Source of the DNA: a virus
Lineage: Duplodnaviria; Caudoviricetes
Direction: 5' to 3' (one strand)
Length of the DNA stretch: 64,000 nucleotides
Virus record (IMG/VR): IMGVR_UViG_2772190746_000001
Location: 2,256-66,255 of that record
The notes beneath the pieces are model-generated. The model saw nothing but the letters and a program-made list of their open reading frames with translations, was not told the origin of the DNA and made no database searches. Shown in pieces: positions 1 through 64,000 of the stretch. The position numbers and the translations under genes were made by a program. Positions within the stretch are counted from its first letter, which is position 1; each line of letters starts with the position of its first letter.

Positions 1-19
1 TCAGCCGCTTCGCGAGGCG

Positions 20-196
20 TCATTTCTTCTCAGGCTCTGAATAAGTTTGGATCGAATCCTTATCCACGTGCTTCATTTCCATTTTTGAACCGGCGAACCA
101 TACAACGCGAATGGTGGTGCTGCCTGTCACCGCATCAACGGTCATCTTCGGCCCGCCCGATTTCAATTGAACTACATCACCCTTCTTAAAAGCCAT
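20..196 (-). CDS. DUF2158/YodC-like small protein
   Basis: MAFKKGDVVQLKSGGPKMTV...VVWF signature; AGGGAG SD upstream of ATG at 196. Confidence 0.8.
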   Translation of the reverse strand: MAFKKGDVVQLKSGGPKMTVDAVTGSTTIRVVWFAGSKMEMKHVDKDSIQTYSEPEKK

Positions 197-406
197 AGTG
201 CTTACTCCCTGATGTCCACTTAGCATGGCGATTATCGGATGGTCCGCAATGGGGGGCACTGAATATGTGTCCCATTTTTACACATGATGCTGCGACGCCG
301 CAATCCGGAGGCAAGACGTAATCAGACGCAACCGAAGCTCACCAGACACCTTATGATTGACCAATCAACTATAACGTGACATGCAAACTCCGAACAGGAG
401 GTTGTA

Positions 407-592
407 GTGGTCCACGTTGGTTGCACCGGAAAAGCGCAGTATCTGACGTGGGATGAGGCTGATCGCATGCTGAAGCACAGCCGTCACCGTCGTGCTCGGG
501 ATAAGCGCGAGGGCCGCATGATCGTGTATCGCTGTCGCCTCTGTCACCACTGGCATGTCGGCAACAACACGTTCCACCGGACGGCTCGCTAA
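407..592 (+). CDS. small phage protein with CxxC-HWH zinc-binding motif
   Basis: GGAGG SD before GTG; YRCRLCHHWHVG motif. Confidence 0.6.
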   Translation: MVHVGCTGKAQYLTWDEADRMLKHSRHRRARDKREGRMIVYRCRLCHHWHVGNNTFHRTAR

Positions 593-1337
593 CACCGTGG
601 ACGAATTCGAAAGCCTCGTCGCCGAGCCGCGCCGAAAGCGCGGTCGCCCATCCAATGCGGAACTGGCTGCTCGCCGTGAATCTGCGACCAGTGAACTGAA
701 CCATCAAGCAGAACTGCGGAAAGCGGCCCAAGGTCACCAGTCGCTGGGACTCGATCAGTTCGGCGACCCGGTGCCGCAAAACTTCCTCGCGCGCCTGATG
801 CGGATGGACCCCCAGACCGTCAACCAGCGCCTGGCGAAGTGTCGGCCGGCTGCGATCGTCGGCACCCGCAAGGTCTACTACTTCCACGAGGCGATTCATT
901 ATCTCGTGAAGCCGAAGATGACGGCCGAGGAATTTGCCCGGACGCTCAACAAGGCAGACCTGCCGCCGGAGATCAATAAGTCCTTCTGGGACAGCCAGCG
1001 CAGCCGCGTGAAGTACAAGATCGAAGCCCAGGAAGCCTGGGAAACGGAAGACGTGATGCAGGCACTGGGGGAGGTCTCGATGATCTTCAACGACAGCCTC
1101 GTCTCCGTGGTCGAGGAGATGCGTGACCGCGCGAAACTGACCGACGAGCAGACGGAAATCCTGTCAGCCGCGATCGACGAGTTTCGCAGCGAAGTTCGGG
1201 AAAAGCTGATCGATCTTCCCAAGCAGAAGTTCACTGGGTCGATGTTCGCCAAGCCGATGTTCGGCATCGCCGAGCAGCCTGACGGCGACCCGGACATTCC
1301 GGCGTGGGATGAGGACGACGGGGATTTCGATGACTGA
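555..1337 (+). CDS. terS: terminase small subunit (DUF1441-like)
   Basis: Position upstream of terL; AT-hook-like RRKRGRPS; helical C-terminal half; acidic tail. Confidence 0.7.
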   Translation: MSATTRSTGRLANTVDEFESLVAEPRRKRGRPSNAELAARRESATSELNHQAELRKAAQGHQSLGLDQFGDPVPQNFLARLMRMDPQTVNQRLAKCRPAAIVGTRKVYYFHEAIHYLVKPKMTAEEFARTLNKADLPPEINKSFWDSQRSRVKYKIEAQEAWETEDVMQALGEVSMIFNDSLVSVVEEMRDRAKLTDEQTEILSAAIDEFRSEVREKLIDLPKQKFTGSMFAKPMFGIAEQPDGDPDIPAWDEDDGDFDD

Positions 1338-1557
1338 AGCCACCGTTCAAGTCGCACCTTTTGGCTTCGTCGAGTACGCAGTCCAGATTGGTGAGGCACC
1401 GGCGTATATCCCGGCGGACCACTACCTCGCACTTGCCGGACAGCAAATCGTCGCCGCTGGTCCGTGGCCACCGACGATTGATCTCGCGAGATTCAAGCTC
1501 ACGAGACTTTACGTGCCAGCTGCGTTCTACGCGGAAATTCGGCAGAGTTTCGCATGA
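1330..1557 (+). CDS. hypothetical protein between terS and terL
   Basis: Overlaps terS end and terL start (ATGA), 75 aa. Confidence 0.5.
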   Translation: MTEATVQVAPFGFVEYAVQIGEAPAYIPADHYLALAGQQIVAAGPWPPTIDLARFKLTRLYVPAAFYAEIRQSFA

Positions 1558-3749
1558 GCGCGCCCGCCCGCCGGATGCTCGTCAAGGACCGGCCCGCCAG
1601 TTACCGGTCGCTCGAAGAACTGATCGCCGCCGCCACTGAAGCGGTCGCGCCGCCGGAGCGCATCACCGTTACCGAGGCGGCGAAAAAGTACGTCCGGATC
1701 AAGGAGAAGAATTACTCCGGCCTCTGGTCCGAGGACAAAACGCCGTATCTCGTCGAGCCGCAGAACGTGCTCACCAGCCTGGCCTACCAGGGGATGGTAT
1801 TTGTCGGCCCGGCGCGTACCGGCAAGTCGCAGATGTGGCTGAACTGGATGTCGCATTCGGCGATCTGCGACCCGGCAGACATGATGCTGGTCCAGATGTC
1901 GCAGGGCCGTGCGCGCGAGTTCTCCCAGTCGGATTTGCGCAAGCACTTCCGCAATTCTGCCGATGTCCGAGCAAAGCTGGTGCCCGGTCGTGTCAACGAC
2001 AACGTCTTCGACAAGACCTTCATCTCCGGCATGCGCGTCACGATCGTCCATCCGTCGATCAACGAATTCTCCGGTAAGACGGTCGGTCGCAACTGGGCGA
2101 TGGACTACGACCGCCTGCCGCTCAGCATCGACGGCGAAGGCGACGCCTGGACGCTGCTGTCGAAACGCGGCGAGACGCTGGGCCGATACGCCATGACCGT
2201 GGTGGAGTCGTCACCGGGCTTCGACGTCAACGATGCCCGGTGGATTCCTAGTTCGCCGCACGAGGCACCGCCGTGCGAAGGTATCCTGTCCCTGTACAAC
2301 ATGGGCGACCGCCGCCGCCGCTACTGGTCGTGCCCTCATTGCGGACAGAAGTTCGAGCCGGACTTCAAGTTGTTCGATTACCCGGCGTCCGCAGATCCGC
2401 ATGACGCTGCTGAGCAGGTGGTCATGGTATGCCCGGGCAACGGATGCCGCCTTGTCCCCGATCTCAAGCACGACCTCGAGCACGACGGCCGCTGGCTTCG
2501 GGAAGGGGAGATCTGGCTCGAGGACGGCTCAGTGGTCGGGCAGCCGCGCCGGTCGGACATTGCGTCGTTCTGGCTGAAAGGCCCCTCGGCGGCATTCAAC
2601 ACGTGGCAGAAGCTGGTGCTGAACTACCTCAACGCCAAGTCCGATTTCGAGCGAACCGGCAGCGAAGAGAAATTGCGCGCCGTGACCAACACCTCGTTCG
2701 GCCTGCCTTATACGCCCAAGTCGATTGAGGCTGGGCGCCTGCCGGACGAACTGAAAAAACGCGCCCGGGCCTACAACTACCGCGGCGAGGTGCCGGAAGG
2801 TGTTCGGTTCCTAGTCACCACGGTCGACGTCCAGAAGGACAGTTTTGTCGTCCACACGTTCGGGATCGCTCCGGTCACAATGGTAGGCGGCGCCCAGTCC
2901 ATGGACGTCTACCACGTCGACATGTGGAAGATCACCAAGTCGCGCCGCATCGATGCTGACGGTCACCCGCTGAAACTGGACCCGGCGTCGTTCAAGGAAG
3001 ACTGGCACGTTCTCATCGACCAGGTCATTGAGCGTGAATACCCGCTCGGCGACGGGTCGGGGCGTTTCATGAAGGCGAAGCTGGTGGCCTGCGACTCTGG
3101 CGGCGCGGCATCCGCAGCAGCTGTTCGGCTGAACAAGGCGCTCGACGGCCCGGTGGTTTCCGTGACGTCCAACGCTTACGATTTCTGGCGCTACCTCCGT
3201 CTGCATGATCCAGAGCAGCGGAACTACCACATGAAGTTCCATCTGCTGAAGGGTGAGCCCAGTCGGCAGGACAACATGATCCGCGTCGATTACCCCGATT
3301 CGCAGCAGAAGGACAAATGGGCGATCGCTCGCGGCGACGTGCCGGTCTGGAAGATCAATTCCAACGTCGCCAAGGACCAAGTCTCGAACATGCTCGGGCG
3401 CACTGAGCCGGGCGGCCAGTTTCACTTCCCGGAATGGTTCGACGTCGAGACCGGTGAACTGGAAAACATCGACTGGCTCTACACGCAGCTGACGGCTGAA
3501 ATCCGACTGCAGTCCGGCTGGGAGAACCGCAGCCGCCGCCGCAATGAAGCATTCGACTTGGCTGCGTACTGCGTCGCATTCCTGCGGATGAAAGACATCA
3601 AGATTGATCGTCTCGACTGGTCGCAGCCGCCGTCGTGGGCGGCCGAGTGGGACGTCAACGATCATGTGTTCGATGCGCAGGGTGCCCGGGGCACCAAGCC
3701 TGCTTCGGAGAGCACTTCGCTTGAGCAGCTGGGTAGCTTGCTGGGTTGA
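1554..3749 (+). CDS. terL: terminase large subunit, lambda GpA family
   Basis: Walker A GPARTGKS, MDYDR Walker B, ESSPG motif, CPHCG zinc site, TVDVQ nuclease motif. Confidence 0.95.
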   Translation: MSAPARRMLVKDRPASYRSLEELIAAATEAVAPPERITVTEAAKKYVRIKEKNYSGLWSEDKTPYLVEPQNVLTSLAYQGMVFVGPARTGKSQMWLNWMSHSAICDPADMMLVQMSQGRAREFSQSDLRKHFRNSADVRAKLVPGRVNDNVFDKTFISGMRVTIVHPSINEFSGKTVGRNWAMDYDRLPLSIDGEGDAWTLLSKRGETLGRYAMTVVESSPGFDVNDARWIPSSPHEAPPCEGILSLYNMGDRRRRYWSCPHCGQKFEPDFKLFDYPASADPHDAAEQVVMVCPGNGCRLVPDLKHDLEHDGRWLREGEIWLEDGSVVGQPRRSDIASFWLKGPSAAFNTWQKLVLNYLNAKSDFERTGSEEKLRAVTNTSFGLPYTPKSIEAGRLPDELKKRARAYNYRGEVPEGVRFLVTTVDVQKDSFVVHTFGIAPVTMVGGAQSMDVYHVDMWKITKSRRIDADGHPLKLDPASFKEDWHVLIDQVIEREYPLGDGSGRFMKAKLVACDSGGAASAAAVRLNKALDGPVVSVTSNAYDFWRYLRLHDPEQRNYHMKFHLLKGEPSRQDNMIRVDYPDSQQKDKWAIARGDVPVWKINSNVAKDQVSNMLGRTEPGGQFHFPEWFDVETGELENIDWLYTQLTAEIRLQSGWENRSRRRNEAFDLAAYCVAFLRMKDIKIDRLDWSQPPSWAAEWDVNDHVFDAQGARGTKPASESTSLEQLGSLLG

Positions 3750-3798
3750 TTGACACCATAACATTGTCGCATCAACTAGTGCGTGATAATTCGCGTTC

Positions 3799-4026
3799 AT
3801 GCCGACGCTTGCTGAACGACTTGTAGAAGCTGAGACCGCTTATCACTCGTTGATGACCGGCACGCTCGCCCGCGTCTACGTTGATCAGAACGGCGAGCGT
3901 GTCGAATACGTCGCAGCGAACGCGAGCAAGCTGCAGGGTTACATTCGTGACCTGAAGCAGCAGATCGCTGACCAGGCGACCGGTTGTCAGACCTACAATG
4001 GCCCCCTCAGGCCGTTCTTCCTGTGA
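3799..4026 (+). CDS. head-tail joining protein, gpW-like
   Basis: 75 aa between terL and portal; AYHSLMTG...VEY..AN...L..YI pattern. Confidence 0.85.
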   Translation: MPTLAERLVEAETAYHSLMTGTLARVYVDQNGERVEYVAANASKLQGYIRDLKQQIADQATGCQTYNGPLRPFFL

Positions 4027-5738
4027 GCGACGAGTTCACCGATCTGCTGGCCCGAGAGGTCGCAGCGCCGCCTGCCAAGGCTCTGGTCCCTGCCGTGGCA
4101 GGCGGCGAAGTGGCTCTCGGTGCCTTCGAAGGCGCTGACCGCTTCAACAGCACCATCGCGCTGTGGGACTCGCCGCTGAAGTCGGCTGACCTGGAAATCT
4201 TGCCCGAGAAGACGACGGTTGATGGTCGCGCCCGTGACATGCTGCGCAATGACGCATTCGTCCAAGGCGGTGCCAATCTCCACAAGGACAACATCGTCGG
4301 CAGTCACTACCTGCTGAACTGCCGCCCGGCGACCCGGGTGCTGCTCGGCAAGGACGACGACCTCTGGGAAGAAGAGTTCCAGGAAGAAGTCGAGGCCAAG
4401 TGGGAACTCTACTCGGACTCTCCTGAGAACTGGATCGACGCCGCCCGGACGAATAATTTCACGTCGCTGGTCCGCATGGCAGTCGGCATCCATCTGATGG
4501 GCGGCGAAGTGCTAGCCGCTGCCGAATGGACCACGGACGACGGCTCGCCTTACAGCACCGCGATCCAGATGGTCGACCTCGACCGCCTGTCCGATCCGAA
4601 GGACATGACTGGCTGGCGCTGGATTCAGTCGCCCGACCAGCGCGCCGGTGTGCGGTACAATCGCCGCGGTGCGCCGGTGTCGTACTTCGTCCGATCGGCC
4701 CATCCGAACGATTACGGACCGGTCGATTTCGCGCCTCCCAAATGGGACGAGATCGACCGCACCAAGCCGTGGGGCCGCCTGCAGATGATCCACCTGTTCG
4801 AGCAGGTGCGTCCGGAGCAGACACGCGGCATCACCGAGATGGCTGCAGCCCTCAAGGCGATGAAGATCACGCACACGTGGCGCGACATCACCGTGCAGCA
4901 CGCCGTCACCCAGGCGATGTATGCTGCGGCGATCACGTCCGAACTGCCAACTGCCGACATCCTCCAACGCATGGGCGGCGATTCCCCGGAAGCCGCGCAG
5001 GCAGCCATTGCGGCGTATGCGCAGGGCTACATGGGTGCCGTGGGGCAGTACGTCGGGAAGGGCGGTATCGCCATCGACGGCGTCAAGGTGCCGCGCCTGT
5101 TCCCCGGCGAGAAGTTCGAACTGAAGTCGGCAGCCGGTAACGGTCCGCTGGGCAGCCAGTTTGAGCAGTCTCTGCTGCGCTACATGGCTGCAGCAATCGG
5201 CGTGTCCTACGAGCAGCTGAGCCGCGACTACACCAACACGAACTACTCGTCTGCCCGCGCCTCCATGGCCGAGACCTGGAAGTTCATGCAGGCGCGCAAG
5301 AAGCTGATCGCCGATCGCTTCGCCACGATCATCTTCCGCCTCTGGCTGGAGGAAGCGATCAACGCAGGCGACATCGAGTCCGCCAAGCGCTTCCGGATCT
5401 ACAATCCCCCGCGCCCGGGCCAGCGCTACGGCCGTCTGAACAGCAACTTCGACGCACTGTCGCGGTGTGACTGGGTTGGCGCATCGCGCGGCCAGATCGA
5501 CGAACTCAAGGAAACGCAGGCCGCGGTGCTCCGCATCAACAATGGCCTGTCGACCGCCGAGGACGAACTGGCCCGTCTCGGGAAGGACTGGCGCAAGGTT
5601 TACCGCCAACTCAAGCGCGAAATGGCGCTGCGCGAGGCGCTGGGGCTCCAGTTCATGGCGACCGATCCCGCGACGATGGCTGCGATGAACGCGCTGTCGG
5701 CGACGCCCAGCGACGAAGGAGACAGCCCCCGTGGATAA
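4023..5738 (+). CDS. portal protein, lambda family
   Basis: RARDMLRND, YEQLSRDY..NYSSARASM, IDELKE motifs; GTGA overlap with gpW. Confidence 0.95.
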   Translation: MSDEFTDLLAREVAAPPAKALVPAVAGGEVALGAFEGADRFNSTIALWDSPLKSADLEILPEKTTVDGRARDMLRNDAFVQGGANLHKDNIVGSHYLLNCRPATRVLLGKDDDLWEEEFQEEVEAKWELYSDSPENWIDAARTNNFTSLVRMAVGIHLMGGEVLAAAEWTTDDGSPYSTAIQMVDLDRLSDPKDMTGWRWIQSPDQRAGVRYNRRGAPVSYFVRSAHPNDYGPVDFAPPKWDEIDRTKPWGRLQMIHLFEQVRPEQTRGITEMAAALKAMKITHTWRDITVQHAVTQAMYAAAITSELPTADILQRMGGDSPEAAQAAIAAYAQGYMGAVGQYVGKGGIAIDGVKVPRLFPGEKFELKSAAGNGPLGSQFEQSLLRYMAAAIGVSYEQLSRDYTNTNYSSARASMAETWKFMQARKKLIADRFATIIFRLWLEEAINAGDIESAKRFRIYNPPRPGQRYGRLNSNFDALSRCDWVGASRGQIDELKETQAAVLRINNGLSTAEDELARLGKDWRKVYRQLKREMALREALGLQFMATDPATMAAMNALSATPSDEGDSPRG

Positions 5739-5832
5739 GCAGGTTGAAGGCTGGGGTGGCACCAAGCTGCCCACCAAGGATGACATCGAAGGTTGGGGTG
5801 GCGACATCTCGGCAGAAGGGTTCGGCGGATGA
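5731..5832 (+). CDS. 33-aa mini-ORF with three EG(W/F)GG repeats
   Basis: GAAGGAGA SD, GTG start, TGA overlapping protease ATG; MDKQVEGWGGTKLPTKDDIEGWGGDISAEGFGG. Confidence 0.6.
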   Translation: MDKQVEGWGGTKLPTKDDIEGWGGDISAEGFGG

Positions 5833-7133
5833 GTAACCCGCTGCTCGCCCAGTTCGCCGATCAGCCGGTGATGATCGCGCCCGACATGCTCGGGCAGGTC
5901 AAGGCGCACCTGGCTGCCGGTATGGCACACCCCGATTTCCAGAAGCTGATGGGCGAACCCATGGCTGCCGCCGATGACGGCTTCTGGCCCGAAACCGGTT
6001 CGTGGATGGCGCACTATCGCCCGTACTCCGTCGTCAACGGGATTCTCCAAATCCCCGTGCGCGGAATCATGCTCAACGAGTTCCCGTTCGCGACTAGCTG
6101 GGCGACTGGCTACGAGTACATCTGGCGTGCGTTCGAGCGTGGCCTGGCAGACGGCACCGTTCGCGGCATTGCGCTGATGATCAACTCGCCCGGTGGCCTC
6201 GTTTCGGGCAACCAGACTCTCGTTGACAAGATGTATGCGCGCCGCGGCGAAAAGCCGATCCGCACCATCGTCACCGGCGGCGCCTACTCGGCGGCCTACA
6301 ACATTGCCGCCACCGGCGAAATCTGGGTCTGCCGTGAAGGCGGTGTCGGGTCGATCGGCGTAATGACCACGCACATCGACTGGTCGGCCTACAACGAGCG
6401 CGTCGGCCTCGATTACACCTTCATCTTCGCTGGCAAGCACAAGGTCGATGGCAACCCCGAAGAACCGCTGTCGGCTGACGCGAAGGCGCGCATCCAGTCG
6501 CGTATCGACGAACTCTACAAGATCTTCGTGTCCTCCGTGGCACGAGGCCGAGACATGGACGAACGCGACGTTCGGGACACCGAAGCGCTGACGTTCACCG
6601 CCTCGGAGGCAACGTCAAACGGTCTCGCCGATCACATCGGCAGCCCGGAGGACGCCATGTCCGCATTCGCGGATTCCCTGGACGAACCGTCCGACAACAA
6701 TGGAGACGAAGAGATGACCACTCCGGTCGAGACGGTCGACAAGGCCGTCCACGAACAGGCGGTTGCCGACGCTCGCGCCGCTGGCGCTGCCGAAGGTTCC
6801 GCCGCCGAGCGCACCCGCATCACCGCGATTCTGGGTTGCGAGAACGCCGCAGATCGTCCCGCTGCCGCACTGGCCGCTGCGATCGACACCGACCTTTCGG
6901 TCGAGCAGGCGAACACCTTCCTGGGCAAGCTCGGCAAGGAAACTGCCGCCGCCCCGGCACCGACCGGTCAGCAGCAGCCCGGCACCTTCGCTGACGCGAT
7001 GCAGACCGGCAACCCTGAGGTCGGCGCGAGCCCGGCCAACCCCGACACCGCGAACGACGACAGTGCCGACAGCGTGCTCGCCCTCGGCGCGGCGCTCGGT
7101 CTGCAGGGCTTCACCAAGCCCTCGGCCAAGTAA
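5829..7133 (+). CDS. S49 prohead protease with scaffold C-terminus (GpC/Nu3-like)
   Basis: INSPGG, AYSAAYNIA, GSIGV motifs; Ala-rich C-terminal scaffold. Confidence 0.93.
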   Translation: MSNPLLAQFADQPVMIAPDMLGQVKAHLAAGMAHPDFQKLMGEPMAAADDGFWPETGSWMAHYRPYSVVNGILQIPVRGIMLNEFPFATSWATGYEYIWRAFERGLADGTVRGIALMINSPGGLVSGNQTLVDKMYARRGEKPIRTIVTGGAYSAAYNIAATGEIWVCREGGVGSIGVMTTHIDWSAYNERVGLDYTFIFAGKHKVDGNPEEPLSADAKARIQSRIDELYKIFVSSVARGRDMDERDVRDTEALTFTASEATSNGLADHIGSPEDAMSAFADSLDEPSDNNGDEEMTTPVETVDKAVHEQAVADARAAGAAEGSAAERTRITAILGCENAADRPAAALAAAIDTDLSVEQANTFLGKLGKETAAAPAPTGQQQPGTFADAMQTGNPEVGASPANPDTANDDSADSVLALGAALGLQGFTKPSAK

Positions 7134-7145
7134 GGAGAACGACCC

Positions 7146-7628
7146 ATGGCTTCCTCCACCATCAACACCTCGTACCAGAACGCGGGTGTCCGCGGCGTCC
7201 CCGACTTCCAGGTCATGGACACCTACATCGACAGCAATCTCGTTGCGGGCGCCGAACCGGCGATCCAGCAGCCCAAGCGCATCCTGCTCGGCGACTCGCT
7301 CAATCTGGCGCAGTTCACCGTGGTCGGTATCAGCGGCGGCAAGCTGGTTCCGGCAACCTGGAACGCCACTGTCGCCAACGGCGTCAAGCCGATCGGCGTC
7401 CTCGTCTATGCGGCGGTCTCGGGCGCGAACAACACCACCATCTACGGTGAAGTGTTCCTGACCGGCTGCTTCAACGTCGGCGAGAACGACGCCGGCGCCG
7501 ACAGCCCGCTCGTCTGGGATGCGTCGTTCGACACCCTCGCCAAGAAGACCCAGTGGGCCGGCCTGCCGCACTTCAACGGCAACCCGAACCTCCTGTTCCG
7601 CAGCCGCCTGCAGCGCGACGCCTCGTAA
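7146..7628 (+). CDS. head decoration protein (gpD-like)
   Basis: Position between protease and capsid; PIGVL...GCFN..LVW pattern. Confidence 0.85.
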   Translation: MASSTINTSYQNAGVRGVPDFQVMDTYIDSNLVAGAEPAIQQPKRILLGDSLNLAQFTVVGISGGKLVPATWNATVANGVKPIGVLVYAAVSGANNTTIYGEVFLTGCFNVGENDAGADSPLVWDASFDTLAKKTQWAGLPHFNGNPNLLFRSRLQRDAS

Positions 7629-7663
7629 TCGGCGACCGGCTCCACTAGAAGGAATTCTGAAAG

Positions 7664-8779
7664 ATGACCATCTACTCTCCCGCTCCCAACGCGCCGTATC
7701 AGCCGTGGAGCACTCACAAGCTGCTGGGCGTGTTCCGCGACATGCGCCCGGAGACCTGGTATTTCGGCCAGTTCTTCACCGGCGGCCAGATGCGCTCCAC
7801 CGATGAGTGGATCGACTTCGAGAAGCTGCCGATCCGCAGCCGGTCGCTCGCGCCCTTCGTGCGCCCGATGGGTCGCGGCAAGGGTGCCCTGAAGGACCGC
7901 GTGCAGGGTTTCCGCTTCAAGCCGGCGAACATCGTCGCCGAAGACGCGGTCGATCCGTTCCGCCCGCTGTCGTTCGCCCCCGGCATCGACGTGTCCGCGC
8001 TGCACATGAACCTCAACAACATCTCGCCGATGCAGCGCAAGGAGCTGATCAAGGCGCAGATGGTGCAGGAGTTCCAGCAGCAGGTCATGCGTACCTGGGA
8101 ATGGATGAAGGCCCGCGCCATCATCGACGGCAAGGTCACCTGCAACTACCTGGATGGCACCTCGGTCGAAGTCGATTTCCAGCGCGACACCGATCACACC
8201 GAAGTCCTCACCTCCGGCAACTACTGGGGTGACTCCGGCGTGTCGCTGCTGGATCACGTCCAGCGGATCAACGACACCATGGTCAACGCCGAGTTCGGCG
8301 GCGCCCTCCAGCGCATCACCATGGGCGGCTCGGTGGCGTCGATCGTGCGCCAGGACAACGAGATCCTGGATCACATGGACCTCAACGTGAAGGGTGGTGT
8401 CCACGTGATCGACCGTTCGATCGCGTCGGCCGACAAGGTCTATAAGTTCGGCGAGCTGTTCATCGGCGGCGCGTCGGGCCAGACCGTCGAACTGTGGGTG
8501 AACAACGAGGAGTACACGGACGCCGCTGGCAACCGTGCACGCTACCTCGGCGACAACGAGATCGTCGCCACCGGTTCGCCCACCTCGATCAACGGCTGGG
8601 AATGCTTCGGCATGATTGTCGACGAGGACGCGCAGTACCAGGCGCTGCCGCTGTTCCCGAAGGACTTCAAGACCGGTGAGCGCACCAAGGTCGAGAACAT
8701 CTCGGTGGAATCGGCACCGCTGTTCGTGCCGATCAACCCGAACGCCACCTACAAGGCGACCGTGAAGGCTCCGGCCTAA
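7664..8779 (+). CDS. major capsid protein, lambda E family
   Basis: 371 aa; LAPFVRPM..G, FKPA, VDF.RD, ESAPL motifs. Confidence 0.93.
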   Translation: MTIYSPAPNAPYQPWSTHKLLGVFRDMRPETWYFGQFFTGGQMRSTDEWIDFEKLPIRSRSLAPFVRPMGRGKGALKDRVQGFRFKPANIVAEDAVDPFRPLSFAPGIDVSALHMNLNNISPMQRKELIKAQMVQEFQQQVMRTWEWMKARAIIDGKVTCNYLDGTSVEVDFQRDTDHTEVLTSGNYWGDSGVSLLDHVQRINDTMVNAEFGGALQRITMGGSVASIVRQDNEILDHMDLNVKGGVHVIDRSIASADKVYKFGELFIGGASGQTVELWVNNEEYTDAAGNRARYLGDNEIVATGSPTSINGWECFGMIVDEDAQYQALPLFPKDFKTGERTKVENISVESAPLFVPINPNATYKATVKAPA

Positions 8780-8791
8780 ACTTCAACCCGG

Positions 8792-8818
8792 AACGGCAGG
8801 TGAGTTGCGCCTGCCGTT
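8792..8818 (+). terminator. hairpin after major capsid gene
   Basis: AACGGCAGG-N9-CCTGCCGTT inverted repeat. Confidence 0.55.
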
Positions 8819-8837
8819 TCAACTTAAAGGTGCTTTT

Positions 8838-9143
8838 ATGGGAACTTCCCGAAGCAATACTGGTGCTCGCAAGGCCGTCGAGAAGGTCTCGCCGAGCCAG
8901 CTCGAACGTCCCGAAATCGAAGCCGAAGACGACATCGATCCCGTGTTCGCTCTGTTCAAGGTCACCTACGGCGACGGCAGGACTGCCCCGTCGAAGTCGA
9001 TCTTCACTCCCTTCTCGGAGACCGAACGAAATGAGCTGCTGGATCTCAAGGCCGTCCGCGAACTCACCGCCGACGAAGCGAAGCTGTTCACCCCCACCGC
9101 CGCTGCCTCGACGGCTCCGGCCGGTTCCGACGTGATCGAGTAA
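8838..9143 (+). CDS. hypothetical protein (head-tail region)
   Basis: ORF in structural operon after capsid. Confidence 0.65.
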   Translation: MGTSRSNTGARKAVEKVSPSQLERPEIEAEDDIDPVFALFKVTYGDGRTAPSKSIFTPFSETERNELLDLKAVRELTADEAKLFTPTAAASTAPAGSDVIE

Positions 9144-9150
9144 CACGGCA

Positions 9151-9516
9151 ATGGGCGGCATCCGCGACATCAAGCGTGCTGCCCGGCAGCGCCTGCACAC
9201 TGCTTTGGCGGTGCGGGCGTTCTACATTCCTGTGACGGGGGCTTCACCGGTCCCCGTCACGGTTCGCATTCATACCAAGTTCGATGCGCTCGGCGACCCG
9301 CAGATGATGCAGCGTGCCGACATCGAACCTCAGATCGTATTCCAGGCTTCCCAGCTTCCCGTGAACGGGCTGCGCAACAAAGCAGTCGTGTCGGTCGAGG
9401 CAGGTGAGGCGTACCACATTGAAGCCGCCGACCCCGTGGACGATGCCGGCTTCATCACCGCCCGGGTCACCAAGTTGCCCGTCGCGCAGACCACTGGCCT
9501 CCCGGTTCCGGCATGA
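9151..9516 (+). CDS. head-tail joining protein (gpFII-like)
   Basis: Synteny; beta-rich 121 aa. Confidence 0.7.
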   Translation: MGGIRDIKRAARQRLHTALAVRAFYIPVTGASPVPVTVRIHTKFDALGDPQMMQRADIEPQIVFQASQLPVNGLRNKAVVSVEAGEAYHIEAADPVDDAGFITARVTKLPVAQTTGLPVPA

Positions 9517-10133
9517 AGTTCGGCAACGAGATCTACGTGGTCGCGCTTGATGGCATCCCGGACACCCGTAGCATTGAGGCAATTCCGGAGCGCATTCGGC
9601 GCAACGCGGTCAGGGCCGTCAACTACGCCGCTGGTCGATCGCGCACCCGTACTGCCAAGGAGATGCGAGACCAGGTCAACTTTCCGGCGTCGTATCTGCG
9701 CGGCGATGACTCCCGGTTGGCGCTTCGCACGGCCAAGGGTTTCGGCGACGAGGCGTCGATCACCGGGCGGTTTCGTCCGACCAGTCTTGCGCGCTTCGCG
9801 ACGCGCGGGCGACCGTCGAAACCGGGTGTGACGTTCGAGGTGACTCCGGGCAAAGCGACGCGCAGCAAACGGATGTTCCTCATTCGACTACCGGCAGGTC
9901 GCTCCGGTGTGGACACCAAGTCGAACATGGGCGTCGCGATCCGCCTGAAGCCCGGTGAGACGATCGACAACAAGAAGGTCACGCTGCAGCAGATGGGCAA
10001 GACAGGGCTCTACCTGCTGTTCGGCCCTTCCGTAAACCAGGTGTTCCGCAGCGTGGCGGGCAGCGACATCCCCAACATCGAGACTGACCTGCAGCGCGAG
10101 TTCTCGCGACTGATGGGCACGGAAGGACTCTGA
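9513..10133 (+). CDS. tail completion/neck protein (gpZ-like)
   Basis: Basic protein; RAVN.AA, LFGPSV.QVF motifs. Confidence 0.75.
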   Translation: MKFGNEIYVVALDGIPDTRSIEAIPERIRRNAVRAVNYAAGRSRTRTAKEMRDQVNFPASYLRGDDSRLALRTAKGFGDEASITGRFRPTSLARFATRGRPSKPGVTFEVTPGKATRSKRMFLIRLPAGRSGVDTKSNMGVAIRLKPGETIDNKKVTLQQMGKTGLYLLFGPSVNQVFRSVAGSDIPNIETDLQREFSRLMGTEGL

Positions 10134-10699
10134 TGCCGACCTATACCGAGCCGTTCAAACTGCGGCTGCAAAAAGCACTGTCCGCATGCCTGGCCGAGAT
10201 CACCCCGGCGAACGGCTTCGTGTCGGACCTTTCGGCGTTTGATCCCGGCGACGGGGTGTTCACGCCGCGCGTCTACCGCGGCCGCGCGTGGTTCGGCGAC
10301 AATGACCCGCTGCCGATGGTATCGACCCTGGAAGGCGTTGACCCGGCGAGCGAAGTGGCCGAGCCCCCGGCATCGGAGCCGACGTCGGAGTATGACTACG
10401 ACCTTCTCATTCAGGGCTGGGTGACCGACGACCCGGCGAACCCGACCGACACGGCATACGTCCTGCTGGCTGACGTTCGCCAGAAGCTGGCAGCCGAGGC
10501 AAAGCGCCGCCTACCACACGACCGCACGGAGCCGGACATCTTTGGCCTCAAGGCTGCTGGTTCGAGTGCCAGCGAGGTGACCAAGCTGCGGTTCGGCTCG
10601 GGCGTCGTGCGGCCGGCTGACGAGTTGTCCAGCACTGCGTGGTTCTGGCTTTCGATCACCGTCCGGATCGTCGAGAACGCCAGCAAGCCATACGACTGA
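10133..10699 (+). CDS. tail terminator protein (gpU-like)
   Basis: Synteny; L..IT.ANG...DL N-terminus. Confidence 0.7.
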   Translation: MPTYTEPFKLRLQKALSACLAEITPANGFVSDLSAFDPGDGVFTPRVYRGRAWFGDNDPLPMVSTLEGVDPASEVAEPPASEPTSEYDYDLLIQGWVTDDPANPTDTAYVLLADVRQKLAAEAKRRLPHDRTEPDIFGLKAAGSSASEVTKLRFGSGVVRPADELSSTAWFWLSITVRIVENASKPYD

Positions 10700-10708
10700 G
10701 CGAATCCG

Positions 10709-11347
10709 TTGGCTAATCGAAGAAATGCGGCGCGTGACGCAGCCATTGCTGCCGGCGAAAAGCAGTTTATGCCGGACTTGCCATGTAGGAACGGTCATTT
10801 TTCACCGCGCTTCGTAAGTACATACAAATGCGTAGAGTGCGATCTTGCCAAACATAAACGGCGCAGAGATGAAGTTCCTGCGTTCCGAGCGCGCGCCGCA
10901 GAGCGACATAAAACTTGGCGACAAAATAACATTGAATACGCCAAAGAGGCGTCTCGGGAGTGGTATAAGGATAATAAGCCAAGGTCTGCTGAAAAAGCGG
11001 CCATCTGGAAACGAGAAAATCGACCCATAGTCAACGCTATTAGGCGCCGCTACTACGCAAATTCTCCTGTGCCCGCCGCGACGACAAAGGCTCGAATGAA
11101 GCGTGTCCGCCATGCAACCCCACCATGGGCGGACATGGATGCTATCCGTGAGATATATGCAGGTTGCCCGGGCGGAATGCAGGTGGATCACCGCGTTCCC
11201 CTGAAAGGAGTGAACGAGCACGGCGAGCACATCATCTGCGGCTTGCACGTCGCGGAAAACCTACAATACCTCACCGCCCGGGAAAACGCTTTAAAATCGA
11301 ACCATTGGCCGTGGCCGACCGCCGCCGCATCCGAGAGTGCACCATAA
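10709..11347 (+). CDS. free-standing HNH endonuclease
   Basis: VDHRVPL...CGLH...NLQYL...N..KSN; lower GC than flanking genes. Confidence 0.85.
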   Translation: MANRRNAARDAAIAAGEKQFMPDLPCRNGHFSPRFVSTYKCVECDLAKHKRRRDEVPAFRARAAERHKTWRQNNIEYAKEASREWYKDNKPRSAEKAAIWKRENRPIVNAIRRRYYANSPVPAATTKARMKRVRHATPPWADMDAIREIYAGCPGGMQVDHRVPLKGVNEHGEHIICGLHVAENLQYLTARENALKSNHWPWPTAAASESAP

Positions 11348-11407
11348 CCTTCCGAATGCCTCTAGAATCACGTATTGCGTGAGAAACATGCAAAAGGTGA
11401 AAATGAG

Positions 11408-12178
11408 ATGGCAAAGAACTATACCCTTGGACGAGGGAAGGTCTACTTCTCGGCCTTCCGACCCAATACCCAGATCCCGGCAGGATTCAGATATTTAGGC
11501 AACACGCCCGAGTTCAACCTGACGATCGACAACGAGACGCTGGACCACTACTCGTCCGACGAGGGTATCCGCCAGAAGGATCGCTCGATCATCCTCGAGA
11601 CGACCGCAACCGGGTCGCTCACTGCCGACGATATCAGCCTCGAAAACCTCGCGCTGTTCTTCTTCGGCCATACCTCGACGTTGGTCCAGACGGCCGCTAC
11701 CGCGCAGACCGAGACGATCACCGACGTCAAGCCGGGCCTGATGTACCAGCTGGGCCGGACGACCCTCAATCCCACCGGTGTGCGTTCGATCAGCAACGTT
11801 ACCGTCGAAGTCGGCGCGACCACCTACGTGGTGAACGAAGACTACACGGTCGACCTGGAACTCGGTCTCATCACCGTTCTCGAAGGCGGCGATATCGTTG
11901 CCGATGCCGACCTGGAAGTCACCTTCGACCGTGCTGCGCGCAGCCGCACCCAGGTCATTTCCGGCGACCAGCAGGTGGAAGGCGCCATCCTCTACGTCTC
12001 GGCGAACCCCGAAGGCGCGAAGATGGACTACCTGCTCCCCTACGTGAAGCTCGGCCCGAACGGCGACTTCGCGCTCAAGTCGGACGAGTGGCAGCAGCTG
12101 TCGCTCAACATCGAGATCCTGAAGCCCGACGACGGCCGCGAGCGCATCTACGTCGATGGCCGTCCGTTCTCCGCATAA
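11408..12178 (+). CDS. major tail tube protein
   Basis: NYTLGRGKVYF, YLGNTPEF, LK..EWQQL motifs typical of Chi-like tail tubes. Confidence 0.88.
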   Translation: MAKNYTLGRGKVYFSAFRPNTQIPAGFRYLGNTPEFNLTIDNETLDHYSSDEGIRQKDRSIILETTATGSLTADDISLENLALFFFGHTSTLVQTAATAQTETITDVKPGLMYQLGRTTLNPTGVRSISNVTVEVGATTYVVNEDYTVDLELGLITVLEGGDIVADADLEVTFDRAARSRTQVISGDQQVEGAILYVSANPEGAKMDYLLPYVKLGPNGDFALKSDEWQQLSLNIEILKPDDGRERIYVDGRPFSA

Positions 12179-12191
12179 GGGATAGGTAGCG

Positions 12192-12668
12192 ATGGGACTG
12201 CGTAACCTATCCTTTGCTCCGGCCACGGTCGAGGTCCCCGGCGGTGAATCTTTCACCGTCCGGGGCCTCAGTCCGGACAAGGTGATCACCCTCTACAACC
12301 GCCACACTGGGCAGCTTTCGGCGCTCTGGGATTCGCGGGAAAACATCACCGAAGTGCAGGATCTTATCGTCAGCCTGCTTTCCGATGCTCCCGATATCAT
12401 GGCCGAACTGATCGCCATCGCATCGGGAAGCAAGGTCACCGACGACTTTGTCGAACCCGACACCGAGGTCAATCCGCTCGGTCTCACGGACTACGAGCGC
12501 GACGTCGAGGCTGCCCGATCGCTACCGCTTCCGGTCCAGATGGAAGCGCTGCTCAAGATCGGCGAGCTGACCTTCTCGTCGAGCATGCCGCCGGGAAAAT
12601 TCCTCGCCGTGGTGATCAAACTGGCCGGCAAAGCCACGGCGGCCTTCAGCCAGTCAGCGAAAAGCTGA
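12192..12668 (+). CDS. tail assembly chaperone (G)
   Basis: Between tail tube and tape measure; GGGAAAA slippery site at 12593-12599. Confidence 0.85.
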   Translation: MGLRNLSFAPATVEVPGGESFTVRGLSPDKVITLYNRHTGQLSALWDSRENITEVQDLIVSLLSDAPDIMAELIAIASGSKVTDDFVEPDTEVNPLGLTDYERDVEAARSLPLPVQMEALLKIGELTFSSSMPPGKFLAVVIKLAGKATAAFSQSAKS

Positions 12669-12910
12669 CCCTGGAGAAGTGGGTCTGGGAGATGCGGCGC
12701 AAGGTCAGCCTGCTGCTCTCCCAGGGACACTCCGATGCCGGTGAATATCCGCTGGGCTTCCTCGGTGACGAGGCCGCGCTGGTGGTCGAGCGACAGAACG
12801 CTCTGATCGCCACCGAAGCCGTCACCATCCAAGCCGCCGCCGCGTCGATCATGTCGAAGAAGGGCGGCGACCATTTCAAGAAACTGCTCAAGCAGATGAC
12901 GGAGAACTGA
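12593..12910 (+). CDS. -1 frameshift extension of tail chaperone (GT)
   Basis: The -1 frame is open from G GGA AAA (12593) through the 12692..12910 ORF. Confidence 0.8.
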   Translation, partial: GKIPRRGDQTGRQSHGGLQPVSEKLTLEKWVWEMRRKVSLLLSQGHSDAGEYPLGFLGDEAALVVERQNALIATEAVTIQAAAASIMSKKGGDHFKKLLKQMTEN

Positions 12911-12914
12911 CACC

Positions 12915-15900
12915 ATGGCAACCGGGCGGCAGACCGACGTTTCGCTCGTCATCCGGGCCAGGGATGAAGGCACCAAGGCCGTCAAGGCGTTTGAGTCCGC
13001 GCTTTCCGATCTGCTGTCGACCCAGAAGCAGGTTGCATCGGGGTCGACGAACACCGCGTCGGGCATCACGCAGACGATCAGCGCACTGGCCGGGCTCGAC
13101 AAGGCGTACAGCCAGATCTCCGGCAGCATCAACCGTGGTGCCGATGCATTTGAGCGTCAGTTGACCTCGCTGGCGAGTAACCAGGCACAGCTTCGCGCTT
13201 TGACCCGGCAGCTGGAAGCGGCCCGCGCAGCGCAGAGCAAGATGGACTCCTTCGTCGGCCCGCCGACCCGGGAAGCCATGTCCAGGTATCAGGGCGTTGC
13301 CGCCGAGGTGAAGAACCTTGAGGCACAGTACCGCAGCCTTGAGCGTGAAGTGTCCCGACAGGATGCCGGGTTCCAGCGCAGCGCGTCTGACCTTGCACAA
13401 CTGGAGCGGCAGACCCGACTGGTTGGCGCCGTCACAACGTTCGCAAAGCAGGAATCCGAACAGTACACCCGGTCGCTGGACCGCCAGAATGCCGCGGCAG
13501 AGAAGGCTGCAGCACTGCAGGCGTCTATTGCGCGAAGCACCAACGCGACGTCGGGCAAGTCGGCCGAAGACTCGGCAAGCGTGTTCACCCGTGCCGGGTT
13601 GACCGACACCGAGCGCGCGATCGCGGCAGTCGAAAAGGAAACCGCTGCCCGAGAACGCGCTGCTCAGGCTGAGCGCGAGTATGCGCAGGCGGTCGAGATG
13701 TCGCAGGCCGCCCAGCGCGCTCGCGCTCGCATCGAAGGAAACGGTGGCAGTGCAGGCCGCGCAGGTGAAACCGCACTGGCCGATATGCTGCGGCAAGAAG
13801 AAGCTGCGGCGCAGGCTGCTGCGGATGCCGAGGCCGAACTGGTCGACGCCACCGCACGGCTGCGATCGGAACTCAATCCACTAGCGGCCATCCAGGACAA
13901 GCTGAACCGCGAACTGGCCGAAGCCCAGAAGCTGTATGATCGCGGGAAGATCAGCGCCACGGAACTGGCGCAGGCTCAGACGCTGCTGCGGAAGCGCGCC
14001 GACGATGCTGCACAGTCGTTGGGGCAGCAGAACGTCGGCGGCGGCAAACCGACGCTGTTCGGCCTGAAGCCTTACGAGATGCAGAACCTGTCGTTCCAGT
14101 TGAACGACATAGTGACGCAGCTTGCGTCCGGCACCTCGCTGACCCAGACGCTGGCGCAGCAGGGTGGTCAGATCATCCAGATCTTCCCCCGGGCCGGCAG
14201 CATGATCGTTGCTGCGCTCGGGAACCCCGCAGTGCTGGCAGCCGCAGCAGCGATCGGCGCCGTGGTGATCGGCCTCAAGGAAGCTGGCGACGAGGCCGAA
14301 CGGCTTCGCGGTTTCTTGGGCCAACTGGCGGCATCGGCAGATGGTAACTCGTATGGCGCTGGTGCGCTGAACGACGCTGCCGAGGCGCTGGATCGATACG
14401 GTTTGTCGGCGGAAGACGCCGTAGCTGCCGTGCGAAAGTTCGTCCGCGAGGGTGTCGACCAATCTCGCATCGAGCAGTTCGGCGAAGCAGCGTCCAATCT
14501 CTCCGACGTGATGGGTGTCGATCTGAAGGACGCCGTCAACGAGGTGGCCGATGCGTTCACCGGCGGATACGAGGCCGTCAAGCGGCTCGACGATTCCTAC
14601 GACTTCCTGACCGCCGCACAGCGCGACCATATCCGCACGCTGTTCGAAGAAGGGCGCGCAGCAGAAGGGCGCAACGAAGCACTCGATATTTTCTCGGCGC
14701 GCCAGGAAGACGCGGCCCAGAAGATGCGCGGCCCATGGGCGAGTGCGATGCGGGAACTCTCCGCAGCCTGGCAAGAATTCAAGGAACTGGTCGGCGACAC
14801 CCAGTGGATTCGCGATGCCGGTTCCGGATTGGCTGGCCTCGGCCGGGACGCTGCTGCGGCCCTGCGGCAGCTTCGCGGTGCGGCCAGTGAGGCCGACGTC
14901 ACCAAGCAACTGAAGACGACCCGCGACATTATTGCCGGGATTCAGGGCGACCTGAAAGACGCCAGTGCGCTTACCCGTGGCGGATTGCAGGCAAACCTCA
15001 AGGTCTTTCAGGACCAGGAAGCCTCGCTTGTCCGGCAGCTGGACACCCTGAAGAAGCAGAACACGGAGTCCGGGAAGCAGGGCGACACGATCGCCCGTCA
15101 GTCCCAGTTGTCGCAGAAGCAGACAGGCGACCTTCAGCGCGCCACTGCGGCCGCGAAGGAATCCAAGTCGGTCGCCGAGGCCGAAACGGAAGCCCGTCGC
15201 AAGGCGACCGAGTTTGTCGAGAAGGAATTCAAACTCGCCGACGAGGCGACCAAGCAGGCGTATATCGCGCAGGAGGTCGCACGCGCTCGCGAGGCGACCC
15301 AGAAGCGCATTTCCGACCAGGCTAAGAAGGAGGCCGACGAACGAAAGCGGGCCGCCGACGAAGCCAAGCGTCTCGCGCAGCAGACCCAGTTCATCGACCC
15401 GGTCAGCGGCCGCGTATCATCCGGATACGGCCAGCGAACCGCACCGAAGGCCGGCGCATCGACGTTCCACCGCGGTGTTGATTTCGCCGTGCCGACCGGG
15501 ACGCAGGTCAAGGCCCCCGCCAAGGGCGTGGTGGTCGAAACCGGCTACGACTCCAAGCTGGGCAAGTTCGTCTACATCGACCACGGCAACAACACCGTCT
15601 CGAAGTTCGGCCACCTGTCCGACAATGCCATCGTGTCGCGCGGCCAGATCGTAGAGCAGGGACAGACGATCGGGCGGTCGGGCAACACCGGCAACAGCAC
15701 CGGCGCGCACCTGCATTACCAGGTCGAGGTCAACGGGAAGGCGGTCGACCCGCAGAAGGGTATCTTCGTCGAGGATGGCCTGGGTCGCTTCAAGACCGAC
15801 CTCGCGGATGCCGTAGCCGACTACGACAAGGTCGTCGAAAAGCAGCAGGAATTCCTGGATGGGCTCGACCGGGCGAACGCTGCCCGTGAACTCGAGACCA

Positions 15901-17111
15901 CGCAGTTGCGCGACCAGTCCACGCTGACCGGCGACGCGCTGTTGGCGGCCCAGCGTCAGGCCGACATTGAAACGCAGATCGCCAAGGTGCGGGACGATGC
16001 GTCGAAGGCTGGTATCGCCGCCGACGATCCGGCGCTGGAACTGCGCATCCAGAAGCTGCGCGAGGTAACCGGGGCCTACTTCGATGCGGCAAACGCTCGC
16101 CAGTCGTTCGAGAACCAGCGTCAGAGCGTCGATCAGCCCGTGCAGGATCTCAGCGCGTTGCGGGATAGCCTGCAGCAGCGCATCCAATACTTCGAGGAAA
16201 CCGGGCAGCGCGGCCTCGCGCAGCAGCTCATGCCGCAGTTGGACATGGTCAACTCCAAGCTGTTGGAGGCGATCAGCAACGCGCAGACGTTCTACTCGTC
16301 ACTCGCCGGTAACCCGGAAGCGATGGCCGCCCTTGGTTTGACGCAGACGCAGGTCGATACGATCCGCCTCGGTCTAGATGCGTCGGCAGCGGCCGGGCAG
16401 AACCTCGGCTACATCATGGGCATCTCCGGGCAGCAGATCGCCCAGGCATTCGCCAGCAACGCCACCGACGCCCTCGACAGCTTCGCCCAGTCGATCGCCA
16501 GCGGGGCCAATGCGTTTCAGGCGCTCGGCACGGCATTCCTGCAGTTCGCAGCCCAGTTCCTGCGGCAGATTGCCACCATGATCCTGCAGCAGATCATCTT
16601 CAACGCTATCGCCGGGGCAATCGGTGGCGCGGCTGGAGGTGCTTCCGGCGGTGGGGCCACCGGGAGCACCGGTGCCTTCGCCGGTGTGCGCGCACATGAC
16701 GGTGGCGTGATCGGCAGCGGCTCGCTGGTGCAGACCGACGCCGGGGTGCAAGAGATTTTGAACGTTGTTCGCAACTGGCGCACCGGTTCGGGGCCACGTG
16801 CGGTCAACCCATCGTGGTTCTCCGGCGCGACCCGGTATCACACCGGCGGTATCATCGGCCTCGCGCCCAATGAGGTGCCGGTCATCGCCGAAGAAGGCGA
16901 GGAGATGCTGACCCGCGACGACCCGCGCCACGTGTTGAACGGCGGCGCGACACCGTCAGGCGGCAGCGGTACGAACATCAAGAACATTGTCGTGTTCGAC
17001 CCGGCGGCAGCCTTCGCGGAAGCGCTCAACACCAAGCGTGGTGAAAAGGCGCTGCTGACCTGGGTGAAGAACAACCCGACTGCCTTCAACGCTGCAATGG
17101 GTGGCCGCTGA
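12915..17111 (+). CDS. tape measure protein with internal M23 peptidase domain
   Basis: 1398 aa, Ala-rich helical; lambda TMP motif LSFQLNDIVTQLASG; HRGVD...HLHY M23 motifs. Confidence 0.93.
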   Translation: MATGRQTDVSLVIRARDEGTKAVKAFESALSDLLSTQKQVASGSTNTASGITQTISALAGLDKAYSQISGSINRGADAFERQLTSLASNQAQLRALTRQLEAARAAQSKMDSFVGPPTREAMSRYQGVAAEVKNLEAQYRSLEREVSRQDAGFQRSASDLAQLERQTRLVGAVTTFAKQESEQYTRSLDRQNAAAEKAAALQASIARSTNATSGKSAEDSASVFTRAGLTDTERAIAAVEKETAARERAAQAEREYAQAVEMSQAAQRARARIEGNGGSAGRAGETALADMLRQEEAAAQAAADAEAELVDATARLRSELNPLAAIQDKLNRELAEAQKLYDRGKISATELAQAQTLLRKRADDAAQSLGQQNVGGGKPTLFGLKPYEMQNLSFQLNDIVTQLASGTSLTQTLAQQGGQIIQIFPRAGSMIVAALGNPAVLAAAAAIGAVVIGLKEAGDEAERLRGFLGQLAASADGNSYGAGALNDAAEALDRYGLSAEDAVAAVRKFVREGVDQSRIEQFGEAASNLSDVMGVDLKDAVNEVADAFTGGYEAVKRLDDSYDFLTAAQRDHIRTLFEEGRAAEGRNEALDIFSARQEDAAQKMRGPWASAMRELSAAWQEFKELVGDTQWIRDAGSGLAGLGRDAAAALRQLRGAASEADVTKQLKTTRDIIAGIQGDLKDASALTRGGLQANLKVFQDQEASLVRQLDTLKKQNTESGKQGDTIARQSQLSQKQTGDLQRATAAAKESKSVAEAETEARRKATEFVEKEFKLADEATKQAYIAQEVARAREATQKRISDQAKKEADERKRAADEAKRLAQQTQFIDPVSGRVSSGYGQRTAPKAGASTFHRGVDFAVPTGTQVKAPAKGVVVETGYDSKLGKFVYIDHGNNTVSKFGHLSDNAIVSRGQIVEQGQTIGRSGNTGNSTGAHLHYQVEVNGKAVDPQKGIFVEDGLGRFKTDLADAVADYDKVVEKQQEFLDGLDRANAARELETTQLRDQSTLTGDALLAAQRQADIETQIAKVRDDASKAGIAADDPALELRIQKLREVTGAYFDAANARQSFENQRQSVDQPVQDLSALRDSLQQRIQYFEETGQRGLAQQLMPQLDMVNSKLLEAISNAQTFYSSLAGNPEAMAALGLTQTQVDTIRLGLDASAAAGQNLGYIMGISGQQIAQAFASNATDALDSFAQSIASGANAFQALGTAFLQFAAQFLRQIATMILQQIIFNAIAGAIGGAAGGASGGGATGSTGAFAGVRAHDGGVIGSGSLVQTDAGVQEILNVVRNWRTGSGPRAVNPSWFSGATRYHTGGIIGLAPNEVPVIAEEGEEMLTRDDPRHVLNGGATPSGGSGTNIKNIVVFDPAAAFAEALNTKRGEKALLTWVKNNPTAFNAAMGGR

Positions 17112-18487
17112 TGCCCGATTATCCGACCACTGCGCGCCTCTGGCCGTACCAGCCCAACTGGGACGACGGTGTCGATGTTCAGGTGGAATACCGCACGGAC
17201 ATCTTCACGGCGCGTTCCGGCCGGGAACAACGGCGGGCACTGCGCAGCGCACCGCGCCGACAGATCACCTACTCGGTTGCCCTTGATGGTGAGACACGGC
17301 AGCGGTTCGTTCGCGATATCCGGACGTGGCAGGGGCGACCGATGTTGCTGCCCGACCCTTTGCGGAGTGCTCGGATTTCGGCATTCGTCCCGGCAGACTC
17401 CGACGTCTTCACGCTTCCCGCTATTCCCCACTGGTTGGGCGTCGGCACCGAACTTCTGATCGCCGGGTCACTGCGTCGCACCGTGACCGCTGTCGATGCG
17501 GATCTGGCAGCCGTGACGGTCGACGACCATTTCGCCGACGTCCTTGCCGTGGGGACGAGGGTGCAGCCCCTGCTGCGCGGCATCCTCGGCGGCTCCATCT
17601 CGGCAGCGCACCCGGTGAGCCGAGTCGCCACCGCGCGGTTGGTGTTTGCGGTCGAGCCGGGCACCGAACCAGCACCGGCGGAAGGTGGGCCGGGCGTCTA
17701 TATCCACGAGGGCAGGGAGGTCTTCGCCAAACGGCCCAACTGGGTTGATGGAGTAGGGGAAGCCTTCGAGTGGCCGGTGGAACAGGTCGATTACGGCCAT
17801 GGGCGGGTATCCACTTTTCAGCCGATCGAAATGGGATGGCTGACGCAGACCGCGACGTATCTGAACGTCGGCCCCACCGAGCAGACGGAGATGGAGTCCT
17901 TCTATCACCGAATGCGCGGCCGCCGCGGCGAGTTCCTGATGCCAACCTGGACCGACGACATCACGGTTGTCGGGGACGCAGCAGAAGGTTCACCGACATT
18001 GCTGGTGACCGGGCTCGATGACGGCGAAACGGGCGCGATCATGATCCGGCTGCGCAGCGGCCGTGTCCTGACGCGGCAAGTGACAGCAACGGCCGGTGGG
18101 CAGATCACGGTGAACCGCACTTGGTTGGAAGCCTTCACGGCCGCCGACGTCGCGATGGTGTGCCGGTTGGAGGTTGCCCGGTTCTCGTCCGACGCTCTGA
18201 CATTCGAGTGGCCGACCACTGTTGCGGCGCAGGTCAAAATCGGCTTCCGGACGCTGGAGCCCCTGCCGGCCGAGAATCCTGTCGAGCCCCTGGACGACCT
18301 TTCGCAGTACCTGCTGGAGACGTCATGGGGCGACTACCTCGACCCGCTCGACGATCTCGATTGGGCCGTCAACGTGCGCTATCCGGCGATCCAGTTCGAG
18401 GCGTTGCCGTGGAACATGGTGCACGAGGACGTGCTGGACTCGTTCGACTACTTCATCAATTTCACGATCCCGGAGAGCATGGAATGA
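17111..18487 (+). CDS. distal tail protein
   Basis: Follows TMP; PNW...EY.TDI...SGREQRRALR..PRR motif. Confidence 0.75.
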   Translation: MPDYPTTARLWPYQPNWDDGVDVQVEYRTDIFTARSGREQRRALRSAPRRQITYSVALDGETRQRFVRDIRTWQGRPMLLPDPLRSARISAFVPADSDVFTLPAIPHWLGVGTELLIAGSLRRTVTAVDADLAAVTVDDHFADVLAVGTRVQPLLRGILGGSISAAHPVSRVATARLVFAVEPGTEPAPAEGGPGVYIHEGREVFAKRPNWVDGVGEAFEWPVEQVDYGHGRVSTFQPIEMGWLTQTATYLNVGPTEQTEMESFYHRMRGRRGEFLMPTWTDDITVVGDAAEGSPTLLVTGLDDGETGAIMIRLRSGRVLTRQVTATAGGQITVNRTWLEAFTAADVAMVCRLEVARFSSDALTFEWPTTVAAQVKIGFRTLEPLPAENPVEPLDDLSQYLLETSWGDYLDPLDDLDWAVNVRYPAIQFEALPWNMVHEDVLDSFDYFINFTIPESME

Positions 18488-19293
18488 CGTTCGGCGCCTA
18501 CGAGGAAAGCCGGTCGCTTGGCGAACCTGACGCCCTTTATCGGTTCTCGATCGGCGACACGGTCTACAGCTACACGGATGCCGAGGAAGAGATCACCGTC
18601 GATGACGTGGTCTACCTGCCAATCCCGATTGACCGCGGCTCCGTGAACACGTCTGGCACGCTCGATAAGTCCTCGCTTGCCGTCCGGGTGCCGCAGGACA
18701 ACCCGGTTGCCGACCTGTTCCGCGTCTTCCCGCCATCCGAGGTGGTCGGGCTGGTGATCTTCCAGGGGCACGCGCCTGACGGTGACCTAGAATACCTCGC
18801 CATCTGGGCAGGCCGGGTGCTCTCCAGCAAGTGGGAGGACTCCGAAGCGATCCTCGATTGTGAGCCGATCAGCACTTCGATGCGTCGGGCAGGGCTGCGG
18901 GTTCGCGACCAGTATCAGTGCATGCACGCGCTGTACGGCCCCAGCTGCCGGGTTTCGCGCCCGGCGTTCACCGTGGCAGCCACTGCGCTCGGCAAGGCGG
19001 CAGGCTGGGTTTCATTCGGACCCGGGTGGAACGGCCCGATCGCTGCGGACCGGTTTGCCAACGGCATTATCCAGTGGGGGACCGACCAGAGACAGATCAT
19101 CAAGGTTTCGGGCAATCAGGTGAAGGTGGCTGGCAGCCTGGCTTCGCTGGAACCGGGTGCGACCGTCACCCTGTCGCGGGGCTGCAACCACAACTCGGAG
19201 CACTGCAACGAGTTCGGGAACATCCTGAATTTCGGCGGCTGCAAGTGGATTCCAAAGAAGAACCCGGTGGGCTTTGTGAACAACTTCTACTGA
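18484..19293 (+). CDS. tail tip/baseplate hub protein (DUF2163/BR0599-like)
   Basis: QCMHALYGPSC and GCNH...C..F.N..NFGG Cys motifs. Confidence 0.85.
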   Translation: MTFGAYEESRSLGEPDALYRFSIGDTVYSYTDAEEEITVDDVVYLPIPIDRGSVNTSGTLDKSSLAVRVPQDNPVADLFRVFPPSEVVGLVIFQGHAPDGDLEYLAIWAGRVLSSKWEDSEAILDCEPISTSMRRAGLRVRDQYQCMHALYGPSCRVSRPAFTVAATALGKAAGWVSFGPGWNGPIAADRFANGIIQWGTDQRQIIKVSGNQVKVAGSLASLEPGATVTLSRGCNHNSEHCNEFGNILNFGGCKWIPKKNPVGFVNNFY

Positions 19294-19451
19294 GGTGGGA
19301 TACCCCGGCGGCCGGGGTGGGCGGCGCGCTCACGTTCTGCAGGGAGAGTGTTTGCGAGGCTTCCACTCGCTGCGGCATGTCGCCCGGTTGCCCGAGCCGC
19401 CTCTGTAGAACTGGACGTGCCAGATCTCCCCTTTTGCCCCCGCATCCTACA

Positions 19452-19934
19452 TCAGCGGGAATCGGTGGGCAAGCGTCTAATCCCAGCATAGGCAGGCGGC
19501 GTGAACCACGTCTCATCCACTTCATACCCGTAGAGATCGACATGGGCGATGGCACCCTTGACCCGCTCCATGCGCTGCTCGTTGACCGTGATATTACGCT
19601 TCATCTGGTCGATGCGCTGCTCGACCGTCGTCTTCAGGATGTCGCGGTGCTCGACGCTGCCACCGGCCAGTGCCTGCTCGAAAGCCTGGACGACCAGTTG
19701 CACGGTGATCGCGAATTCGTTGTCGGTCTCTTCGCCGTCGAAGCCGGTCTCGTCGTAGCGCGCGCGCCGCGCCGGGTCGCTCAGCACGTCGTAGGCATGC
19801 CGCACCTTCGCGAAGGCTTCCCGGTCGCCGTCACCGACATCCGGGTGATGCCGTTTCGCGCCGGCCTTGGCGGCCGACTTGATGTCTTCGAGCGACGCGG
19901 TTTCATCGACGCCGAGGTCTTCGTAGAGGCTCAT
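19452..19934 (-). CDS. J-domain (DnaJ-type) protein
   Basis: LYEDLGV...IK.A...HHPD...F..V..AYDVLSDP.RRA.YD. Confidence 0.88.
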   Translation of the reverse strand: MSLYEDLGVDETASLEDIKSAAKAGAKRHHPDVGDGDREAFAKVRHAYDVLSDPARRARYDETGFDGEETDNEFAITVQLVVQAFEQALAGGSVEHRDILKTTVEQRIDQMKRNITVNEQRMERVKGAIAHVDLYGYEVDETWFTPPAYAGIRRLPTDSR

Positions 19935-20050
19935 GACTGGGTGTCCCTTTCGACCACCACGGCTACCACTCACAACCCAAAAGTCAACCAAAGATTGAAT
20001 ATCAACTTCAACGACTCATAAAATCACCTATGTCGTGATAAGTCCGGCGA

Positions 20051-20284
20051 ATGGTTGCCGCCTGGATCATCGCCACACTGGTCGCGATTGCGATTCAGAT
20101 CATCAGCTACGTGCTGATGCCGAAGCCCAAGGCGCCGAAGCCTGAAGCCGTGAAGGAACTCGAAGAGCCGGTCGCCGAAGCCGGGATCGAGCGTCCCGTC
20201 ATCTTCGGAACCATGATGATCCAGTCGCCCAACTGCCTTTGGTACGGGGACAAATACATGCACACCTACAAGGTGAAGGCATGA
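20051..20284 (+). CDS. small tail assembly protein
   Basis: TM-like N-terminus, P.AEAG...PVIFGT...PN.LWYGD motif. Confidence 0.8.
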   Translation: MVAAWIIATLVAIAIQIISYVLMPKPKAPKPEAVKELEEPVAEAGIERPVIFGTMMIQSPNCLWYGDKYMHTYKVKA

Positions 20285-20472
20285 CGCGCGTGGTGGTCAG
20301 CGACCTGCGCACGGCAGGCTACTGCGTCGACGGCGCCGAACTCTGGTTCAAGGCCCACGACCTCAACTTCCGAGACTTCATCAAGCACGGCCTGGACGTC
20401 GAAGTCGTCCGCCCGATCGGCGACCCCTTTTCCCAGCGCGTGATTGCCATCGCCGAAGAACGCGAGGGCTGA
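20281..20472 (+). CDS. small tail assembly protein
   Basis: YC..G...WF..H..NF.DF...G motif; ATGA overlap. Confidence 0.75.
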   Translation: MTRVVVSDLRTAGYCVDGAELWFKAHDLNFRDFIKHGLDVEVVRPIGDPFSQRVIAIAEEREG

Positions 20473-20473
20473 C

Positions 20474-23200
20474 ATGGGCGGCGGCAAAAGCGGCAAGATG
20501 GAGGTCACGGACTATTACCTCTCCACCCATTATCGGGTCTGCCATGGTCCCACCGACGCACTGCTCGGGATTTACGTCGGCGAAAAGGTCGCGTGGGAAG
20601 GCGAGGCCACTTCCGGCCAGGCGATCGCCATCAGTCGCCCGGATCTCTTCGGCGGCAACAAGAAGGAAGGCGGGGTCGCAGGGACTGCCGTGTACCTGCC
20701 GGGTCATGACGATCAGGTCATGCCGGAAGAACTGGCGAACCGCCTCGGGCTGACGTCTGCCACGTGCCCAGCATACCGCGGCATGTCGTCCGTTTTCTTC
20801 GTCGGTCGGCAGACGGCGCTAGAGTCTCCCGGCGGCATCACCGGCAGCGTGGTCTCCAAGCTCGGGTACGGTGCGCGCGGCTTCATGTGGGTGTCGAACA
20901 ACCCATACCTGAAGTCGATCTGGATGAAGATGCGACGGCGACCGCGTGGCCTCGACGCGGCGCTGGCCATGATCCCGCAGGCATCGCTTTCGCTGACGAC
21001 TGACGGGAACATCGTCACCGTCAACGGTGTCGCTGACACCGTCGTGCAGAACACGCTGACGACGATCAACGGGCACACCATCAACCTCAATGGTCGCACC
21101 ATCACGATCGATGGGGTTGCGATCACCGTTGTCCTCGACCCCGATTTCACCGTGACCGTGGGAGACGTGACCTATGAGATGGGTGACGGCGTCACGAAGG
21201 CGGGCAATTACACGGTCGCGACGCCGAGCAGCTATGTGGCCGGCGGGGTCACGATTGCAAATCTTGCGGTCACTCTCGGCACCAGACTGCTCGACGCCAA
21301 TCCGGCGCACATCATCTACGAGTGTCTGACGAACACCGACTGGGGGCAGGGCGGTGCGCCGAGCGGCATCAATGTCGCCTCGTTCGATGCTGCGGCGCTG
21401 ACGCTGTACAACGAAGGCTTCGGCATGTCCCTGAAGTGGACGAAGCAAGCCAAGATCGAAGATTTCGTCTCGGAGATCCTGGACCACATTCAGGCGACAC
21501 TTTTCGTCAATCCGCGGGATGGCCTGATGACCATCAAGCTGATCCGCGGCGACTACGACATCAACGATCTCCCGCTGCTGACGCCCGACAACTGCAGGGT
21601 GATCTCGTTCTCGCGCAAGGCTTGGGGAGAGACTGCAAACGAAATCGTCGTCACCTGGACGAACCCGGAGAACGAACAGGAAGAGACTGTCGCTGCCCAG
21701 AACAACGCGAACATCGCGGTGCAGGGCGGCATCATCTCCGACAGTCGGAACTACTATGGAGTCCGCAGCCAGCAACTAGCCCAGCAGCTCGCCTATCGCG
21801 ATCTGGCCACGGCATCGGCGCCGATCGCACTCTACGATATCGAGGTAGATCGATCGGCGTGGGACTTCGTCCCCGGTGGATGTGTCAGGCTGCATTACCC
21901 CCAGTACGGAATCGACGACGTCGTTCTACGCATCAGCGACATCGATTACGGCAAGCCCGGCACTCCGGCGATCAAGATCAGCACGATGGAGGATATCTTC
22001 GCGCTGGATTCCGCCGACTACGACCTCGGTGACGACACCCAGTGGGAAGATCCTGCGAACGATCCGGCGGCGGCCGCCTACGCGCGTGTAATTACAGTGC
22101 CAGCGTTCTTTGCATCCCGGCAGGTCGGCCTCAGTGCCGCCGAGTATCCTTCGGTTTATGCAGCGGCACTGGTCAGCCACAGCAACGATGACACCACGTC
22201 CTACGACCTCTACGGCATCGGCACGCTGCCAAACGGTGAAGTGGTCGCCGATCTCATCGGTAACCGGGCGACCATTGGTCACGCGATCCTCCCGTATGCA
22301 CTGGTCGCCGAGGGGGCGACCATTCTCGAGACTTTCGGCGTGACGGTTGGTGGCCCGGGACCGCTGCCGGGTGGCTTCGTCATCATCGGAAACGTGGCGG
22401 AAGGCGGCCATGAGATTGCGCTGATCGACGCCTACGACGATGCGACGGGGTGGACGCTGAAGCGCGGCGTGCTCGACACCGTTCCCAGGCCGTGGCCGGA
22501 TGGCACGGTCGCTTGGTTCGTGTCGATAGAGTCAGACTTCCTCATCGACAGCACCGTCTTCTCGGACGGCGAGACGGCCCGTTTCCGCGTGTCGCCCTAC
22601 ACCTCGCGCGGCGCGCTTCCGCTCGAAGAGTCGCCGATCATCGCGGCTGCCATGAGCGGGCGGCCCCACCTCCCGAGCCGCCCGGCGAACGTGTTGGTGG
22701 CAGGCACCGCTTTCGGTGCAGTTGATCTTTCCGGATCAGTGCCTGCCACTGTATCGGTGACCTGGGCGAACCGGAACCGTCGTCTTGAGGACTCGCAGGT
22801 GCTCGGCTGGACTGATGGTGACGTCATTCCCGAAGACGGCCAAACGACCACTGTCAAACTCTACTCGACTGCCGGTGACGTGCTGGCGACGCACAGTGGC
22901 CTGACAGGCACGTCGTTCAGCATCCCAGCGGCGTCGTGGGGCGATGAACTAGTCGCAGACGTCGAAGTGTCGTCCGAGCGTGATGGCCTCATCTCGCTGC
23001 AGGCGAACCGCGTCCGTGTGAAGATCCGCCCCGGCGGCTGGGGTGACGACTGGGGCGAGGAGTGGGGCGGCGGCGGTAGCAACGACGAGCCGATCGGTGA
23101 ACCCGAATTGCCGACGCCGGAAGACCCCGATCCGGGCTCCAGCTTCCCCGGCCTTCCGGCTTGGAAACGCGACATCCTGAACGAACAAGACCCGATCTAA
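20474..23200 (+). CDS. central tail tip/host-specificity protein
   Basis: MGGGK start, DANPAHIIYECLTN.DWG, NE..VTWT motifs. Confidence 0.88.
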   Translation: MGGGKSGKMEVTDYYLSTHYRVCHGPTDALLGIYVGEKVAWEGEATSGQAIAISRPDLFGGNKKEGGVAGTAVYLPGHDDQVMPEELANRLGLTSATCPAYRGMSSVFFVGRQTALESPGGITGSVVSKLGYGARGFMWVSNNPYLKSIWMKMRRRPRGLDAALAMIPQASLSLTTDGNIVTVNGVADTVVQNTLTTINGHTINLNGRTITIDGVAITVVLDPDFTVTVGDVTYEMGDGVTKAGNYTVATPSSYVAGGVTIANLAVTLGTRLLDANPAHIIYECLTNTDWGQGGAPSGINVASFDAAALTLYNEGFGMSLKWTKQAKIEDFVSEILDHIQATLFVNPRDGLMTIKLIRGDYDINDLPLLTPDNCRVISFSRKAWGETANEIVVTWTNPENEQEETVAAQNNANIAVQGGIISDSRNYYGVRSQQLAQQLAYRDLATASAPIALYDIEVDRSAWDFVPGGCVRLHYPQYGIDDVVLRISDIDYGKPGTPAIKISTMEDIFALDSADYDLGDDTQWEDPANDPAAAAYARVITVPAFFASRQVGLSAAEYPSVYAAALVSHSNDDTTSYDLYGIGTLPNGEVVADLIGNRATIGHAILPYALVAEGATILETFGVTVGGPGPLPGGFVIIGNVAEGGHEIALIDAYDDATGWTLKRGVLDTVPRPWPDGTVAWFVSIESDFLIDSTVFSDGETARFRVSPYTSRGALPLEESPIIAAAMSGRPHLPSRPANVLVAGTAFGAVDLSGSVPATVSVTWANRNRRLEDSQVLGWTDGDVIPEDGQTTTVKLYSTAGDVLATHSGLTGTSFSIPAASWGDELVADVEVSSERDGLISLQANRVRVKIRPGGWGDDWGEEWGGGGSNDEPIGEPELPTPEDPDPGSSFPGLPAWKRDILNEQDPI

Positions 23201-23212
23201 AGGACGAACACT

Positions 23213-23884
23213 ATGGCTTCCCACACTTTTCCCGGCATCGGATTGGTCGGTGGACGCTCGGCCGGCGAGGACGGTTGGGCTGCCGAAATGAACCAGAACC
23301 TGTTGTTGACATCGGCGCTCGGCCAGCTTTCGGCGAAGTCGCGGGTCACCGCACTTCCGGGGAGTCCGACCAACGGTGACATCTACATCGTGCCGAGCGG
23401 CGCCTCGACCAACCCCAACCAGGTTGCGATCCGCGACAGTGGGGCGTGGACGTATTTCGTCCCGTTCGCCGGGTTGCGCGCATGGGTAGCTGACGAGGGA
23501 GTGTTCTACGTCTGGGATGGCGCGGCGTGGATCATCGTGCCCGGCCGCGTGGAGGTCGCCGGATCGTTCGCTGGAACGGTGTCGAGCGAAGCTGTCGTGC
23601 TGCGTTACGTCTTCACGCGGACCGTTTCGTTCAAGGACGAGTTCGCTGGCAGCCAGGCGCGAGCGGGGGCGGCGGCCACTGGGTCCACTGCGTTCACGAT
23701 TCTGCGCGGCGGATCGGCCATCGGGACACTGACGTTTTCTGCGGCCGGAACTACCGGGGTCTTCGTCAGCACCGGGACCGGTGTGGTTACGTTCGCTGCC
23801 GGTGACGTGCTGACCGTTCGAGGCCCATCTGGTGCTGACGCGACACTGGCCGACTTGGCGATCACGTTCCTCGGTTTGGGGTAG
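23213..23884 (+). CDS. DUF2793-containing tail fibre-associated protein
   Basis: LP..P..GD.YIV...NQVA...GAW.YF.P..G.RAWV.DEG. Confidence 0.8.
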   Translation: MASHTFPGIGLVGGRSAGEDGWAAEMNQNLLLTSALGQLSAKSRVTALPGSPTNGDIYIVPSGASTNPNQVAIRDSGAWTYFVPFAGLRAWVADEGVFYVWDGAAWIIVPGRVEVAGSFAGTVSSEAVVLRYVFTRTVSFKDEFAGSQARAGAAATGSTAFTILRGGSAIGTLTFSAAGTTGVFVSTGTGVVTFAAGDVLTVRGPSGADATLADLAITFLGLG

Positions 23885-23934
23885 GTTGCCGGGACGCAGG
23901 GTTCTCGGTATAACGAGTGAAGCACGACACTGAG

Positions 23935-23963
23935 GCCCCCGCTGCTGCAACGGCGGGGGCTTT
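23935..23963 (+). terminator. rho-independent terminator ending the tail operon
   Basis: GCCCCCGCTG-loop-CGGCGGGGGC followed by TTT, between convergent genes. Confidence 0.7.
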
Positions 23964-24220
23964 CATTTGTACCGGGCAGGTGAGTTAAAGCTGGCCTCGG
24001 CGACCCAGCCACGCCGATGCACGAAATCGATATGACCGGCGTAGACGTCATCATGCTGCTGCTCGGTCATGCGCTCTCCGGGACAGTCGGTGGGCAAGCT
24101 GCCTTCCGCGCCGCCGCAGCGGGTGCAGACGAAGAGAGCACCGTGACAAAGGTGGCAGCCAAGGCATTCTTTTCGGGTGCAGCGCGCCCGGTGGTGACCG
24201 GGGAAGGGGATGATGGTCAT
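23963..24220 (-). CDS. Cys-rich hypothetical protein
   Basis: CxxC repeats, GGAEGSLPTDCPG motif. Confidence 0.7.
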   Translation of the reverse strand: MTIIPFPGHHRARCTRKECLGCHLCHGALFVCTRCGGAEGSLPTDCPGERMTEQQHDDVYAGHIDFVHRRGWVAEASFNSPARYK

Positions 24221-24588
24221 CGTCCGAACTCCCGGTGGTGCGCGACCAGGCAGGCGCGCGAGATGGCGCTGGCATCATTGCAGCCGAACACGACCGCGTC
24301 CGGGTCGTTGGTGCCAACCTGGCAGCCGATCGTCAAACCGCCGTTGATATGCTCCAACACGTAATCGAAGCGCTCGCCCGTGTCGCACAGCGGCAGCAAC
24401 GTCAGAGCAGCGTCGACCGACTCGGTGTAGCGCGGAGCTTCTTCCAGGTCGTAGCGCCACCCTTTGACGCCCCACTGCTTCTCATTCACCCAACGCCAGA
24501 TACGATCGTCGATCTCACGGCTCGGTGCATCGGCGGTACGCAGCGCCTCGGCAATCTGCGTGGAGGTGGCATTCCAGGGCAAACTCAC
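24217..24588 (-). CDS. hypothetical protein
   Basis: GTGA overlap with upstream gene; P.YT.S.DAA..L motif. Confidence 0.65.
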   Translation of the reverse strand: MSLPWNATSTQIAEALRTADAPSREIDDRIWRWVNEKQWGVKGWRYDLEEAPRYTESVDAALTLLPLCDTGERFDYVLEHINGGLTIGCQVGTNDPDAVVFGCNDASAISRACLVAHHREFGR

Positions 24589-24887
24589 TGCACGTACTCC
24601 GCAGGGTTTCCGTTGAGCGCGACGCATGCGCCGTCCCACGCTGCCTGCCACAGCTTGGCGGTATGACTGCTGCAGGAATAGCTGCGACCCTTCGGCGGGT
24701 TCCGGTACTTCGGCACCACCTTGTCGGCGATCTCGGTGCAGCGCTTGACGAGAGATTTCGCTGGCGCAGGTTCGACCGCAAGATTGTAGTTCGAACATAG
24801 CGTGTTCGCGCAGCAACGCTTGGCATTCTTGGTGTAGGGCGCTCTCCGCAGAACAGTATCCTTATCGCACAGAGGACACTTCATCAT
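24585..24887 (-). CDS. zinc-ribbon hypothetical protein
   Basis: CPLC...C...C; GGAGG SD. Confidence 0.65.
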   Translation of the reverse strand: MMKCPLCDKDTVLRRAPYTKNAKRCCANTLCSNYNLAVEPAPAKSLVKRCTEIADKVVPKYRNPPKGRSYSCSSHTAKLWQAAWDGACVALNGNPAEYVQ

Positions 24888-24893
24888 CCAAAC

Positions 24894-24949
24894 CTCCTGA
24901 TTTCATCCTCGCCCCGGCGACCGAAGCCGCCGGAGTCCGGGGAAATCAG
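24894..24949. repeat. 56-bp direct repeat copy 1 (stop-hairpin-SD module)
   Basis: Identical to 25196-25251. Confidence 0.95.
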
Positions 24950-25185
24950 GAGAAGGGGATGACCTTCCGCTCCGGCTGGGCAACCGCCCGGACCGCGTGC
25001 ATGAATGCGTCTTCGCCATGCGTGGCAGCCAGTGCGACCTGACGCTGGTCGACGCCGGGGATCGCCTTCAAGTGGTCGATCATCCCATTGAACCGCGCCT
25101 CCAGTTCCTTTGCGGCATTCATCGCGTCGATCTCGGTCTGCGACAAATCCCGGTAACCGGTGATCTTCTTGTGTTGGTTATCCAT
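24946..25185 (-). CDS. acb2: Acb2-like cyclic-oligonucleotide sponge (anti-CBASS)
   Basis: MDNQHKKITGYRDLSQTEID.MN..KEL N-terminus and RAVAQP C-terminus match the Acb2 pattern. Confidence 0.85.
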   Translation of the reverse strand: MDNQHKKITGYRDLSQTEIDAMNAAKELEARFNGMIDHLKAIPGVDQRQVALAATHGEDAFMHAVRAVAQPERKVIPFS

Positions 25186-25195
25186 TGACTTACTT

Positions 25196-25251
25196 CTCCT
25201 GATTTCATCCTCGCCCCGGCGACCGAAGCCGCCGGAGTCCGGGGAAATCAG
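25196..25251. repeat. 56-bp direct repeat copy 2
   Basis: Identical to 24894-24949. Confidence 0.95.
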
Positions 25252-25811
25252 TCGATCTTCACGCCGTCGTCGCGGTGCGTGCGGAAGGCTTCATCGGCGT
25301 GGCCGGAAACCACGATAGCCTCGTACTTCTCGAAGAAGCCCGGCGTCGGTTTGCCCAGCAGGCTGTAGAACATCACGCCGGGGAAGGTGCCGATCTCGGT
25401 CTTGTAGCTGCGCACCATGTCGATCTTGCGCGTCTGCGCGACCTGGAAGTCATTGCGGCCGGCTTCGATGAGGTCGATCACACGGCGGTAGCCGGACTGG
25501 TCGAGCGACGGGTTCTGCTCGGTGATCCACTGAATGGTCGCCTGGCTACCGTCCGACCCGTAACGGGATTCGTTCGCCTTGGTGATCACATCGGCCACGG
25601 CGGTCGCCTGCAGCTTGGTGACGCCCAGTGCTTCGCGCAGCTTCGGGGCGTACTGGCCGAGGACGTTCTGGCTGTCGGTGTGCGCTGCGATGATCGCAGC
25701 TTCACGGCGGACGGCGGTGTTGTTGGCGCCGATAAAACCACCGAGCAGCATGAGGACGACGGCGGCAAACGCCGAGAGCGTGGAAAGTAGGATGACGGTG
25801 CTACGGGTCAC
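25248..25811 (-). CDS. membrane-anchored LemA-like protein
   Basis: N-terminal TM, helical body, AGRNDF..AQ...ID..R.Y. Confidence 0.6.
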   Translation of the reverse strand: MTRSTVILLSTLSAFAAVVLMLLGGFIGANNTAVRREAAIIAAHTDSQNVLGQYAPKLREALGVTKLQATAVADVITKANESRYGSDGSQATIQWITEQNPSLDQSGYRRVIDLIEAGRNDFQVAQTRKIDMVRSYKTEIGTFPGVMFYSLLGKPTPGFFEKYEAIVVSGHADEAFRTHRDDGVKID

Positions 25812-26857
25812 GGGTTCACTCCATTACGATGAAAAATGTAGGCGGCGCCCGCCGACGCGGCGGTTCCGAGGATGAGGGCGAGTACCAGCACCCAGGCGCT
25901 CGGCTTCACGTCGTCCTTCAGATATTCGAAGTCGGACATAGGCCGGCGGACGTAGTGGGCGCGGGCATTGCGGGCGATGATGTCGATGGTGCGGACGGGG
26001 TCGAGCGATCGGCTTTCGAGCAGATCCTGGCGCAGAGACACGTTGACGATGTCCAGCTTGGACCAGGAGAACACCTCGACCCAGTCAATGGTCGGGTAGT
26101 GCTTGGCACCGACGACCACGATGATGTCGTTCTTCTTGCCGCCGAGCCACTTGGATCGCAGGGCCTCGGCAAATCGCTTCGGCTGGTCCGAGATTACAAT
26201 GACGAAGTTCACCTGCTTCTCAGCACCCAGCGTGCGCAGCGACAGCGCGAGATTGCGGTTCCAGAGTGCAGCATCACGGGGCGCGCCGATGACGCGATCC
26301 GAGAACTGGTAGTCGTAGAAGCCTGGGTATTCGGGCAGTGTGCCCTTGAAGTCGCCGATGACGTGGAACAGGCTATCCGGCGCGCCCTTCACGTAATTGG
26401 TGTAGCCGTGCGGCACTGCGACCGGGTCGCCGGTTTGGACGTGTGACCAGCGCGCGGGCTCCGACAATCCCTGACGATCCACCCGGGCGATAGTGAAGCC
26501 GCCGACCGTCGAACCGACATCCCAGTCCACGTCGTAGGAATGGTCGTAGCAGGTGCTGCAATGCTCGCTGCATGACCGGGTTTTACCTGAGCCGGAGCAC
26601 GTGGTGTAGCAGTTGCACCGATAGCTGTGGGAGCAGGAGACCTCGTTGCGGGCCTTGCCAGTGACGTAACCGTTCAACGTTTCCGTGTCGGCCGTCAACG
26701 AATACGTGCTGATGCCCCAGACGACACCCACTACGATAACGCCGATCAGCAACTGACCGGCAGCCTCCAGCCAGGTGATTGTCTGGTGCAGGAATACCCG
26801 GACCCCGATGGCGATCAGCACCATCGGCAGCGTCAAAAGCAGCAATGTCGGATTCAC
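25808..26857 (-). CDS. multi-TM membrane protein with Cys-rich periplasmic region
   Basis: 2 N-terminal TMs, CSHSYRCNC...CSTCYDH, C-terminal TM; GGAGG SD. Confidence 0.75.
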   Translation of the reverse strand: MNPTLLLLTLPMVLIAIGVRVFLHQTITWLEAAGQLLIGVIVVGVVWGISTYSLTADTETLNGYVTGKARNEVSCSHSYRCNCYTTCSGSGKTRSCSEHCSTCYDHSYDVDWDVGSTVGGFTIARVDRQGLSEPARWSHVQTGDPVAVPHGYTNYVKGAPDSLFHVIGDFKGTLPEYPGFYDYQFSDRVIGAPRDAALWNRNLALSLRTLGAEKQVNFVIVISDQPKRFAEALRSKWLGGKKNDIIVVVGAKHYPTIDWVEVFSWSKLDIVNVSLRQDLLESRSLDPVRTIDIIARNARAHYVRRPMSDFEYLKDDVKPSAWVLVLALILGTAASAGAAYIFHRNGVNP

Positions 26858-27008
26858 AGAAACCTCCGTTGAGGGGTGGCGCGTGAATCCCATGACGAGA
26901 GAGAAGAGTCAACCAAAAGGTGATATTCAACCTCATGACCTTCGTAACTCTCGCGACTCGTGATATTTCGCGGTCAAACGCCAAATCAACGAACAACGGA
27001 GAACTGAC

Positions 27009-27377
27009 ATGGCGATCAAGACCACTGCGAACCTGCGCCTTCCCCTTGCCACTCTCGGCGACTCGGCCTTCAAGCGCTCGTTCAAGGCTGCAATGGCGCT
27101 GATCGATGCCGCTGTCGGCCGCGTTCTGACCGGCAGCAAGACGCACGATTTCGCGAGCATTCTCGTCGGTGCTCAGGCAACCACCACGGTTACCGTCCCG
27201 GACGCGGCATTGGGTGACTTCGTCACTGGCGTTTCACTCGGCGTAGATGCTGCAGGGCTGCGCCTGTCAGGTTACGTATCAGCGGTGAATACGGTGACGG
27301 TTGTCGCTCGCAACGACACCGGTGGCGCGGTGGACCTCGCCAGCACCACGCTGCGCGTCCTCGTCCGCAAGGCGTAA
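27009..27377 (+). CDS. virion/tail-fibre-like beta-sandwich protein
   Basis: TVTV.DAALGDFV...YVSA.NTVTV...VDLAS.T domain. Confidence 0.6.
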   Translation: MAIKTTANLRLPLATLGDSAFKRSFKAAMALIDAAVGRVLTGSKTHDFASILVGAQATTTVTVPDAALGDFVTGVSLGVDAAGLRLSGYVSAVNTVTVVARNDTGGAVDLASTTLRVLVRKA

Positions 27378-27381
27378 TCCG

Positions 27382-27642
27382 ATGCGCTTCAAGCTGTTCG
27401 ACGACTGGAAGAAGGTGCTTGTCACCTCCTGGTCGAACCGCATCACGGCGCTGAACGCGGTGCTGCTGGCGATCCTCACTGCATGGCCGGACGCCCTGGT
27501 CGACATCTGGACCTGGCTCCCGGCCGCCCTGCAGGCGCAGGTGCCGCAGCACATCGCGCTCGCGCTCCCCCTCGTACTCAGCGGACTGTCCATGTGGGCT
27601 CGCGTGGTCGTCCAGGAGAAGCTGGAAAATGGCGGCAAGTAA
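27382..27642 (+). CDS. holin-like membrane protein
   Basis: Two TMs directly before the endolysin; DDWK...WS pattern. Confidence 0.7.
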   Translation: MRFKLFDDWKKVLVTSWSNRITALNAVLLAILTAWPDALVDIWTWLPAALQAQVPQHIALALPLVLSGLSMWARVVVQEKLENGGK

Positions 27643-28225
27643 GAAGGCGTTCGCACGCATCGGCACGGCGGCCCTGTCGCTCATCGCAGGCGTCATCGCG
27701 GTTGAGGGTGGATGGGTGAATCACCCGAACGATCCCGGCGGTGAGACCAACATGGGCATCACGAAGGTGGTCGCCGTGCAGAACGGCTATACCGGCCCGA
27801 TGAAGGCGCTTCCGCGTAGCGTCGCAGAGAGCATCTATTACGACCGCTACCTCGTCGAGCCCGGTTACGCTCCGCTGATCGACGTTGACGCCGCGGTTAC
27901 CGAGGAACTGTTCGACACCACGGTCAATATGGGGCCGGCCCGCCCGTCGCGCTGGTTCCAGCTGGCAATCAATACGCAGTGTGGCACTCACCTGGTCGTT
28001 GACGGCAAAGTCGGCCCCGGCACCCGGAAGGCATTCACCGACTGCCAGAAGACCCGCGGTGCCTCGAAGCTCTGCGTGTCCATGCTCGACAGCCTGGATG
28101 CCCAGCAGCGCGCGGAATACGACCGCCTGGTCCGGGTGAACTCGAGCCTGAAGGTCTTCTATCGGGGTTGGATCAACCATCGGGTCGGGAACGTCGACCG
28201 CGCCAAGTGTAAGGTGGCAGCCTGA
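27629..28225 (+). CDS. endolysin, GH108 + peptidoglycan-binding domain
   Basis: EGGWVNHPNDPGGETNMGIT; LVVDGKVGPGT; F.RGW. Confidence 0.93.
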   Translation: MAASKKAFARIGTAALSLIAGVIAVEGGWVNHPNDPGGETNMGITKVVAVQNGYTGPMKALPRSVAESIYYDRYLVEPGYAPLIDVDAAVTEELFDTTVNMGPARPSRWFQLAINTQCGTHLVVDGKVGPGTRKAFTDCQKTRGASKLCVSMLDSLDAQQRAEYDRLVRVNSSLKVFYRGWINHRVGNVDRAKCKVAA

Positions 28226-28557
28226 TGGGCGCGGTATCCGAAATTCTGCGGTCGGTAGAAGGCGGCGGCCTCATGTTCTGGTGCCCGGGCTGCGACGGTG
28301 CCCACATGGTCACTGTCGGCGAGGGTCCGGGGCCGCGCTGGGGGTACAACGGGAATGCGAACCGGCCGACGTTCACCCCGTCGATTCTCGTGACGTACAA
28401 CGGTGCTGACGCTGGTGCTGACCGAGGCGATGGGCACCTCGCACCGGCGGCAGTCTGCCACTCGTTCGTCACCGATGGCCGCATCCAGTTTCTGGGTGAC
28501 TGCACTCACCATCTTGCCGGCCTGACGGTCGATATTCCTGCATGGGAGTCCGCCTGA
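28225..28557 (+). CDS. Cys/His-rich protein (DUF6527-like)
   Basis: FWCPGC..AH, PTFTPSIL, CHSFVTDG.IQFL.DCTH. Confidence 0.7.
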   Translation: MGAVSEILRSVEGGGLMFWCPGCDGAHMVTVGEGPGPRWGYNGNANRPTFTPSILVTYNGADAGADRGDGHLAPAAVCHSFVTDGRIQFLGDCTHHLAGLTVDIPAWESA

Positions 28558-28985
28558 TGTTTCCCTCGCTCAGCGCCATCAAGTGGCAGATCATCACCGG
28601 CGCGGCGGGTCTCGCTCTGCTTGGCGTCGGGGGCGCCTGGGTCGCCGCCCAGTTCGAGAACCGGAGCCTCGCGAAACGGAACGGCGAACTCACCGACCTG
28701 GTAGACAACCCGAAGACCGGGCTGCGCGTCGTACTCGCCTCGGAGCGGGCCAACCGGGCGACCGTTGAAGCCGGGCTTGAGCGTCAGAATGCTGCGCTCA
28801 GCGGTCAGGCTGCCGACACCGCCGCGCGACTGGCATCCACGTCCGCCGCACTGGCCGCCGCGCAACAGCGCACCCGTGCTGCTGAGAAGCAAGTTGCCGT
28901 GCTGATGGCGACCCCGATCAAAGGCAACACCGCCGCCGAGCGTTTCGCGGACGTGGATGCCCTCATCCTGGAGGATCTGCAGTGA
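28557..28985 (+). CDS. i-spanin (Rz-like)
   Basis: N-terminal TM plus coiled coil after endolysin. Confidence 0.8.
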   Translation: MFPSLSAIKWQIITGAAGLALLGVGGAWVAAQFENRSLAKRNGELTDLVDNPKTGLRVVLASERANRATVEAGLERQNAALSGQAADTAARLASTSAALAAAQQRTRAAEKQVAVLMATPIKGNTAAERFADVDALILEDLQ

Positions 28986-29257
28986 AGCCGATCGCCATTT
29001 TCATTCCGCTTGCTCTGGCTGCCTGCACCACGGCTCCCGCGCCGCCGGAGACTGTGCGAACCGTCGAGGTGAAAGTCCCCGTCCGACAGGCGTGCGTGCC
29101 GACAACCCTTGGTGGGGCGCCGGATTACCCTGACGATGATGCAGCGCTGCGGAAGGCCCCCGATGCGGCCGCGCGGTACAAGCTGCTCTACGCCGGACGG
29201 AAGCTGCGCATCCCGCGTGAACAGGAACTCGAGACCGTGGTGGCAGGCTGCAAGTGA
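28982..29257 (+). CDS. o-spanin lipoprotein (Rz1-like)
   Basis: LALAAC lipobox, Pro-rich. Confidence 0.82.
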   Translation: MKPIAIFIPLALAACTTAPAPPETVRTVEVKVPVRQACVPTTLGGAPDYPDDDAALRKAPDAAARYKLLYAGRKLRIPREQELETVVAGCK

Positions 29258-29592
29258 GCGAAGACCCGAGCGTGGCCTATCAAGCCCTCAACTTGGCGAG
29301 ACAGAACGCCCGCGACATCGAGAAGCACGAGGACATCTGCGCCGAGCGTTACCAAGGCATCCATGACGCGATCGATGAGATCAAAGGGGTGCTCTGGAAG
29401 GCCGGCGGCGGCGCGTTCACCGTGATCCTCGGAGTCCTAGGCTTCCTGCTCGTCCAGCAGCTGAATGCCAATGGAAAGCTGCACGACGAGAACCAGTCCG
29501 AAATCCGTCGCCTTCAACAGCAGTTGAACGACGAGCGCGCGAACCGTGTCATCCAGGTGACGCCCCAGAAGGAAGTCTATGTCGACAATTGA
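29254..29592 (+). CDS. membrane protein (lysis-associated)
   Basis: HE..CAERY..I motif then one TM. Confidence 0.65.
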   Translation: MSEDPSVAYQALNLARQNARDIEKHEDICAERYQGIHDAIDEIKGVLWKAGGGAFTVILGVLGFLLVQQLNANGKLHDENQSEIRRLQQQLNDERANRVIQVTPQKEVYVDN

Positions 29593-30823
29593 TGAACGGC
29601 TTCGCGAATGGGCGACCCCTCGACAGCGCGAGTTCATTGACGCGATAGACCTACACGGTTCTTGCCGGGCTGCCGAGCGCGCGCTGAACGTCAGTTACGG
29701 CCTTATTGCGCGGTCGATGCGGGGGTTGAAAAAACTCGCTGCTGCGAAAGGTTATAGTCCGGAGCACGCGCTGACCCATGTCATTCCTGACCCTTACGTC
29801 GCAAAGGGCCATAGCACCTACTATGACCGCGAAGGGAAGCCGACACAGCAGTGGGTGAAAACCAAGCTGGATGACGCAGCCTACCAGGCGATGCTGCGTG
29901 AAGCTGTCGATGCTTACATAAGCGAAACGGTTCAGCCGATTTACCCCGCACCCCCGATGCCCGGCAGAGGCACCGACATCATCCCTTGGATAAACATTGG
30001 CGACGGCCATCTCGGTATGTTGGCCCATGAAGCTGAAACAGGTGCCAATTTCGACCTCAAGATCGCTGAACGCGAACTGTGCGCGGCGATATCCATAGCC
30101 GTGGATGACATGGGTGAACACGATCGCATCGTCATCCAGGACATGGGTGACATGACGCACTACGAGAACTTCTCTGCGACCACGGAGCACAGTGGTCATG
30201 CACTTGACTACGACACGCGCTTTCCGAAGATGATTCGGGTGTACAGCCGGGTCATGCGCTTCATTGTAGAGAAAGTGCTTGAGAAGGCCAATACCGTTGA
30301 CGTTATCGTCAATCAGGGGAACCACAGCCGCACGAATGACATCTGGATGGCGGAAATACTACGAGTCGCATACGGTCACACTGGTCGCGTCAACGTTCTC
30401 GACAACGACAGCGTCTTCATTGGATATCGAATGGGCAACACCTTCGTGATGTGCCACCATTCCGATAAATGCCGCCCCGCCAAGCTGGCTCACGTTATGG
30501 CGACCGATTTTGCAGTCGATTGGGGCGAGGCGCGCCACCGGTACATCGACATCGGTCATATCCACCACAACATGGTGCTGAAAGAGCATCCCGGCGTCGT
30601 GGTCGAATCCTTCAACCAACTCGCTGAGAAAGACAAGTACGCCGCAGAAGGCGGATGGCGTAGCCGACAATGCCTGACCATCATTCACCGCAGTCGAACC
30701 TATGGGGAAGTGGGGCGACAGATCCTTCCGATTGAGCGTGTCCGTGACGTAATCGTTGCTGCCGCTGCGCTGGAGGGGCGAACGATAGAACTTGCTCGGC
30801 CCCGAAGAGCGTACGCGGTGTGA
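29579..30823 (+). CDS. calcineurin-like metallophosphoesterase with N-terminal HTH
   Basis: GDGHLG, GDMTH, GNHS, HHSD, GHIHH motifs. Confidence 0.8.
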   Translation: MSTIDERLREWATPRQREFIDAIDLHGSCRAAERALNVSYGLIARSMRGLKKLAAAKGYSPEHALTHVIPDPYVAKGHSTYYDREGKPTQQWVKTKLDDAAYQAMLREAVDAYISETVQPIYPAPPMPGRGTDIIPWINIGDGHLGMLAHEAETGANFDLKIAERELCAAISIAVDDMGEHDRIVIQDMGDMTHYENFSATTEHSGHALDYDTRFPKMIRVYSRVMRFIVEKVLEKANTVDVIVNQGNHSRTNDIWMAEILRVAYGHTGRVNVLDNDSVFIGYRMGNTFVMCHHSDKCRPAKLAHVMATDFAVDWGEARHRYIDIGHIHHNMVLKEHPGVVVESFNQLAEKDKYAAEGGWRSRQCLTIIHRSRTYGEVGRQILPIERVRDVIVAAAALEGRTIELARPRRAYAV

Positions 30824-31425
30824 CGACGAAGATTTGCACTAAATGCCGCATATCCAAGCCGATCCAGATGTTCGGCAAAAAGCGGTCAGCTAAGAGCGGC
30901 ATTCACCCATGGTGCCGGCCCTGCAACGTTGAAGCAGCCCGTCTTAAAACTCCCGAAGCCAAGGCGAAGAAGGCGTCGTATGATCGCCGATACGTGGCTG
31001 AAAACAGGGACCGAATTCAGCTGCGCGAGCAAGACTCATACGCTCGGAAGCGGTCAGTCCGGATCGCCCAAGTGGCTGACTGGGCGAAGAGAAATCCTGC
31101 CGCCAGGCGGGCTATCATACGCAATTACAAGGCGCGGCGCCGGTCCCAAACTGAGGGTGGCTGCACGGCGGCTCAGCTTCGAGAGTGGCTTGAAATTCAG
31201 ACATTTACGTGCGTCTGGTGCGCTGCTGACTGCTCGGATGATTACCATGTGGACCACGTTGTCCCATTGGCCCGTGGCGGCGAACATGCTCTCTACAATC
31301 TTGCGATTGCATGCCCGGTTTGCAATCAGCGGAAAAGTGTCAAAGACCCAATGAGGTTTGCACTGGAACTCCAGCACGAGCGCGCAGTTCGCTCCTTCCT
31401 CATCGGTGTTGCACTGGCCGCGTAA
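30820..31425 (+). CDS. HNH endonuclease
   Basis: CVWC...HVDHVVPL.RGG.H...N...AC..CN..K. Confidence 0.88.
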   Translation: MTTKICTKCRISKPIQMFGKKRSAKSGIHPWCRPCNVEAARLKTPEAKAKKASYDRRYVAENRDRIQLREQDSYARKRSVRIAQVADWAKRNPAARRAIIRNYKARRRSQTEGGCTAAQLREWLEIQTFTCVWCAADCSDDYHVDHVVPLARGGEHALYNLAIACPVCNQRKSVKDPMRFALELQHERAVRSFLIGVALAA

Positions 31426-31463
31426 CTGTTCCGCAAACGTTCTGTTTGCGGTATCCGCTCTGC

Positions 31464-31694
31464 ATGGGTGGACCGAAGCGCTTCGATACGATCTTCGATT
31501 ATGGGAGTTGGGCGTGTGACTTGAAGGTCACGTGTCGATGTGGTCACTCAGCTGTTATCGACCCGAAGGCTGTAGTGAAATCCTGCATCGACCGTAGACT
31601 CGGCTTCCGTATGACCGACGTCAGGAAGCGCCTTCGCTGCACCCGGTGTGGTGGTCGGCGCGTAGAATGTTCCCCGTCGCCACGGAAATCATGA
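31464..31694 (+). CDS. small zinc-ribbon protein
   Basis: CRCGH...LRCTRCG. Confidence 0.55.
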   Translation: MGGPKRFDTIFDYGSWACDLKVTCRCGHSAVIDPKAVVKSCIDRRLGFRMTDVRKRLRCTRCGGRRVECSPSPRKS

Positions 31695-31994
31695 GGCCAC
31701 TGCGCCGAGCAGCGTGATGCCGAACTGCGCGCAGAAGCCAGTCTCCACGCCGTCGAACTGACCCTTTTCCGTGATGCGGCGGATCACTGACCCGAAGATC
31801 GGGGCATTGCCCGACTGGTGCATGAACTCGATCAGTTCAGCAGCATGACGGCGACCAGTTGCGCAGTCAGTCGAGTAGTCACCGGTACGTTCCGGTGCCC
31901 AGAGGTCGCCTTCCGCGACAAAAGACAGACCCGCGAACTGCTTAAAATCGAACATTGTATTCCCCTTTCCGATCCCGAATGTCAGAGCCGACAC
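31689..31994 (-). CDS. hypothetical protein
   Basis: ORF in leftward cluster; start may be the internal ATG (MFDFK). Confidence 0.55.
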   Translation of the reverse strand: MSALTFGIGKGNTMFDFKQFAGLSFVAEGDLWAPERTGDYSTDCATGRRHAAELIEFMHQSGNAPIFGSVIRRITEKGQFDGVETGFCAQFGITLLGAVAS

Positions 31995-32006
31995 AAGTAT
32001 TGAGCG

Positions 32007-32387
32007 TCAACAAATATGATTAATAAATTCAATAGCTTCCGAAGTAATTGAGAAACCCAGCCCTCGAAGTGTCTGGATTGTTTCTGTCGAAGGCAGTTTC
32101 TTCCGAATCCTGCAAATTCGAACGTGAACTCCGTTGCCCCGACGCTCTGCTTCACCGTGACCGGGAAGACCTTCCGCCAGCTGTTCCATCGACACGACAC
32201 GACCGCCGGCCTTGAACAGCGTTGCGAGAATCCAAGCCTCGCCTGGGGTGAGGTTCAGCGCGAGTCGCAGCCGGGCTTCCAATGCGGCGTCACCTCCGAA
32301 AAGAAGGCCGCGCAGGCGGGTAACCTCACTGCGAAGTTCCACGATCTCCTCATCACGGCGGATGTCTTGCAAAATAGCATGTTCCAT
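32007..32387 (-). CDS. winged-helix (OmpR C-terminal-like) DNA-binding protein
   Basis: LTP.E..IL..L...V.S.EQL...V.I.RIRKKL...I.T.RG.GF. Confidence 0.8.
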   Translation of the reverse strand: MEHAILQDIRRDEEIVELRSEVTRLRGLLFGGDAALEARLRLALNLTPGEAWILATLFKAGGRVVSMEQLAEGLPGHGEAERRGNGVHVRICRIRKKLPSTETIQTLRGLGFSITSEAIEFINHIC

Positions 32388-32474
32388 GTTTGTTCTCTTT
32401 TGCCATGAATCGTCGGTCTAGGAAATATCCTATGGTGAAGCAGGCGAATCTTTTCTCGGCGTAGGAAATTTCCT

Positions 32475-33137
32475 TCAGCCAACCAGTGCCTCGAACTCGT
32501 CGCCGAGCAGGTCGTCGAAGTTCGTGGTGCCAAACTTGGTCGTCTCGTTTCCCCACGTGTCCCAACCGAGTCGCTGTTGGCGCGCAAAAAGTTCGAGGTA
32601 TGGGCCGGCGGCAAGGCGTTCACACCGATCGTACTGGTCGTCAGGCTTGCGGCTGTGCTCGCGGCGGGGAGCAAAGATCACGTGCTCGTCGCTCTCGAAA
32701 AGCTGCCGGACGCCAGCGTCGAGGCGTGACGGCTTACCCTTCGTGAAGATCAGCGTGTATTCGGTCTGCTTACGGACCCATTTGCCCATGCTGATCGGGC
32801 GCACTTTTGGATCATGCTTACCGACCTTCACCCAGACGAAACCGTCGCTTTTGAACGCGAAGCCCCAATCCCGACCGAGTTGGATCGCTTGGTCTAGATG
32901 GCTGCCGATTACCCACATCATGAGAACGCAGTCCTTGGCCGCCACCTCTGCGACGGGCAGCGCGGCCATCTCTTCGATCGTCATGGTGGGGTATGGTTCA
33001 TCTTCCGTCCGGTGAGGGGCTGCCCCTTTCCCCGAGAAGTTGACCCACGACCAGGCAGGGTCGGCCATGATGAAGCCGTAGCCATTCCGCCGCAGCCCAT
33101 CGAAGGCACCGCCGCTGATTCGTGCGACCTGAGTCAT
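32475..33137 (-). CDS. MT-A70 family methyltransferase
   Basis: ADPAW (DPPW variant), MMWV, WGF, VWVK, EHSRKP motifs. Confidence 0.88.
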   Translation of the reverse strand: MTQVARISGGAFDGLRRNGYGFIMADPAWSWVNFSGKGAAPHRTEDEPYPTMTIEEMAALPVAEVAAKDCVLMMWVIGSHLDQAIQLGRDWGFAFKSDGFVWVKVGKHDPKVRPISMGKWVRKQTEYTLIFTKGKPSRLDAGVRQLFESDEHVIFAPRREHSRKPDDQYDRCERLAAGPYLELFARQQRLGWDTWGNETTKFGTTNFDDLLGDEFEALVG

Positions 33138-33517
33138 CCGAGCAAGTCTCCGAAATCGTCGTCGGCGCCCGGGGCAACAGCGTCCTCGAAGGAGTCCGAA
33201 TCGTCGGCGTCCGGCTCCGTGAAAACTGCTGCCATGGCAGCGCGACGGCGGGCGTTGTGCTCGCCGGTCTCGCGCAGCGCTGCTTGGTAGCGCCGCTCTA
33301 GGTCGCGCTCCTCGCGTTCGAACCCGATGAGGGCGGCACGCAGCGCATCTACCGGGTCGCCGTGGGTGTTACCCAAGTGGTGGAAGGACGGGTGGCTGTT
33401 GTCGAACGGGTAGATTCCGGCGCCCCACTCCCCATCCGGAAGACGGTCTAGCGCAATGCGGCCGCGCTGCAGGGATACGGCCCGCAGCAAATCTTCAAGG
33501 GGAGTAACGGCAGCCAT
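33134..33517 (-). CDS. hypothetical protein with acidic FGDLLG tail
   Basis: Coupled ORF in leftward operon. Confidence 0.65.
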   Translation of the reverse strand: MAAVTPLEDLLRAVSLQRGRIALDRLPDGEWGAGIYPFDNSHPSFHHLGNTHGDPVDALRAALIGFEREERDLERRYQAALRETGEHNARRRAAMAAVFTEPDADDSDSFEDAVAPGADDDFGDLLG

Positions 33518-33519
33518 GA

Positions 33520-33777
33520 TCAGATCATTCCCAGGGCAGCCATGTAGGTCTCGGTGAGCATTTCCTGCTCGCGGCGATCGTCGGGCTTGATCTTCCGGAG
33601 CCGAACGATGTTGCGCATGATCTTGACGTCGTAGCCGACAGCCTTGGCCTCGTTGTAGACGTCCTTGATGTCGTCCGAGACACCCTTCTTCTCTTCTTCC
33701 AAGCGCTCGACGCGCTCGATCAGCAGGCGCAGACGGTCGTCGCTATCCTCGCCGCCATTGTGTCCGATAGTGCTCAT
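33520..33777 (-). CDS. gapR: GapR/DUF2312 nucleoid-associated protein
   Basis: LRLLIERVERLEEEKK..SDDIKDVY.EAK..GYD.KIMR. Confidence 0.92.
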   Translation of the reverse strand: MSTIGHNGGEDSDDRLRLLIERVERLEEEKKGVSDDIKDVYNEAKAVGYDVKIMRNIVRLRKIKPDDRREQEMLTETYMAALGMI

Positions 33778-33947
33778 TGCGAATCCCTTTTGGCGAGTCC
33801 AATCACGTATGGGTTGATTTTAATCATGCGTCAATGGACGATCATTCCTAGAAAAAATAAACATGCGATGATGTGGCATCTTTGCTTTTAGGCTACGAAA
33901 ACAGCGAAAATCTGCCACTTTGCGAGCGGTGATCCTTTAACGGAATC

Positions 33948-34967
33948 TCAACTCAGGATTTTCGTAAGCTCAGTATTTTCCGATTCACGGGTCAACCTGC
34001 GCGTGTCGAACCGGTCCCACACGTCGTTCCAGTTGCCGGTCGTGGCGGCCTTGGAATACTCGGTCGCACGGGCTTCGAAGAAGTTCGCATGCTCCACGCC
34101 GTTGAGCAGGGCAGAGAGCCAGGGCAAAGGATGATCTTCAATGAGATAGATCGGCGCCAGCCCCAGTTGTTTCAGGCGCCAGTCAGCGATGAACCGGATA
34201 TACCGCTTGATATCGGTCGGCGTCATACCCTCGACCGGCCCCATCTCGAAGGCCAGGTCGACGAAAGCGTCTTCGAGACGGACGGTCGTCTGACACTGGT
34301 CGGCGATGTCGTCCTTCACGGCCTTGGTAAGACAGCCGCGCTCCTTCACGAAGGTGTGGAACAGCTTGATGATGCCCTCGCAATGCAGCGATTCGTCGCG
34401 CACCGACCATGAGACAATCTGGCCCATGCCCTTCATCTTGTTGAAGCGCGGGAAGTTCATGAGCATCGCGAAGCTGGCGAACAGCTGCAACCCCTCGGTG
34501 AAGCCGCCGAACATCGCGAGAGTGCGCGCAATATCCTCGTCGTTATCGACGCCGAAGGTCTGCAGGTAGTCGTGCTTGTCCTTGAGCGCTGCGTATTCGA
34601 GGAACGCGCCATATTCGCTCTCGGGCATGCCGATGGTGTCGAGCAGATGGGAATAGGCCGCGATATGCACCGTCTCCATGTTGGAGAACGAGGTAAGCAT
34701 CATCTTGATTTCGGTCGGCTTGAAGACCCGCGCGTACTTCTCGTGGTAGCAGTCCTGCACCTCGACGTCGGCCTGCGTGAAGAAGCGGAAAATCTGGGTG
34801 AGCAGGTTGCGCTCTTGGTCAGTGATCTTGTGCGCCCAGTCCTTACAGTCTTCGCCGAGTGGCACTTCCTCCGGCAGCCAGTGGACCTGCTGCTGGATCT
34901 TCCAGTAGTCATAGGCCCACGGATATTCGAACGGCTTGTACGTTTTGCGAGCTTCGAGAAGGGGCAT
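33948..34967 (-). CDS. nrdB: class Ia ribonucleotide reductase beta subunit
   Basis: FFTQAD, ETVH..AY (radical Tyr), EGLQLF.SF, RDESLH, NFFE. Confidence 0.95.
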   Translation of the reverse strand: MPLLEARKTYKPFEYPWAYDYWKIQQQVHWLPEEVPLGEDCKDWAHKITDQERNLLTQIFRFFTQADVEVQDCYHEKYARVFKPTEIKMMLTSFSNMETVHIAAYSHLLDTIGMPESEYGAFLEYAALKDKHDYLQTFGVDNDEDIARTLAMFGGFTEGLQLFASFAMLMNFPRFNKMKGMGQIVSWSVRDESLHCEGIIKLFHTFVKERGCLTKAVKDDIADQCQTTVRLEDAFVDLAFEMGPVEGMTPTDIKRYIRFIADWRLKQLGLAPIYLIEDHPLPWLSALLNGVEHANFFEARATEYSKAATTGNWNDVWDRFDTRRLTRESENTELTKILS

Positions 34968-34979
34968 GCTGACTCCGAA

Positions 34980-35462
34980 TTATGCGAAATGGGTGAGCCG
35001 CAACCGCGCCAGCTTCAGGGCTGCGGAAACGGACTGAATGCTGACGGCGCCACGCTCGGCGATTTCGGAAACGGTAAGGTCGTTCATCACACCGAGCACG
35101 GCAGCGCGCTGCGCGGGACCGAGCGTCACCGCCCGCTGTCGCAACTGGTCGAGGAGCACTGCGGCCTCCTGCGGCGCTGGGGCAGCGCGTTGATCGTCTT
35201 CCTCGGCCCACGAGACATGGTCGCTTCCGGCACCACGCTTGACGCGGTTCGCTTCGCGCAGAAGATGTGCAAACACGCGGCGTGCGACACCGGTCAGCCA
35301 GGCAAGGACGTTGTCGGTCGTGCGGTTCGACCATGCGCGCCACGCCTGCAAGAACGTCTCCTGCAGCACATCCTCTGCCTCCAAGGGCGTCTGCGCACAT
35401 CGGCGGCGGATGTAGTGGGCAAGACGTGCCCTGTAGCTGCGGTAGGCATGGTCGAAAGTCAC
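34980..35462 (-). CDS. ECF-type sigma-70 factor
   Basis: AEDVLQETFL.AW, AWL..VAR region 2; region 4 HTH. Confidence 0.82.
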   Translation of the reverse strand: MTFDHAYRSYRARLAHYIRRRCAQTPLEAEDVLQETFLQAWRAWSNRTTDNVLAWLTGVARRVFAHLLREANRVKRGAGSDHVSWAEEDDQRAAPAPQEAAVLLDQLRQRAVTLGPAQRAAVLGVMNDLTVSEIAERGAVSIQSVSAALKLARLRLTHFA

Positions 35463-35489
35463 AGAATCACCTTTTAGTTGATGCCGTGC

Positions 35490-36170
35490 TCACAGCAACG
35501 CGGCGATGGCGCGCTGCAGATCTTCCACAGTGCCGGTGTTCCAGATTTCGGGCATCTGGATGAGGTCGAGCTGCCCTTCACTGGCGTGCGCGCCGCCGGT
35601 CACCGCAAACCCCGGACGCACGATCCGCCGGGATTCCCCGTCTGCCGCCTCGACCGCTTCGAACTCGTTGGGGAAGCGCATATCGTCGATCACGACATGG
35701 ATACCGTCAGCACGGGACAGGTCTGCCTCGTCGATCGCGATCATCACCCAGAGATTGGTGTGAATTTTCTCCCGGCCCCACTCGGTGCCGAGCGTCTGCT
35801 GCAACCGGCGCGACGTGACACCGGGCACCACGGTCGCACGACCCCATTCGACCAGGCTGTCGATGATCTCGCCCTGGGTCAGCGTGACAGCACCCGGCAC
35901 CGGTCCCATCGCCTGCAGCATGGCGACCGCATACTCTGGCAGAAACTCGCCAAGGTCGCCAATCGGCACTTCCTTGAGGTCGCCATCCACGTACCGGTCG
36001 ATGACAATGCCGCTGACGCCGCAACACCGCAGTAGAGCGCGTGTCATTCGCTTAAGCGGCCCGGCAAACTTTACGAGGTCGTAGCCATGGTCGACCAGAT
36101 ACTGGGCGGCGGTGGATTTCCCCGAGCCCATGGCGGGGGAGCAAAGGGCGATGAGGCGTCCGCGGGTCAT
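35490..36170 (-). CDS. deoxynucleoside monophosphate kinase
   Basis: GSGKST P-loop, FA.PLK, R.LQQ.LGTEWGR, DDMRFPNE. Confidence 0.88.
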   Translation of the reverse strand: MTRGRLIALCSPAMGSGKSTAAQYLVDHGYDLVKFAGPLKRMTRALLRCCGVSGIVIDRYVDGDLKEVPIGDLGEFLPEYAVAMLQAMGPVPGAVTLTQGEIIDSLVEWGRATVVPGVTSRRLQQTLGTEWGREKIHTNLWVMIAIDEADLSRADGIHVVIDDMRFPNEFEAVEAADGESRRIVRPGFAVTGGAHASEGQLDLIQMPEIWNTGTVEDLQRAIAALL

Positions 36171-36832
36171 GCTGCAAGGAGTCCTTCGATGCGGCCGGCG
36201 ATCTCTGCGTTGCGCTCGGCCTTGGAGATGGTGTCGTCAGTGGCCGGTTTGGCCCGGTGACTGGCTTCGTAGAAGCGGAACAGCTCGCCGGATTCCGCCA
36301 GCAGTTCACGCGGCGCGAGCAGCCGCCGGTAGGACTCGTTGACTACACGAGCCTGATGGCGGGCATCGTCGAGCGCATAGTGCTGCACGCCTTGGAACGG
36401 GATGCTGGGCCACCCGGCCGCCTCGTAGATGGTCCGGGTGTCGCGCGGCGCTCGGTGACCCCACGGAACGGTCTGTCCGGCGGCGCGGTAGACGGCGGCC
36501 AGGATCGCCTCGTCGAAATGGGGCCCGTGCGACCAGAGGCCGAGGTCGGTTCCTGCGTGGTCTTCCAGCCACCCGGCGAACTGGGCGAGTCCTATTGCCA
36601 TCGGCACCTGGCTCTCAAGCAGAAGGGCGACGGTGTCCTCTGGCTGGTCGTCCCAGAACTTCACGGTTTCCGGTTCGCGGATTAGACCGTGACGCGCGCC
36701 GCCGCTCACATTGACGTAGAACTCGGCACCGAGCGTCCCGGCGAGCGGGTCGAACACGACCGCGCCGATGCTGCGAATATCGGACCCGGGCGTGACACCC
36801 CAGGTCTCGAGGTCGAACATGATATGGGTCAT
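36167..36832 (-). CDS. DEDD 3'-5' exonuclease
   Basis: MFDLET, FDEAIL, RDTRT, H.ALDDA. Confidence 0.85.
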   Translation of the reverse strand: MTHIMFDLETWGVTPGSDIRSIGAVVFDPLAGTLGAEFYVNVSGGARHGLIREPETVKFWDDQPEDTVALLLESQVPMAIGLAQFAGWLEDHAGTDLGLWSHGPHFDEAILAAVYRAAGQTVPWGHRAPRDTRTIYEAAGWPSIPFQGVQHYALDDARHQARVVNESYRRLLAPRELLAESGELFRFYEASHRAKPATDDTISKAERNAEIAGRIEGLLAA

Positions 36833-37200
36833 CCCAACAACTCCTCGAAATCGTCGCCGAGCAGGTCGGCAAAATCATCATCTGGCTGCGGCGCTGACAC
36901 CCGCGCACCACACAACCCGCGTTCCAGCATTTCCGCGCCGCCCGGCACTTCGATCCCCGACTGCAGGAAGGCTGCCTGGATCGCCTCGACCACGGTCTTC
37001 CCGGTCGCCAGCCCCCGGTCGAAGAACATCCATCCGCCCATGTCGGTGCGCTTCGGCTGGACGGCGCGGCACTGGTACTTCCGACCGCTGCGCTCGATCG
37101 CGTCAAACGCCAGACCGTGCTGCCCGCAGAGACGGTGGAATTGCTTCCATTCCGGCAGTTGCCGGGCGGCATCGATGTTGGGATCGGGGCGCCAGAACAT
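36829..37200 (-). CDS. hypothetical protein with double F..LLG tail
   Basis: Coupled ORF; start uncertain (37200 or 37233). Confidence 0.6.
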   Translation of the reverse strand: MFWRPDPNIDAARQLPEWKQFHRLCGQHGLAFDAIERSGRKYQCRAVQPKRTDMGGWMFFDRGLATGKTVVEAIQAAFLQSGIEVPGGAEMLERGLCGARVSAPQPDDDFADLLGDDFEELLG

Positions 37201-37201
37201 C

Positions 37202-37477
37202 TCAGCGCTCAGCGTTATTGGCGCGCCGCGCATATTCGGCCTCCAGTGAGCGGCGCAGCGCGGTCGAACCAAACGTCATCATGCGTCGAAGGCGGGTTTC
37301 CTCGTCGGGCCGACCATGGGTGACGTAGCGACGGCGGATCGCCTTGAACGAGCGATACGGCATCCGGTTGAACAGCTCATCGACCGCGACCTTCTTGGCG
37401 ACAACGTCAGCCACCAGCTGGTCGTCCTTCGCGTCCCAGGCAATGCGGGAATAGAAGATGGGGAGAGGGGTGTTCAT
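37202..37477 (-). CDS. putative HTH/Myb-like DNA-binding protein
   Basis: W...DD.L...RS.KAI..R pattern. Confidence 0.5.
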
Positions 37478-38316
37478 GCCGACACCTCGGCCTTGATCGA
37501 CGGGTGCGGGTTGTAGTCGTCGAGGGTGATGTCGATCGGGGATAGGTCACCGGGGACCGGTCCCCACCACCCCTTTTCGTTCAGACAGCGCGCGATATTA
37601 AGCGTCGGAAACGCCCGAGGCTCGCGGCTCAGTTGCTCTCGCGCCTGGTCGACGTGGTTGCCGTAGAGATGAACATCGCCGAAGGTGTGGACGAACTCGC
37701 CGACCTTTAGTCCGACTTCCCGCGCAATGAGGTGCGTCAGCAGCGCGTAGGAGGCGATGTTGAACGGCACGCCGAGGAACACGTCTGCAGACCGCTGATA
37801 AAGCTGGCAGGACAGTTTCCCGTTCGCGACGAAGAACTGGAACAGGCAGTGGCACGGCGGCAGTGCCATGTCGTCTATCTCAGCCGGGTTCCAAGCGGTG
37901 ACGATGTGGCGGCGTCCGTAGGGATCGCGCTTCAGGCCGTCGATGACGTTGGCGATCTGGTCGATGCACACCGCGTCCCAGGTATCCATCTTGATGCCGA
38001 TCCACGACCGCCACTGCTTCCCATAGACCGGGCCGAGGTTGCCGTCCTCATCCGCCCACTCATCCCAGATGGTAACGCCGTGGTCGTGGAGGAACTTGAC
38101 GTTCGTGTCGCCGCGCAGGAACCACAGCAACTCGACGACGATCGCCTTCCAGTGGACTCGCTTGGTCGTCAGCAGCGGGAAACCCTGCGACAAATCGAAG
38201 CGGATCTGTCGGCCAAACAGCCCATAGGTGACGCCGTTACGACCTTCACGCTTCTCGCCGTTTTCGAGGCAATCGCGCAGCAGGTCGAGATACTGGTTTT
38301 CGGGATGAACGCTCAT
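37474..38316 (-). CDS. thyA: thymidylate synthase
   Basis: [47 protein letters not shown]. Confidence 0.97.
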
Positions 38317-39686
38317 GCTGCTGCTCCCGAGACCGGACGCCACCGGGCCACGTGTGCCCAGTTACGATTACCCGCCGGACCTTCAGTGGTCGTGGGATTG
38401 GTGACGTACTGCACTTCGACACGCGTATCGTCAGGCACGGGGCAGGGGGTGCCGGGCTGATGGTCAACCCATTCGCCGATGCGGTAGGCGCGGCGGAACT
38501 CATGCGCGCCCGGTTTGGTGGACCTCCCGTTGCGATGAATTCCGGGGTACGGCTGGCTGCCGTCAACCTTCCGCCATTCATAGGGTACGCCGCCTGGCGC
38601 ATCGAAGTCGAGGCCGTTCACCCATGGACCAAAAGCCCACAGCGCGGCCTTGGAGCGGTAACCGATGATAGTTCGCACAGTCTCACGCGACCAATCCCAC
38701 CCCCAAGAGCGGTCTCGAGTCGCGGTCTGCCCATCGTCGAACAGCACTTCGCCGCCGTCCCAGTCAGCCGGGTGATCTTTGCCGCCCGCCCAGGGAATGA
38801 AACCGCGCGACAGAGCTTTATACACCCAATGGTCGGCGGACAGGCGGATATCAGCGATGCTGCTGTTCCAGCGAACGCTCGAAGCCAGCCACACGGTGTC
38901 ATTATACCATGAGCCCTCGAACGAGACTTCGCCGCCGGCCCACTGCAGCTCGTCGTCCGCTTGGAGCCATGCCGGACACTCGCCGTTCACCGGAATCGGC
39001 GCACCCCATTCACGTTGCTGCTTCCACGGCATCCGAACAACCGACACGACCAGCAGCCAAGTCTCCTCGTCGATCACGTCGATCCCGAGTTCGGCGGCCT
39101 TTTTCAGCTTCGATCCGGCGCCCGGGCCAGCGACTACCAGGTTGGTCCTGCTATGCACCGATCCGGAAACCTTCGCACCCAGGCACTCGGCCTGCGCCTT
39201 CGCGGCTTCACGGCTCATGCGTTCGAGGTGCCCGGTGAACACGATCGTCATTCCGGCGATTCCTGCCCCGACAAGCGTCTTTAGGAGGCGGGTCTGACGT
39301 TCCGCTGCGCGACGTGCTTCGACGAGGTCGTTGTTCGACTTCAGCAGTTCGTCCCGGCGGCGGCGCAGCGCGGTGAGTTCGTTCATGATCGACAGGAGAC
39401 TGTCGTCAGTGATCGCCAGCTTGGCGCGGGGGCCGTCTGCCTGAATTTCTTCGACGATCGCATGCGGCCGGGCATCATCGACACCAACCGTGCCGCCGAT
39501 GAAGAAGCCTTCCTGCTTGCGGCTGACCTTGAAGCCCTCGAACCTCAGGAACGCGGCGATGCTTTCGGCCAAGCGGGTCTTCCCGCTACCTTGGCCGCCG
39601 GTGAGAGTCAGGTGGATGTCACCGAATACGCGAGCCGCAGCCTCGGTCGGGCGGGGGTAGATAACCTTGACGTCGTTCGGGATCAC
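38313..39686 (-). CDS. mosaic protein: P-loop-like N-terminus, BRCT domain, Trp-rich repeated domains
   Basis: GGQGSGKT; IVFTG.L...R..AK..AE.LGAKV.GSV..T.LVVAG..AGSKL.KA.ELGI; GTG start overlapping upstream stop. Confidence 0.7.
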
Positions 39687-40252
39687 GGCACCATCTCCCC
39701 GGTCAGTTCGGTGTAGCGCGCGCGGAACATCGTGGTCGCCATGGCCGGGGACCAGCACTCGATCGGCACGTTCGCCGGTGTACCCTTGACGTTCCAGAGT
39801 TCGGGCGGCTGGGCCATGATCTCGTCGGCTTCCCGCAGCAGCACGGCATTGTCGGCGATCTTCACCGACTCCGGCAACTCGGGTGCCAGGCCGAACTTCT
39901 CGGCGACAGCGAGCCACACGCGATGCTCGATTTCCGCGTAACCGGCCAGATACGGCTTGAGCGGCCGGATCACGTCGGCGACGTAGGCTTCCGTGGCATC
40001 GTGCAGCAGGCCGGCCAGTGCATCCTCACGGGGGACGACCATGGACACCAGAACCGAATGCTCGGCGACGCTATAGAAGCCCCGGCAGTGACCGTTGAAC
40101 CGACACAGCTTGCCCAGAGCAGCCGCGATGTCCTCGATGAAGACTTCGTCGGCGCGTGGATCGATCGGGAAGAACCTGCGCCCCGAATGCGTCTGCATCC
40201 AGTTGCCCACGCGATCCTCACCGGCGACACGGTTGTCGTACACCTCGGTCAT
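39683..40252 (-). CDS. HD-domain 5'-deoxynucleotidase (YfbR/YfdR-like)
   Basis: IEDIA.AL..LCRFNGH...YSVAEHS, LLHDA.EAY..D. Confidence 0.88.
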
Positions 40253-40506
40253 GCGCGCTTCTCCGATTCCGCCAGCATGGCGTCTGCGATGTCGAATGCG
40301 TCCTTCGCCACATCGACCGGCTGGCGGCCGATCACGGGGATCACGGACAGGGCGGCGATCGCGAACCGGTCACGGCGCTTCCTGGCGACGCGCTTTTCGA
40401 GCGTGGCGAGGGTGGTTTCCCGATGATCACGCAGACGAGCGGCGTGCGGATCTCGGATATCGCCGCCGAATGCGGCGCGACCGACGACCAGATTGACTTC
40501 AGACAT
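40249..40506 (-). CDS. hypothetical protein
   Basis: RD.FA..AL...A...ADAML motif common in phage proteins. Confidence 0.65.
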   Translation of the reverse strand: MSEVNLVVGRAAFGGDIRDPHAARLRDHRETTLATLEKRVARKRRDRFAIAALSVIPVIGRQPVDVAKDAFDIADAMLAESEKRA

Positions 40507-40687
40507 GGAAGAATCCTCCGAGCCACAGCGTCAGGGCTTCCCCGATGACGCCGCAGAATGCGTAGGTGGCGACCCGGCGACACTGCATCGCGTCGAGCCG
40601 GATCATGCGGGGGCCGACGATCAGCCTGCCGAACAGCAGCAGGCCGACCGCGAACCACAGGATCATTGAGACCTGGTAGATGGTCAC
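40499..40687 (-). CDS. small membrane protein
   Basis: Two hydrophobic segments. Confidence 0.55.
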   Translation of the reverse strand: MTIYQVSMILWFAVGLLLFGRLIVGPRMIRLDAMQCRRVATYAFCGVIGEALTLWLGGFFHV

Positions 40688-40983
40688 TGGGTCGCCTCGC
40701 AGATCGGCTTACCGGTCGCACGGAGGCGCGGCGTAATGGCGAACCCGGCACGGTAACTGCCCGGAACCACGACGACGTAGTCGCAACCCTCGACGGGATC
40801 GCGCCAGACGACCACAGACCCACGTCCCAGATCAGACGACGAGGTGACGACCACGCCATCAGCCGGCTGCTCGGCAACCTCGGTGTCAGCGGCGGCGGGC
40901 TGACTACCGCACCCGATGAGCATGGCCGGGGTTACCAGCACGGAGACGGCAGCCAGCAGTTGCAGTGCGCGGCGACCGGTCAC
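40684..40983 (-). CDS. putative lipoprotein
   Basis: RR + hydrophobic signal + LIGC; D...GC.Y...ITPRL..GKPIC. Confidence 0.6.
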   Translation of the reverse strand: MTGRRALQLLAAVSVLVTPAMLIGCGSQPAAADTEVAEQPADGVVVTSSSDLGRGSVVVWRDPVEGCDYVVVVPGSYRAGFAITPRLRATGKPICEATQ

Positions 40984-41285
40984 GGCCGGTAACCCCGGAG
41001 TGCTGCGCGGCGCTGCTGCCGGGTTTCCGTGCCCGCCGGGACGGGGGCTGGAACGCGATACAGCCGCGGCATCTTCCGGCGACGGGGCATCGGGAAGCGA
41101 TCGAGGATGGTCGCGATCTTCATCTGGGCTGCCAGACGGGCGCCGCTCATCACGATCCACCCTTTGGTCGGGTGCAGGGTGGCATAGCCGCCGTCTTCGA
41201 ACGGCACGGTGACCTGAGGCTTGGGCTCGTAGTCAGGATGGGCGCGCGCGCGACGGCGCTGCAGGGTACGCGGAAAACTGCTCAT
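40980..41285 (-). CDS. basic hypothetical protein
   Basis: LHPTKGW motif; AGGA SD. Confidence 0.6.
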   Translation of the reverse strand: MSSFPRTLQRRRARAHPDYEPKPQVTVPFEDGGYATLHPTKGWIVMSGARLAAQMKIATILDRFPMPRRRKMPRLYRVPAPVPAGTETRQQRRAALRGYRP

Positions 41286-41326
41286 GATGGTCCTACTTTC
41301 AACTAAAAGTTGATGCTATGGGCGCG

Positions 41327-41899
41327 TTAAAACCGCTTCCCGTTTGCCGCACGCCGGTTCTCGGGCTTGTGGTCGGCCCGCTCGCGGTTAAACGAAATCT
41401 TCTGGTCGATGATCTGCCAGAGGTTATCGACCTCATGGACGTAGGCAACCGCGAAGACCATCACCAGCGAGGCCAGCAGCGCAATGCGATACTCCTCAGT
41501 GCGGCCCTTCCGGTAGTGCTCCATCGCTGTGCTGACGCAGTTTACAGCGTCCATGAGGCTAACGTTCGTCTGGGTCAGCAGGTCGCCGACCATGCGGTCA
41601 AAATCGAACGACTGCGCGACCGTGAGAACGCCGTGCAGCCGCTCCTCGGCACCGATCATGTCCAGCAGCCGGATCGCCGTGTCGGCGAGTTCGACATTGA
41701 ACATCGGGTGCTGCGGCAGCTTGTCGTCCGGGATTCCGCGCATCTGGCCTTCGTGGGCTTCGGCCAGCTCCGACACGACGAGCATCATCAGCTCGGGCCG
41801 GTTCCGGGTTACCAGGATGCAGTCGCCGGTATTCAGGTCCGACCACCAACCGGCATCGACGTTGCCCAGGTGGATCTTCCTCGCACGTTCCAAGATCAT
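41327..41899 (-). CDS. MazG-like NTP pyrophosphohydrolase
   Basis: LVVSELAEA.E...ELAD..IR.LD. Confidence 0.75.
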   Translation of the reverse strand: MILERARKIHLGNVDAGWWSDLNTGDCILVTRNRPELMMLVVSELAEAHEGQMRGIPDDKLPQHPMFNVELADTAIRLLDMIGAEERLHGVLTVAQSFDFDRMVGDLLTQTNVSLMDAVNCVSTAMEHYRKGRTEEYRIALLASLVMVFAVAYVHEVDNLWQIIDQKISFNRERADHKPENRRAANGKRF

Positions 41900-42051
41900 G
41901 TTTCGAACCACTTCAAGATGGCGGTGACCTGGGCGGCCTTCCGCATGTAGAGATCCCGCATCCACTGCGGGGCGGCGTCCCAGTGCTTCTTCCCGTCTGC
42001 GGTGAATATGGCGTAGGCCAGCTGCTGGTCGTCCGGGATGCGAGCACTCAC
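41896..42051 (-). CDS. 51-aa hypothetical protein (not in ORF track)
   Basis: GTGA/ATGA overlaps on both sides. Confidence 0.55.
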   Translation of the reverse strand: MSARIPDDQQLAYAIFTADGKKHWDAAPQWMRDLYMRKAAQVTAILKWFET

Positions 42052-42194
42052 CGGCGGAAGAACCGGCGCCACCATGGCACCGAGATCATCGGTGGCGGAC
42101 CCTCACAGTAGACGGGGCGGTCGGGCTGCCAGTACCGAGTGCCACAGGTGGAACACTTCGACGGCTTTCCGGCCCATTTGTGCGGGGTGAACAT
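42048..42194 (-). CDS. 48-aa zinc-finger-like protein
   Basis: H.W...CSTCG...C; GAGGA SD. Confidence 0.55.
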   Translation of the reverse strand: MFTPHKWAGKPSKCSTCGTRYWQPDRPVYCEGPPPMISVPWWRRFFRR

Positions 42195-42414
42195 GGCTTC
42201 CGATTTCCTCGGGTGGTGTAGAATCACGCTATAGTTGAAACATTGCACCGTCAACTGATTCGTGATTTTGGTCTCCGGAGTCCCCGGCGCCGCTGTTCCG
42301 GAGTCCGCGAGGGGGTATCTCCGGAGTCCGCGACGCCTCCGATTTCCTCGGGTGGGGTCTTCCGATTTCCCTGAGTGGGGGTTACCGTGCCGCCGGTTCA
42401 ACGGGGTGATGGGT

Positions 42415-42975
42415 ATGCGGCTGATTTTGATCGGGTTTCTACTGGCTGGCGCCGTCGCGGTCGCGCCCCTGGCCGCCAAGGAACGCGCGCCCCGGGTGAC
42501 GGTGGAGGATGACTCCCTTTCGCCGCTTGTGATCGTGTCCACCGCACCAACCGGCCGCGCAAAGGGGCATATCCCCAACGGTGAAGGGGACATTTGGCTA
42601 CAGGCTGGAATCGATCGGGGAACCGGGCGCACCGTCTACCGGGTGACTGCGTCAATCGGCTATTGGGGGCAGTGGGGCTTTTACCGCGCCGCGAATTATT
42701 CGGTGCCTGGCAGCACGCCCGGGACGGCGGCGCTCGATACCGTCAACCGGTCCACGCTGGCATGCATGGCGCCTGCAGGCTGCAAACACGTTGAAACGGT
42801 CGCCTTTACCGTATCGCCGGAATTGCTCGACCAGGTTGCCGCATCGGGTGCGCCGTGGCGGTTCCGGTTCATGGGTTCAGCCGGTCCGAAGTGGGAGGAA
42901 ACACTTTCTCCGGCTGAAGTCCGGACGCTGCTAGACGCGGTTGCCGCGCGCACGAAAAAACCGGCCGCGGAATAA
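42415..42975 (+). CDS. secreted/periplasmic protein (moron-like)
   Basis: Signal peptide MRLILIGFLLAGAVAVAPLAA; lone rightward gene in leftward region. Confidence 0.65.
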   Translation: MRLILIGFLLAGAVAVAPLAAKERAPRVTVEDDSLSPLVIVSTAPTGRAKGHIPNGEGDIWLQAGIDRGTGRTVYRVTASIGYWGQWGFYRAANYSVPGSTPGTAALDTVNRSTLACMAPAGCKHVETVAFTVSPELLDQVAASGAPWRFRFMGSAGPKWEETLSPAEVRTLLDAVAARTKKPAAE

Positions 42976-43019
42976 TTCGACGGCCGGTCTATAGGGTGAC
43001 GACGGGGAAGGGGTGCGGA

Positions 43020-43172
43020 TCAGCGGCCGATGAATATCGAACCCCCTACAACCGCCGCGACAATCCAGAATTTCAGGTTATGCCGTGCGAGGGATTTTCG
43101 GGCGGCCGCTCGCCCTGTCTTTGTGGAGCTGGCGACGCTACAGACGACGACTAGGCCGATTAGGGCGATCAT
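43020..43172 (-). CDS. 50-aa membrane peptide
   Basis: TGATG overlap; two hydrophobic stretches. Confidence 0.45.
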   Translation of the reverse strand: MIALIGLVVVCSVASSTKTGRAAARKSLARHNLKFWIVAAVVGGSIFIGR

Positions 43173-43402
43173 CAACGCCCCTCCAGTGGCACAATCTGAT
43201 AATCCTCAAACCCGCCAACGTCTCGCATCTGTTGCAAAGCGGCTTCAGCGGTCGCGCGGTTTTTCCATTTCCGCGCCTGCCATCGCGTATCCCCGCGCGC
43301 ATCCGGATCATATAGGACGTTATCAATCGACAACCCCGCGCGCCTGATTGCGGTGACGTAATAGGCCCGATCGAACGCGGCCGGCTTGGCTATGGCGAAC
43401 AT
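43172..43402 (-). CDS. early hypothetical protein
   Basis: ORF abutting neighbours. Confidence 0.55.
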   Translation of the reverse strand: MFAIAKPAAFDRAYYVTAIRRAGLSIDNVLYDPDARGDTRWQARKWKNRATAEAALQQMRDVGGFEDYQIVPLEGR

Positions 43403-44287
43403 TCAACGGGCCTCCGGAAACATATCGGGGGTGAAGGGGCAGCGATAGAACCGCGCCGCGATGATACCGGCGGACGCTTCCCATGCGGTCCGGGTTTCCG
43501 TGTCCAATTCGGCAAGCGCCAATTCCAGGACAGTCAGAGTCTCCGCATGATGGGCGACGTACCGGGCGGCCGCGTCGCTATCGGCATCGATCCAGGCTGC
43601 CAGTTTTTCGGCGCGCTTTTCCCGGACGGCTGACTCGAATTTCTGCCAGTCGCACCACTTGTCTACATATTCGTAACTGGACTCGTCGACCGCATAGCAA
43701 CACGTTTCATCGGGGTTTTCAGCCTCCCGCGACGCGATCGCCGCGCAAAGGATTGTGCCCATTTCGTTATGGTCGAATTCGGCAAATTCCTTGCCCTGCC
43801 ATTCGTCGACGTCGTCCGGGTAAAACGAAATGAACCCCGATCGGCTGCTATGCCGTTCGGCAATCACGGCTGCCAGTTTCTCCAAATCCAGCGACCGATA
43901 AAGGGACTCCATCGCGGCAAGCGGCACGGTGGCGTAAACCCTATCTGTCCGGAAATTATATTCGCGCGGCGAGTCCATGGACTCAAAGGTGAACGTACCC
44001 GCCGGAGTTTCCAGGTTTTCGGTTGCCCATTGGTCAAATGCCGCCACGTAATCGGCCGCCATGCTGCGATGCGCGCCGCCGTAGTCCATGCAATCGAACA
44101 AGATTTTCTGATAGTCGGCTGCCGAAAGTCGCAGCTCCTCCGGTTGGTAGGTTTCCGGATAATATTCGGCGGACTCCTCCTTTTCGGCGGAATTCTCCGC
44201 TTCCATGGTTTCCGCGTGATCCAGTGCCCCGGACAGGCTCGAGCAATAGAAGCCGGGGAAAAACGGTAAATTGACGACTACGTTCAT
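43403..44287 (-). CDS. acidic early hypothetical protein
   Basis: LPFFPGFY, SPREYNF.TDR, SRSGFISFY motifs. Confidence 0.75.
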   Translation of the reverse strand: MNVVVNLPFFPGFYCSSLSGALDHAETMEAENSAEKEESAEYYPETYQPEELRLSAADYQKILFDCMDYGGAHRSMAADYVAAFDQWATENLETPAGTFTFESMDSPREYNFRTDRVYATVPLAAMESLYRSLDLEKLAAVIAERHSSRSGFISFYPDDVDEWQGKEFAEFDHNEMGTILCAAIASREAENPDETCCYAVDESSYEYVDKWCDWQKFESAVREKRAEKLAAWIDADSDAAARYVAHHAETLTVLELALAELDTETRTAWEASAGIIAARFYRCPFTPDMFPEAR

Positions 44288-44324
44288 GGTTGAAACTCCC
44301 GAATAAGTTGAAACGGCGGCCGCG

Positions 44325-44627
44325 TTAAGCGCCGCGGATGCGAATGATTTTGGTGTAAACTTTGGCCGTGTCGAACGTATCGGCCGGCAAGGTTTCCAGC
44401 TCCTCGGCACCGGGGTGCCGGAATGTTATCGGCACCAGGGCGACCAGAGTCGGCACGTCATCATGACCATTGCGCCCCATCAGCGACACGGCCGCCGCAA
44501 CATGCTTGCGCACGTCGCGCGGGCCGATGAACCTGTGGTTCAAATCACGGGTGTCGCCTTCCCAAAGGAATGCGCCGGTTGCCCCATCGGGCGCACTGCA
44601 CTGGATAGCTTTGGCTGCAAATCGCAT
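44325..44627 (-). CDS. early hypothetical protein
   Basis: GAGGAG SD. Confidence 0.6.
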   Translation of the reverse strand: MRFAAKAIQCSAPDGATGAFLWEGDTRDLNHRFIGPRDVRKHVAAAVSLMGRNGHDDVPTLVALVPITFRHPGAEELETLPADTFDTAKVYTKIIRIRGA

Positions 44628-44638
44628 GTTGATACTCC

Positions 44639-44956
44639 TCACATTCCGATAGCGTGAGGAACCGGCCAAGCACCGGTGCAGCACCGCGAACTGTTCCGGC
44701 TGCCGGGGCGATCAGTTTGGGCGAAATTGACCCACTGATTCAGACAGAGGTGCCAGCGATACGCATACTCGCGTGCGGCTGCTTCTTCTTCAGTCATCCC
44801 GTCGTAAATGCGGACGCATAGACGCGCCATGGTGTCGCACCCCGGCAGCCGGTGAACTGTGCCGATATATTGCCGCACTAGTTCCAGCGCACTGGTTGCG
44901 CGCTCAACGGTGGCCGGGTCTCGGGTTGCGGCGCGAATGGATTCAATCAACGTCAT
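44639..44956 (-). CDS. early hypothetical protein
   Basis: GGAG SD. Confidence 0.55.
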   Translation of the reverse strand: MTLIESIRAATRDPATVERATSALELVRQYIGTVHRLPGCDTMARLCVRIYDGMTEEEAAAREYAYRWHLCLNQWVNFAQTDRPGSRNSSRCCTGAWPVPHAIGM

Positions 44957-44968
44957 AGCGTGACTCCA

Positions 44969-45157
44969 TCACTCGAAAGTTGAAACGATAGGCGCAATTC
45001 GGGCGCATTCGTCGGTTTCCAGCCTCCACCGTTCACCGGCAAACTGGATAGGGAAAGGCGCGTCGCTGCAGCCAATCCCGACATATCGGGGCATGCCGCA
45101 ACCGGCTGCCATGATGGCGGCAATCGCCAGCAACCCGGCTATCCCTTCGCGGATCAT
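44969..45157 (-). CDS. small putative lipoprotein
   Basis: Hydrophobic N-terminus + AGC. Confidence 0.5.
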   Translation of the reverse strand: MIREGIAGLLAIAAIMAAGCGMPRYVGIGCSDAPFPIQFAGERWRLETDECARIAPIVSTFE

Positions 45158-45306
45158 CGGCGATTCCTTTTCGCTTGGCAGTCGCAGCAAACCCCGTTGC
45201 GCGTGTACCGTTCGCCGGGGTGACCGGCCTTGCAGGGCGCTCCCGCATAGCGGGGCTTTCCGGCTTCCCGTGCCGCGTGCCGTTCGGCGTTGCGTGGGCG
45301 GGGCAT
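45154..45306 (-). CDS. 50-aa Cys-rich protein paralogous to the N-terminus of the 10709 HNH
   Basis: R.A..AG..RY.G.PC..GH..ERY..NG.C..C; GGAGG SD. Confidence 0.6.
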   Translation of the reverse strand: MPRPRNAERHAAREAGKPRYAGAPCKAGHPGERYTRNGVCCDCQAKRNRR

Positions 45307-45402
45307 ATCAGCGCCTCCAATCCCGAAACGTCTCCAGCGCCGTAACGCCAGCGACCGCGCCGACCAGAAACATGGTGACAGCGTTTGCCCAATCAGCACA
45401 CG

Positions 45403-45777
45403 TCATTCGCCCGCCTCCCGAACATATTCCGCAAGGGTTTGGGCGACTGCCTCGACCGTCATGGTCGGATCATCGGTGAACGGGTTGTACCCGATGCGCG
45501 CTTCATATTCGGCTGCCAGCACGTCGCGCCATTCATCGGTTGCGCGGCCTTCCCCGTCGCAGTGTTGCCGGTTGTCCAGAGGGACAATGATGAACCGTTC
45601 GTTCTCGGGAAACTCCCTTTGCGTGGCATCGGGGTAATCCACGTAAACGCCCATGGACGGGGAGATTTGCCAGAACGGGCAAGCCTCATTGCGCCATGAC
45701 TCGTCTATCCAGTGGGCGGGGATGACGGGAAGGCTGGCGGCCGGATAGTCCGGGAACTCGCGTTGAAAGCGATCCAT
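45403..45777 (-). CDS. early hypothetical protein
   Basis: D.SW.N..CP motif; GGAG SD. Confidence 0.6.
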   Translation of the reverse strand: MDRFQREFPDYPAASLPVIPAHWIDESWRNEACPFWQISPSMGVYVDYPDATQREFPENERFIIVPLDNRQHCDGEGRATDEWRDVLAAEYEARIGYNPFTDDPTMTVEAVAQTLAEYVREAGE

Positions 45778-45779
45778 GC

Positions 45780-45965
45780 TCAGCGCTCCACGACGCAAGT
45801 GGTGCCGGGGCGGCGCGCATCGCGGCAATCTTCTGCCGTCAGATTGTAGTCATCAACGTAGACGTTTCCGTCTGACGTGATGCGCTCAAGCCGATACGTG
45901 GTCTGAGGCGCCACGCTACAGGCTGCAGTGATCAAGGTTGCGACTATCAGGGCCAAGGTATGCAT
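45780..45965 (-). CDS. small putative lipoprotein
   Basis: LITAAC lipobox. Confidence 0.55.
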   Translation of the reverse strand: MHTLALIVATLITAACSVAPQTTYRLERITSDGNVYVDDYNLTAEDCRDARRPGTTCVVER

Positions 45966-46157
45966 TGCGAATCACTCCGTTGTTGAAAATCACTCTAAGG
46001 GTGCGGAGTGACTTTGCAAAGGGGTTTTTCAACTAAAGGTTGAATGTGAGGTCTACGGGGTTTCCCGTAACGGGCTCGACCAGGGCGCGCTATCGCGCTT
46101 GCTATGCATCGGTAATCCCGACGCTAACCGACTGGCAGCTGGCGCCCCGTGCTACCT

Positions 46158-46422
46158 TTCCCATGCGTTCCCATACGGTCCAGCCTTCCCAGGGCTTCCC
46201 ATGCGTACCGGAGGCGCCGCTACCCGGCCACCTTCTGCCCCGCGCCCATCTTCCCATGTGGACCATGCGTTCCCATGCGTACCGGAGGCAGGCTTAGGGC
46301 CTTCCCTTTCCCATGCGTTCCCAGCGCTTCCCATGCGTACCGGCTACCCGGTGAGTTCGAGTCCCTCTTCGCACGGTTGCCTAGTCGCGCCCCTTTCCCA
46401 TGGCTTCCCATGGCTTCCCATG
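46158..46422. repeat. array of TTCCCA(TG) repeats
   Basis: 12 TTCCCA copies (9 as TTCCCATG); TTCCCATGCGTACCGG x3. Confidence 0.9.
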
Positions 46423-46444
46423 TCGCTCCGGGTCCCTCCTACCC

Positions 46445-46807
46445 TGTGACCGCGTCGGTGCGTGGCGCTGAGCCGCCTTTTCTGACACAGTTCAAACTAC
46501 CCCATGGGACCGATGCCGAAAATCAACCCTAGACCCGGATGGCTGTGACAGCCCAAGATCGTGTCACAAGGGCTGTCACACCCTGTAACCCGCAGAAATC
46601 CGCCGTTTGTGACAACTGTGACAACTGTGACAGCTTTTCTATAGAGAGTCGTTCGGTAGAGGGGGTAAATCAGTGACTCCGGCAGCCTCACGGCAGCCCG
46701 TGGAAGGGCGGTGTCGCGCGAGAAGTTATAGGAATCCCTGTCACGCTGTCACTCTTGTCACAACCGCAGGAAAACAGCGGCTTTTGCCACTGTGACAGGG
46801 TGTGACA
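46445..46807. repeat. array of TGT(G/C)AC repeats in both orientations (iteron- or terminase-binding-like)
   Basis: About 13 copies, including a 9-bp-spaced triplet at 46608-46632. Confidence 0.85.
46457..46468. other. candidate cohesive end (cos) GGTGCGTGGCGC
   Basis: Non-coding, between two repeat arrays; 9/12 match to the Chi cos as recalled (GGTGCGCAGAGC). Confidence 0.4.
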
Positions 46808-46942
46808 GCCTGCGCCGAAAACCGCGAAAAAGGCCCGTTTAAGGTGATATCGCTCGGGTTGCGTGGCAAAAGGCCAGTTTTTTCTGAGGTTTGATTTTGG
46901 CTTTTCTGCGGTCTGAGAGGTCGAATTGAAACCTCGGAAAAA

Positions 46943-47398
46943 CTACCCCAGAAGTGCGGCGAACTCGCAATCGCGGTTTTTCGTTCGGATCGCCATCAAC
47001 ATCCGACCGAGAGTGTTCGCGCCCGTTCCACCGTAAACACCCCAGAACCGATCGCCCCAGGTGTTACCTTCCTCAAGCAGCATCTCACCGGTTGCGTCGA
47101 GTGCGTCAGCAAGATGTGATCCAGCGGCGAACTTCTGCTCAAGGAGGTGGCGCATCACCTCGACTTTCACAGCTACCCAGTCGCGACGCACACCAAGTCG
47201 GCGGCCGGCAGTTCTCGCCATCGCCGGGTTCGGCATCATACGCACGATTGCCCGTTTGGCGGGTTCAACCGACTTTGCTGCTTGATAGGCGTGTTCTACC
47301 GTGGGGTAGATGATGTGATCGAGCGAGACTGCTGCCGGCCAAAAGTTGGAGAGGAAGCGGTGCGCACCGGTGAATGAGGTGACGCACCCTCCCATCAT
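46943..47398 (-). CDS. NADAR (YbiA-like) N-glycosidase
   Basis: FLSNFW, YPTVEHAYQAAK, K.EVM..LL.QKF, L.ATG, E.NTWGDRFWG, N.LG.MLM..R. Confidence 0.92.
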   Translation of the reverse strand: MMGGCVTSFTGAHRFLSNFWPAAVSLDHIIYPTVEHAYQAAKSVEPAKRAIVRMMPNPAMARTAGRRLGVRRDWVAVKVEVMRHLLEQKFAAGSHLADALDATGEMLLEEGNTWGDRFWGVYGGTGANTLGRMLMAIRTKNRDCEFAALLG

Positions 47399-49923
47399 GT
47401 TGCTGCGCCGATGCCGATCTCTTTCGCCAGGCCACCTTCACGTTCGAAAGCCCGCTGCTGACCGTACTTGCCGAAGCGGGGGCGACGGGTGCTTTCCTTC
47501 CAGCCCGGAACCATACGCATGGAGCGACCGAGCGCCGCCGGCCACATCCCGGTATATTGGGCTTCTTCGCGACCCAGGCACTCGCACCAGATTTGCAGCA
47601 GACACGTCTCGTTTCGGTAGACCGGCTGGCCGTGCTCATCGAGATCGTCTTCGATGTTGCCGTTCACGATCGGCTTGCTCAGCCATTCTTCAATGCGACC
47701 GGCCATCGCGTCCTCGGTGCTTTCCACGCGCCGCGATTCTTGCAGTCTCTCGGCAGTCTCGCGAGCCTCGGCGTCAGCAAGGTACAGGGGCAGGGTGCCC
47801 TTCGGCTGCTCGGACCGCATCTTACGGTAGATATGCAGGGCCTCGGCCCAGAGCTGGTCGATGTTATCGGTCAACCGCTCCGTGTCGATCTCAGCTTCAA
47901 GGTCGCACCTAACAGGCAGAAAGCGGCGACCACCGGTGGAGTCCTTCAGGTAGACGTCGTCATTGGTCGATCCGATCAAGATGGCCTGACGATGGTACTC
48001 CTGCGCGCGCTTGGCGTAAGCTAGGCGAACCTTGTCGCTGCGGCGGCTGATGAACGCCTTCACATGGCGGACGTCGGCCTTGGTGAAGCCGCCCAACTCG
48101 TTCAATTCCACGATCCAGGCGCCCTGCAGCGTTTCTACGACCGCTTTCGTGTCGGTGACGTCGCAATCCAGTTCGGCGAACCAGTCCTTGGCGAGAACCG
48201 AGATGAAGGTCGACTTGCGCTTGCCCTGCATGCCTTCGAGGATGACGGCAGTGTCGAACTTGCAGCCGGGCTCAAAGACGCGCGCGACTGCGGCGACCAT
48301 CATGATCCGAGCGACGGTGCGATGGTAAATGTCATCGGGCGCGCCGAGGTAGTCCACGAACAACGTCTCGACCCGCTTCTGGCGATCCCATTTCAGGTTC
48401 GAAAGGTACTCGCGGACGGGGTGGAAGCAATTCTTCCGACCGACGATGTCGATAGCCGCACGAAGGTCGCGATCCGGCACCTTGATGCCGTAGCCTCCCT
48501 GCGTTTTCGGGGCCTCAATGACCGCGCGAATCGCGTTGTCCTTATCCTCGGTCCACCAGTCGCCGTTGACCTTGTCGCGCATCACCCATGAGGCACCTTC
48601 AAGCTGAAGCGTCGGCTTGGCGGCGTTGGCACGGGAGCGCTTGCTGCCCGGCTTGCCACGCTGCACGATTTCTTGGGTGAATTCGTTGAACGCAGCCACC
48701 CCGCGGGTGCGAGCGTCGTTTTCGACAATCAGCCGGAGGTTGTGGAGGTTCGCCGTGACCTTGCCGTCTTCGTTAATCGCGAAAAGCGACGTCCATGACA
48801 GTTTGGTTTCTTCTTCGCTCAGCGATCCACCGTCCCAGTCGTCGTTATTCGCGGCCGCTGGAGCAGGGGTGCCGACGAGATCGTCAAAACCCTCGCCATC
48901 GTCCGCTGCCACCGTGTCGGCACCGAGATCATCGTCCAGATCATCGAATTCGTCAGCGAGCGACCGGGCGCGAGCGTCCTGTGCCCACTGTCGCACAGTG
49001 CCCATGGTGACCGGCTGCCGCCGATTGCGACCGAAACCACGCCACCGGCGAAGGTTCGCACGGCGGAAGTCCTTGTCGACCTTCAATGAGCGTCCGGAAT
49101 ACTTGGCCCACAGGTCGAAACCTTCATCCGAGCCACCGAACTGATGGTGCAGCGCCTGGCCGATCATGATCCACTGGTCGCGATCGTCCCAGTAGCTGAC
49201 GGGCAGCACTTCGAGGTCACCTTCCAACTGCCCGGGCTTGAAGTCCAGGGGCTCACGGGCCTCGAAGGCATAGGTGGCAGTCTCGGCAGCGCCGAGCGAT
49301 TCGACGACATCGGCGGAAATTGTCGGACCGCAACCAAACGCTAGCGCATCAAGATCGAACTCACGTTCCCAGCGATATGGCATCCGCGAATCGGGGTGGA
49401 TCGAAGGCGGCATCGCAACCTGACGACTGGTGCCGAACAGGTCGATTTCCCAATCGTAGGACCAGACTTCCTTCTGACGCTGCGTGTCGAAGCGGCGATG
49501 TTTCCCCTCGGAAACGGCCAGTTTCTTGCCGAAGAACGGGCGGTCGGCGATGAAGTAGAGGTGTCGCGACTCGCCGCCCGAACCCGAGATGACGCTGGGG
49601 AGTTCGACCGGGTCGATCCCCGGGAACAGCTTCCCAAACGCTTCCCACGCTTCGTCCGCCAGATCCGGAATGCGGATGTCCAGATCGATGACGTAGAGGT
49701 AGCCGCCTTCGACAGCAGACGGTTCGCCCAGGCGCACGCCAAGGTTTGCTCCCCGGAAATGCGAGCGACGCAGCGTTTCGGCGTCGGCCACCGGGGCGTC
49801 CTGCCACTCGTCACCACCGGCGGGAGCCTTCGAACGGGCCTTCAGCCAATGCAGCGCAAAGCCGGCGTCAACCAGCGGCCCGATCGCCGCGAGAGTATTG
49901 GTATCGTGATCAGACGAAGTCAT
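47395..49923 (-). CDS. primase-polymerase/PriCT-2/VapE helicase
   Basis: NLGVR.G...IDLD prim-pol; W..IG.ALH PriCT; LEG.QG.RKST, ELNEL, STN VapE motifs. Confidence 0.92.
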   Translation of the reverse strand: MTSSDHDTNTLAAIGPLVDAGFALHWLKARSKAPAGGDEWQDAPVADAETLRRSHFRGANLGVRLGEPSAVEGGYLYVIDLDIRIPDLADEAWEAFGKLFPGIDPVELPSVISGSGGESRHLYFIADRPFFGKKLAVSEGKHRRFDTQRQKEVWSYDWEIDLFGTSRQVAMPPSIHPDSRMPYRWEREFDLDALAFGCGPTISADVVESLGAAETATYAFEAREPLDFKPGQLEGDLEVLPVSYWDDRDQWIMIGQALHHQFGGSDEGFDLWAKYSGRSLKVDKDFRRANLRRWRGFGRNRRQPVTMGTVRQWAQDARARSLADEFDDLDDDLGADTVAADDGEGFDDLVGTPAPAAANNDDWDGGSLSEEETKLSWTSLFAINEDGKVTANLHNLRLIVENDARTRGVAAFNEFTQEIVQRGKPGSKRSRANAAKPTLQLEGASWVMRDKVNGDWWTEDKDNAIRAVIEAPKTQGGYGIKVPDRDLRAAIDIVGRKNCFHPVREYLSNLKWDRQKRVETLFVDYLGAPDDIYHRTVARIMMVAAVARVFEPGCKFDTAVILEGMQGKRKSTFISVLAKDWFAELDCDVTDTKAVVETLQGAWIVELNELGGFTKADVRHVKAFISRRSDKVRLAYAKRAQEYHRQAILIGSTNDDVYLKDSTGGRRFLPVRCDLEAEIDTERLTDNIDQLWAEALHIYRKMRSEQPKGTLPLYLADAEARETAERLQESRRVESTEDAMAGRIEEWLSKPIVNGNIEDDLDEHGQPVYRNETCLLQIWCECLGREEAQYTGMWPAALGRSMRMVPGWKESTRRPRFGKYGQQRAFEREGGLAKEIGIGAAT

Positions 49924-49961
49924 GAGCCGCCTAAATTCCAGAGCCCGGAAGGGCGGTCACA

Positions 49962-50267
49962 TCAATCTGCGTAAACGTAGCGATTGAAGTCCTGGATCGT
50001 CGGCGGCTCACGCCCCACAGCAGCCAGCGCGGCAACATTGTCGGACGTGTTCGCGAGGTTGCAGAGTGCCTTCGCACTGCCGGGTGCCAGCTTACTGGCG
50101 CGCAGCCACTTGTAGACGCCTTCGCTGCTGCGCTCGATGTCGCGGCACAGCTTGCGGACGTCCAGCGCGCCGCGTGCGGTCAAGTGGCCGGGGAAGATCT
50201 GAACCAGATGCAGATACAGCGGGCTGTCGGTCCACAGGCCACGCCCGGCCGGGATGTCGTTCGTCAT
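49962..50267 (-). CDS. HTH (Cro-like) protein
   Basis: DVRKLCRDI.RS.EGVYKWLR; divergent from the replication operon. Confidence 0.65.
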   Translation of the reverse strand: MTNDIPAGRGLWTDSPLYLHLVQIFPGHLTARGALDVRKLCRDIERSSEGVYKWLRASKLAPGSAKALCNLANTSDNVAALAAVGREPPTIQDFNRYVYAD

Positions 50268-50440
50268 GTCGGGGGAACTCCGGTCTATTTGCGGCGACCT
50301 TATGACTGGCGACCCTGAAAATCAACTGTACGTGGTCACAATCACTAAAAGGTTGAAACTGTCATGAGGCTGTGGCTATATCACTGCGACTCGGCGGCAC
50401 GGTCGCCGGGACGAACTTCAGCGAAGAAGGACCACCCCAA

Positions 50441-50998
50441 ATGAGCACCCCTGCTGCCGCGCCGCTGACCATCGACGCGCTCTTTTCCTCCATCATCGCG
50501 CTGACTGCGGCGCTGAACCGTACCGCCGATAACCAGGAGCGCCTGATTGCCGGTCAGCAGGCCGCAATCGAGAAGATCGAAGGCGCGAAGACCACCACGA
50601 CCCGCGCTCGCAAGCCCAAGGACGATGCTCCGGCGGCGACCACCACCGCGACCGAAAAGGCCCCCGAAGTCGAAGCGGTGAAGTCGTTCCTGCCCGACAT
50701 CAAGACCGGTGACGGTGACGCGCTCAAGGCCCATATCCAGCCATGGCTCGGCGCCGTGGCGAAGGGCACCCCGGAAGCTGCCGAGCGTGTCGGTTTCCTC
50801 AAGGCGATCGCCGAGCACTTCGGTGTCGAGGCGAAGTTCGGCCCGCTCGCGGAAGGTGATGACCGCCTGAAGCAGACCCTGTTCTACTTCGAACGCAAGA
50901 AGGCCGGTAAGCCGGTCGACTTCAAGGTCGATTACGACTTCGACGGCGATCCCGAGCAGGAAGCCGAGGCACCGGCTGGCGACGACGACTTCGGCTGA
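50441..50998 (+). CDS. hypothetical replication-region protein with DDDFG tail
   Basis: AAGGA SD; first gene of the rightward operon. Confidence 0.7.
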   Translation: MSTPAAAPLTIDALFSSIIALTAALNRTADNQERLIAGQQAAIEKIEGAKTTTTRARKPKDDAPAATTTATEKAPEVEAVKSFLPDIKTGDGDALKAHIQPWLGAVAKGTPEAAERVGFLKAIAEHFGVEAKFGPLAEGDDRLKQTLFYFERKKAGKPVDFKVDYDFDGDPEQEAEAPAGDDDFG

Positions 50999-51012
50999 TC
51001 AGCCCCCGGCGA

Positions 51013-51035
51013 CCGGGCGGCTTCGTGCCGCCCGG
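51013..51035 (+). terminator. GC hairpin
   Basis: CCGGGCGGC-TTCGT-GCCGCCCGG. Confidence 0.55.
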
Positions 51036-51110
51036 CGTTCCGGTGGACCGTGGGAGGTCCCGCCCCCCTCCCCCTACCTTCCACGGTCTTCCCGAACGAC
51101 GGAGCCAACT

Positions 51111-52298
51111 GTGATCCCTGACGACATCCCGGCACACTCGGAACACGGGCCATCGTCGGCAGAGGGGTGGTTTAACTGCGCTGACTACATCAATGCCAAC
51201 CGCGGACTCCCGGACGACCAGTCATGGGAAGCCGCCGAAGGAACGTTCGCGCACATCATCTCGGACGAATGTCTGTCGGACGGCACTGACGCAGATAGTT
51301 ACATCGGTCGCACGGAAACCGTAGGTCGTTGGGACTTCACCTGGACCGAAGACGACGCAATGCTCTTGCAGCACGGCATCGACTGGCTGCGATCGAACCC
51401 CGGCTCGTTCTACAGCGAGCAGCGCGTTGAGATCACGCAATGGGTAGGTCTGGACAGCCACGGGAGGCGCCAGTTTGGCACGCTCGACCGGGCTGTGATC
51501 ACCGACGAGTTCTGCATCATCTCTGACCTGAAGTGGGGAAGGGGAGTTCCGGTCCGGCCGGAGCGCAACAAGCAGTTGATGCTGTACGCGCTGGCATTCT
51601 ACGAGGCGTACAAGCCGGAAATTCGAGACTTTGTCATCCACATTGATCAGCCCCGCCACATGGGCGGCGGCGGTCGCTGGGAATGCACACTCGACGATCT
51701 CCTAGCCTTCGGCGAAGAAGTCCGCCGCGCAGCAGACGCGACCCGGCAGCCCAACCCGCCGCGAACGGCAACCGAGAAGGGTTGCATGTGGTGTCGCCGG
51801 AAGAATGCGCCCGGCGGCTGTGGCACCTTGGATGAGTACGTGCTGCGCCTGCTGCAAATGGAGTTCGACGACTTGGATGCGCCCGCATTGACCCTGCCGA
51901 CCGGCTTGACGCCCGAGCGCCGCCGCACGCTGTTCGACCACCGCAAGATGATCGAGACCTGGCTGGAGCGGAACGACGCCGAACTGTTCGAGCGTGGCTT
52001 GGCGGGTGATCCGACCGGCGGCCTGAAGATCATTGAAGGTCGCAAGGACGCCGACCGCTGGGAAGATGAAAAGGGTGCGGCTCAGATTGCCGTGACTGGC
52101 GTTTTGCGTGAGAATTGTTTCACTCAAAAGTTGATTTCACCAACTCAGGTGAGTAAGAGAGTCCATCCGGACAGCTTCGATTGGCTTCTCATCGAACCGC
52201 ACATCAAGCGCGGCAAGAGGAAGCTGACGTTGGTGCCCGAGGAAGACGACCGGCCGGCAGTCACCTCTGCCGCCGAGTTCGAGGATCTGGATGACTGA
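51111..52298 (+). CDS. DUF2800 PD-(D/E)xK (Cas4-like) exonuclease
   Basis: HS..GPSSAE.W..C, EGT.AH, GTLD, DLKWGRG, QLMLYAL, C.WC. Confidence 0.9.
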   Translation: MIPDDIPAHSEHGPSSAEGWFNCADYINANRGLPDDQSWEAAEGTFAHIISDECLSDGTDADSYIGRTETVGRWDFTWTEDDAMLLQHGIDWLRSNPGSFYSEQRVEITQWVGLDSHGRRQFGTLDRAVITDEFCIISDLKWGRGVPVRPERNKQLMLYALAFYEAYKPEIRDFVIHIDQPRHMGGGGRWECTLDDLLAFGEEVRRAADATRQPNPPRTATEKGCMWCRRKNAPGGCGTLDEYVLRLLQMEFDDLDAPALTLPTGLTPERRRTLFDHRKMIETWLERNDAELFERGLAGDPTGGLKIIEGRKDADRWEDEKGAAQIAVTGVLRENCFTQKLISPTQVSKRVHPDSFDWLLIEPHIKRGKRKLTLVPEEDDRPAVTSAAEFEDLDD

Positions 52299-52335
52299 TC
52301 CTCTTTGGTAACTGGGCAACTGGAGCAACTGGAAA

Positions 52336-53055
52336 ATGAGCACCGAGGAAAAGAAGGACGACGGCCGCACAGTCATGCTGAAAGGCGTGCCGATCTCGTT
52401 CACGGATTCCCTGAAAGACGCCAAGCCGACCGTGAAGGATGGGGTGCCCAAGCATGGGTGTAACATCCTCATCGTCGCCGGTTCGCCCAACGAGGCTGCG
52501 AACAAGGCAAAGATCATGTCTGCAATGCGGGCTGCGTGCCGCATGGAGTTCGGCGACGAGCGGGAAGACTTCTTCAAGGTCATCTCCGAGGACGATCCGA
52601 AGCGCGTCGCATACCGGAAGGGTGAGCGCTTCAAGAACAGCGAGACCCAGGAAGTCTACAAGGGTTACGCAGGCAACATGGTCGTCGCAGGCTACGGCCC
52701 CGGCGGCAGCAAGAACCCCCGTCGCCCGAAGCTGTTCAACCGCCGCCGCAAGCAGCTCGACGAGATCAACCCGGCGACCGAAAAGCCATTCTTCACGCTC
52801 AACGATGTCCCGGAAATCTTCTACTCCGGCTGTCTGAGCGACGTAAAGGTGTCGTTCTACGCGACCTCGCACAAGGACCAGGGCGGCAACGGCCTGTTCT
52901 GCACCATCGAAGCGATCCGCAGCCACGAAGAAGGTGAGCGCATGGCCGGCGGCTCCGTCCAGACCAGCGCCGACGAATTCGACGACCTGGACGATGACGA
53001 CGACATCGGCGGTGCTTCGACCACCACGGCAGCAGCCGACGACGACTTCGGCTGA
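52336..53055 (+). CDS. DUF2815 ssDNA-binding protein
   Basis: OB-fold-like, FYSGC..DV.V.FY, acidic C-tail. Confidence 0.82.
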   Translation: MSTEEKKDDGRTVMLKGVPISFTDSLKDAKPTVKDGVPKHGCNILIVAGSPNEAANKAKIMSAMRAACRMEFGDEREDFFKVISEDDPKRVAYRKGERFKNSETQEVYKGYAGNMVVAGYGPGGSKNPRRPKLFNRRRKQLDEINPATEKPFFTLNDVPEIFYSGCLSDVKVSFYATSHKDQGGNGLFCTIEAIRSHEEGERMAGGSVQTSADEFDDLDDDDDIGGASTTTAAADDDFG

Positions 53056-53068
53056 TCAGCGGCGAAAC

Positions 53069-53092
53069 ACCGGGTGGCTTCGGCTGCCCGGT
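53069..53092 (+). terminator. cUUCGg hairpin
   Basis: ACCGGGTGGC-TTCG-GCTGCCCGGT. Confidence 0.55.
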
Positions 53093-53113
53093 GAATCAAC
53101 TAATAGGTGATTT

Positions 53114-53518
53114 TTGTTGCGCAAAGTGTGTCCGATCTGCCAGTTGCGGAAGCCGCTTGAGGCGTTTCATCGCCAAGCTAGCGGTAAGTTCGGGCGTCAT
53201 TCGTACTGCGCTACCTGCGCTTGTGCGAAACAGCGGGCTTCGCGCACGAGAAACTATTCGGCTGAGCAAAAACGACGTTGGCAGCTGCGCACGCGATACA
53301 ATTTGAGCCCTGCCCAAGTCGCCGAGATGACCGAGCGTCAGGGAAACAAGTGTAAGATTTGCCGGGTCGAGCTGACCAAGTTCCATATCGACCACTGCCA
53401 CAAGACCAACAAAGTCCGCGGACTGCTCTGTCATCGGTGCAATATTCGGCTTGCCGCCCTGGATGACGCTGAGTGGCACGCGAGCGCCCTGCAGTATCTC
53501 AAGGATGCTGCGGCATGA
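53114..53518 (+). CDS. endonuclease VII-type HNH nuclease
   Basis: RYNL...Q..C.IC...HIDHCH.T.KVRGLLC..CN. Confidence 0.85.
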   Translation: MLRKVCPICQLRKPLEAFHRQASGKFGRHSYCATCACAKQRASRTRNYSAEQKRRWQLRTRYNLSPAQVAEMTERQGNKCKICRVELTKFHIDHCHKTNKVRGLLCHRCNIRLAALDDAEWHASALQYLKDAAA

Positions 53519-55266
53519 TCCGCTTCGGTTCGGTGTGCAGCGGAATAGAGGCTGCCAGCGTAGCGTGGCATCCGCTGGGATGGCGCGCGGCATGGTTCGC
53601 GGAGGTCGATCGTGCCGCCAGCGAAGTGCTCGCCCACCGTTTTCCGGATGTGCCCAACTACGGCGACATGACCCTGCTGGCGGGGATGGTGCGTCGCCGT
53701 GAAATAGAGGCACCCGATGTACTGGTCGGCGGAACTCCGTGCCAAAGTTTCAGTGTCGCAGGCTTGCGTGGAGGTCTTCAGGATGCCCGCGGCCAGCTCA
53801 CCATCGCATTCATTGATCTCGCCAACGCAATCGATGAAATCCGCATCCCAGATCGCATGCCTCCGGTCATCGTGGTTTGGGAAAATGTTCCGGGAATCCT
53901 GACACATGCAGACAATCCACTCGGCTGCTTTCTTGCCGGGCTTGCCGGCGATGACGAAGCTCTTGAGCCTGGCCCACGACCTGACGACGGACGGTCCGCT
54001 GCCTACTGGACATGGGATAAAAAAGCCCGTCACCACCGTGCGAAGTGGCCGAACTCAGGTGCTGCTTGTGGACCCCAGAGGGCAGTCGCGTGGCGCATCC
54101 TCAATGCCGAATTCTTCGGACTGGCCCAACGACGCCGTCGTGTGTTCGCTGTCGCAAGTGCTCGTCCGGGATTCGATCCCACAGGGGTACTTCTTGAGTT
54201 CGAAGGCGTGCGCCGGGATACTGCGCCGCGCCGAGAAGCGGGGGAAGGACTTACCCATCCCGTTGCTCCTTGCCTTACGAGCAGTGGCAGGGGAGTCGAG
54301 CGAACCGGAGACACCCGCGGTCAAGACGCCGTCGTCGCTGTCATCGACGACGGCGGGCGAGTTCGAGGCGCTGCTGGGGTAGGCTTCGCCATCCCAACAT
54401 GGTGGGATGGGCGAGATGTGTCCCAGACGCTCGACGCTGTGCTGCACAAGGGGCAGACCATGCCCGAGAAGAACCGCTTCCCGGCGGTTCTGCAGCCGAT
54501 CGCGTTCAGCACCAAGGATTACGGCGGTGACGCAGCGTCGGAGAAAGATCCGACGCTGCGTTCGATGGGGCACTCAGGTTCGCACGCGAACGGCGGCGGG
54601 CAGATCGGCGTCGCCTATGCTTTCCAACCTCGCATTGCGCGCAACGGCCGCGGGGACATGGGGGATTGCGTCAACGCGCTGACCGCGCAGGCTGGTGAAA
54701 CGGGCAAGGGCGACGCAGCGCCCTGCGTCGCCTACGAAGTTACGCCGTTCGACACGACCCAGATCACCAGCCCCGGCAACTACAGCAACCCGCAGCCGGG
54801 TGACCCGTGCCACCCGCTCGCCGCCGGCGCTCATCCCCCGGCAGTGTGCGTCACGGGGACCGTGACGCACACTCTCAAGGCCGAAGGCTTCGACGCTTCG
54901 GAGGACGGCACCGGGCGCGGGCAACCGATTGTCGTTCACGGAACACAAGACCCTTGCGTCGGAGAGATCGCCTTCGCGCTCGGTCGCAACAATGGCGGGG
55001 AGAATGTCATTCTCCCCGCCACCAGAATGGCCGTCCGTCGCCTGATGCCGGTTGAGTGTGAACGCCTGCAGGGATTCCCGGACGGATGGACTGACGTGCC
55101 CGCTGGCAAGTCGCGCAAACCTGCCGCTGACGGTCCTCGCTACAAGCAGCTCGGGAACTCGATGGCGACGAACGTGATGGCCTGGATCGGCCGCCGCATC
55201 GCCGCGCAGCTTGGCAGCAACGGCGGCCCGCCGCTCGACGACGAATTCGAGGCGCTGCTGGGATGA
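53515..55266 (+). CDS. C5 cytosine DNA methyltransferase (main polypeptide)
   Basis: CSGIEAA (motif I), GGTPCQSFS (IV), WENVPG (VI), QRRRRVF (VIII), RRL.P.ECERLQGFP...GNS (X). Confidence 0.93.
   Translation: MIRFGSVCSGIEAASVAWHPLGWRAAWFAEVDRAASEVLAHRFPDVPNYGDMTLLAGMVRRREIEAPDVLVGGTPCQSFSVAGLRGGLQDARGQLTIAFIDLANAIDEIRIPDRMPPVIVVWENVPGILTHADNPLGCFLAGLAGDDEALEPGPRPDDGRSAAYWTWDKKARHHRAKWPNSGAACGPQRAVAWRILNAEFFGLAQRRRRVFAVASARPGFDPTGVLLEFEGVRRDTAPRREAGEGLTHPVAPCLTSSGRGVERTGDTRGQDAVVAVIDDGGRVRGAAGVGFAIPTWWDGRDVSQTLDAVLHKGQTMPEKNRFPAVLQPIAFSTKDYGGDAASEKDPTLRSMGHSGSHANGGGQIGVAYAFQPRIARNGRGDMGDCVNALTAQAGETGKGDAAPCVAYEVTPFDTTQITSPGNYSNPQPGDPCHPLAAGAHPPAVCVTGTVTHTLKAEGFDASEDGTGRGQPIVVHGTQDPCVGEIAFALGRNNGGENVILPATRMAVRRLMPVECERLQGFPDGWTDVPAGKSRKPAADGPRYKQLGNSMATNVMAWIGRRIAAQLGSNGGPPLDDEFEALLG
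53906..54382 (+). CDS. overlapping-frame methyltransferase beta-like polypeptide (start uncertain: 53906, 53951 or 54104)
   Basis: CSLSQVL...YFLS..ACAGILRRAEKRGK resembles motif IX/EcoHK31I beta; ends EFEALLG. Confidence 0.65.
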   Translation: MQTIHSAAFLPGLPAMTKLLSLAHDLTTDGPLPTGHGIKKPVTTVRSGRTQVLLVDPRGQSRGASSMPNSSDWPNDAVVCSLSQVLVRDSIPQGYFLSSKACAGILRRAEKRGKDLPIPLLLALRAVAGESSEPETPAVKTPSSLSSTTAGEFEALLG

Positions 55267-57332
55267 GCTTCTTCGATCCCGCCCGCACACTGATCGTCGA
55301 CACCGAATGCGTGGCGAACTTCTGGTCGATCGGTTTCCGCCGAGTCAGCGACGCCAAGACGCTCATCATCGAGCATTCCGAGCGGCGTCCGATGACCGAG
55401 GCGCAGCAACTGCGCATCCGTAATCTGATCATGAACAACACTATCGTGACGTACAACGGCATCGGGTACGACATGATCATGATCTTCCTGGCGGCGGCCG
55501 GGGCGTCGAACGCCGAACTCAAGGCGGCAAACGACAAGATCATCGTCGGCGGCATGAAATACTGGCACGCCCGCGACCTGCTGGGCGTCGAGGTTCCGCG
55601 CGACTGCTTCCTACGGAAAGACGGCAGCCAGACCGAAGGGCTTCACCACTTCGACCTGATGGAGCCGCAGCCCAACGCTCGTGCGTCGCTCAAGACGCTG
55701 CAGGGACGCTTGCACGGCCGGAAGATGCAGGAAGTCGAGTGGGTGGACCGTCCGTTCACCTACGAGGAAATGGACCAGACGCTCGCCTACATGGGGAACG
55801 ACCTCGAGGCGACGCACAACGTCTTCGACGCACTGATCGAGCCGCTGGCGCTCCGGGACACGTTCAGCCGGGAATACGGCATCAACCTGATGTCGAAATC
55901 CGACGCCCAGATGGGCGAGGCGATCATCAAGCGGCGCGTCGAGCAGGAGACCGGTGAAAAGGTCTTCAAGGTCGAGACGCCACCGGGCACCACGTTCAAG
56001 TTCAAGGCGCCGGAGTACCTTCAGTTTGAGCCTGGCAGCGAGCTGTCGGCCATCTTCGAGCGGGTCAAGCAGACCGACTTCATGGTCCTGCCGAATGGCA
56101 AGGTCGAACTGCCGGAGTGGCTGTCGGATCGCACCATCGACATCGGCGTGTCCAAGTATCAGATGGGCATCGGCGGCCTTCACTCGACCGAGAAGAACCG
56201 CTCCGTCCACGCGGACGACGAGTTCGCCTTGGTCGACTTCGACGTGGCGTCCTACTATCCTCGTATCATCATCAATTCGGGTCTGTACCCGAAGGCCCTC
56301 GGTCCTGCATTCCTCAAAGTTTTCAGCGCAATCGCCGATGAACGCCTGGGCGCAAAACAGCGTATCAAGGCGATCGACGAGGAGCTGAAGTCCAGCACCA
56401 GTCTCACGGCTCCCGCGCTGAATGCCGAGCGCGCCCGCGTCAGGGCGGTCGAAGCCGGACTGAAGATTGCACTGAACGGCACGTTCGGGAAGTTGGGCAG
56501 CCCATACTCGGTGCTCTACGCACCTCATCTGCTGATCACCACGACGCTGACCGGCCAGTTCGCCCTGCTGATGCTGATCCAGCGCGCAGAGGCGATGGGC
56601 ATCTCAATCGTCTCGGCGAACACGGACGGTGTCGTCATGCGGATTCCACGCAGCATGATCGGTCCTATCAAGCGCGACCGGGTCACCGAAGGTGCGGTCA
56701 AGAATCTCATCGAGCAGTGGGAGGTCGACACCGGCTTCGTCATGGAAGCCACGCCGTACCGGTCGATCTTCAACCGTTCGGTCAACGACTACATCGCCAT
56801 CAAGGAAGACGGTGCGGTCAAGTGGAAGGGTGTCGTCGCAAACCCTTGGCGCTCGGGGGATGGGTTCAAGCCGGACCTGCGCGGCCAGCTGATGAAGAAC
56901 CCCCAGATGCCGATCATCGCGAATGCCGTGGTCGACCACATCACCAAGGGGACGCCGCTCGAAGAGACGATCCGTAGCGGCACCGACGTGCGCGACTTCA
57001 TCACCGTGGTGAACGTGCAGGGCGGGGGCACCTGGCGCGGGGAATTTTTGGGAAAGGTCGTCCGTTATTACTGGGCGCACGGCGGCGAGGAGATCCTGCG
57101 TGCCAAGCCGCATGAGCGGACCGGCAACTTCGCGAAGGTCTCCAAGACGGATGGCTGCCGGCCGTTGATGGAACTCACCGGCGAGTTCCCGCCGGACGTC
57201 GATTACGAGACGTACATCCAGGCTGCCCGTGAAGTCCTGATGGATATCGGGTTCAACGAGCGCCCGCCAGCAGTAAAGCCGCTGCGGGTCTACAAATACA
57301 ACGCGATCGGTTGGTTCGCGGTCGCGGCATGA
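55263..57332 (+). CDS. family B-type DNA polymerase with 3'-5' exonuclease
   Basis: VDTEC, YNG..YD exonuclease; DFDVASYYP (A), K.ALNGTFGK (B), NTDG (C). Confidence 0.9.
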   Translation: MSFFDPARTLIVDTECVANFWSIGFRRVSDAKTLIIEHSERRPMTEAQQLRIRNLIMNNTIVTYNGIGYDMIMIFLAAAGASNAELKAANDKIIVGGMKYWHARDLLGVEVPRDCFLRKDGSQTEGLHHFDLMEPQPNARASLKTLQGRLHGRKMQEVEWVDRPFTYEEMDQTLAYMGNDLEATHNVFDALIEPLALRDTFSREYGINLMSKSDAQMGEAIIKRRVEQETGEKVFKVETPPGTTFKFKAPEYLQFEPGSELSAIFERVKQTDFMVLPNGKVELPEWLSDRTIDIGVSKYQMGIGGLHSTEKNRSVHADDEFALVDFDVASYYPRIIINSGLYPKALGPAFLKVFSAIADERLGAKQRIKAIDEELKSSTSLTAPALNAERARVRAVEAGLKIALNGTFGKLGSPYSVLYAPHLLITTTLTGQFALLMLIQRAEAMGISIVSANTDGVVMRIPRSMIGPIKRDRVTEGAVKNLIEQWEVDTGFVMEATPYRSIFNRSVNDYIAIKEDGAVKWKGVVANPWRSGDGFKPDLRGQLMKNPQMPIIANAVVDHITKGTPLEETIRSGTDVRDFITVVNVQGGGTWRGEFLGKVVRYYWAHGGEEILRAKPHERTGNFAKVSKTDGCRPLMELTGEFPPDVDYETYIQAAREVLMDIGFNERPPAVKPLRVYKYNAIGWFAVAA

Positions 57333-57377
57333 AATTTAAATCAATCATTAAATGAAAATCAATCACGAGGTGTGCAC

Positions 57378-57689
57378 ATGCTAACTTACGCCGAAGCGCA
57401 GTTCTGCGGTATTCATAAAGCACCGTATTCAGCGTTTACGCATGGGCACGACTTCTGGGTGCGCGTCACTTGGAAGGATGCCGGTGATTTCCGGCTATGG
57501 CGCGATACTCTTGATGATGAGATCGCTGGCTTGGACCACGCGGATTTGAACGAACTCCTCGGCGACAAAGCAACGAACGAAGGTGTTGCCGCGTACCTCG
57601 GGGCCATTCTCGGAGCGGTTACGGTTGAGGTTTGGCGTTTCGACCGCGGTCGCCGTTTTGGCGCGATCTGGCAGAGAGACGGTCAGTGA
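57378..57689 (+). CDS. QueD/PTPS-like T-fold protein
   Basis: H..HGH.F.VRV, DF, LDH..LNE, TNE..A. Confidence 0.7.
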   Translation: MLTYAEAQFCGIHKAPYSAFTHGHDFWVRVTWKDAGDFRLWRDTLDDEIAGLDHADLNELLGDKATNEGVAAYLGAILGAVTVEVWRFDRGRRFGAIWQRDGQ

Positions 57690-57940
57690 ACATTTACGTC
57701 CACCGTTTCACTTCGAAATGCCCAAGCAATGGCGCGCTGATTTCTTACAAGCTGGAAATTCGATCAAACGACGTGATCATGGTCGAAGAAATCATCACGG
57801 CCTGTGCTGTCGAAAGCACATATCACGAGTCCCTGGCAGATATTCTTTATGCGCGCTTCGGCGGGCAACAGTCGATGATCGCATTCCACCACGGCGTCTG
57901 CATTCAGACCTTTCGTCCGAGCCACACCGATTTCCAATGA
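57686..57940 (+). CDS. QueF/QueF-L-like small T-fold protein
   Basis: FTSKCP, MVE, YHE, HHGVCI align to QueF FTSLCP, MVE, FHE, RGGISI. Confidence 0.6.
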   Translation: MNIYVHRFTSKCPSNGALISYKLEIRSNDVIMVEEIITACAVESTYHESLADILYARFGGQQSMIAFHHGVCIQTFRPSHTDFQ

Positions 57941-58671
57941 TCCATTTCCACGGCGGCCCGATCACCCCTGACCCGTGCGCAATCAAAGCATGGAAGGGCC
58001 GGCATGCCTTCATCAGTTACGCGCACTCGAGTCAGATCGGGCTCGCCGCCGAGATCTGTCAAACGTTTGCGCTCGACAATGGGGCGTTTTCATTTTGGAA
58101 AGCTAAAAAGGCTGTCGACTGGCCCGGCTATTATCGCTGGGTCTCGAACTGGCGACGCCATCCAGGATTCGATTTCGCGGTTGTCCCGGACGTTATCGAA
58201 GGCAGCGAGGCGGATAATGATCTGCTCGCCAACGAGTGGCCTTTCGAGCGTCACGAAGCCGCTGTCGTATGGCACATCAACGAATCCGTCGATCGGCTTA
58301 TTCGTCTCGCCAACGAGTGGCCGAGAGTCGCGATTGGTTCTAGCGGCGAGTTCGACGTGTCACGTCCTCGCGCGTTTCTTGCCCGCATGAGGGCGGTGCT
58401 GCCGACCATCATAGACGCCGATGGTTACCCAATATGCAAGTTGCATGGCTTGCGAATGCTAAATCCCGCGCTTTTCTCACTGCTGCCGTTGGCGTCAGCT
58501 GACAGCACCAATGTGGCCCGTAATATCGGCATTGATAGCGCGTGGCGCGGCACATATCAGCCGCAAAGTAAGGAAACCCGTGCAGCGGTCCTAGTTGAGC
58601 GGATCGAGGCGATGAATTCGATCGGCGCATTGCCCGATCTAGTCGAAGACTTCGAACGGCTGCTCGGATGA
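57937..58671 (+). CDS. TGT/DpdA-like transglycosylase
   Basis: LDNGAFS, PDVI, VWH, IGSSG, KLHGLR, SADST motifs in TGT-barrel order. Confidence 0.65.
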   Translation: MIHFHGGPITPDPCAIKAWKGRHAFISYAHSSQIGLAAEICQTFALDNGAFSFWKAKKAVDWPGYYRWVSNWRRHPGFDFAVVPDVIEGSEADNDLLANEWPFERHEAAVVWHINESVDRLIRLANEWPRVAIGSSGEFDVSRPRAFLARMRAVLPTIIDADGYPICKLHGLRMLNPALFSLLPLASADSTNVARNIGIDSAWRGTYQPQSKETRAAVLVERIEAMNSIGALPDLVEDFERLLG

Positions 58672-60194
58672 CCTACCTCCCTCCGCGCGACGCATTCTAC
58701 GCCAGCATTGCCGCAGGCACCTGGCCGGATATCAGCCCGTTCACCCCGGTCCCGCTTAACCCGGGATTGTTCGACCCGGGCCTGCACTGGTGGCAGTTCG
58801 ATCTGCTCGAACAGGTCGCCGCGTTGATGCGGGCCGGGTATCGCCGCGTCCTGCTACAATGCCCGACCGGCGGCGGTAAAACCGTCATGGCGTTGAGTGC
58901 GCTGCTGTCCGCCCGGCGGCAGGATCTGCTGGCGATGTTCCTCGTGCATCGCAAGGAGCTGCTGAAGCAGACCGGGCAACGGTTCACCAGTGCGGCGCTC
59001 GACCATAGTTTCGTCGCAGCCGGGTTCCCGTATGACCCGGCTGCCGGGCTGTTGCTCGGCGGCGTCCAGACGCTGGTGAAGCGGCTCGATAGCATGCTGC
59101 CGCCGGTACTGGTCATCGTCGACGAGTGCCACCATGCCGTCTCCAACACCTACGCCGAGATCCTGGAACGCTGGCCCGATGCGTTCATCCTTGGCCTGAC
59201 AGCTACCCCGGAACGCCTCGATGGCAGGGGGCTCAACGAGCACTTCGACGTGATGGTGCTTGGCCCGCCGCCGCGGTGGCTGATCGATAACGGCTACCTG
59301 TCCGACTACGACTATTACGCGCCGGAGATTCCGGACTTCGCGGGGATCGATCCCGACCGCAATCGGGAAGCTGCGGCCAATGTGCTGCGTGAGCCGCGGC
59401 TGATTGGCAGCGTGGTCGACCATTATCTGCAACTGGGTCGCGGCGAGCAGGGCATCGTGTTCGCCCAGAACCGGGCACACAGTCGCGACCTCGAAGCCGC
59501 GTTTCTGGACCGCGGCATCCGGGCGATGCACGTGGACGGCGACACCCCGCAGGACCGCCGGGACTATTTCGACGACGCCTTCCGCGATGGCTACATTCGC
59601 ATCGGTCTCAACGTTGGACTCTTCGGGGAAGGATATGACGTCCCCGGGATCAGTTACCTCGGAATCGACGCGGCCACCAAGTCGCTGGTGAACTTCCTCC
59701 AGTGGTGCGGTCGTGTGTTGCGGTTCGTCCCGGGCAAGCGGGCGGTGATCTGTGATCATGCCGGCAACGCGCTACCGCCGCTGCTCGGCGGCCGGGGGTT
59801 GGGGCTGCCGGACGACGATCGTGACTGGTCGATGCTGGGTAGGGGTGCCGGGAAGCCGGTGACCGAGAAGGACTGGACCACCATCACGCAGTGCATGGAG
59901 TGCTTCAGGATTTACCCATCCGCCGCGCCCTGCTGCCCAGGCTGTGCCGCGAACCGACCCGCGCAGCCGCGCATGACCCGGCAGCAGGAGGGGCAACTGC
60001 GGAAGCTGGAGCGCGAAATGCTGCAGCAACAGTTGATCCAGCGCCGGAAGCAAGAAGAAGCCGAAGTCCGCACCTTCGACGAAATGGTCTCTCTGGCGCT
60101 TGCACGCGGACACAAGAAGCCGGTCGGGTGGGCGCGTATTCAATGCCGTCTTCGTCGCATTCCGATCGTAAGTAAAAAGGGCTACCTCCGATGA
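58668..60194 (+). CDS. superfamily II helicase with C-terminal zinc ribbon
   Basis: PTGGGKT, DECHH, LTATP, EGYD.P, Q..GR.LR. Confidence 0.93.
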   Translation: MTYLPPRDAFYASIAAGTWPDISPFTPVPLNPGLFDPGLHWWQFDLLEQVAALMRAGYRRVLLQCPTGGGKTVMALSALLSARRQDLLAMFLVHRKELLKQTGQRFTSAALDHSFVAAGFPYDPAAGLLLGGVQTLVKRLDSMLPPVLVIVDECHHAVSNTYAEILERWPDAFILGLTATPERLDGRGLNEHFDVMVLGPPPRWLIDNGYLSDYDYYAPEIPDFAGIDPDRNREAAANVLREPRLIGSVVDHYLQLGRGEQGIVFAQNRAHSRDLEAAFLDRGIRAMHVDGDTPQDRRDYFDDAFRDGYIRIGLNVGLFGEGYDVPGISYLGIDAATKSLVNFLQWCGRVLRFVPGKRAVICDHAGNALPPLLGGRGLGLPDDDRDWSMLGRGAGKPVTEKDWTTITQCMECFRIYPSAAPCCPGCAANRPAQPRMTRQQEGQLRKLEREMLQQQLIQRRKQEEAEVRTFDEMVSLALARGHKKPVGWARIQCRLRRIPIVSKKGYLR

Positions 60195-60604
60195 GTGAAT
60201 TCGATGATCTTCTCGGAAAAGGGCGTAGCGAACACGCTATTTTAAATGATGCACTGATCGGCATCACAGCGCTCAAAGACACTTTTGCTTATCGCCAGAA
60301 CACGGGTCAGGCGTGGCAAGGACGATCTGTAGATGTCTCTCCGGGAGAATACATAAAAGTCTTGCCGGGCATGAAAATCCTAGAGGCTGCGCGGCCAATT
60401 GACTTCGGCTTGGAAGGTGCCGGGGATATCGTCGGGCATCGGCGAGGGCGTGCTTTTCAGGTGGAGACGAAGACTTTAACCGGGCGCCAAAGACAAATGC
60501 AAAAGAACTTCGAACGCATTTGGGTTCAGAGAGGTGGAATCTACATTTTGGCCCGCGACCCAGACGAGGCGGTTGAGAAGATAAGAGTGATTAACTCAAA
60601 TTGA
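60191..60604 (+). CDS. VRR-NUC nuclease
   Basis: G.EG.GDI...VETKT..GRQR..QK.F. Confidence 0.85.
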   Translation: MSEFDDLLGKGRSEHAILNDALIGITALKDTFAYRQNTGQAWQGRSVDVSPGEYIKVLPGMKILEAARPIDFGLEGAGDIVGHRRGRAFQVETKTLTGRQRQMQKNFERIWVQRGGIYILARDPDEAVEKIRVINSN

Positions 60605-60605
60605 T

Positions 60606-60662
60606 TCAACCAACGCTTGACATTAGAATGGAGTCGCTCCTATTTATTCAACCGTAAGTTGA
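60606..60662 (+). promoter_or_regulatory. sigma70-like promoter with two palindromic operators
   Basis: TTGACA at 60617-60622 overlapped by TCAAC-N5-CTTGA (60606); TCAAC-N5-GTTGA at 60648. Confidence 0.6.
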
Positions 60663-60684
60663 ACTTCCCCCAACAGGACAACAG

Positions 60685-61374
60685 ATGCTCACCACCCCTG
60701 CCACCTCTCGGAAGCGCCCTCGTGACGTCAGCCTCGGAATGAGGCTCGAGCAGGCTGCAGATCTGCACCCGCACTGCCCGCCCAAGCACCAAGGCCGGCA
60801 GGTATGGGTTGCGGAGCAGATGTCTCGTAAGGGGCATAAGGTTAGCAATGAGACTGTCCGCAAATGGTTCGAAGGTGAAGCCAAGCCGCGCCCTGAAAAG
60901 GGTGCCGTGCTAGCTGAGGTCATGGGCGTCGATCCTGCCTGGCTCCAACTGGGCATCGACACCGGGATGACGACCCGCGACCGCAAGGTTCGCAACGCCA
61001 TGGCGAGCGGCGCGGTCAACATGGTCGCAGGCATCATCCAAATGGATGGTGGGGCGCCGGCGTTTCCCGACACAGCTGATACCCGTGCCGAGCGTGAGCA
61101 CATTGATCTCTACGCAATCATCAAGGGCGCGAACTATGCGCTCCATGTAGCCACCGGTGAGAAGGCGGGCGACCAGGTCGGCTTCTCGGTGCCGAGCGCT
61201 CTTGGTGAAAACGTCATCGTCTTAGTGCTTGTTCGCCACGGGCTGCATTTCTCGCTTTTCGAGGCGACTCCCGATATCATCGAACTCAATAGCGAAATGA
61301 AGGGCGGCAGCTTTGAAGTGCATGCTGACGCGGCCGCACTGCGGCAGATTACTGGGTTCACCGAAAGGCTGTAA
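60685..61374 (+). CDS. XRE/cI-like transcriptional regulator
   Basis: VS.ETVRKWF.GEAKPR...LAE.MGVD.AWL..G HTH. Confidence 0.78.
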   Translation: MLTTPATSRKRPRDVSLGMRLEQAADLHPHCPPKHQGRQVWVAEQMSRKGHKVSNETVRKWFEGEAKPRPEKGAVLAEVMGVDPAWLQLGIDTGMTTRDRKVRNAMASGAVNMVAGIIQMDGGAPAFPDTADTRAEREHIDLYAIIKGANYALHVATGEKAGDQVGFSVPSALGENVIVLVLVRHGLHFSLFEATPDIIELNSEMKGGSFEVHADAAALRQITGFTERL

Positions 61375-61441
61375 CACCGCAACGTTGAGAGATCACGTAT
61401 AAGGTGATACTCCGAAGGCTGTTTGGTCAGCCCTCGGAGCC

Positions 61442-64000
61442 TTGCGCGTGCCCACTGCAGCGGAATTCAAAAACAAGGTCAGCAAGTCTGTCACCAACAT
61501 GGATCGTTGGGACGGGATGGTGAATGGTGGTGCTACCGCTGTTATCCAAACTGATAACGGACCTGTCCCGTCGTGGGCAAAATTTCTCGCTGATTTCGAA
61601 GCTCAAGGCGGTAACATGTCCGCGATTGGAGCCACAGTCAGCACCACCGTGCAACGCGACGCCTTCTGGGCGACCGAAGTGAACCGCACCAAGCTGGTGT
61701 ACGTCAACAACAACAACGGCTCTGCGACAGATCCCGCGAACGGTGTTTATGAATACGTGGACGGTACTCCGAGGTTCGCTCAGGGGTTTTATAATGGCAT
61801 CACAGAAATTGTCCAACCCCTTGTTACGCAAGCCCAAGCTGCGGCTACGACCGCAAGTGCGCAGTCTACCAATCTGTCCAACGCCACCTTCGCCAAATAT
61901 TTCGTATTCCCCGGCTTCGTGCGCTCGGATAATGGCCGCATCGACACGACGACGACCCCTGGCGTCTACGTCAACACGGGCTACCTTGATCTCGACGAGA
62001 TCAACATTGCAGAAATCAACCTGCAAGGTGGCACCGGAGCCTATTCGATTGCCTACTACACCAGCGCCTTCGCGCTGATCTCTGGTGCGGCAGCAGCCAG
62101 CAACGATGCTTACGTCAGTACCATTCCGGCGATCCCATCGAACGCGGCGTGGGTTGCGCTGTCGGCTCGCGCCACACAAGGCTCTCAGCGCCTTGTAGTC
62201 GCGGTGAAGCCCGCGAAGTTCCTCGATGGACAGCCCGACGCGGGGCTTCTGGGCAATGGAAACCTGTTCACCCTTCTGCGTTCGCCGGGGTATTACAACA
62301 ACGCATCCCCGCCCGTTCTGGTGGCCGATCCGAACTGGATCAACTCGGACCCCATCAAGGTAACTCCAGGCTATCAGTTCAGCTACGACGCCTATGCTTC
62401 CACGACCGTTTCCGTCTTTCGCTACACCGATGCGTCGGGGGCGTATGCGGGCAGGGTTCTGGGCACAAATGCCAATGCCCGCAACACGATTAGCGCCATC
62501 GTACCGGGGGCTGCGGCATACACAGGATCGATTTCCGGAACGACGCTCACGGTTACTGCGGTTGCATCGGGCACACTTTCGGTTGGCTCGGTAGTCGGCG
62601 GCGCATCCGCTGGAACCATCATCACGGCGCTGGGCACCGGAACTGGCGGCACCGGCACTTATACCGTCAACAATTCGCAGACGCTGGCTAGCGGCGCACT
62701 GACGCAGCCTGCCGCGCAGTTCGTACAAAAGTCCGCAGGAAACCCCGGCGCACTGGGTGCTGCGGCGACCTCCGCGACTATGCCGAACACGATCAAGTAC
62801 GGTCCTGCGGCATCAACCGGACTGGCCGCTCCGTCTACTTTGGAAATCGCAGTTGGTGATAACCTATCCACCTACATGACCGCGAATGGCTTCGTCACGA
62901 CGGCGGGCACCACACCAAACAGCCAAGTTACTTGGAAGCGCACCGTCGCACCCTTGGCCATGCGCCCCGCGAACCAAGGCAAGCGTTACATCGCGTATAG
63001 CGCTCGCGGCTCAAGCAGCATGAATATTATCACTGCCTTCGACGGCGCCGGAGCCATCGTGGATTCAGTGCCGGGGTCGGGGTCATTTGCGCAGTTCAAT
63101 GGCCTTTTTGAGGTGCCGGATGTCGCAGTGTCGGTCCATCTTTGTCGCGCGACGGACTATCCCGCAACCTTTCGCTATCTGATCGACGTTCCCCCTAGCG
63201 GGACACCCGTTGCGACCCCTGCGCAGGTCGGGGCCACCTATGGTGATAGCCGTTCATCAACCGACTATCCGTTTATCGCAACCATCGGGGCCGAGGTGAC
63301 GGGGTGCGCAATCACTCTTTGTGGCCGATCGGGGCATACCGCCCAGCAACTCGCTAGCGACGCCGATCTTGCGCTCTTGTTCGCCATGAACCCGGTGCCG
63401 CGTTTCATCACCGTCCTGCTCGGTGGTAACGACACCGGGGCGGCGGGCACAATTGGCACCTTCAGTGCGACGAGCCGCAATGCCCTTGCTGGCGAGCCGG
63501 TGCTCAATCCGGCGACCGATCGCATCCCGCTTGCCACGGCTACGCCTGGGAGCGGCTTCCTGCGCATCCAGTATTACGACCTGATCTATCGCAAGATCAT
63601 TGCGCAGTTCAATAACTGGCGCGCGAGGGCAAACCTTACGGGGTCGGAGACTGAAGAAGAGAAGAACGCCAAGATGGACGCGGTGGTGAAGCCGCTCATT
63701 ATTCCACTGGCAGATATCCCCCAGTTGCGCGCGGCTGGAGAGGCAAACTACGCCGATTACAGCGACCCGGCTAGCTGGGCTCGCAAGCGCTATGGCACCA
63801 TGGAGGCGGCGAGCATCAACGGGCTAGACCCCATCGATCTGCCGGGCATCTTCCCGTTCGACATGTCGCTTGAAGTGCCGTGGTCCACTCCCACGGACAA
63901 GACCAACAACCGCGGGACCCGGTACTACGACGCACTTCACCCGAACAGGCAGCAATGGAAAGAGCAATGGTTCGTCATCAAGGCAAGGCGCTTGTCGTGA
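61442..64000 (+). CDS. tailspike/receptor-binding protein with C-terminal SGNH hydrolase
   Basis: N-terminal anchor (VNG..T.NG..PS.AK), [11 protein letters not shown] module, GDS...GRSG...GGND...DALHPN. Confidence 0.8.

Follow-up and report, generated by a model that had tools for sequence, protein, structure and literature searches.

Why should methylases, nucleases, a primase and a portal protein of one phage carry the same short peptide? The question is raised by a prophage in a host genome of 6.9 Mb, a temperate sphingomonad phage similar to Casjensviridae, of which the whole stretch of 64,000 nucleotides analysed here is called the window. Some fifteen of its DNA-handling proteins, otherwise unrelated, share a short acidic peptide on a flexible end, with the consensus D/E-F-x-x-L-L-G, also written (D/E)-(D/E/P)-F-x-x-L-L-G (Table 1), and no published description of such a tag was found in papers.

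Distribution and nature of the shared peptide

In a six-frame scan of the whole host genome, all nine ORFs of at least 60 aa that end in F-x-x-L-[LVI]-G-stop lay within the prophage. With rough gene calls, none of the roughly 6,400 host proteins had the motif at the C-terminus, and its density in prophage proteins was 67-fold that in host proteins, so that the comparison with the host proteome proposed in the preliminary description establishes enrichment and excludes a chance origin. Within the window, F..L[LV]G matches 16 times in six frames, and in 8 of these a stop comes next. The Leu and Gly codons are not constant among the copies, and the Glu and Asp codons vary too, which bears out the earlier claim that selection acts on the peptide and not on a DNA repeat.

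The copies listed at ten places besides the large terminase (TerL) were each found where they had been placed; those of the integrase, the excisionase and the N-terminus of the small terminase (TerS) were absent from that list. The proposal of a phage-wide mark of DNA-modifying, repair and packaging proteins therefore holds, and recombination proteins are also tagged. The L-L-G ending of TerL, formerly counted as a looser form of the tag, is probably not a copy, since it aligns with the C-terminal helix conserved in the gpA family, in all relatives and in lambda gpA, and is better read as that helix.

Table 1. Tagged proteins and their neighbours; positions count from the first nucleotide of the window, and negative values lie just upstream of it
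Feature	Position	Strand	Family or match	Tag or ending
Integrase	-2428..-1031			tagged
Excisionase	-1006..-788			tagged
TerS (DUF1441 type)	555..1337	+	PF07278	tag-like D-E-F-x-x-L-V-A near N-terminus, ~600-623, AT-hook-like basic stretch next
TerL (gpA type)	1554..3749	+	PF05876, PF20454	ends L-L-G
Portal (lambda gpB type)	3984..5738	+		N-terminal D-E-F-x-D-L-L-A, ~4029-4052
MT-A70 DNA adenine methylase	32475..33137	-	PF05063	two tandem C-terminal tags, 32478-32519
127-aa protein, unknown function	33134..33517	-	no Pfam or PHROG family match	C-terminal tag
147-aa protein, unknown function	36829..37272	-	no Pfam or PHROG family match	two tandem C-terminal tags
NADAR-domain protein	46943..47398	-	PF08719, domain end residue 140 of 151	C-terminal tag
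Primase-polymerase / VapE-type helicase	47395..49923	-	Pfam domains, residues 18-188, 237-314, 507-730	internal tag, 48868-48888 (~residue 345), in linker between PriCT_2 and VapE domains
208-aa protein	50372..50998	+		acidic run + F-G, tip as on SSB
Cas4-like exonuclease (DUF2800)	51111..52298	+	PF10926	acidic, E-F-E-D-L-D-type
SSB, T7 gp2.5-type (DUF2815 / Enc34 type)	52336..53055	+	PF10991, E 2.4e-11	Asp-rich acidic tail ending D-D-D-F-G
C5 cytosine DNA methylase	53473..55266	+	PF00145	C-terminal tag
Nested ORF, other frame of C5 methylase gene	53906..54382	+		C-terminal tag
Family-A-like DNA polymerase	55263..57332	+	tblastn matches to phage DNA polymerases	untagged, ends A-V-A-A
DpdA / queuine tRNA-ribosyltransferase-like protein (true start probably downstream of 57583)	57583..58671	+	phrog_887, E 3e-75, residues 119-346	tag at end
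VRR-NUC nuclease	60191..60604	+	phrog_5702, phrog_93	N-terminal tag, 60200-60220

The tags sit beyond the ends of the Pfam domains, as in the MT-A70 methylase, whose domain ends at residue 198 of 220, and the C5 methylase tag comes after motif X. The AF2 model of the MT-A70 protein places the domain at pLDDT above 90 and the tail (residues 201-220) at 64-68, with a helix predicted at 207-219, and the hydrophobic residues of the tag follow an i, i+3, i+4 pattern that would cluster them on one face of an amphipathic helix, as in the T4 motif discussed below. This supports the view of the tag as an appended, flexible short linear motif, modelled as a low-confidence helix on a linker.

The nested "beta" ORF within the C5 methylase gene is a real, widespread gene with 488 database homologues, those of related phages ending in their own forms of the tag, and its AF2 model contains a small three-helix core (residues 82-130). 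A second protein-coding frame in a C5 methylase gene is also known from M.EcoHK31I, whose alpha gene contains the beta chain in a different frame (PMC2836561). Unlike that beta chain, the nested protein here belongs to another family, lacks motif IX and bears the tag, and the long frame has all ten methylase motifs.

Variation of the tag among related genomes

Each related genome has its own dialect (LLG, ILG, LIG, LLV, LLA or DLI), the last residue being V, I, A, L or G, and genome-specific variants stand at orthologous ends in RcPutin, RHph_X2_30, S-ESS1 and 10 metagenomic relatives. With a dialect-neutral filter, tag identity was 4.22 of 7 positions within genomes against 2.60 between them, a difference reached in 0 of 5,000 permutations. 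Judged from these sequences, the tags change in concert between genomes and are conserved at orthologous positions. Tags of this kind go with the virus family, whose tagged members have hosts from different phyla; for one of them, S-ESS1, the host on record is Synechococcus.

TerS, which in the prophage also has an acidic tail at its C-terminus, has orthologues in relatives that carry their own dialects at the same N-terminal site, as does every related portal at its own. In RHph_X2_30 the DpdA-like orthologue ends in the dialect of that phage, and the primase-polymerase orthologue has an acidic C-terminal tail instead of the internal tag; the E-F-E-D-L-D-type ending of the Cas4-like exonuclease is kept in all relatives. 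Among 120 close homologues of the MT-A70 methylase, some variant tail could be seen by eye on nearly all, 92 end in a variant by a loose pattern and 67 by a strict one, and in 60 the last 50 residues contain two or more pattern matches, spaced by at least 7 residues. The suggestion to check whether orthologues elsewhere lack the tail thus receives a divided answer: it is found on only 1 of 149 more distant MT-A70 representatives and is missing from the C5 methylase of Pseudomonas phage UF_RH7 and the VRR-NUC protein of relative L027, whereas close relatives carry their own dialects and the VRR-NUC orthologue of L026 has the same N-terminal tag.

Because each genome uses its own dialect uniformly across proteins, the tags seem to be read by one partner that co-evolves with them and is most likely phage-encoded, which shifts the odds away from conserved host machines. 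Tags spreading by copying, instead of a changing reader, could be a partial cause of this uniformity.

A putative docking motif and its candidate readers

Our results raise the possibility, to which we give an even chance, that the tag is a docking motif read by one co-evolving partner, most likely phage-encoded, that gathers client proteins on phage DNA. We infer both that the tag binds a partner and which protein reads it. The tag would form roughly one and a half turns of acidic amphipathic helix, N-capped and closed by a glycine cap, and flexible linkers would join it to the ends, or rarely to inner linkers, of proteins acting on phage DNA, namely methylases, the DpdA base-exchange enzyme, the NADAR protein, nucleases, primase, integrase, excisionase, small terminase and portal. 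A single partner with a basic surface and a hydrophobic groove could bind all of them, collect them on replicating phage DNA and co-evolve with the tags of its own phage.

The prophage encodes a T7-like replisome, with a gp2.5-type SSB bearing an acidic C-terminal tail and a family-A-like polymerase, and on the model of T7 the best candidate readers are parts of this replisome, either the groove of the concave sheet of the DUF2815 SSB or the polymerase. In the crystal of the Enc34 SSB, from the same virus family, each concave sheet takes up the acidic tail of an adjacent molecule, and the tail of T7 gp2.5 likewise occupies the DNA-binding sheet of the SSB itself (PMC5686142). The tips of the SSB and of the 208-aa family co-vary in all four genomes where both were found, and in relative L039 the SSB itself has an ending of the LLG dialect. 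The polymerase is untagged in 11 of 11 genomes (the phage and 10 relatives), the one core replication protein that never bears the tag. The bacterial SSB tip D-D-D-I-P-F ends both host SSBs, and inspection of the termini revealed no prophage protein with an I-P-F ending after an acidic run.

Against such a reader, neither an SSB nor a polymerase is an evident partner for integrase, excisionase, small terminase and portal, and the portal copy exists in lambda, where both this SSB and this polymerase are absent. RHph_X2_30 has the F-type dialect in common with the prophage, but has the most divergent SSB and polymerase together with the most similar portal, a pattern that does not point to the replication module as the source of the reader.

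The arrangement recalls T7, in which the acidic C-terminal tails of gp2.5 (SSB) and gp4 (primase-helicase) dock on the T7 DNA polymerase. A replisome with an SSB of the gp2.5 / DUF2815 type is common to both, and so are several proteins with flexible acidic tails and a hydrophobic tip. Nevertheless, T7 has two tailed proteins and the prophage about fifteen, including those for recombination, modification and packaging; the tip here is a helix-forming F-x-x-L-L-G instead of a single terminal Phe, the tails ending in Gly after L-L or after F and not in an aromatic residue; and N-terminal copies, linker copies and dialects varying by genome are features in which the prophage differs from T7.

Alternative readings of the tag

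It is also conceivable, though unlikely in our estimation, that the host beta sliding clamp recognises the tag as a non-canonical binding motif, which would tether proteins for packaging, recombination, repair and DNA modification to clamps that stay behind on replicated phage DNA, in the manner of PIP boxes and of the T4 motif L-D-F-L-F(-G), which occurs on gp43, ligase, gp33 and gp55. The T4 gp45 clamp is bound by the C-terminal L-D-F-L-F-G of gp43 and by an inner ligase loop as an amphipathic helix (PMC6212786). The resemblance is considerable: unrelated DNA enzymes of one phage bear a short amphipathic helix of acidic character, C-terminal or within a loop, one hub reads it in T4 and would read it here, it is Gly-terminal on the T4 polymerase (PMC6212786), whose end fits the same hydrophobic-x-x-L-hydrophobic-G pattern, and the client lists are akin. 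Unlike T4, however, the prophage leaves precisely its polymerase without the tag and has no gene for a clamp of the gp45 or DnaN type; the prophage proteins that were scanned matched no clamp family, PF02916 had no match in the genome, and PF02768 matched only two host loci outside the prophage, dnaN at C1:413111 and a paralogue at C1:2316967.

With the bacterial clamp motif Q-phi-x-[LM]-[FL] the tag has in common that it is a short linear motif on disordered ends of DNA enzymes, but the Gln is absent and the spacing is neither phi-x-[LM]-[FL] nor the longer phi-x-[LM]-x-[FL]: the residue preceding the first hydrophobic one is Asp, Glu, Gly, Asn or Cys in every copy, and in the spacing hydrophobic-x-x-L-L the would-be L/M position varies (A, D, E, R or Q). 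A change from Gln to Glu greatly lowers the affinity of the clamp motif (PMC11139829). The clamp clients of the host itself end in canonical QLSLL, no prophage protein has the canonical motif at an end, and genome-specific dialects would be unexpected for so highly conserved a pocket. In the nested-ORF family, a canonical Q-L-x-M-F at the start of 27 of 63 members and the C-terminal tag are nearly exclusive (one member with both; Fisher p = 1.4e-4), as if one motif had replaced the other; the two groups nevertheless form separate clades, so that this exclusivity is not independent evidence.

We consider it quite improbable that the tag serves in degradation or remodelling, as a signal to a host or phage protease or unfoldase (ClpXP, Lon or the S49 head protease) that would give its clients a common lifetime. 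Non-polar C-terminal tripeptides with a free carboxylate are akin to ssrA-like ClpX signals, the motif-bearing lambda portal leader is cleaved off, and integrase and excisionase are textbook cases of phage proteins with short lifetimes, lambda Xis being an example. The host ssrA tag, ANDNEALALAA, nevertheless differs, the tags ending in L-L-G and not A-L-A-A; N-terminal, internal and tandem copies are ill-suited to a C-terminal signal; structural and packaging proteins also bear the tag; a helix bound in a groove would account better for the upstream F and for acidic residues that are strictly conserved; and conserved host proteases leave the dialects unexplained.

No greater credence can be given to the idea that the tag stems from the portal leader and is a targeting signal for head assembly or the portal vertex, by which clients would be brought to scaffold, protease or portal and may even be packed in the capsid and injected. 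The N-terminal portal leader is the most conserved copy; hydrophobic-x-x-L-L-(G/A) occurs within the first 25 portal residues in the window, RcPutin, RHph_X2_30, L030, L039, L032 and lambda gpB, where the leader, annotated as cleaved, reads I-P-T-L-L-G. Furthermore, a MuF/gp7-like minor head protein from unrelated Mu-like head modules in IMG/VR ends in D-F-S-D-L-L-G, and the F-type dialect is common to the prophage and RHph_X2_30, whose head module is closest. For lambda, the motif is known solely from the cleaved leader of one protein, whereas many non-structural proteins are marked here. Against this reading, the small terminase acts outside the capsid, and about fifteen client types, primase and SSB-like tails included, are implausible as cargo of a capsid that ~64 kb of DNA already fills.

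Next to no weight attaches to a functionless by-product of nucleotide constraints at gene junctions (ATGA overlap, ribosome binding site or recombination linker), for although 5 of 10 window tags end in GGA-TGA, and in the L042 and L043 operons (7 of 10 tags) GGA-TGA demonstrably makes the start codon of the next gene, and only about half of the copies have this ending and an ATG that overlaps it, the SD/ATGA coupling named earlier as a possible whole cause is contradicted by the genome scan, by codon variation and by the host, which uses the same coupling and never has the motif there, the remaining window copies having GGT, GGC or GGG with TGA or TAG and no overlapping start, N-terminal, internal and doubled copies existing, and conservation at the amino-acid level extending across hundreds of homologues.

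Terminal enrichment and anatomy of the tag

The preliminary description had claimed that one short motif (the tag, D/E-F-x-x-L-[LV]-G) ends many unrelated proteins of this phage, and both the position of the motif and its comparison with host proteins bore this out. A six-frame search of the window for F-x-x-L-[LV]-G returned 16 matches, eight of them followed directly by a stop codon, for which the odds of ~1e-7 are our estimate rather than a computed value and assume a ~0.05 chance of a stop per match. A stronger control came from the whole genome, where there were 11 stop-adjacent matches, nine of which end ORFs of at least 60 aa, and all nine lie inside the prophage, including the integrase and excisionase encoded just upstream of the window start. 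None of the ~6,400 host proteins, delimited by rough GC3-based gene calls, has the motif at its C-terminus; it occurs 12 times in host proteins, never at a protein end, and its density in prophage proteins is 67-fold that in host proteins. [quoted passage not shown]

The Pfam domain ends at residue 198 in MT-A70 (220 residues) and at residue 140 in NADAR (151 residues), and the tags begin beyond these points; in the C5 methylase the tag is positioned after motif X. AlphaFold2 modelling of MT-A70 with a 120-sequence alignment gave a domain with pLDDT >90 and a tail (residues 201-220) with pLDDT 64-68, in which a helix at 207-219 covers both tag copies. The consensus, drawn from 64 close MT-A70 homologues ending in the strict pattern, reads D; D/E/P; F (36) or L/V/I/Y; two variable positions, mostly acidic or Ala; L (44); L (41) or I/F; and G (53) or A. 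The hydrophobic residues fall at i, i+3 and i+4, and the frequent Asp or Asp-Pro ahead of them, together with the Gly at the end, would fit a capped amphipathic helix. Since Gly or Ala also terminates the internal and N-terminal copies, a free carboxylate is not required.

Features of the prophage and its host genome that are named in the text
Feature	Position	Strand	Remark
Window	contig C1 1526168-1590167	-	6.9 Mb genome with five replicons
Minor tail or connector protein	9513-10133	+	C-terminus with tag-like E-F-x-R-L-L helix, conserved in orthologues
J-domain (DnaJ-like) ORF	19452-19991	-	strand opposite to surrounding tail gene block
MT-A70	32475-33137	-	tagged
GapR-like (DUF2312) nucleoid-associated protein	33520-33777	-	
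Nucleotide-metabolism and regulatory block	33948-38343	-	ribonucleotide reductase small chain, ECF-type sigma factor, dNMP kinase, DnaQ-like exonuclease, thymidylate synthase
BRCT-domain ORF	38313-39917		comes after the block at 33948-38343
NADAR	46943-47398	-	tagged
208-aa protein	50372-50998	+	
SSB (DUF2815, T7 gp2.5 type)	52336-53055	+	
C5 methylase	53473-55266	+	tagged
Nested ORF	53906-54382	+	open in frame 2 of the C5-methylase gene
Polymerase	55263-57332	+	
DpdA-like protein	ends at 58671		tagged
Host DnaN-like gene	C1:413111		
Host second DnaN-like gene	G000 C1:2316967-2317332		415-aa open frame

Tag dialects in related phages and the nested reading frame

The prophage is ~67 kb long, and the host tmRNA tag matches sphingomonads. 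The head module is lambda-like (DUF1441 TerS, gpA-type TerL, gpW, gpB-type portal and S49 protease), and the replication module is T7-like or Chi-like (primase-polymerase/VapE, DUF2800 Cas4-like nuclease, DUF2815 SSB, family-A-like polymerase, SNF2-type helicase and VRR-NUC). The closest cultured relatives belong to Casjensviridae, namely Rhodobacter phage RcPutin, Rhizobium phage RHph_X2_30 and Synechococcus virus S-ESS1. No related prophage was retrieved by the tag pattern from 200 genomes of the host's family, among which a cluster appeared in the window's genome only (five matches vs zero to two).

The relatives carry the tag at the same protein ends, each genome in its own form (its dialect). 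RcPutin and the metagenomic relative L037 have D-L-[ST]-D-L-[FL] inside proteins and E-L-L-V at C-termini, and RHph_X2_30 has F-x-D-[IV]-L-G. Among further metagenomic relatives, L043 uses F-[ED]-D-I-L-G on five adjacent genes, L042 uses x-x-E-L-I-G on five genes, L039 has D-L-x-D-L-L-G, also on the SNF2 helicase and SSB, and L029 ends in L-L-A or L-L-S; the S-ESS1 form is E-D-L-I. Tag identity is 4.22 of 7 positions within genomes and 2.60 of 7 between them, a difference matched by none of 5,000 label permutations under a dialect-neutral filter (two acidic and two hydrophobic residues ahead of the last residue), a test that somewhat overstates independence because RcPutin and L037 are close kin. 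The tip of SSB is that of the 208-aa family in all four genomes in which both were found, and it varies by genome.

Within the 120 closest MT-A70 homologues, the loose pattern recognises a variant ending in 92 and the strict pattern in 67, and 60 of the 120 hold at least two pattern matches, spaced by at least seven residues, in their last 50 residues. Only one of 149 distant cluster representatives has the tag, most of them stopping just past the conserved W-G-N-E..K-F block. The tail is therefore missing from orthologues outside the phage group and retained, in dialects, by those within it, a contrast that the preliminary description had singled out for checking and that holds for MT-A70.

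The tag also draws attention to a reading frame nested in the C5-methylase gene. Frame 2 is open as well in methylase orthologues of Pseudomonas, Pectobacterium and Serratia phages, and a protein search returned 488 homologues of the nested ORF, in some of which this sequence shares its frame with N- or C-terminal portions of a methylase. In related phages the homologues carry their own tag dialects at the C-terminus, good evidence for translation of this frame; M.EcoHK31I offers a precedent for a second chain within a C5-methylase gene (PMC2836561). The AlphaFold2 model has a small three-helix core (residues 82-130, pLDDT 74-93) with disordered ends, for which a fold search found no structural match in PDB. 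Of 63 aligned family members, 27 have a canonical Q-L-x-M-F-type clamp-binding start and no C-terminal tag, 16 (13 called by script and three dialect endings recognized by eye in the same listing) have the tag without such a start, and one has both (Fisher p = 1.4e-4). As the two groups form separate clades, this is a hint, not proof, that the clamp motif and the tag could functionally replace each other. The nested product may be an adaptor tethering the methylase.

Candidate readers of the tag

We give about an even chance to the tag being a docking peptide read by one co-evolving partner. The system tracks the virus family through hosts on record as alphaproteobacteria and a cyanobacterium, and this distribution, the dialects and the lack of host clients favour a reader that would be phage-encoded and co-evolve with the tags. 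Two candidates have some support, the concave sheet of SSB and the polymerase. Such a sheet holds a neighbour's acidic tail in crystals of Enc34 ORF6, two other compared DUF2815 proteins and T7 gp2.5 (PMC5686142), and the cloning primer printed in that report indicates that the SSB of Enc34, a phage of the same family on an enterobacterium, ends in an acidic run tipped by Val. The polymerase is the sole core replication protein without a tag throughout 11 genomes, and the T7 polymerase is a known receptor of acidic tails according to work cited in PMC5686142. However, integrase, excisionase, TerS and portal would be odd clients for either, and the portal leader motif is present in lambda, which lacks these proteins; the annotated 22-residue leader of lambda gpB contains I-P-T-L-L-G. 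Within the docking reading, SSB, polymerase and an unrecognised protein share the probability roughly equally.

A weak idea is that the GapR-like protein could be the hub. Its homologues occur in every relative covering the region (RcPutin, RHph_X2_30, L042, L043 and S-ESS1); the local tag is carried in RcPutin and S-ESS1, and the C-terminus follows the dialect only in RcPutin. The BRCT-domain ORF, which is not conserved in RcPutin, and the J-domain protein, which RcPutin lacks, were dropped as readers. A hydrophobic C-terminal tail of the W-x-A-x-A-A or L-A-L-A-A type is present on the polymerase and on most of its ten relatives; it resembles the end of ssrA tags (ANDNEALALAA in the host) and may be a ClpXP signal or a docking element.

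Recognition by the host clamp seems unlikely. QLSLL is the ending of the host clamp clients and D-D-D-I-P-F that of both host SSBs, so the tag is not copied from either host code; it does not conform to the published clamp-motif definition (PMC11139829), and the prophage has neither a canonical clamp motif at protein ends nor a phage-encoded clamp gene. Still less probable is a degron or remodelling signal, and we rate a head-assembly or cargo signal as just as improbable. The portal copy is kept in all related portals that could be read. The TerL ending, which the preliminary description had counted as a looser copy, aligns with a C-terminal helix conserved in all relatives and in lambda gpA, a region we take, going by lambda, to be the prohead-binding part of gpA, and it is no longer counted as a tag. 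The E-F-x-R-L-L ending of the minor tail or connector protein is likewise probably a structural helix. An exact-pattern scan of IMG/VR retrieved a MuF-like family and, beyond that, only spurious antisense ORFs from low-GC contigs; many of the contigs L007-L023, which have Mu-like head modules, encode a minor head protein (MuF/SPP1 gp7-like) with the ending C-R-C-Y-A-D-P-D-F-S-D-L-L-G, the sole tagged protein of these loci. With codons for leucine, glycine and the acidic residues varying among tag copies, and synonymous codons varying likewise in L042 and L043, a nucleotide-level by-product is highly improbable.

A possible address code

Extending the docking reading, we consider it possible, if on balance doubtful, that Casjensviridae-like phages share a family-wide peptide address code. 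One putative, co-evolving hub protein would recognise the short acidic helix on replication, DNA-modification, integration and packaging proteins, and the lineage dialect would select those imported genes compatible with the phage DNA factory, thereby limiting or channelling module exchange between phages. T7, T4, bacterial SSB and sliding clamps already provide examples of shared docking tails. What is new is that ~15 proteins are involved, with roles in replication, modification, recombination and packaging, that the tag has the helix-forming F-x-x-L-L-G form, and that its dialects are uniform and genome-specific. Searches of open-access text turned up no account of such a common tail in these phages.

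If one hub reads the tails, a single peptide would reveal how a temperate phage physically connects replication and packaging with integration, with DNA hypermodification (DpdA and two or three methylases) and with anti-defence (NADAR). The tag also serves as an annotation aid: it flags true protein ends, it exposed the nested gene, and it predicts DNA-factory membership for function-unknown proteins. Dialect switching provides a model, open to testing, of how reader and ligand co-evolve and of how mosaic phage genomes come to have compatibility barriers, and the peptide could be used to bring foreign proteins to phage DNA. Among the distant MT-A70 homologues, P0287, P0288, P0320, P0347, P0370 and P0386 have I-P-x-F-L-R-R near the C-terminus, a possible second portable docking motif similar to the peptide conserved at the C-terminus of FtsZ.
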